A stretch of 26,707 bases of DNA from a virus. Taxonomy: Duplodnaviria > Caudoviricetes. The notes below the pieces were generated by a model, which was given only the letters and a program-made list of their open reading frames with translations, had not been told where the DNA came from and searched no databases. Shown piece by piece: positions 1 through 26,707 of this stretch; position 1 is the stretch's first letter; each line of letters starts with the position of its first letter. The position numbers and the translations under genes were made by a program. The stretch lies in IMG/VR virus record IMGVR_UViG_3300033516_000235, positions 1 through 26,707 of that record. One strand, written 5' to 3'.

Positions 1-137
1 ACGAACAGGCCATTCTCCCGGTAGTTGACGGGAACCGACCAAGCCTTGACGGTCGCGTTGGCGGCGACCACCGGCAACAACACGGTCGTCTTGACTCCGT
101 TGACCGTGACGACCAGAGAACCTTTTTCAATTTTCAT
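1..137 (-). CDS. Partial CDS downstream of the tail fibre (MKIEKGSLVVTVNGVKTTVLLPVV..., runs off the left edge); possible tail-fibre-associated protein
   Basis: Not in the ORF track; translated by hand. ATG at 137 with AAGGAG RBS at 149-144, open to the window edge. Function is inferred from position only. Confidence 0.7.
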   Translation of the reverse strand, partial: MKIEKGSLVVTVNGVKTTVLLPVVAANATVKAWSVPVNYRENGLF

Positions 138-160
138 TCAGTGCTCCTTGTGAGAGGGAT

Positions 161-186
161 GGGCGGCCCGCTCGGCGGGCCTGCCC
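161..186 (-). other. GC-rich hairpin (GGCCCGC-CGA-GCGGGCC, extendable with GGGC/GCCC) after the tail-fibre stop; candidate DGR target-recognition hairpin
   Basis: Perfect 7-bp inverted repeat with a 3-nt loop and no U-tract, about 30 nt after a VR-like 3' end. Confidence 0.6.
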
Positions 187-214
187 GGTTACATGACACA
201 GGTCACATGACCCA

Positions 215-2806
215 TTACACCTTTGCGAGGCGGCCGCCGATGCTCGCGCTCGAGTTCGACGCGGCGTTGCTGACGTTGAGATAGAACAGGCCGGCGCCCG
301 CGCCGTCGCCCCAAGAGCCGCCGTGGTAGGCGACGCAACTGGGGCTCTGGTAGAAGTAGTCGCCATAGGTTCCGTTGCCGGCTGTCGCGTTCGTGGTTTC
401 GGCGGCGAAGACGGTTGCCAGGTCGTAATCCGTTCCGGTGGCGGTTGCCATCGTGATCGGGTAGTTGCTGGTCGGCGCCGTCAGGCTGGTGGTCTTGTAG
501 GTCTTGTTGCCGTTCTTGTCCCACACCATGAACTTGGAACTGGCGTCAGTTTGCAGACCATCCACCATCTGCCAGACGTTGCCCCACAGGCCGACGATGC
601 CGCGCCAGGTGGCTTGTGCGACGGTGGCGTTATCGACGGCCAGCGCAGACGAGCCGGAGACATGGCCTTGACCGACCAGCGTCTGGCTGTCGGAGCCGCC
701 CATTTCGATCAGCGCCAGTGTCTGGATCGCGGAAAGCTGGTAGATATTCCAGAGGCCAAAGCCGGTGACGCCGCCGGTGTTGCGGTTGTTGGCGCGGGTC
801 TGCATGGTCGGGAAGTCGATGGAGACCAGGGGCGTGTTTCCGGCGACGGAGCCCAGCTTGGTGCCGCCGTCGTTCGTGCCTTGGTACTTGCCCACCCAGA
901 ACTGGTCGATCTGCGCCCCGGCATTCATGAAGGCCGGATGTACCGAGAAACCGGAGACGGGCTGGTCGGAAACCATCCAGTAGCGCTTGCCGGCATAGGT
1001 GCCAGACGGGACGGTGCCGGTCTTCAGGTAATACTTCGGCACCTTCATCATGGCCTGGCCGTCGATGGTCTGCGCAACCACGCCCGCATACGTCGGGTGG
1101 TTGTTGAAGGTCGCGGCCGTGGTCGTGATGGCGTTGAAATTCTCGTCGACGCGCTGCCAGGTGCCAGCGCCGCCGCCGGTGGCCGTGCAGACAATGCCGA
1201 TGATCTGGGCAAATTGCTGCTTGGTCGTGAAAGCGATGTCGGAAGACCACTCGGACGCGCCCAGGCTGGTGCCGGTGTGGCGAACGCGCATCACGTACTG
1301 GGTCTGGCCGGCAACCAGGACGCCGGCCGGCACCGTGTAGCTGGTCTTGTTCGTGGTGCTCGCGCCGGAATCGTGCAGCGGGGCCGCCCAGGTGCCGCCG
1401 GCAAGGCGAATCTGCCACTGGCTGGAGGCATGGGTATCCGCGCCGCCGGTCGTGGCGAAGGCGGACGATTGCAGCGTCGGCTGTTCCGGGACTTCGGTCT
1501 GGCCGTTGGTCGGCGTGGTGACGGTCGGGGTATTGACGTAGGCGTAGCTCGCCTTGGTCGTGAAGCTGGTGATCGTCGCCCAATCGGACACGAGGCCGGC
1601 AACGTCCTTGACGCGGGCGCGGACGTAGAAGGTGGTATTGACGGCAAGCACGCCAGCCGGAACCGAGTAGGTCATGGCCGACTTTTCGCCAGAGTCGTGC
1701 AGGACGCTGGCAAAGGTGCTGCTGGTGCTGATCTGGAACTGCGCCGTGGCGAAGGCGTTTCCGGCCGGGCTGACATAGTTGGAGGCGGTCAGCGTCGGCG
1801 TCTCGATGACGTTGGTCGCACCGGTGGCCGGGCTGCTGATCGTGGGCGCGTTCGGGCGCATGAGCGGATTGACGTAGCCGACCAGGCCGGTTCCCGATCC
1901 CAATGCAACGATGTGGCGAACGTCAATTTCTTCGCCAACCGTGGCGATACGCAGGTATCCGTCGCCTTTCATGGGCACCACGTACTCGTAGTCGGCGAAT
2001 CCAGAAGGGACGCCGCTCGTGCCGCCGCCGGATCGGCGAACCGACCACGACCGTTCGGTCCAGGCTGTCGTGAAGGCGTCGCGGAAATAAAGCTTGACCT
2101 CGCCGGCGCTCAGGGTGCGGCGAATAACGACGGCGCTCGACGTATTGCTTTCGCCAAGGTTGATCGCCTTCGAAATCCATTGCGCGCCAATCTTTGCATG
2201 CGCTCCGGCGCCGCTATTTGCGACGAGCGTAGATCCCGACAGCGTGTCTCCAGCGCCCCAATTGCGGGTCAGATTTCCGGCAAGGCGGATGCGGGTGCCA
2301 GAGAGAATCGCGGAAACGCGGATCATGTCCACGGCCGCGTCGTTGAAGATCAGGTAGTCCTCGCCGATCTTGACGTTTGACGTGTCGACGACATCCAGCG
2401 AGTCATCGCCGATCACCCCGGAGGTAATCGCAACGCCCGGATGGTTCTGAAGGCTGTACCCTGCCGAAAACAACTCGAATTCGATGCGGCGATCACGGTA
2501 CAGCCAGTCGAGCGTCACGGCCGACTGAACAGATGTCGCGGAGCCCAGGCCGCTCAGCGTGCTGCTGATTTCGCCAACGCTCTTCAGGATGTTGCTGACC
2601 ACTTCGGATAGGCTCGCCTTTCCTTGGCGGGCTGCTTCGATTTCGGACTTCGACGCTTCGGCGAGTCCCTTCAGATACTTGGTTCGCGCGCCGAGTTGTT
2701 TGTGCGGAAGATTATCGACGCCCTCGGGGCCGCCGGTGATTGCGTCCGTGGTTTCGAATTGGTAAATGCCGCTTTCCCAAGCCGTGCCTTCAGTGATGTT
2801 TGCCAT
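215..2806 (-). CDS. Tail fibre / receptor-binding protein with two FN3-like repeats and a C-terminal CLec (FGE-sulfatase/Mtd-like) domain
   Basis: N-terminus (WESGIYQFETTD...GGPEGVDNLPHKQLGARTKYLK) is typical of tail fibres. Two ~100-aa repeats (P-T-x-x-x-P..G.T.V...PTL...HDSG...Y.VPAGVL...Y..R.R...S.W....FTT). C-terminal GIVGLWGNVWQMVDG...GGSW...GLFYLN...SIGGRL. Last gene of the baseplate module. Confidence 0.88.
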   Translation of the reverse strand: MANITEGTAWESGIYQFETTDAITGGPEGVDNLPHKQLGARTKYLKGLAEASKSEIEAARQGKASLSEVVSNILKSVGEISSTLSGLGSATSVQSAVTLDWLYRDRRIEFELFSAGYSLQNHPGVAITSGVIGDDSLDVVDTSNVKIGEDYLIFNDAAVDMIRVSAILSGTRIRLAGNLTRNWGAGDTLSGSTLVANSGAGAHAKIGAQWISKAINLGESNTSSAVVIRRTLSAGEVKLYFRDAFTTAWTERSWSVRRSGGGTSGVPSGFADYEYVVPMKGDGYLRIATVGEEIDVRHIVALGSGTGLVGYVNPLMRPNAPTISSPATGATNVIETPTLTASNYVSPAGNAFATAQFQISTSSTFASVLHDSGEKSAMTYSVPAGVLAVNTTFYVRARVKDVAGLVSDWATITSFTTKASYAYVNTPTVTTPTNGQTEVPEQPTLQSSAFATTGGADTHASSQWQIRLAGGTWAAPLHDSGASTTNKTSYTVPAGVLVAGQTQYVMRVRHTGTSLGASEWSSDIAFTTKQQFAQIIGIVCTATGGGAGTWQRVDENFNAITTTAATFNNHPTYAGVVAQTIDGQAMMKVPKYYLKTGTVPSGTYAGKRYWMVSDQPVSGFSVHPAFMNAGAQIDQFWVGKYQGTNDGGTKLGSVAGNTPLVSIDFPTMQTRANNRNTGGVTGFGLWNIYQLSAIQTLALIEMGGSDSQTLVGQGHVSGSSALAVDNATVAQATWRGIVGLWGNVWQMVDGLQTDASSKFMVWDKNGNKTYKTTSLTAPTSNYPITMATATGTDYDLATVFAAETTNATAGNGTYGDYFYQSPSCVAYHGGSWGDGAGAGLFYLNVSNAASNSSASIGGRLAKV

Positions 2807-2821
2807 TTCGTTCCTTTAATG

Positions 2822-3268
2822 TCAATAAAAAAGCTGCCACGTACCCGACAGGGACAGATCGGCGTCTTTCACGAGAATGCCCCCACGAACTTTTCGCGCG
2901 TGAAGCAACCCGCTTTCGGTGATGAGGCCAAATTCCTGAATCGCCATTCCATTGGCCTCGCTTGCCGCAAGCGAAAAATTGAACCGGATAGAGTTCTTCG
3001 TGGGGTATGAGTGGCCGTCAAAAGCCTTCAAGAATGGCGTGGTCAGGGCAGTGTTTTCGGGGATTGCGGTAGCGCCGCCGACCCCAAAGCCAATCTTGCT
3101 GATGTGCAAACCAGCGCCATCGCCGCCGAGCAAGTGAACAATGTTTTCACGGGACTGATCGACGATCAGGTTGTCGTCCTCGAAACGCTCGACGAGCCGC
3201 CCGGCGCGATAAACAAGTAGGGAGAAGACGCCTCGTGCCGGGAAAATTGGTTTGTCAGATAGGTGCAT
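2822..3268 (-). CDS. Tail-fibre attachment / baseplate-distal small protein (start revised from 3337 to ATG 3268)
   Basis: Motifs NLIVDQ...ISKIGFG.G...T.L...F.L...EANG..IQEFGL...G.L.ARKVR...KD.D.SL.G.W resemble tail-collar/fibre N-terminal-like proteins. The promoter-like motif at 3318-3296 lies inside the longer ORF, favouring the later start. Confidence 0.72.
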   Translation of the reverse strand: MHLSDKPIFPARGVFSLLVYRAGRLVERFEDDNLIVDQSRENIVHLLGGDGAGLHISKIGFGVGGATAIPENTALTTPFLKAFDGHSYPTKNSIRFNFSLAASEANGMAIQEFGLITESGLLHARKVRGGILVKDADLSLSGTWQLFY

Positions 3269-3295
3269 TAGGGGGTCGCCTCGACGCGCATGGAT

Positions 3296-3318
3296 TGGGG
3301 CCAGTCTATTGTCACGAC
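3296..3318 (-). promoter_or_regulatory. Putative late promoter GTCGTGAC-AA-TAGACT-GGCCCC-A
   Basis: One of seven identically spaced copies; lies just after the stop of 3324..4727. Confidence 0.8.
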
Positions 3319-3323
3319 ACAGG

Positions 3324-4727
3324 TCAAATTCGCTCAACGCTCGTCACTTGACCGGAATATGTCACTGGCTGATGAACGACTGCCCCGGCATAACTCACCG
3401 CGCCGGCCAGGCGGTCCGTGTGGTTGTAGCGTAAGGAACCGTCTCGGCGAGCCGAACGAACGTGCGTGCCGTCGTGAAGCTGCGCAACGGGCGTTCCTCG
3501 CAAATGAATGCCATTCCGGGCGAATCGCCGGGTTATGACAAGGGAGCCGTCATCAAGCCCGGTGTGGCGGAAACCAGACCGGCCAAGGGTGCCGTTGCGA
3601 GTTGTAAGGCCATCAAAGGCAGAAGGGACGGCGAATTCATCGCTGCAGGTAACGGAAATTGATGCCGCCATTGAATCCGGCGCACGGCTGAACCGAATTC
3701 CGCTCCCGGCCCTCCACCCTCGCCGGTCCAGTGACCCGTCTCGCGCGCCGTTGAGGTAGGTGATCGGCAGCATGGCGCCACGCATTACAGAGCCATTGTG
3801 CAGCGGAATCGGAGGGGTCGATACGTCAGAAAGAGCCTCGTGCGCGTTCAGCGTCACGTCGTCAGAGTACGGCCCGGCCACATCCGACATGAACCCGGAC
3901 AACTGCACCTGGCGCAGCCGAGTACCGGCGTCGCGGAACTTATCGATGGCCGACCGGATGCGCACCATCAGGTCTGAAATATTCTCGGATGACAGCAGAT
4001 CGAAGTCAGCGTTCACGTCGAACTGGCCGTAAAAGCTGCGCACAATTGGCGCGCGCGCTCGAGTGCCGTCAAACCGGGTGAAGCCGTCTCGCTGAATGCC
4101 GGAAAATACCGAATCCATGGGGGCGTCTGTCACTTCTGACTTGAATCCGCCGGTGGCCGCCCCTATCGCCATTTCGATGGCGATGTTGTTTCCGCGCGGA
4201 AGCAGCGATTCCGCGATGATTCGAGGACCATATATCGCGTCCGTCTCGCCGGCCAGCCGGCGAATCCCGAAGTAACCGCCCCACTCGTCCAGCCATTCAG
4301 CGTCTGCCGATGGAATGGACATCTGGTCGACCATGCTGCCTATCTGGTTTCGCGACTCGGTGAGCTCTGCGGCCAAAGGCTCCATGTACGCCCAGACAAG
4401 GCTGCCGAAGCCATATAGGCAATCGCCATTGCCGTCGTTTTGATTCGCAGCACCATCGAGCAGGACCAGTGCCGAAAGATGGCTTTCTGGCGCCATGTAC
4501 TCGACGGAGACTGACGCCTTCGACGACAAGAGCTCGGCCAGGGACGCGATGGTGTAATCCGCCAAGGAGACGGAAATTGATTCAATCGCCGTGACCAGGA
4601 CAAGGGTTGCGTCCTCAATGCTCCAGGAGAGCGACCCAGAAGACCGAACGCGCAGCGCGATGAACCGATCAGGGCTCTTCGACAGTATCTGGTGCGCGTA
4701 GTTGAGCAGCTTTTCGGTGAGTTTCAT
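3324..4727 (-). CDS. Baseplate wedge protein (gpI/gp48-like core) with a C-terminal R-[DN]-G repeat extension
   Basis: ADAEWLDEWGGYFGIRRLAGETDAIY..RI is typical of gpI-like wedge subunits. It follows baseplate J with an ATGA overlap. Confidence 0.7.
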   Translation of the reverse strand: MKLTEKLLNYAHQILSKSPDRFIALRVRSSGSLSWSIEDATLVLVTAIESISVSLADYTIASLAELLSSKASVSVEYMAPESHLSALVLLDGAANQNDGNGDCLYGFGSLVWAYMEPLAAELTESRNQIGSMVDQMSIPSADAEWLDEWGGYFGIRRLAGETDAIYGPRIIAESLLPRGNNIAIEMAIGAATGGFKSEVTDAPMDSVFSGIQRDGFTRFDGTRARAPIVRSFYGQFDVNADFDLLSSENISDLMVRIRSAIDKFRDAGTRLRQVQLSGFMSDVAGPYSDDVTLNAHEALSDVSTPPIPLHNGSVMRGAMLPITYLNGARDGSLDRRGWRAGSGIRFSRAPDSMAASISVTCSDEFAVPSAFDGLTTRNGTLGRSGFRHTGLDDGSLVITRRFARNGIHLRGTPVAQLHDGTHVRSARRDGSLRYNHTDRLAGAVSYAGAVVHQPVTYSGQVTSVERI

Positions 4728-5839
4728 GTGATCGCCATCGTTCCGGGGATAACCTTCTGCGAATAGGAGACAGTCACATCAGTCGCCGGCAAAGACAGCG
4801 TGAAGTTGTAGACTCCCTCGATAGACATTGCGGCCGAAATCAACTCGGAACGAATTGCCGCCTCACCGATGCCAAGGCCTGTCAGGTACTCGCTGATCGC
4901 AGCGCCGACGAGAGGCGCCAAAGAGGCGGACGAATACCTAGGCAAAGCGGCCACAACCCCCGTGACATCTACCGAGACATTCTCAGCAGCCCCAATATCA
5001 ACCCGCACGCCTGCGGCTTTCCACCCGGGCACAGCCGTTCCGTCATCGGCGTAGTAGCCTTTCATCACCAAAAAGGCCTTGCTGATCAGATCAGCAGACG
5101 CGCCGCTCGCGCCGTTGTGAATAAAGCACTGAACCCAGGCGACCGGCTGGTTAATATCGTGAGCGAAAGGCTCGTAGACTGTCGAGAACTTGACGTACTC
5201 GGTCACCATGCCGTTAGCGTCGTAGAGCGCGGTCGAATTCAGCCCATACTTGAGCGAGGCGACAGTCCCGTGATTTAGCGTGGCAATGAAGGCGGAAAAC
5301 CGCAGCTTCCTGCTGGCATCGCTCTCGATGTCGCTGCCATTGGTGAAAGCGCCCTGATTTATCGCGGAGACAAACCCGGACGGCGGCGAGCTCATGGTGA
5401 AGCTGATGCCGCTCCCGATATTGGTAGAGACGCCCGAGGTTTTCGCGGAGACGAAGATATCGGCGAAGGTTTCGCCGGCAGGAATCGTCACGTTTGAGGT
5501 GCTTCCGAACGACAGCGACAGCGAGGCCGGCGTGAAGACCGTTCCCGAGGGAATCGTAGTGTCTTGGGTTGATACGCCAATCGTAACGCGCACGATGCCG
5601 CTCGACGGCCGCGCGGGAAGGATGCCGAACTCGAATGAGTTGTAGATGGCGACCGGGATAGCCTCCTTCAAGCCGATCCACATCTGCTGATACAGTTCGT
5701 CGATTTCGGCGGCCGGCGACTCGAACAGCGTTCGAGCAACCGACCCCACTCGGAAATCGGTCAGCTTGTCCTGAGTGGCCTTGGCGCGATTGGTCATCGC
5801 CAGGATGATTGACGCGAAGTCGCGGATCTGAAAAGCCAT
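4724..5839 (-). CDS. Baseplate J / gp47-like wedge protein
   Basis: TDF.VGSVARTL.E, TIP.GT, G...N, FTNG.D.ESD...K.RF..FI..L..GT and G.KAAGV motifs; 371 aa; position in the module. Confidence 0.9.
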   Translation of the reverse strand: MAFQIRDFASIILAMTNRAKATQDKLTDFRVGSVARTLFESPAAEIDELYQQMWIGLKEAIPVAIYNSFEFGILPARPSSGIVRVTIGVSTQDTTIPSGTVFTPASLSLSFGSTSNVTIPAGETFADIFVSAKTSGVSTNIGSGISFTMSSPPSGFVSAINQGAFTNGSDIESDASRKLRFSAFIATLNHGTVASLKYGLNSTALYDANGMVTEYVKFSTVYEPFAHDINQPVAWVQCFIHNGASGASADLISKAFLVMKGYYADDGTAVPGWKAAGVRVDIGAAENVSVDVTGVVAALPRYSSASLAPLVGAAISEYLTGLGIGEAAIRSELISAAMSIEGVYNFTLSLPATDVTVSYSQKVIPGTMAIT

Positions 5840-6435
5840 TAGATTAGAATCTCCAAACTCAGGTCTTTGCCGTCAATCGGCTGCGCGGTCGCGCTAATGC
5901 GGATCGAGTCGCCATCGGCGACGGCGACGCACGACAAGACGGTTTTCACGCGGTCATCTTCGAGCAGCGCGGATTTGACGTAGAAGGCGGCCAGAGCCAG
6001 TTGCGCGGCGCCCAATTTCACGCCGCGAAGTAGGCTCACCCAGCAGCCGTACTCCGGCGAGAATCCTTTGGCGCGCTTTTCAGTGACGACCCGGCGAACC
6101 AGGGCGATCTTCAGGTTCTGGAACCCGGAAATGATTTGCACATCACCATTGGCGATCAGGATTGCGCCATTACGGTCGAGCGACACGTCGACGCCGAACG
6201 TCTCTTTCTCGTCAGGATCGATGCCGGCGCTGAGCATCGGCACGGCGATCTTCGCGCCGGACAGAAGGACGCGATCACCAGCCAGCAGCGGGTCGTCGGT
6301 GATGAACGGCGGCAACAGGTCGTTCAGCCAGATCAGGTCTGTCCAGCGCGCGGAGTCGCCCAACTCGCGCAAGGCAATCGCCTGCAGCGTGTCGCCCCAA
6401 TTTGTTTCGACGTAGCGGACGGTGACGGTGCTCAC
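5839..6435 (-). CDS. Fused LysM-like (gpX) and gpW/gp25-like baseplate sheath-initiator protein
   Basis: N-terminal GDTLQAIALRELGDSARW..L..LN.L is LysM/tail-X-like. C-terminal G..NLK.AL..R..TE......PEYGC...LL.D.RV..V is gp25-like. Confidence 0.8.
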   Translation of the reverse strand: MSTVTVRYVETNWGDTLQAIALRELGDSARWTDLIWLNDLLPPFITDDPLLAGDRVLLSGAKIAVPMLSAGIDPDEKETFGVDVSLDRNGAILIANGDVQIISGFQNLKIALVRRVVTEKRAKGFSPEYGCWVSLLRGVKLGAAQLALAAFYVKSALLEDDRVKTVLSCVAVADGDSIRISATAQPIDGKDLSLEILI

Positions 6436-7598
6436 TGAAAACTCACGCCGGACGCGATTGAGCCGGCCGTTGCCCCGGCCGTCGCCAGTGTCGTCGTCGT
6501 CGGGTCCATGTTGGCGCCCTGGCTGACCGCCGCCGCGCCGCTGTTGGTCACCGCGACCGTGGCCTTGTCAGTTTTCAGCACGGCCGCAAACGTGTTCGAG
6601 GACACGTAGCTTGAAACGGCATGGCCGCCGGATGTCGATGCGCAATTGCCTGAACCGTAGATGTCGTAATCAGGCAAGAAGGTGCGCTTCTTGAACACGT
6701 TTTTGAGAACGCACATCATGTTGGTATAGGCGCTGCTGAGCGCCTGGAACTGCGCTTTGATCTGCTGCGGCAAGGTGGTCACCGCTGCGACGGCTTGCGC
6801 GATGTTCATCCCGGCCCGCATGATGTTCTGAGCCATGCCGATGAACTCGCCGACGACGCCGCTGACGACGCCGACGATGGATCGAACGGCCGAAATGACG
6901 GCTCGAGCAATGCGCGCGGTCAGTGCGACGAATTTTGCAATCGCCGCCTTGATGGGGGCGAGCACCGACGAAACCATCGTTTTTATGCTCGTGCAGAAGG
7001 CATCGAGCTTGGCGACAGAGGCCTCCAGGCTTTCAATCGCCGAGAGCGCTTGTTCTTCAGTGCTCGGCTTGCTCTTTGCCTTTTCGCTGCCGTGGTCGCG
7101 CAGCATGTGCATCGTAATGGCGTATTGAGCCAGGAGCGGACGCGACTTGTTGCGCTTCAGGACGAATTGCTGCGGAGCGATCACCCAATTCAGGTTATCA
7201 AGGCCGTCCGAGAGGATCAGCAGCACCTTGTCCGGATCCTGGCCTGACTTGGCAACCTCGTCGCGCAGCCGGTGCCATTCGGTAAAAACCGTCTTGTGCA
7301 GCTTGGCGAAGTGCTGGTACCCGTCATCGTCGCCGCCATTGACGCGCGGGCCGCCCCATCCGGTCACTCCGGACAGTGAAATAGTCTTGACGCCTTGCCC
7401 AAAGGAGTCCGCCCAGGCGCCGTCTTCGCCGAAAGTTTGCGTAATCGCCAGTCTCGACGGGTAGGCGATGGACAAATCTTCAGGACGAACGAAGAGCGGG
7501 AAAACTTCGGGCGCTCCATCGACTGCCGTGTTGTGCAGCGTGAACGCAATGGGGCGCGCATCAGTTTGTAGCGAGTCAGGAGTGGAAGAGATTGCCAT
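6432..7598 (-). CDS. Baseplate / tail-tube initiator-like protein
   Basis: N-terminal RPEDLS...PSR...QT...AW.D.FG.G..TI.LSG.TGW resembles tube-initiator domains, followed by a helical region; position between PAAR and wedge. Confidence 0.6.
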   Translation of the reverse strand: MAISSTPDSLQTDARPIAFTLHNTAVDGAPEVFPLFVRPEDLSIAYPSRLAITQTFGEDGAWADSFGQGVKTISLSGVTGWGGPRVNGGDDDGYQHFAKLHKTVFTEWHRLRDEVAKSGQDPDKVLLILSDGLDNLNWVIAPQQFVLKRNKSRPLLAQYAITMHMLRDHGSEKAKSKPSTEEQALSAIESLEASVAKLDAFCTSIKTMVSSVLAPIKAAIAKFVALTARIARAVISAVRSIVGVVSGVVGEFIGMAQNIMRAGMNIAQAVAAVTTLPQQIKAQFQALSSAYTNMMCVLKNVFKKRTFLPDYDIYGSGNCASTSGGHAVSSYVSSNTFAAVLKTDKATVAVTNSGAAAVSQGANMDPTTTTLATAGATAGSIASGVSFQ

Positions 7599-7620
7599 TA
7601 CCTGATGCTACGGTCACGAC
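7598..7620 (-). promoter_or_regulatory. Putative late promoter GTCGTGAC-CG-TAGCAT-CAGGTA-ATG (leaderless)
   Basis: Fills the whole 22-bp gap between the PAAR stop and the ATG at 7598; predicted +1 is the A of the ATG. Confidence 0.8.
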
Positions 7621-7884
7621 CTAACCGGCGAAGGTATCCCCGCTTCCCGTTGCGGCGTGGCCGCAGGTTGCTGCATCACCTTGGCGGCAGACTGGAATGC
7701 CGCAAGCGAACACGGTCGCCGAATGTCCTGACATGACCGGGCCGGAATGAGGCGGCAGGCCATGCCCGGAAACCGCTGCCCCCTCGACGGCCACGTTGCA
7801 GCCATTGACAAACACGGTCGGCGCCAACACGCCAACAATCGTGCCGCCGGCAGAATCCTCACCTACCCTGGCTATTCCTGGCAT
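7621..7884 (-). CDS. PAAR-repeat spike-tip protein
   Basis: IARVG, TVFVNG..VA..G...H...PH, V...G.PVCR.GD.A.CGH..TGS..F; 87 aa; directly after the spike gene. Confidence 0.92.
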   Translation of the reverse strand: MPGIARVGEDSAGGTIVGVLAPTVFVNGCNVAVEGAAVSGHGLPPHSGPVMSGHSATVFACGIPVCRQGDAATCGHAATGSGDTFAG

Positions 7885-7885
7885 G

Positions 7886-8548
7886 TCAGTTCAGATCAAT
7901 CTTCGAGGCTTTGACCGCAAAATTGCCGCCCGCCTCGATAGCGATGTCGCCGCCAGCCGATAGGGCAATGTCACCCCCAGAAATCAGTTTCGTATTCCCG
8001 ATGTTCTGAATCGTAATATTCCCATCCGGGTCGATATTGATCGATGCCTTCCCGCCAGCTTGCTCGACGTGGATATGGACGGCGCGGCCAGTATTGCGCG
8101 CGATCTTCCAGATCGAGTCGTAGTCTTTGCCGGTGAGGTCTTCGTGGGCAGGGCTCTCGGCAATCCGGACAAAGGCGCCAGACGGATGCGCCAACTCAAT
8201 GTTTCCGGCGGCGTCGATGGTGTGATAGACATCGGAGGCGTGCCGATCAACACGAAAGTCCGGACGCGCGAACAGGCACTCGGCGACTTCCGGGAACAGG
8301 AAGCCAACGACAAAGGGGATTTCGCGGTAGTAGCTGATCGCCGCGACGATATCGCGCTTCCCTGTGTTTTCCGAGTCGTAGCCGTTGGCCGCATCGGGAA
8401 GGTGCAAGTCGGCGACGCCGGTCTGCCCGGTCGCCATTTCGGCCAGGACGCGAACGGCAGACAGCGGCGCGCCGGTGCGCAAAACCACCACGTCGACACA
8501 GTTTGATTCCGGGTGGATGGCAACCACCTTCGCCAGTTCTTCGATCAC
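7886..8548 (-). CDS. Baseplate central spike (gpV/gp45-like)
   Basis: N-terminal OB-fold-like region (AKVVAIHP...VDV) and C-terminal beta-helix repeats (SGGDIAL, AGGDIAI, AGGNFAV) ending KIDLN; precedes PAAR. Confidence 0.8.
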   Translation of the reverse strand: MIEELAKVVAIHPESNCVDVVVLRTGAPLSAVRVLAEMATGQTGVADLHLPDAANGYDSENTGKRDIVAAISYYREIPFVVGFLFPEVAECLFARPDFRVDRHASDVYHTIDAAGNIELAHPSGAFVRIAESPAHEDLTGKDYDSIWKIARNTGRAVHIHVEQAGGKASINIDPDGNITIQNIGNTKLISGGDIALSAGGDIAIEAGGNFAVKASKIDLN

Positions 8549-10008
8549 TTCACGCCCCCAAGGTCGCGCCGCGCGAGGTCCGGCGCCTTGTCAATCCCTG
8601 CCGACAAGATGAATCCGTTGCCGCGCTCGACCTGTGCGGTCGTAAAGAACCCGGCGCCCGGGATGTACTCTTGCGAAACGGACGGCACGTAGTAGGTAAC
8701 CGTCAGCCGGGACGAGTGCTTGACCCGAAGGCGCAAGCCGGCGCGCAGCTTCTCATTGCCCTTGAGCCGCAGGCTTCCGCGCTCAAAGACAGATGCGCCC
8801 TTGTTGAGCAGGAAAAGGCGCTCGCGCCGTCCAGCTATCCAGTTCATGCCTTTCGCTTCTTCTGCCGCACGAAGCTCTTTCTTCTCGTCGTCGCCCATGA
8901 TCAGAGACGGCTCGTTGAGCAACGTGCTGGCCTGCAGCCGCCGCACGCCAAAGAAGGTCGCCTCTTGGTTCAGTTCCGTCATGCGCAGCGGGTTGCCGGA
9001 AGCCAGCGCCTGCGAAGAAAGGCGGTAGGTTGGCTGATCAATCAGGACGGTTCGAGCACTCTCGACTTCAAAAATGTTGTAGACGCCGGCGTCACCGCGC
9101 GAGAGTTGCGAGCTCGTCACGTCGCCCAGGCCGATTTCGACCGCATCGGGTAAGGTTTCAATGCCATCGTAGGCCAAGCCATCGCCGCCCCAGCATGGCT
9201 GCGGGCGTGCCACCAGAACCACATTGGCGCCAACGTCCTCGACATACAGTTCGTTGAATGGCCCAACATCAAGAAAGGTTGCCAGAAGCTGATAGAAGCT
9301 CATGTCCTGAGCGCCGCCGATGCCAAACGGCGACACAGCCCCGTCAATGCTAACCTTCTGGCTGATCTCCTGCGGCATGCCGCCGCGCTGGTCCGCAAGC
9401 GCTGTGATTTGCTTCAGATAGGGGTTGATCACCTTTTCAAGCACCAGGGACATGAACCCTGCGGCGCTCATATTCTTCGCATCGCCCGCGCCAGCCCACT
9501 TCTGGAAGAAATTCAATTCGTGCAGGATGTTGTCTCCGACCGCCGAATTGTTCAGGTAGAAGACCTGGATGATTTGCAGCAGCTTCCCGTAATCCTGGCC
9601 CGAAACGACGATTGAACGCTGCGGCATGCCGTTGGTGATCGTTTCTGACTTGGTGATTTGAGAGACAAAACCGCGCATCAGCACCGGCGGCCAGTCAGTA
9701 GTGCCGTCCGGCGCGCGCGCCATGCGAATCTCGATCAAGTCCATCGGCTCGATGAGCGCGTCGAGGGTTTCGAGCAGAGGAATCCCGTCATGGATATATG
9801 GGCGAGTCGTCAAGCTGATCGAGAATGACCCGGCAGGCTCGCGCACGCTCTTCTGAGTCCGCACGCCACCATCGGACAAGTAGGGCGTCAGGTCGAGGAT
9901 GCGCGGCGTCTTGTAGCGGCTCGCCGCCGCCGGCATGGTGCCGGTGATCACATCTCGCGCGCGAGTCTTGATCAGGGTGATTTTGACCTTGGGCTGATAG
10001 ACTTTCAT
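8545..10008 (-). CDS. Baseplate hub protein (gpD/gp27/gp44-like)
   Basis: Lies between tape measure and spike; motifs G.FSI.L, GFVS.I, VSG.DYGK.L, GS..LKGN...RAG, YYV..V...Y....F.T...V.RG. Confidence 0.75.
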   Translation of the reverse strand: MKVYQPKVKITLIKTRARDVITGTMPAAASRYKTPRILDLTPYLSDGGVRTQKSVREPAGSFSISLTTRPYIHDGIPLLETLDALIEPMDLIEIRMARAPDGTTDWPPVLMRGFVSQITKSETITNGMPQRSIVVSGQDYGKLLQIIQVFYLNNSAVGDNILHELNFFQKWAGAGDAKNMSAAGFMSLVLEKVINPYLKQITALADQRGGMPQEISQKVSIDGAVSPFGIGGAQDMSFYQLLATFLDVGPFNELYVEDVGANVVLVARPQPCWGGDGLAYDGIETLPDAVEIGLGDVTSSQLSRGDAGVYNIFEVESARTVLIDQPTYRLSSQALASGNPLRMTELNQEATFFGVRRLQASTLLNEPSLIMGDDEKKELRAAEEAKGMNWIAGRRERLFLLNKGASVFERGSLRLKGNEKLRAGLRLRVKHSSRLTVTYYVPSVSQEYIPGAGFFTTAQVERGNGFILSAGIDKAPDLARRDLGGVK

Positions 10009-12851
10009 CCGCGCGACATTCCGGCGCTGGTTTGCTGGAACCCACTCAATTCGACGGCCTTCTTCTCGGTGCGGCCGTCAGGGTAGTTCACGTTCAGATC
10101 TACCGATCCGCCGACCTTCGCAATCTGGTTGCCGGCGATGGCCGGGCGTGCGGCGTCGGGTATTTGCTTTTCCCGGTACGCGGCGATTTTGTCCGTGTAC
10201 TCGGAGGTTTCCTTGTTGCCCCACTTCGACTCATCCCAGCCGCCGTTATAGGCCTTCTGCGCCTTATCGTTCGTTTTGAATTTGCCCAGATTCTCCTGCA
10301 TCATCAGGCGATGAGCCTCAAGCTGGTCCGCGCGAGTGGCTATTTTCCGACCCAGCCGCGCTTCCATGACGCCCTGCTCTCGCGGCATGATTTGCCCAAG
10401 ACCCTTTGCACCTCTTGGCGAGACGGCGTTGTGGTCGCCTTGGCTCTCGACCATGATCTGCGCTTCAGAAGTGCCCGGGGCGGCGCCAAGCAGACGGTCT
10501 GTTTCGGCCAAATACGCCTTCTCGCTGTCCGAAAGCCCACTGCCTTTCGCTGGCTTCCGGCCAAGATTGGGCTTAATGCTCGGCGTGCCGGCGGGGTTTC
10601 CGTCACCACTATTCAGGACGGCCTCATGCGCTGCGCGAGGATCAATCGCAGACGGCGGATTGCCTTCGGCGGCGATTTCCTTTTTTATATCAGAAGGCGT
10701 TATCGCATTGGCTCGTCTCTCGCGCTCTTTTCGTAGCGCGTCAAGCTCTTCCTTCTCTCCGTCAAAATTAAAGCTGTGCGCCTTGCCAATGGCAGCGCTT
10801 CGCTCCTTGAACTCCTTCTCTGACATCGGCTGGATTCTTCCCTTTGCCATCGCCTTGTCGTGAACTGCTTTTTTTGCAGCATCATTAGGAGCCTCGTCCA
10901 AATTTTTCTGATACTCCTTGTTTGCCTGAAATTCTTTCATTTCTTTAGAAAGACCGCCGAATATTGGCAAATCAAGTATCTTGAAAACCCCTTCCTGAAT
11001 CATGTTTGTCAGGGGAATAATCTTCGTTGCAAATTCTTGAAACTTACGGTCAAGATCAACCTGCGCCTGGCGCGCGGCCTTCCCTTCGTCCTCAATTTCT
11101 CGGAAGGCGTTGATTTGCGTCAAAACCTTTTTCAAGCCATCTTCGGTCGTCGCGCCATTGAGCGAGTCCTTCTCCCTGGCGGTGAGTGCCTTGTTTCCAG
11201 TGAGCCCAAGTGCTTTTTCCTTCATCGTGGCAAGTTCTTTGCTGTCGCCCTGGTCGATGGCGGCCAGCATGCCCATTTGCGACAAGCTGATCTTGGACGC
11301 GTCTTTTCCAGTTCCGCTTAGCGCGCTGGCGATGCGCTCCTGAAGCCCGCCGATCCCGCCTTCGCTTCCGTGCTGCTTGATCAGCGAGCGCGCGCCAATG
11401 TCGGACACGCCATACTTGCCCATCATTGCCATCGGCAGAAATTCAGGGCTGTAGGAGGATTTCATTTCGTCGACATCGCGGTCGTAGAACGACTTGCTTC
11501 CGCCGCGCTTTGCCATGTCCAGCAAATGCGCCTGCCGGGCCTTATCACCGTCCGCCAGCTTGTAGAGCGGTGAGTTCTTACCGAACGTGCTTTGCGCACT
11601 CGCCCACGGGCCGGCATCGCCAATGGCGCCCATGTCTGTGGCGTTCGCCCCGAATCGCTGCGCCCAGCCAAGGCGCATGTTCATCCCAGCCTCGCCACCG
11701 CCATTTGCCCAATTGCCGGCGACTTGCCCCATGAGGTTTGCCGAGCCCCTGGCATCCATTCCCGGCAGCTTCATGCCGCCGAGCTTGCCCATCAATTCGG
11801 CATAGCCTTCGACGTTGGCGACCTGCAGTGATTGGCGCGACGTGGATTCAGTGAAATGCGCGATGGCGCTCATCACCTCATCGGCCTTCGAGAAGGCGCC
11901 GGTCTTTCCCACGGCATCACCGATCAGGTAGGCCAGCTTGCGATTGTCCTTTTCGCCGTCCGAGGCCTTGAAGTGGCGCATCGTGGCGAGAAAATCGACG
12001 CCGGCCTCCGGCGCCAGGCCGAGCCCTCGAGATAGTTGGGTACCTTGCCCTACGGCCTGGCCGATGCCAAAGCGGGCGGACTCGCCAAAAATCTGCGACG
12101 ACGCGGCGTACTGCTTGGCGAGCTTGGCGCTTTCGGCGCTGCTGATGCCCATTCCGTTCGTGAAAAGACGAACGGACTCGCGCAACTCGTCAAACCCAAC
12201 GGCGGCACCGCCGACCGACATTCGCAAGTCGTGGTACTGCGTCGCTTCGTCTTGCGCATCACCGACCTTCTGACCGACCTTCTGCACAGCCTTGATGCCG
12301 ACATAAGCCAATGCGGCGATGCCTGCCGCTTTTCCGATCATTCCCATGCCGCCGGCCGAGCCCGCGCCACCGTCAGAGTCTTGCGCGCTCCTGTAGCCTT
12401 GGTGAAGGATTCCGCTCGCAACACCGCCGCCCGCGCCGGTCGCGCGGAACATTCCGCCAAACGCAGTCCGAAGCATTCCGCCAATGCCGCCGCTCTGCTG
12501 TTGCGTTGGGCCAAGACCAAGCTGCTGCATCACCTCGTTGTAATGACGGTTTGCCTGCCGCTGCCCGGGAAAAGTCTGGCTGAATCCATTCGCCCACTTC
12601 TCCATGTCGCCGCCGTAGCGCTTCAAGCGCTGGCTGAACTTTGACATTTCCGTGAAATCGCGAGCGACTTGCGCAATCTGCGCATCGGTGAAAGTCTTGC
12701 CCATGCGCTGAGTGAGCGCCCGGCGGGCCGCCGCCTCGCGCTTTGCGATTTCGGAATCGGGGATTGTCCCGCCAGGACTGTTTCCACCGCCGGGCTTATT
12801 CGGCGTTCCGCCGTCTACCTTGACTTTCGCGTTGATATCAATGCTTGGCAT
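10005..12851 (-). CDS. Tape measure protein with C-terminal soluble lytic transglycosylase (SLT) domain
   Basis: 948 aa, Ala/Gly-rich and helical, after the chaperones. SLT motifs IMVESQG...AVSP.GA.GL.QIMP, AYNGG, ET..Y..KI. Confidence 0.9.
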   Translation of the reverse strand: MPSIDINAKVKVDGGTPNKPGGGNSPGGTIPDSEIAKREAAARRALTQRMGKTFTDAQIAQVARDFTEMSKFSQRLKRYGGDMEKWANGFSQTFPGQRQANRHYNEVMQQLGLGPTQQQSGGIGGMLRTAFGGMFRATGAGGGVASGILHQGYRSAQDSDGGAGSAGGMGMIGKAAGIAALAYVGIKAVQKVGQKVGDAQDEATQYHDLRMSVGGAAVGFDELRESVRLFTNGMGISSAESAKLAKQYAASSQIFGESARFGIGQAVGQGTQLSRGLGLAPEAGVDFLATMRHFKASDGEKDNRKLAYLIGDAVGKTGAFSKADEVMSAIAHFTESTSRQSLQVANVEGYAELMGKLGGMKLPGMDARGSANLMGQVAGNWANGGGEAGMNMRLGWAQRFGANATDMGAIGDAGPWASAQSTFGKNSPLYKLADGDKARQAHLLDMAKRGGSKSFYDRDVDEMKSSYSPEFLPMAMMGKYGVSDIGARSLIKQHGSEGGIGGLQERIASALSGTGKDASKISLSQMGMLAAIDQGDSKELATMKEKALGLTGNKALTAREKDSLNGATTEDGLKKVLTQINAFREIEDEGKAARQAQVDLDRKFQEFATKIIPLTNMIQEGVFKILDLPIFGGLSKEMKEFQANKEYQKNLDEAPNDAAKKAVHDKAMAKGRIQPMSEKEFKERSAAIGKAHSFNFDGEKEELDALRKERERRANAITPSDIKKEIAAEGNPPSAIDPRAAHEAVLNSGDGNPAGTPSIKPNLGRKPAKGSGLSDSEKAYLAETDRLLGAAPGTSEAQIMVESQGDHNAVSPRGAKGLGQIMPREQGVMEARLGRKIATRADQLEAHRLMMQENLGKFKTNDKAQKAYNGGWDESKWGNKETSEYTDKIAAYREKQIPDAARPAIAGNQIAKVGGSVDLNVNYPDGRTEKKAVELSGFQQTSAGMSRG

Positions 12852-13146
12852 CGTTTATACCTTCCTCCCACTCCCCAGCCGCAATAGCATCGGCCCGGTC
12901 GGCTTCGGCGAGGATTTCTTCAATATCAATGTCGTCGTCTTCGTAGTCTTCGACCGCGTTAGTTTCTGCGTACTGGCATGCCCAGAACTCGGCCTCAACC
13001 TCTTCCGGGGTCAAGGCCAAGAATCGCGGATCATTCGGCGGTAGGTTGTACCGGCGGCGAAACCAGAACGGGATCGACTTCGACAGAGCCTTGCCCGCCT
13101 TCTTCGCGCGCTGCGTCTCGGTCTTTTCGAAATCGGGCCTCGGCAT
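12838..13146 (-). CDS. Tail assembly chaperone, frameshift extension (gpT-like)
   Basis: WFRRRYNLPPNDPRFL.LT.EE motif and acidic tail. Overlaps the upstream chaperone by 116 nt in the +1 frame and directly precedes the tape measure gene. Confidence 0.75.
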   Translation of the reverse strand: MPRPDFEKTETQRAKKAGKALSKSIPFWFRRRYNLPPNDPRFLALTPEEVEAEFWACQYAETNAVEDYEDDDIDIEEILAEADRADAIAAGEWEEGINDAKH

Positions 13147-13435
13147 CTTGCAGCTTCAAGAAAAGCTGCCATGCCTGGTCCTCCGCTTCAGGGCGATCCA
13201 CCAAGTCAATCGCTTCGATGTCTTCCCAGCCCTTCGGGCAGGACACATTTAGCGTCTTGTAGACGGCGACAACCGTCACTTCGGCGACAGCATCAAGGTC
13301 GTCGCCAAAATCGCGTGACATGCGCGCAATCTCGCCGCGAATCTTGATTCGGTCGCCGAAGGTGCGCCGGGCAAAGCGAAACTTGCCGACCCCATCGAGT
13401 TCGATCAGGAAGTCGGTATCCTTTGGCTCGCGCAT
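13031..13435 (-). CDS. Tail assembly chaperone (gpG-like)
   Basis: Position between tube and tape measure, small acidic protein, candidate shift site TTT-CGA near the 3' end. Confidence 0.75.
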   Translation of the reverse strand: MREPKDTDFLIELDGVGKFRFARRTFGDRIKIRGEIARMSRDFGDDLDAVAEVTVVAVYKTLNVSCPKGWEDIEAIDLVDRPEAEDQAWQLFLKLQDAEARFRKDRDAAREEGGQGSVEVDPVLVSPPVQPTAE

Positions 13436-13438
13436 GGG

Positions 13439-13864
13439 TTAAACGCCGATGCCAGAGACTTTGAGCGCGTTGAACGATGCGCTGGTGCTGACGACCTGGT
13501 TGGCCGTGATGCGAACGTCACCAGAGGCATAAGAACAGCCCATGTATTTCCGCAGTTCTTCGCCGGTGTCCTTGGCGATGACGACAATATCGAACACCCG
13601 GCCGACCAGCGCGTCGTCGCCGTCAGTGACCGTAATTCCGGCACTGCGAAGCTGCTCCTTCTCGAGAACGATCGCCTCAATCTGCAGCGAGTACCGGGCG
13701 GTTGTCGGGACATATTCGAGAACGTTGATGTCGCCAATTCCGGTCACCGGCTCCGGGCTATAATCGTCATGCAACGAAACGGACTTGCACGCCCCTACCT
13801 GCTTGCCGTCGAACATGACGGCGATTCGATTGCCTGATTTTGCTTTGACGTTGGTCGATGCCAT
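13439..13864 (-). CDS. Tail tube protein
   Basis: 141 aa; SGN.I...DGKQVG...S.S...DY...PV..IG.I...EYVP resembles SPO1/Twort-like tube proteins (recalled); GGAG RBS. Confidence 0.85.
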   Translation of the reverse strand: MASTNVKAKSGNRIAVMFDGKQVGACKSVSLHDDYSPEPVTGIGDINVLEYVPTTARYSLQIEAIVLEKEQLRSAGITVTDGDDALVGRVFDIVVIAKDTGEELRKYMGCSYASGDVRITANQVVSTSASFNALKVSGIGV

Positions 13865-13868
13865 GACA

Positions 13869-13893
13869 TGACTCCATGTGGATAATGGAGTCA
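13869..13893 (-). promoter_or_regulatory. 9-bp hairpin TGACTCCAT-TATCCAC-ATGGAGTCA sequestering the tube-gene RBS
   Basis: Perfect inverted repeat; the 3' arm contains GGAG and the 5' arm lies mostly upstream of the predicted +1 (13886). Confidence 0.7.
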
Positions 13894-13908
13894 GCGTGGC
13901 GTCACGAC
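13886..13908 (-). promoter_or_regulatory. Putative late promoter GTCGTGAC-GC-CACGCT-GACTCC-A
   Basis: Copy of the seven-fold motif upstream of the tube gene. Confidence 0.8.
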
Positions 13909-13963
13909 CGGAACGGGAGTATGGTTCATTCCTTTTATGAAATCGCGTGAACAGAGGGAATAA

Positions 13964-14494
13964 ATGATCCGAATAAACATTTTTGTCGCCGCAGTATTTC
14001 TACTTGCGGCAACTCACGCCGCAGCGCAAGATGACCCGTGCAGCAAGAAATGGGCGTACCCGGACAACGCCATCAAGCATCACACAGCGGACTCGACATG
14101 GAAGAACTGCGGCGAGCCGGAAGTTCGGATGGTGGCGGTTTACCAACAGAAGAACTTGGTATGGAGGCGCTGTAGCGAGGGGCAAGCATGGAGCGCCGGA
14201 ACATGCAAAGGTGGGGCAAGCCTTTTCACATATGAGCAGGCGCTGAAACGCGCTGAATCTCAAGCCGGCTGGCGAATGCCAGATCAGTTGGAGTTGAGTT
14301 CCCTACACCGTGGCACCAAAGACACCCCTGCAATCGATCTTGCTGCATTCCCCTCTACTCCTGGATTTGCCTATTGGTCATCGACGCCGGCAGGCCCAGA
14401 AGGATATGCGTGCGGATATGATTTTCGTGATGGCGGCGTAGAGGTATGCACGCTTCGGAGCAAGAAATTCCATGTGCGGTTGGTGCGCCAGTAA
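13964..14494 (+). CDS. Secreted DUF1566 / Lcl C-terminal-like (CLec-fold) protein; moron
   Basis: Signal peptide (MIRINIFVAAVFLLAATHAAA); LVWRRC.EGQ.W, GWRMP...EL.SL, ID..AFP.TP...YWSST, VRLVR; GAGGGA RBS; opposite strand to its neighbours. Confidence 0.85.
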   Translation: MIRINIFVAAVFLLAATHAAAQDDPCSKKWAYPDNAIKHHTADSTWKNCGEPEVRMVAVYQQKNLVWRRCSEGQAWSAGTCKGGASLFTYEQALKRAESQAGWRMPDQLELSSLHRGTKDTPAIDLAAFPSTPGFAYWSSTPAGPEGYACGYDFRDGGVEVCTLRSKKFHVRLVRQ

Positions 14495-14495
14495 T

Positions 14496-14834
14496 ATGCG
14501 AATATCAACGAGACGTTATGGAATTGGCGCGGTTCTACTGGCGGCGTCAATTACCGCCTTCGCCGATTGTCCCGCCGGCCAGGTGCCCGGCCACGACCGA
14601 AACGGCAACCGAGCGTGCATCAGCACTGAGAATCAGAACGTCGTCGCCCTGGATGCCGTGCAGGACGCGCACTGCTCGCCGGGGTATGAACGGTTTCTGG
14701 ATCCGCAAGGCCGGTATGTCTGCATCGACAAGAAGACGGGCGTGAATGCCAATCCGCGCCGAGCGAACTGCCCGCCTGGCACTTGGCTGAAAACGGATGC
14801 TTGGGGCTACGAGCGCTGCTTCCCTGTGCCCTGA
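14496..14834 (+). CDS. Small secreted cysteine-repeat protein (3 x C-x2-G-x5-D-x2-G-x3-C); start revised to ATG 14496
   Basis: Signal peptide ending AFA; repeats CPAGQVPGHDRNGNRAC, CSPGYERFLDPQGRYVC, CPPGTWLKTDAWGYERC; ATG one base after the upstream stop. Confidence 0.8.
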   Translation: MRISTRRYGIGAVLLAASITAFADCPAGQVPGHDRNGNRACISTENQNVVALDAVQDAHCSPGYERFLDPQGRYVCIDKKTGVNANPRRANCPPGTWLKTDAWGYERCFPVP

Positions 14835-14839
14835 CAGGC

Positions 14840-14869
14840 AAAAAAGAAGCCGCGCAAGGCGGCCTCTTT
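14840..14869 (-). terminator. Intrinsic terminator after the sheath gene, possibly bidirectional
   Basis: Minus strand GAGGCCGC-CTTGC-GCGGCTTC-TTTTTT between convergent genes. Confidence 0.8.
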
Positions 14870-14887
14870 ACTGGAATCCCCTCTCGG

Positions 14888-16606
14888 TTAGAGCGAGGCG
14901 CTACCGCTCCACGGAACGGCGTGCAAGACGATGGTGATGTAGTTGCACGGCAGAACAGGGCTGCACTCGAATTCGACCTTCATCTGGTCGCCGTCGATAC
15001 TGGCCTTGATGTTTTTGTAGGCCGGGTTTTCCTTGTCGCCGACAATGACCGCCGGCCCCATCGGCTCGGGCTCGGCCAATTTCGCCAACGTCGAATCGAC
15101 GCGAGAAATCGCCTGAGCCAGCAGCAGCGGCGTCGCTTTCTGCCCGCGCAGGTCGTCGAGGATGTTGCGGACGTTCCGAGAAACGAAGTCGCATGCAACG
15201 CCGACCGAGATTTCGACCCGGTTGTAGTTGTCATTGACGCGCCAGGTGGTGATTGACTTGACCACCTTGTAGCCCTTGGCCGTGTCCTCGACGCACAGCA
15301 CGCCGCCGAGGATCAGCTTGTCGGTATCGGTCGGGTTGCGCAGCTTGCGCTCCAGGCCGCGTACCTTGATCGTCTTGTTGGTCAGTGCGGTACCCGGATT
15401 GACGCCGGAGAACGCGCCGGCCAGCATGGCGGCCAGGATGTAGGGCGGATAGAGCGTCAGAACGCCGGCCGCGTTATAGTCGTAGAATCCCAGGTGCGTA
15501 TAGGACGTGCGGTCGCTGCCGAGCGCCTTGGCCGCCGCAATGGCTGCTTCGTCGGTGGCGCCCGTGTCGCCGCCGGTGATGGCGCGGCGCTCCATACGCG
15601 CGATATTGCTCATGTACGCGCAGTGCGTGTCGGCCATCGCATGAATGGACGGCATCGGCGACACCGGAGACACCCACTGAACATCGACCGTCTGCAGCAC
15701 CTCGAATGCTTCTTGCCATTGGGTGTTGGTCACTTCGCCATTGCTTGCTCCGGCGAGGTAGGTGAAGGCAATGTTTGCCGGGACCGTGCCGACATTGACC
15801 TTTCGAGTCGCGGTGATGAAGCCTTCGCCATTCGAGTTGAACCAATCCACGACCGCTTGCAAGTTCGCCGTTGCCGTGTAGCTGGTCGTCTTGACCGACT
15901 GCGCTGACACAAAATCCAGGCCGTTGAGCGTCGCCTTCTCGTCGTTTCCGTCAAGAACGGCCGCCTCAAACCCAGCGATTGCGCCGATTCGATCAACCAC
16001 CTGGCTGATCGTGCCGTAGGTCGTCAGATCGATCACCACGGCCGGAGTGGCACCGGCCGTAAGGGTCACCGCCGAAGAGGTCACCGACAAGGTCGCCGTT
16101 GCTTCGGTGCCGGTATAGACGACCGAGAACGCGTTGCGGTGGACATTGTCGCTGTTGTAGTAGTCGTCACCGAATTGCGTCGTCAAACTCTTTCCGACAA
16201 CCGAGCCGGCTTCGATCTTGACCTTGATGCTGTTGGTGAAGAGGCCGTAGCCTTGCGAAACGAGGTCGATCACGCTGGCGGCCGAGCCATCCTTGAGCGC
16301 AAGGCTCGCCTGCGTTGCCGGATTGACGCGGACGAAAATCACCGTCGACGGACCGTAGGTCTGCGCGGACGGGTCGAAAGCCAACTCGATAGCCTTCAGT
16401 GCATCGCCGGAGCGCAGCACGTCACGAGCTTCGGAAGCCGAGCCAAAGCTGAGTGCTGTCATCGGCTTGCCGCCTTCGGACTTCCCGATCACGGCCAGAA
16501 CGTTGCCAACGCTCAGGTTCTTGTTGTACATGGCCGAGTCATCGACCACGCTCATTGTTGCCGGGCTCACCCACAGCCGGCCGTTGAAAAACACACCCAT
16601 GGTCAA
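14888..16606 (-). CDS. Contractile tail sheath protein
   Basis: 572 aa; IG.SEGGKP......S..EA..VLRSG..L.AIELAF.PS N-terminus as recalled for SPO1/Twort-like sheaths; C-terminal P...LT.K, GV..VE, ITT, EISV....DF, P.LP.NYI; AAGGAG RBS. Confidence 0.93.
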   Translation of the reverse strand: MTMGVFFNGRLWVSPATMSVVDDSAMYNKNLSVGNVLAVIGKSEGGKPMTALSFGSASEARDVLRSGDALKAIELAFDPSAQTYGPSTVIFVRVNPATQASLALKDGSAASVIDLVSQGYGLFTNSIKVKIEAGSVVGKSLTTQFGDDYYNSDNVHRNAFSVVYTGTEATATLSVTSSAVTLTAGATPAVVIDLTTYGTISQVVDRIGAIAGFEAAVLDGNDEKATLNGLDFVSAQSVKTTSYTATANLQAVVDWFNSNGEGFITATRKVNVGTVPANIAFTYLAGASNGEVTNTQWQEAFEVLQTVDVQWVSPVSPMPSIHAMADTHCAYMSNIARMERRAITGGDTGATDEAAIAAAKALGSDRTSYTHLGFYDYNAAGVLTLYPPYILAAMLAGAFSGVNPGTALTNKTIKVRGLERKLRNPTDTDKLILGGVLCVEDTAKGYKVVKSITTWRVNDNYNRVEISVGVACDFVSRNVRNILDDLRGQKATPLLLAQAISRVDSTLAKLAEPEPMGPAVIVGDKENPAYKNIKASIDGDQMKVEFECSPVLPCNYITIVLHAVPWSGSASL

Positions 16607-16612
16607 TCTCCT

Positions 16613-16861
16613 TTAAGCGGGCTGATTTGCGAAAGCGACGAGGCGCGCGGCGAACGCAGACGACACGTCCTTGGTGCGGCCGGCAACGCGCTCGGAATGC
16701 TCAAAACCGCCGATCAACTCGACGCGGCGATCCGTAGCGGAAAGCCGGGTGCAGAACTCAATCAGCGACAACGGCGTTTCGGCCTCGACGACATCCGCAA
16801 CGGCCTCGGCAACCACGGCAACGACTTCAGCCTGGCTGGCGACGGGTTCATTTTTTGCCAT
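16613..16861 (-). CDS. Small conserved-looking protein upstream of the sheath
   Basis: 82-aa ORF filling the gap, strong AAGGAG RBS. Confidence 0.75.
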   Translation of the reverse strand: MAKNEPVASQAEVVAVVAEAVADVVEAETPLSLIEFCTRLSATDRRVELIGGFEHSERVAGRTKDVSSAFAARLVAFANQPA

Positions 16862-16879
16862 TTGGAAAAGCTCCTTTAT

Positions 16880-17707
16880 TTAGAAAATTGGGGTTGTAAC
16901 AACGTCGCGGATTGCGCCCTCAAGGGCCGTGTTCAGGCTCATTGCGGTACAGGTGAGCGTGCCGTTGATCAGATAAACCGGCGCCGAGTAGCGCTCGAAC
17001 TCTTCGGCGTCTTGCTGGCTCAGGTTGGGGTTCATCATTCCGGCGTCGTTGAATATCGCCAGGTTGCCAATGACGATTCGCTTGATCGCCTTGCGCAGCG
17101 CGATGCGCTCGTCCGGATTCAGGGAGTAACCAACGATTCCGATATTCCAGTGCGACAGCCAGCCTTCGGACGACTCCCACCCCAAGGAACCCTCGTCGAA
17201 CACGTCTTCGGTCATGGTTTCGCCAATGGCGCGGTCGCCTGACGAATCCACGTTCACGTGGACGGTGACTATCGGCCAGGCGGTGTTCTCGAAAAGGGGC
17301 GGTGCAGTCAGCACCTGGATGCGGCCGTTCTTGTTGTTCAGCTTTCCGCGCGCGACTTCGACCTGGAGGCCAAGGTCGACGCGTTCTCGGACAATCGACA
17401 GAACGTCGACAGAGCCGTCGTCATCGATGGCCGCTGGCGTGATTGAGCGTGAGGAATCGGATAGCCAAGCCTTTGCGACCAGCGAATAGAGCCTGTAGAA
17501 ATAGGTCGTTCCGTTGATCAGTCCGGACCAATCCAGAACCGCTTTTGTTGGCTCGCCGTCATAGACGACAACGGCGCCGACATCATTCCAGCCGGCAAAG
17601 GTGTCTGCCGTCTTGCGCAGCAGAACGCAGCGCGTCGCGCCGGTCGGCGGATTCAAAATCAGCCGAGTAGCGTTGCCGGTCGGTAGCGGTTGAGCCATAA
17701 CTATCAT
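16880..17707 (-). CDS. Tail terminator / neck-like protein with an N-terminal FN3-like segment
   Basis: N-terminal D.SGL.NGTTYFYRLY is FN3-like; WP.VTV and acidic C-terminal region; position before the sheath. Confidence 0.55.
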   Translation of the reverse strand: MIVMAQPLPTGNATRLILNPPTGATRCVLLRKTADTFAGWNDVGAVVVYDGEPTKAVLDWSGLINGTTYFYRLYSLVAKAWLSDSSRSITPAAIDDDGSVDVLSIVRERVDLGLQVEVARGKLNNKNGRIQVLTAPPLFENTAWPIVTVHVNVDSSGDRAIGETMTEDVFDEGSLGWESSEGWLSHWNIGIVGYSLNPDERIALRKAIKRIVIGNLAIFNDAGMMNPNLSQQDAEEFERYSAPVYLINGTLTCTAMSLNTALEGAIRDVVTTPIF

Positions 17708-17729
17708 GCGTCGATACTGGCGTCACGAC
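17707..17729 (-). promoter_or_regulatory. Putative late promoter GTCGTGAC-GC-CAGTAT-CGACGC-ATG (leaderless)
   Basis: Motif copy; predicted +1 is the A of ATG 17707. Confidence 0.8.
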
Positions 17730-17732
17730 CGG

Positions 17733-17755
17733 GGCGTGACACTAGACTGGCGCAA
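17733..17755 (+). promoter_or_regulatory. Putative late promoter, plus-strand variant GGCGTGAC-AC-TAGACT-GGCGCA-A
   Basis: 7/8 match to the box with identical spacing, back-to-back (3 bp) with the minus-strand copy, upstream of the inverted gene. Confidence 0.75.
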
Positions 17756-17765
17756 AGGGGGCTCT

Positions 17766-18536
17766 ATGGCCGATTACTCTGTCACGCTGGATTTCAGCAA
17801 CGAAACGCTTGGCATGGCTCAGATCAACAAGATGCTGGCCGCCAGAATTCACGGTGCCATTGGCGTTGCCGCGCAGAATGTCTATGCGCTATGGGCTGAT
17901 CGGGTAATGAAGGCGCCGGGGATATGGCATCCTGAACGGGTCGCCTATGTCCAATCGCTGAAGTGGAACTACACCGGGGATCTGTCGGCACGCGTATGGA
18001 CCGACTACAAGGTCGCCGACGAAATTGAAACCGGACGGCCGTCGCGCGACCTCAAGCGTATGCTGCAGACCAGCAACAAGACGCGGCAAGGGAAAAACGG
18101 GAAGTATCTGATCATCCCATTCAGGCACAACGTTCCAAGCGGAGACGGCCACTCGAGCAACGCAAGGCAGATGCCCCCAGAGATTTATGCCATGGCTCGA
18201 AAGCTCCCGGTATCAATGACTACGGGAAAGACAACCCGCGTGTCGGCAACCGGCGCCACCGTGCCGCAGAGCACCTACAAATGGGGCGGTCGCCTTCCGG
18301 CGGGCCTGGCGCCAAAGCTCAACCCGTCGCACGCCAGCGATCCGTATGCTGGCATGGTGAAGATGCGCGAGAAAGGCAGCAGCAAGGCGTCCGGATACTT
18401 GACGTTCCGTGTCATGACGGAAAGGTCGCCGGGCTGGATCATCCCGGCAAAGCCCGGCCAGTTCATCGCTCGCGACGTGGCGAAAGAGGCGCAGCCCGAT
18501 GTCGAAGCGATTATTGCCGGGTCGATGGAAGGGTGA
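17766..18536 (+). CDS. Neck / tail-completion-like virion morphogenesis protein, inverted (start revised to ATG 17766)
   Basis: IETG....DLK..L, GKNGKYLIIPFRH, Y.GMVK, YLTFRVM...S.GWIIP match motifs recalled from myovirus neck-region genes; AGGGGG RBS before 17766. Confidence 0.65.
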   Translation: MADYSVTLDFSNETLGMAQINKMLAARIHGAIGVAAQNVYALWADRVMKAPGIWHPERVAYVQSLKWNYTGDLSARVWTDYKVADEIETGRPSRDLKRMLQTSNKTRQGKNGKYLIIPFRHNVPSGDGHSSNARQMPPEIYAMARKLPVSMTTGKTTRVSATGATVPQSTYKWGGRLPAGLAPKLNPSHASDPYAGMVKMREKGSSKASGYLTFRVMTERSPGWIIPAKPGQFIARDVAKEAQPDVEAIIAGSMEG

Positions 18537-19172
18537 CTACTTGCCGAACAGGTCGAATTTGCGAAGCGCTACCCGTTTCGGCAGCGCTGCGCCTTGGTGC
18601 TCGTTGCGGTCACTTGGCAGGCTGGAGTAGACGTAATACTCGTCGAACTTGATCCCCGTGATCGAATACTGAACACCAGCATCTGGCTCGCCGCTCGCCC
18701 AGGTCAGCGCGCCACCTTCGCCAACGGTCGGAATGCCCCCATCGACAATGCCGGTCTTCGCCGCGTTGCGCCAAAACACGCGCGTCACCGACTGCACGGG
18801 AATATCCAGTAAGCGATCATTGTCGCCCCGGGTAAGCACCCGCGAGAACACGTCGGTACTGTTGAGCAGGGTGATTCGGTCGAACTTCCCCATGTTGTAG
18901 CACGCGGCACTGTTCGGTACCGTCAAGGTCAGATCGCCTTGCTCCATCGCGCCGAAGTCTTGAAACTGCGAATCGACCCCTTGCCGCGTGACGCCGGCGA
19001 CGCTTTCAACTGGAGCGTTCCACATCCGCCCCTTGCCGTGGCATAGCGTGCAAGACGTGTCGGCCGCACCAGAGAATTCAATCACGCACGGGCACATGAA
19101 GGACTGGCGCCAGAGCAGGCGCTGTCCGACGTGCTTCAGGTGGCGATTGAACGCGGCCGGATCCAGTTTCAC
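18537..19172 (-). CDS. Head-closure / neck protein with Cys cluster (CPC...C..C.GKG)
   Basis: G..LLW..S..CPC......D..C..CHGKG and FDRITL resemble SPO1/Twort-like neck proteins (recalled). Confidence 0.65.
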   Translation of the reverse strand: MKLDPAAFNRHLKHVGQRLLWRQSFMCPCVIEFSGAADTSCTLCHGKGRMWNAPVESVAGVTRQGVDSQFQDFGAMEQGDLTLTVPNSAACYNMGKFDRITLLNSTDVFSRVLTRGDNDRLLDIPVQSVTRVFWRNAAKTGIVDGGIPTVGEGGALTWASGEPDAGVQYSITGIKFDEYYVYSSLPSDRNEHQGAALPKRVALRKFDLFGK

Positions 19173-19696
19173 CGGCTGTACCCTGGCTGCGCCTCAATCT
19201 CGCCTTGCAGTTGGTTCAATCGAAGCTGAACCATGGCTGCGTCTTTCGCTAATCCTTGGCAGGCTTCTTCTTCCGCTGCAGGTTCTCCGGCAACAGGTAT
19301 TGCGCTTCCCCCGGCTCCATCGACTGCGCCGATGGTCGGAAGGCGGATGCCGGTACAGGCGGGCACGTTGCGCTGCACCCGGCCACACTTGCCAGTAGCC
19401 ACGCAACGACGATAAACATCGCCAGCTTCGATAGAGTCTGCAAGTTGTCGGCTTGCGCTTGCATACGCCGCACTCGCCTTGTCGCGCTGTAGGTCTGCTG
19501 CATCTTTTGCCTCCTGAATAAGTTTGACTTGCGTCTGTTTGTACTGCGTGAACTCCTGTTCAGCGTGCGTCAGGCGCAACCCCTGGACAAACCAAGCGGC
19601 GCCGCCGCCTGACGCCGCGCCAAAGCCGAAGACAGCCAAGGCAGCCCACAGCAACACCAGCGGATTGCCGGTGATAATCTTCAACAGCCAGTTCAT
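19169..19696 (-). CDS. Inner-membrane spanin (Rz-like); start revised to ATG 19696
   Basis: N-terminal transmembrane segment followed by a coiled-coil; directly after the endolysin (ATGA overlap, GGGAG RBS); contains an embedded lipoprotein ORF. Confidence 0.75.
   Translation of the reverse strand: MNWLLKIITGNPLVLLWAALAVFGFGAASGGGAAWFVQGLRLTHAEQEFTQYKQTQVKLIQEAKDAADLQRDKASAAYASASRQLADSIEAGDVYRRCVATGKCGRVQRNVPACTGIRLPTIGAVDGAGGSAIPVAGEPAAEEEACQGLAKDAAMVQLRLNQLQGEIEAQPGYSR
19249..19443 (-). CDS. Embedded outer-membrane spanin lipoprotein (Rz1-like); start uncertain (TTG 19443 or ATG 19419)
   Basis: Alternate-frame ORF KLAMFIVVAWLLASVAG-C (lipobox) followed by a Pro-rich segment, nested in the Rz-like gene. 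Confidence 0.7.
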   Translation of the reverse strand: MQTLSKLAMFIVVAWLLASVAGCSATCPPVPASAFRPSAQSMEPGEAQYLLPENLQRKKKPAKD

Positions 19697-20211
19697 TGGC
19701 CTACTCCCATGCACATTTTGAAAACGCGTTCGCGATCCTTCGGGATTCCGCCACAGAAATGCTTGTTTTGCGGAAGCGTGCAGTCGCGCCCTTGGACGTA
19801 CTTGTATTGCTTGATCACTGCGCAGCCGCCCGCGTAGTCGCCGGTCCTGAATTTCCTGACAATGCCGGACTTGCAGACGGTTGCCGTGCCCATGTTGTAG
19901 GCCAGGTCGACAAGCGAGTCATACTCGTGCTGGTACATCACGATGCCGCCGGCGCACGCCTTTATTCCAGCCTCGTATTTGCTCTTCACGTCGCGCTGCG
20001 CGAGCTCGCGCGCTGCGGTCCTAGTGATCGTGTCGCCCATCTGCACCGGCGAGCCATCCGGCCGGAATGTGCTTCCGTAGCCATAGGTCGGCCGATCTTC
20101 TGGAACCGGGATCATCGCAGCCGGTTCAAACCCCTCGCGCGTCAGGATGCCGGCAAAGGCCACGGCCGAAATCGCGAGTGTCGCCGCTGCTTTGCGGATA
20201 TTAGGATCCAT
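19693..20211 (-). CDS. Endolysin, GH24 lysozyme family, probable SAR endolysin
   Basis: Weakly hydrophobic Ala-rich N-terminus (RKAAATLAISAVAFAGIL) followed by EG...D.PT.GYGST, Q.EYD.LV.LAYN.G, C.S...K, G....R.. Confidence 0.88.
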   Translation of the reverse strand: MDPNIRKAAATLAISAVAFAGILTREGFEPAAMIPVPEDRPTYGYGSTFRPDGSPVQMGDTITRTAARELAQRDVKSKYEAGIKACAGGIVMYQHEYDSLVDLAYNMGTATVCKSGIVRKFRTGDYAGGCAVIKQYKYVQGRDCTLPQNKHFCGGIPKDRERVFKMCMGVGQ

Positions 20212-20416
20212 TGGTCATCCTCGGCTGCGCCACGATGCGCGAGACGGTTGCGCCGATGGCCACGACGAATGACAGGCCTGCAAATATCCCTCGAGGAAGG
20301 TTATCGCCGAGCAACGGCAGCACAACCTCGGCGCCGGAGAATGCAGCAGCAATCAGCGCCAGCCTGATGCTCCAGGCTTTTCTGAAAATGGTCTTCCAGT
20401 CATTGACGAGCCCCAT
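20201..20416 (-). CDS. Holin (two transmembrane segments)
   Basis: 71 aa; WK...RKAWSIRL, two hydrophobic stretches, R.VAQP; immediately upstream of the endolysin. Confidence 0.75.
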   Translation of the reverse strand: MGLVNDWKTIFRKAWSIRLALIAAAFSGAEVVLPLLGDNLPRGIFAGLSFVVAIGATVSRIVAQPRMTNGS

Positions 20417-21181
20417 CTACATCACCATGCATCGGATACCTTGCAGGGAGTCCCGCAAGGTGTTGAGCATTGAGTCGACGCCGGCAGAGAACTTATCCAC
20501 ATCGGCCGAGAAGGACTGGCTCAGGCCATCGGCTGAGATTGAGCCCGACTGCGGGACAAACGCATCGTTGATGATGCGCAGCACGGACATTTTCTTGATC
20601 AGGTCGATCAGGTCCGGATAGTCGCGCGCCGCGTTCGTCATGCCGGCGAGGTATCGAATCTTGATCATTTGCGGAATCGTCCGGCCGCCAGCCATCATCG
20701 ACATGATCATTGCCGAGAACGCGCCGACCGCCATCGTTCCGCCGGCCGGGACGAATTGGATATGCCCGGCCTTCTTGTCGACGCGCATCCATGATGCGGG
20801 AATGTGCAGCGTGCTGGCCGCCGGCGCCGGATAGACGAATTCCATCGAGACGACCTTGGATATCAGCTTGTTGCGCAAGACCAGATAGCCCCAATCCTCG
20901 GTGTTCCACAGTTCGGGCTCATAGTCGTAGGCGGCCTCTTCGACCCATGGCGCATCGCCGACAGCTACTATCTCCGCATCGCTTGGCTCGCCGGCAAAGA
21001 CCGTCGTCGGCTCGAAGAACACGCGCAGGCGCCGCGCTGCGTCCGCTTCGGCGGCCAGCAGCTTGCTGTAGACGTAGTCGTCATCCAGGTCGGTCGCCGT
21101 GAAATACGATCCGCCGGCCACGATCAGTCGATTCGAGCGAAGCTCCGCGACGATCTTCTCTTTGTCGGCAAAGAGGGTCAC
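20417..21181 (-). CDS. Head-tail adaptor / neck protein
   Basis: AE....R.L.VF..PT, YDY, L...I..V, P..I.I.Y.AG, S.S.DGLSQS motifs; first gene after the capsid operon. Confidence 0.7.
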   Translation of the reverse strand: MTLFADKEKIVAELRSNRLIVAGGSYFTATDLDDDYVYSKLLAAEADAARRLRVFFEPTTVFAGEPSDAEIVAVGDAPWVEEAAYDYEPELWNTEDWGYLVLRNKLISKVVSMEFVYPAPAASTLHIPASWMRVDKKAGHIQFVPAGGTMAVGAFSAMIMSMMAGGRTIPQMIKIRYLAGMTNAARDYPDLIDLIKKMSVLRIINDAFVPQSGSISADGLSQSFSADVDKFSAGVDSMLNTLRDSLQGIRCMVM

Positions 21182-21206
21182 TGGCGCATGTCCTTGAAAG
21201 AGTTCA

Positions 21207-21229
21207 TGGGGTCATCGTGCCGTCACGAC
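21207..21229 (-). promoter_or_regulatory. Putative late promoter GTCGTGAC-GG-CACGAT-GACCCC-ATG
   Basis: Motif copy directly after the capsid-operon terminator. Confidence 0.8.
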
Positions 21230-21236
21230 CGACAGC

Positions 21237-21262
21237 AAAAAGCCCGGAGTGACCCGGGCTTT
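21237..21262 (-). terminator. Intrinsic terminator of the head operon
   Basis: Minus strand AAAGCCCGG-GTCACT-CCGGGCTTTTT. Confidence 0.85.
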
Positions 21263-21291
21263 CTGGTGGTTACGCGGCCGGTTGCCTGGTA

Positions 21292-21558
21292 TCAGGCGGC
21301 TGGCGCTTCCTTTTTGCCTTTGCCGGTTTTGCTGGCAGCGAGCGCTTCGTCCGTTTTGCCGGCATCGGATTCTTCGCCGGGTTTTCCGGCAGCGAGCGCT
21401 TCGCCGTCATCCTCGACCGTGTAGCCGGGAATGTCTTCAAACTGGCTGGCCTCGTCTTTCGAGAGCCCTTCGGCGACGACGCTTTGATCATCCTGGCGAA
21501 CGAAGTCGATGCCGTTGATGTTCTCGGTCACATGGGGCAATGTGCAGGTCACTTTCAT
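21292..21558 (-). CDS. Small acidic protein downstream of the capsid (start revised to ATG 21558)
   Basis: AAGGA RBS overlapping the upstream stop; structured N-terminus (INGIDF...F..IPGY) and low-complexity tail. Confidence 0.7.
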   Translation of the reverse strand: MKVTCTLPHVTENINGIDFVRQDDQSVVAEGLSKDEASQFEDIPGYTVEDDGEALAAGKPGEESDAGKTDEALAASKTGKGKKEAPAA

Positions 21559-21568
21559 GATTCTGTCC

Positions 21569-21808
21569 TTATCGGTTTTCGATGGTGACGACTTGCGCCG
21601 CACCGCCGAGGGTTGAAGCGTGATCGACGGCCGCGCCGTGATTGGCGTCGAGCTTGGCGAGCAGCGCGTTGAACTTGGTTGCCAGCGCGTTGAACTTGGT
21701 TGCCAGCGCGTTGTTTGCGGCGATCAAGTCGAAAACGATGTCGCCGAGTTTGGCGGCCGCGTGCGCCGGCATGGCGCCATTGAGAACCTTTTGTCTATCC
21801 AGACCCAT
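21569..21808 (-). CDS. Small coiled-coil head-associated protein (decoration or head-fibre-like); start revised to ATG 21808
   Basis: AAGGAG RBS; heptads NALATKF-NALATKF-NALLAKL; follows the capsid gene. Confidence 0.65.
   Translation of the reverse strand: MGLDRQKVLNGAMPAHAAAKLGDIVFDLIAANNALATKFNALATKFNALLAKLDANHGAAVDHASTLGGAAQVVTIENR
21662..21713. repeat. 21-bp tandem repeat, about 2.5 copies (CAGCGCGTTGAACTTGGTTGC)
   Basis: Exact copies at 21662-21682 and 21683-21703, partial copy at 21704-21713. Confidence 0.95.
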
Positions 21809-21822
21809 CTTTATCTCCTTGG

Positions 21823-21848
21823 AAAAACGACGACCCCGAAGGGCCGCC
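21823..21848 (-). terminator. Terminator or attenuator hairpin after the major capsid gene
   Basis: Minus strand GGCGGCCC-TTCG-GGGTCGTC-GTTTTT, with a cUUCGg tetraloop and G-U pairs. Confidence 0.8.
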
Positions 21849-21867
21849 ATTCGTCAAACGTCGCCTA

Positions 21868-23367
21868 TCAGGCGTGCGGCTTCCACGCGGCGTTGGCCGG
21901 GAGGATGTTCTTGATGTAGCCGTGGTGCTTCGGCTTCGTCACGCGCAGGTAGCCGAACAGGAACTGGAACCAGCTATTGACCGGGACGCCGCCGATACCG
22001 AAGGGCAGCGGGATCTTGGTCATGGGCTGGAACTGGCGCCAACCGATTGCGTCGGCAGACGGGTTCATGTTCAAGCAAGGCACTTGAACGGTGCCGGGAA
22101 TGTCGAGGTTGAAGTCGACATAGGTGCCCGCCTTGGCGATCACCTTGACCAGACGGAAGTCAGCAGCAACCGCGCCGGCGCCATTCTGCTTCGAGCGGTA
22201 GATCGCGTAGCCCGACTCGGCACCTCCAGCAGACGGCGTGATCGTGATCGTCACCTTGTTGCCCGAGCCGACAGCAGCCGTTCCGGAAATGGTGATCGCC
22301 GAATTGCCTTCACCGTTCGGCCCGATACCGGCGACGGCGTAGATGTAGTTGCCGGCGCGCGCGGTGTTGAACTGGCTCGTCGCGGTGGCGTCGGCAGCCG
22401 CAGCGACCGCGACCGTAGCCGGCTTGAAGGCCGCATTGGCGACGGCGACGGTCGGCCAGGTGACTTCGGTCGGCTTCGCCATCGGGAAATCGCCGTGGTG
22501 AAGGAACGTGTCGATGTTGGTCTTGAGGATGCCTTCGGTAAGGCGAATGCCTTCAACGTGGCCGCCGATGGTCAGCGTCGTGTTTTGCTGGCTGCTCCAA
22601 CGGAATGAAGGGTCAAGACCCATATTCAGGTCGGTTTGAACGGCAGTCGGCAGGAAGGTTTCGGTGATGCGGCCCCAATTGCCGTAATCCTGAATGGCCG
22701 CCTGCAGACGGGTGAAAGGATCCACCGAAGTCATGGCCGAGCCGTTCATGTTGATGACGTGATCTGACCCGCACTTGCCGGCGGCGATGGCGGCGTCGAT
22801 CTGGGTGAAGATACCGTCGAACTGCGTCGGCGAAGCAGCGGCATTGCCGTTGAACAGCAGGTACTCGGCATCGGTCAGGAGTTGCAGGGCGCCGTTGCGC
22901 TCTTCGACCGCCATCGGCTCGGCCATGTTCTTGCCGAGGTTCAGCACGTAGCCGACTTGACGCATCGTCATCAGGAACTTGACCAGGCCGATTTCACGGC
23001 TGTATTCGCCCTGAGCCGCGCGAACGGTACCCATTTGCGAGTTGGTCGATCCACCGAGAACGCCGCCGATGCTGTTCTGACGGGTGTATTCATCAACGAT
23101 GTTGGTCGCCGACGACTGGTGCAGCTTCTTGAACAGAACGAAGTGCTCTTCTTCCTGCACGACCGTCTTCATCGCGGTATCGAGCGACTGTTGGCCCAGC
23201 GCGCCGCCACCGGTCAGCGTCGCCGTGTCGGTTTGGTAGGCGCTCGCGGTCAGCGCCTTCTGCAGTTCGCCGACTTCCGCCAGCGCCCCGCCTTGCGAGC
23301 CGCCCAACACCGCAGCGCCGCCGGCCGCTACGCCAGCGAATTGCGCCATGAGTTCTTGAGGATTCAT
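21868..23367 (-). CDS. Major capsid protein (499 aa; start revised to ATG 23367)
   Basis: AGGAG RBS; KAL....Y.TD......GAL..QSLD, F.LFK.L....A...V.EY, KFL...RQV, E..LF.G, FDG resemble SPO1/Twort-like capsids (recalled); follows protease and scaffold. Confidence 0.9.
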   Translation of the reverse strand: MNPQELMAQFAGVAAGGAAVLGGSQGGALAEVGELQKALTASAYQTDTATLTGGGALGQQSLDTAMKTVVQEEEHFVLFKKLHQSSATNIVDEYTRQNSIGGVLGGSTNSQMGTVRAAQGEYSREIGLVKFLMTMRQVGYVLNLGKNMAEPMAVEERNGALQLLTDAEYLLFNGNAAASPTQFDGIFTQIDAAIAAGKCGSDHVINMNGSAMTSVDPFTRLQAAIQDYGNWGRITETFLPTAVQTDLNMGLDPSFRWSSQQNTTLTIGGHVEGIRLTEGILKTNIDTFLHHGDFPMAKPTEVTWPTVAVANAAFKPATVAVAAAADATATSQFNTARAGNYIYAVAGIGPNGEGNSAITISGTAAVGSGNKVTITITPSAGGAESGYAIYRSKQNGAGAVAADFRLVKVIAKAGTYVDFNLDIPGTVQVPCLNMNPSADAIGWRQFQPMTKIPLPFGIGGVPVNSWFQFLFGYLRVTKPKHHGYIKNILPANAAWKPHA

Positions 23368-23404
23368 TTTGTAAGTCTCCTGAGTTTTGAAATTTTGAAA
23401 CGGG

Positions 23405-24076
23405 TTAGCCGGCCATGATCTTGCTGACGATGGCCTGGTCGATTTCCGCGCCGTGGCGCAGGGCCACATCGCAAATCGTCAAATCTTTTCCGCTGATGCG
23501 ACCGGAGTCGTAGGCGGCATTGGCCTTCTGCATGAAGCTGGTGGCGTTCAGCGGGGCGTTGTCCTGCAGGCTCTTCACCATGTCGAGCGACGGCGACACC
23601 ACGGACTTGCGGCCGGAGCCTGAATTCGCCAGCACAGCGTAGTTTTCCTGCAGCGACTTGATCATGGTGCTTTGGCGCGTGACCACGCCGACCAGGATTT
23701 CGAGCGACTTGGTAAGGTCGGACTTTTCGGCCTTGTCGTCCTCGACGCCTTTCGCCAGGTCGTCGATGCGACCGGTCAGCGATTTGATCAGGTCGGTGGC
23801 ATCAACGGCCTCGAAGGGCTCGCCTTTGTCCGTGGTCCCGGAGAACGACTTGGTAAGCGGCCCAACTTCGGCAGCCGCCTTGCCTTCGCCTTCGCCCTGG
23901 CCTTCGCCGTCATCGGCCTTCTTGGCGGTAGGCTTGCCGTCCGCGTCGAGCTCGTCGTCGCCCTTGTCGGCAGCGCCATCGGCGGCAGCCGCCTTGATTT
24001 TTTCAGCATCCTCGTCGGCTGCTGCATAGCTCTTTTGCAGCGTCTCAAGGTCGTCCAGCAGTTTTTCGTAGCTCAA
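23405..24076 (-). CDS. Scaffolding protein (TTG start)
   Basis: Acidic, low-complexity and coiled-coil, between protease and capsid; AAGGAG RBS; repeated L/M-x-K-S motifs. Confidence 0.75.
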   Translation of the reverse strand: MSYEKLLDDLETLQKSYAAADEDAEKIKAAAADGAADKGDDELDADGKPTAKKADDGEGQGEGEGKAAAEVGPLTKSFSGTTDKGEPFEAVDATDLIKSLTGRIDDLAKGVEDDKAEKSDLTKSLEILVGVVTRQSTMIKSLQENYAVLANSGSGRKSVVSPSLDMVKSLQDNAPLNATSFMQKANAAYDSGRISGKDLTICDVALRHGAEIDQAIVSKIMAG

Positions 24077-24087
24077 TTGTTGCTCCT

Positions 24088-24960
24088 TTAAGTTCGCCGC
24101 TTAGCAGCCGATTGTTGAATTCCACGAAGGAACTTTTCGACCCACTCAGAAGCCTGGTCATCGGAAAGCCCGAACGTGCGAATAGCGTAATTTTTAAAGT
24201 CACGACCAGCCGAGTGGTTGCGGATCGCTGCTGACAGGCGCTCGCGAAAGTCGAAATAGCTCTTGATTCCGGTATCGATTGATTGCGTGCCGAGGGCTGC
24301 GCCGCCGGTCAGCGCGCTGGCATCCGTGGCGTAGCTGGCTTCGAGCGCCTTGCCGAAGACAAAGCCGTTCAGCGACTTGGCGAAAACACCAAGAGGTGCA
24401 GTTGACGCAACGTCGAGCCCTGGATGTACCGGCCCGGTGCTGAGCGCCAGGTTGTTCCAGCGCGATTTCGTCACCACAGGGATCTTGTCGCCGGTGAGCG
24501 GGTCGATTCGAATTTCTCGGCCAAGCACGGCGCCGCCGACAGAGGCGTAGTAGCGCGCAGGCGGATTGAGCTTGGTCAGCCCGTCCCAAACGTTGTTGGC
24601 CTTGGCTGCCAGCGGCGTATCGCCAGAATAGAGCCGGGCCTTTACCAGAGTGGTATCGCCGGAGAATCGCACCTCGAGCGGCTGCCCGATGGCCCACTCT
24701 TCGGCGATCAAGCCGAAACGCTGCGCCACGCTGGGCATTGACTTGTGATCGAGGTCGAGTTGCCCGAACTTGATGAAATACTCGGCCGATTCCTTCAGCG
24801 CCTTGGCAAGTACAATCTCGCCCTCAATGTCCTTGGACTCTTTCGACGCCTCGACGTAGATGATTCGGCTATCGCCCTCGGTTGCCGGCGTAGCCTTCAT
24901 CATGGTTCCGAAAACCATGAAGTCGGGGATGGTGGATAGCAGTTGCTCGTCGTTCAGCAT
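24088..24960 (-). CDS. Prohead maturation protease (herpes/HK97-type fold)
   Basis: EAS.ES.D.EGE.V, G.LD.DH, IG.P, ASVGG, NLALS..PVH carry the His and Ser catalytic-type motifs; first gene of the head operon. Confidence 0.82.
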   Translation of the reverse strand: MLNDEQLLSTIPDFMVFGTMMKATPATEGDSRIIYVEASKESKDIEGEIVLAKALKESAEYFIKFGQLDLDHKSMPSVAQRFGLIAEEWAIGQPLEVRFSGDTTLVKARLYSGDTPLAAKANNVWDGLTKLNPPARYYASVGGAVLGREIRIDPLTGDKIPVVTKSRWNNLALSTGPVHPGLDVASTAPLGVFAKSLNGFVFGKALEASYATDASALTGGAALGTQSIDTGIKSYFDFRERLSAAIRNHSAGRDFKNYAIRTFGLSDDQASEWVEKFLRGIQQSAAKRRT

Positions 24961-24982
24961 GCCGCCATAGTGGCGTCACGAC
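24960..24982 (-). promoter_or_regulatory. Putative late promoter GTCGTGAC-GC-CACTAT-GGCGGC-ATG (leaderless)
   Basis: Motif copy; predicted +1 is the A of ATG 24960; no Shine-Dalgarno sequence present. Confidence 0.8.
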
Positions 24983-25018
24983 TGGCGGCACCGCCCCGCT
25001 AAATTGGTGATTTGCTTT

Positions 25019-25048
25019 TTGATAGCTATATAGCTATATTTCTATAAT
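25019..25048 (+). promoter_or_regulatory. Sigma70-type promoter of the par operon (TTGATA-N18-TATAAT)
   Basis: -35 at 25019-25024 and -10 at 25043-25048, overlapped by TAGCTA repeats. Confidence 0.7.
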
Positions 25049-25058
25049 ACTATCTATA
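25021..25058. repeat. AT-rich TAGCTA/CTAT repeat cluster; candidate centromere or operator
   Basis: GATAGCTATATAGCTATATTTCTATAATACTATCTATA; shares CTATATAGCTAT with the downstream cluster. Confidence 0.7.
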
Positions 25059-25070
25059 AGGCGGTCACCC

Positions 25071-25700
25071 ATGATCTACGCTGTTGTAAACACCAAGGGC
25101 GGCGTCGGAAAAACGACGACGGCGGTTCATCTGGCGACGATGCTTTCTGGGCTGGGGAAAACGCTATTGATCGACGGCGATCCGCAAGCGAGCGCGGCGA
25201 GTTGGGCCGCGTGGCGGCGCGACAACTCCGCCCTCGACCCGAGCCCGACCACTACATGCCTTTCAGGCAAGGCGATTCTTTCTGAAGGGAAACAGCTTGC
25301 AGCGGGTTTTTCTCACGTTGTCGTTGATGCCGGCGGGCGTGATTCGGCTGGCTTGCGTTCTGCGCTTCTTCTGGCTCAGGTTGCAATCATCCCTATCGGT
25401 GCGAGCAACCTCGACGCTGCGGCGCTGACCGATCTTCTTGAGATCGTTGAATTGTCGCGCGACTATAATCCGGGGCTTGATGTGCGCGTCTTGCTAAACC
25501 GAGTAGACCCACGAACCAAGGATGCGGGGGAAATGCTTGAATTCCTTGTCGAGCAAAAGCTGACGGTTCTACCGACCAAAATCTGTGAGCGAGTGGCCTA
25601 TAGGCGCTCCATCGGGGATGGATCTACCGTGAAAGAAGTTGGCAAAGACCAGGCGGCAATTGCCGAAATGAACGCCTTTTTCGGGGAAGTTTTGTCATGA
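25071..25700 (+). CDS. parA: Partition ATPase ParA (short type Ib / ParF-like)
   Basis: Deviant Walker A KGGVGKTT, LIDGDPQAS, VVVDAGG, LLNRVD, ERVAY; 209 aa with no N-terminal HTH. Confidence 0.95.
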   Translation: MIYAVVNTKGGVGKTTTAVHLATMLSGLGKTLLIDGDPQASAASWAAWRRDNSALDPSPTTTCLSGKAILSEGKQLAAGFSHVVVDAGGRDSAGLRSALLLAQVAIIPIGASNLDAAALTDLLEIVELSRDYNPGLDVRVLLNRVDPRTKDAGEMLEFLVEQKLTVLPTKICERVAYRRSIGDGSTVKEVGKDQAAIAEMNAFFGEVLS

Positions 25701-25951
25701 AGGCCAAACCCAACATTCGCGAGTTTCTTGATGGCGGTGCCGCCGACGTTGCCGACCGCTCTGCTCAGAAACCCGTTGCAGCCCCAGCAATCCAAGCAAA
25801 GACGCCTCGCGAGCAAAAGGTTTTTCGCCTACCACTTGATGTCATCCAAGACCTCAAGCGCGAAGCATACGAACGATCATTGGCGTCGGGTTCGCGTGTA
25901 ACAGAAACGGAATTGGTCGAGCAAGCACTAAGGGCGTTCTTTGCTAGATAG
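25697..25951 (+). CDS. Small centromere-binding partner (ParG-like ribbon-helix-helix)
   Basis: ATGA-coupled to parA; flexible N-terminus, then strand-helix-helix (KVFRLP.DV...LK..A...TETELVEQAL..F). Confidence 0.75.
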   Translation: MKAKPNIREFLDGGAADVADRSAQKPVAAPAIQAKTPREQKVFRLPLDVIQDLKREAYERSLASGSRVTETELVEQALRAFFAR

Positions 25952-25972
25952 CTACCTATATAGCTATCTATC
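25945..25972. repeat. Inverted repeat TAGATAGCTA-CCTATA-TAGCTATCTA; candidate centromere
   Basis: Perfect 10-bp inverted repeat (25945-25954 / 25961-25970) of the same motif family as the cluster upstream of parA. Confidence 0.7.
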
Positions 25973-26019
25973 AACCAAAAGCAGAGAATGCACTTTCGCC
26001 GGTCTAAGCGCCCCGTTTT

Positions 26020-26262
26020 CTAGCCCCTCGACAGCGCGCGCAGAAGCGCGCCCTTCTCCTTCGTTAGCGCCAGGTATTCATTCGCCGCGTCGCGGTCCAT
26101 GACGGCCTTTGGGCGCAGTTCTTCCAACCGCTTTACCACCTGATCGAAACGCGCTGATGCGCCGCTGGTGATGGCGTCGCCCTGCGCCTTGGTCTTAGCC
26201 AGCGCGCCGGCCGCTTGCCCGAGGCGCCGGCGAACATCGGCGGTATCCTGATCGTGGCTCAT
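26020..26262 (-). CDS. Hypothetical helical protein (80 aa)
   Basis: ATGA overlap with the upstream gene; GAGGA RBS. Confidence 0.7.
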   Translation of the reverse strand: MSHDQDTADVRRRLGQAAGALAKTKAQGDAITSGASARFDQVVKRLEELRPKAVMDRDAANEYLALTKEKGALLRALSRG

Positions 26263-26591
26263 AGCCCAATATCCTCGTCAAATAGCGTCACAGGTTCATT
26301 GTCCGGGCCGATGCTGGTCGCCCTGCCCATGTTGTTCTCGTAGTTCGCTCGCCAGGTCAGCAGCGCGTCGCGCATGGCATCGTCGAATGACTCGTAGTCC
26401 GGCATGCGCCCAACTACATCCGGCTGCTCATAGGCGCCAAGGATCGGCATGGCCGCCTGATCATAGTGGCGCTTCAAGAACGCCTTGACGAAGTACCAGA
26501 AGACGCCGAAGTCCCGGTACGCCTTGACATTGTTGTCGAGGACTTTACGGATATTGCCGGCGAGTTGTTCGGGCGAGAGCATGGCGGCCAT
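26259..26591 (-). CDS. Hypothetical protein (110 aa)
   Basis: TAATG coupling with the upstream gene; plausible globular composition. Confidence 0.75.
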   Translation of the reverse strand: MAAMLSPEQLAGNIRKVLDNNVKAYRDFGVFWYFVKAFLKRHYDQAAMPILGAYEQPDVVGRMPDYESFDDAMRDALLTWRANYENNMGRATSIGPDNEPVTLFDEDIGL

Positions 26592-26707
26592 TACGCGACC
26601 TTCCTTTCATTTTCGGCACGCTTTGATGCGAGCATTTCGGCCAGTCTATCGCGGACCGTCTGAGTCCGGTTTGTATCCCACTGACTGTTCGCCCCGATTG
26701 TTCCATA
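26591..26707 (-). CDS. 3' end of a CDS entering from the right edge (...RDRLAEMLASKRAENERKVA*)
   Basis: Open for 39 codons to TAA at 26593-26591, overlapping the next ATG. Confidence 0.6.
   Translation of the reverse strand, partial: YGTIGANSQWDTNRTQTVRDRLAEMLASKRAENERKVA

Follow-up and report, generated by a model that had tools for sequence, protein, structure and literature searches.

A short element stands in front of the structural transcription units of the window studied here, a virus record of 26.7 kb (26,707 nt) whose genes encode head, lysis, tail and baseplate functions, and the question is whether this element is a late promoter and, if so, which protein reads it. The window contains six exact copies of GTCGTGAC followed by two nucleotides and a –10 box, plus one GGCGTGAC variant. 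When we checked the seven sites listed in a preliminary description, their hexamers, N2 and N6 spacings and +1 adenines were all exactly as given there, and all seven proved intergenic, with gene starts at 24960, 21181, 17707, 17766, 13864, 7598 and 3268. The pattern GTCGTGAC-N2-YANNNT-N6-A has six matches, all on the minus strand, compared with none in 100 dinucleotide shuffles, and the bare octamer GTCGTGAC occurs seven times in the window versus a mean of 0.97 in the shuffles. The proposed regulated block downstream of the sites runs on the minus strand across 215..24960 and includes the protease, scaffold-like, major capsid, adaptor, holin, endolysin, spanin, sheath, tube, tape measure, baseplate and tail fibre genes. 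At three of the seven sites the predicted +1 is the A of the ATG of a structural gene, a point overlooked in the preliminary description; two others feed mini-ORFs that overlap the next start and the last two have short leaders.

Site 1 (24960..24982, minus strand; GTCGTGAC-GC-CACTAT-N6-A) has its +1 at the ATG of the head maturation protease gene, which is predicted to be leaderless, and an orthologous site is present in 12/12 genomes. A parA cassette adjoins this site and is missing in a close strain. Site 2 (21207..21229, minus strand; GTCGTGAC-GG-CACGAT) has a terminator-like hairpin and U-tract immediately upstream (21237..21265, minus strand; the fold of 21232-21275 has –21.7 kcal/mol), and its +1 coincides with the ATG of a 9-codon ORF (21207-21178) that ends in a stop overlapping the GTG of the adaptor-like gene. 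At site 3 (17707..17729, minus strand; GTCGTGAC-GC-CAGTAT), also predicted leaderless, the +1 is the ATG of a 275-aa gene, the first of the tail sheath unit, with an orthologous site in 12/12 genomes. Back to back with it, site 4 (17733..17755, plus strand; GGCGTGAC-AC-TAGACT) is followed by an 11-nt leader with GGGGG and then by the inverted gene 17766-18536, whose orthologues have a site before them in 9/12 genomes, mostly as a one-mismatch variant. Another terminator-like hairpin (14840..14869, minus strand) lies 3' of the tail sheath gene. Site 5 (13886..13908, minus strand; GTCGTGAC-GC-CACGCT) comes after an inserted Lcl-domain gene (13964-14494) and provides a leadered (GGAG) start of the tail tube unit; only 2/12 genomes have a site before the tube gene. 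Site 6 (7598..7620, minus strand; GTCGTGAC-CG-TAGCAT) abuts the PAAR gene stop and places its +1 at the ATG of a 388-aa baseplate gene, again predicted leaderless, with an orthologous site in 10/12 genomes, and site 7 (3296..3318, minus strand; GTCGTGAC-AA-TAGACT) leads into a 7-codon ORF (3291-3268) whose stop overlaps the ATG of a 148-aa gene (3268-2822). The earlier suggestion that copies mark restarts after terminators holds for the hairpins before 21229 and at the end of the sheath gene, but the copies at 7620 and 3318 come after a stop codon, and no terminator was seen there.

The claim that no exact copy lies inside a gene did not survive. We found GTCGTGAC at 24206-24199 within the protease ORF, followed by TT and TAAAAA, a hexamer with A2 but without T6 (24191..24206, minus strand), with the octamer spelling codons for Gly-Arg-Asp. 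Of 48 distinct orthologous stretches, eight have the octamer at the same codon, four of them with a full box, and those eight keep Gly-Arg-Asp, all spelled GGT CGT GAY; in the same protease genes only 220 of the 1169 Gly codons are GGT, and only 89 of the 714 Arg codons are CGT. The 24206 octamer is probably an internal promoter of a subclade that is imperfect in the window, where this copy is a possible weak or decayed internal promoter for the scaffold and capsid genes.

By sequence comparison the window is classed as part of a PHB04/Dolphis-like myovirus and not as P1-like. Its capsid protein has 57-66% identity to those of Bordetella phage PHB04, Pseudomonas phages Dolphis and Jeremy, Aeromonas ST4, E. 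coli ECML-606-1, phiT5282EW and fHe-Yen8-01, 38-40% to those of Touem01 and Mecenats66, and 33% to those of the Thermus Lalka phages, and both tail sheath and capsid are distantly SPO1-like. The phages that share the 16-base signal have genomes of about 90 kb, range from 47% to 69% G+C and infect alpha-, beta- and gammaproteobacteria. Among them are the cultured phages Dolphis, with P. putida as host, and ECML-606-1, which infects E. coli and has nine sites and a gp82 gene, as well as the lytic-looking fHe-Yen8-01, which has no integrase annotated and keeps the sites.

Across relatives, the element was present in 51 of 58 loci with capsid identity of 55-85%, the seven without it being fragments of 2.4-10.4 kb, and in 0/8 loci at 27-29%; five further records have 10-12 copies each, with none in the reversed control. 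The fixed spacing between octamer and hexamer noted in the window extends to the family: a gap of 2 puts A at position 2 and T at position 6 of the hexamer in 301 of 352 distinct octamer contexts, compared with at most 25 (≤7%) for any other gap from 0 to 7. An ATG follows the hexamer at an offset of 6 nt in 112 of these 301 and of 7 nt in 37 (149 together), and no other offset has more than 10; half of the copies have their ATG at the predicted +1 and are likely leaderless. Preferred bases are A or C at –8 (92%), C at –1 (55%), A at +1 (59%) and C at –12 (51%). The pyrimidine first assigned to the start of the hexamer does not hold family-wide, where that base is C, G, T or A in 51, 24, 16 and 9 per cent, and the eighth octamer base may be T, giving the consensus GTCGTGAY-N2-NANNNT. 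The reported lack of a –35 box was confirmed, as nothing is conserved upstream of –22 among the family contexts; –35-like words are not in excess (22 versus 27 in the shifted control) and a TG extension is absent. The most frequent word found de novo before A..T boxes is the octamer in 8 of 10 genomes. Because the genomes are related, motif counts are not independent of one another. Judged from these alignments, the element has a sigma70-type opening geometry without a –35 box.

When placement was counted in 12 genomes with one mismatch allowed, a site preceded the protease gene in 12/12, the portal gene in 11/11, the first gene of the sheath unit in 12/12 and the baseplate gene in 10/12. The suspected restriction to late genes is borne out by this count, with a site before 86 of 241 late core genes compared with 5 of 121 replication, integration and regulatory core genes, and across relatives the motif precedes virion, packaging and lysis genes. 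Sites were also seen before some accessory genes (TraR-like, gp98 and a transposase). Confinement to phage DNA is likewise upheld: the 16-mer is at background level in five island-bearing host genomes (41 versus 40 in the control, 34.3 Mb), and the ATG-anchored form is concentrated in the prophage of lysogens (6/7 and 7/7 sites), with 2, 0 and 1 in three other genomes. Literature searches, with subscription papers including the original PHB04 report outside their scope, returned no description of the motif or of a gp82-family protein, and the accessible part of the Mecenats66 paper (PMC9503643) has 0 occurrences of ‘promoter’ or ‘motif’. We conclude that GTCGTGAY-N2-NANNNT is very probably the late promoter of the PHB04/Dolphis-like phages.

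As the preliminary description had supposed, no reading factor is encoded in the window. Non-structural genes found in all eight complete genomes compared include a gp47-like gene, SSB and two neighbouring genes, gp82 and gp83 of Dolphis. The gp82 family, a basic, cysteine-rich protein that is absent from the window, occurs in 19/19 near-complete clade records and 0/5 distant ones; exactly 10 GenBank phage records have it, the same set as the capsid clade, and the motif is present in 32 of 36 further records picked for gp82. This association is not specific to gp82, because every phage core gene co-occurs with the motif. Mecenats66 has gp82 and no full motif, only scattered degenerate sites, and its gp82 replaces a Lys/Arg kept in 105/105 aligned homologues, which is an anecdote only. 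Three other genomes (G064-G066) also have gp82 and no canonical motif; in G066 the same genes are preceded by drifted sites, for example TTCGGGAC. These exceptions speak in part against gp82 as the reader.

The gp82 protein is 174 aa long; in its family eight cysteines are conserved, the median pI is 9.6 and a basic stretch is almost invariant. A few longer homologues give sub-threshold N-terminal HTH matches, and a Pfam search with gp82 returned no match at E below 0.07. Its AlphaFold model (pLDDT 89.9) matched no known fold, DNA-binding folds included, in the structural comparisons made. A model of the gp82–gp83 complex scored 0.74 compared with 0.47 for the best control, with at least 65% of contacts agreeing between runs and a partner pLDDT of at least 79; the mark for such scores, which 116 of 157 solved pairs and 2 of 215 mismatched ones attained, is roughly applicable here. 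The modelled interface involves mostly the gp82 C-terminal domain and leaves most of the basic stretch free. This model supports binding of gp82 to its neighbour gp83.

Homologues of gp82 are also found in small chromosomal islands. Among all gp82 loci, 26 of 130 have no gp83 match, and from these 26 we analyzed the 22 bacterial loci of at least 11 kb, leaving out two viral contigs and two short fragments. The 22 island loci contain 27 strict sites where 0.9 are expected. In 14/22 islands a GTCGTGAN site on the same strand is found no more than 600 nt upstream of the homologue, compared with 0/80 phage-type loci and 1.2% of random windows; the N of this relaxed pattern was introduced once GTCGTGAG variants had been seen, and strict matching gives 9/22. 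Seven of the 14 sites are directly before the homologue and seven before a small upstream gene, and in L237 and L238 the homologue's ATG is at +1. Divergent motif copies precede AlpA genes in 3/4 tested, and other copies precede a helical protein of 261-269 aa that has no Pfam match and is linked weakly, through Atlas features, to a Psu cluster (0.88, 178 features), as a lead only. A tyrosine integrase (L230, L231, L233, L238, L242 and L243), a DUF927 or VapE primase (L224, L230, L234, L238 and L247), a nearby tRNA gene or defence-type genes are present in many loci, not all in each locus. Homologues of the phage family's capsid, portal and terminase are absent from every island locus and from the wider flanks of six, and the capsid-protein query had no match in five host drafts. 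Some islands carry a tape-measure or tail-hub homologue, and L246, with five tail genes, could be the remnant of a phage. In a quick tree of 138 columns, the island homologues occupy several positions, with at least three changes forced by strong branches. In P4, according to PMC8628076, delta is homologous to Ogr and promotes the late genes of both helper and satellite; since this is an activator homologue on a satellite, the island layout points to gp82 as an activator, and by analogy an island gp82 homologue behind a late signal would parallel P2 Ogr/P4 delta. We consider it probable that the gp82 family reads the octamer.

A different phage protein could read the late promoter, with the islands' gp82 homologue only sensing infection and doing another job such as interfering with the helper. 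The gp47-like and SSB genes are also near-universal non-structural genes, gp82 is without a known fold, the islands are without gp83, and satellites can encode inhibitors. However, the island layout mirrors P4, whose shared gene is an activator (PMC8628076). In addition, gp82 is, by construction, the sole phage core gene common to all island loci, gp47 and SSB homologues occur in none of them, and one relative (G002) has a different replication module and keeps gp82, gp83 and 10 sites, all of which makes another reader unlikely. The octamer might instead be a repressor operator or an antiterminator-loading site over autonomous weak promoters, given that it is a near palindrome (GTC-GT-GAC) located in the spacer, a region bound by repressors and lambda Q-type factors, and that gp83 weakly matches a Q-like PHROG (E 0.042). 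We regard this as improbable, because no –35 box or TG extension would make such promoters autonomous, the orientation is strict, as is the 2-nt gap, the symmetry is lost where position 8 is T and in the G066 variant TTCGGGAC, the lytic-looking fHe-Yen8-01 retains its sites, and many sites have no nearby terminator.

Slightly more improbable still is direct reading of the whole 16-mer by a sigma-like subunit from the phage or an alternative sigma factor of the host, for which the rigid spacing of octamer and hexamer, like a single extended element, and a –12 base other than T would speak. Sigma70_r2 was found in 0/5 complete relatives while 10/14 control genomes match, in a profile search that divergent sigma-like proteins may escape; moreover, the hosts span three proteobacterial classes and their chromosomes are not enriched for the motif. 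Of the activator or sigma factor proposed in the preliminary description, it is the activator that is favoured, with the gp82 family as candidate. That the element is a mark for DNA packaging, partition or RNA processing and not a promoter is very improbable: the parA cassette beside site 1 would suit a partition role but is missing in the close strain, the A-11/T-7 box, the start at a pyrimidine-purine step and the placing of ATG at +1 fit promoter geometry, and leaderless copies would put the octamer outside the message.

Our preferred reading, a late promoter read by a gp82-family zinc-type activator with gp83 as predicted partner and the host sigma70 polymerase, appears fairly likely as a whole from the comparative evidence. 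The gp82 protein would be made earlier from a motif-free promoter and, with gp83, would engage the octamer in place of a –35 box; sigma70 would open the DNA via A-11 and T-7, the activator would compensate for the missing –35 box and the non-consensus –12 base, transcription would start at the predicted +1, and virion mRNAs would be translated leaderless. Islands would be satellites switched on by the helper's activator, their own gp82 copy then amplifying the signal as P4 delta does. In its broadest form the proposal is tentative, and we give it slightly less than even credence: a two-subunit zinc activator, gp82–gp83, would bind within the promoter spacer at –22 to –15, allowing host RNA polymerase to initiate with no –35 box in three proteobacterial classes and yielding largely leaderless virion mRNAs, and satellites would repeatedly have captured gp82 and the promoter, building a P2-P4-type transactivation circuit from unrelated parts. 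If this is true, the activator is undescribed, virion genes are translated leaderless on a large scale in Proteobacteria, and the islands are a previously unrecognised group of satellites, of a helper family for which we found none described in the literature. To our knowledge few phage late activators are known in Proteobacteria, and gp82, if an activator, would add a protein family and a site geometry that are both new. The system is kept at G+C contents of 47% to 69% and in hosts that differ greatly, and may therefore offer a portable, tight and orthogonal switch; the motif also corrects gene starts in the PHB04/Dolphis-like family.

Among known systems, T4 gp55 and SPO1 gp28/gp33-gp34 also replace the host –35 contact with phage-specific late recognition; unlike them, the present system has no sigma region 2 domain found in the five complete relatives, and its –10 box keeps host sigma70 features. 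P1 has about 11 dispersed late promoters with a box near –22 and a –10 hexamer under positive control by a phage protein, Lpa (PMC10695390; NC_005856 annotation). The present sites share with these the box near –22, the –10 hexamer, the lack of a –35 box and the dispersal before late genes, and 4 of the 11 P1 boxes contain GTGAC, as does the octamer here. In contrast, the P1 box, a 9-bp inverted repeat, lies 4 nt before the hexamer, its GTGAC ends 6 nt from the hexamer instead of 2 nt, and all 11 P1 promoters are 19-88 nt from the start codon. The P1 box AAGTTACTT occurs 0 times in 16 sequences of relatives, the best tblastn match to Lpa in these 16 has an E of 0.74 (single-sequence query), and a search of phage P1 returned no gp82 and no motif. 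In P4, divergent late promoters drive sid-delta-psu and vis, and the islands resemble P4-like satellites in their integrase, primase and AlpA genes, the Psu-like protein being a weak lead. P2 Ogr is a zinc-binding late activator (PMC3931495 and PMC8628076). The likeness to Ogr/delta is that a satellite carries an activator homologue behind a late promoter, here in layout only (14/22 versus 0/80); Ogr differs in its sites, TGT-N12-ACA, and its one CX2CX22CX4C finger, compared with the 174 aa, eight cysteines and predicted partner of gp82, and the Ogr_Delta profile (PF04606) matches 0/5 relatives and matches the control E. coli. Leaderless messages are common in Thermus and unusual in Proteobacteria. 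The distantly related Lalka27a (33% capsid identity) resembles the present phages in having many –35-less, mostly leaderless mapped late promoters, which start 6 nt after TANNNT with a consensus of TAGGGT and C at –25 and whose factor is not named in the accessible text (bioRxiv 10.64898/2026.04.20.719267); a search of Lalka27a returned 0 copies of the motif and no gp82 match. On sequence grounds, P1 offers the closest promoter plan and Ogr/delta the closest circuit, though one not homologous by profile, and the system described here appears to work like those of P1, Ogr/delta and Lalka27a while being a member of none.

The site ahead of the tube gene, like the window's other predicted late promoters a copy of the octamer-N2-(-10 box) signal, has a counterpart at that position in few relatives. 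Between the sheath and tube genes of the window lies an inserted gene for an Lcl C-terminal domain (13964-14494, opposite strand), and since the tube gene is preceded by a site in only 2 of 12 genomes, the data suggest that this site was gained together with the insertion. The conserved phrog_16819 gene (17766-18536), inverted in most relatives, is served by a back-to-back variant site as its predicted promoter. Separately, the end of the tape-measure gene (about 10134-10182) shows, in read contigs, a short go-back joint that carries variant letters. The cassette of parA and a small gene at 25038-25977, which has its own promoter (TTGATA-18-TATAAT), is an insertion that varies between strains, because contigs from a close strain join 25037 directly to 25978.

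Just downstream of two predicted starts we found mini-ORFs of 9 codons (21207-21178) and 7 codons (3291-3268), the stop of each overlapping the start of the next gene, and translational coupling is possible at both. Predicted leaderless ATGs, located at the predicted +1 of a site, lie upstream of the annotated starts of Dolphis gp15 (L069:14320; annotated, 14482) and PHB04 gp014 (L067:13976; annotated, 13967), and these starts have therefore probably been mis-called.

Among the relatives L067-L078, a variant site precedes a TraR/DksA-like gene, adjoining the integrase, in all six genomes having that gene. A 112-kb Rhodovastum plasmid (NZ_OW485606.1, L079) bears 14 sites alongside the same structural module and encodes a divergent homologue of gp82, the candidate activator; this plasmid is likely a phage-plasmid member of the family.

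Homologues of gp82 also occur in capsid-less bacterial islands. One of these, L238, contains a second, partial gp82-like ORF of 92 aa with its own GTCGTGAG site (L238:5918). In another (L237:4463-8366), type I-F csy1-csy4 adjoin the gp82 homologue and AlpA; neither cas1 nor cas3 was found among its scanned ORFs. Seven islands each hold a single homologue of a gene from the presumed helper, the phage family with sites: tape measure in L231, L233 and L220, and tail hub in L224, L234, L238 and L248. These homologues possibly serve tail hijacking or interference.
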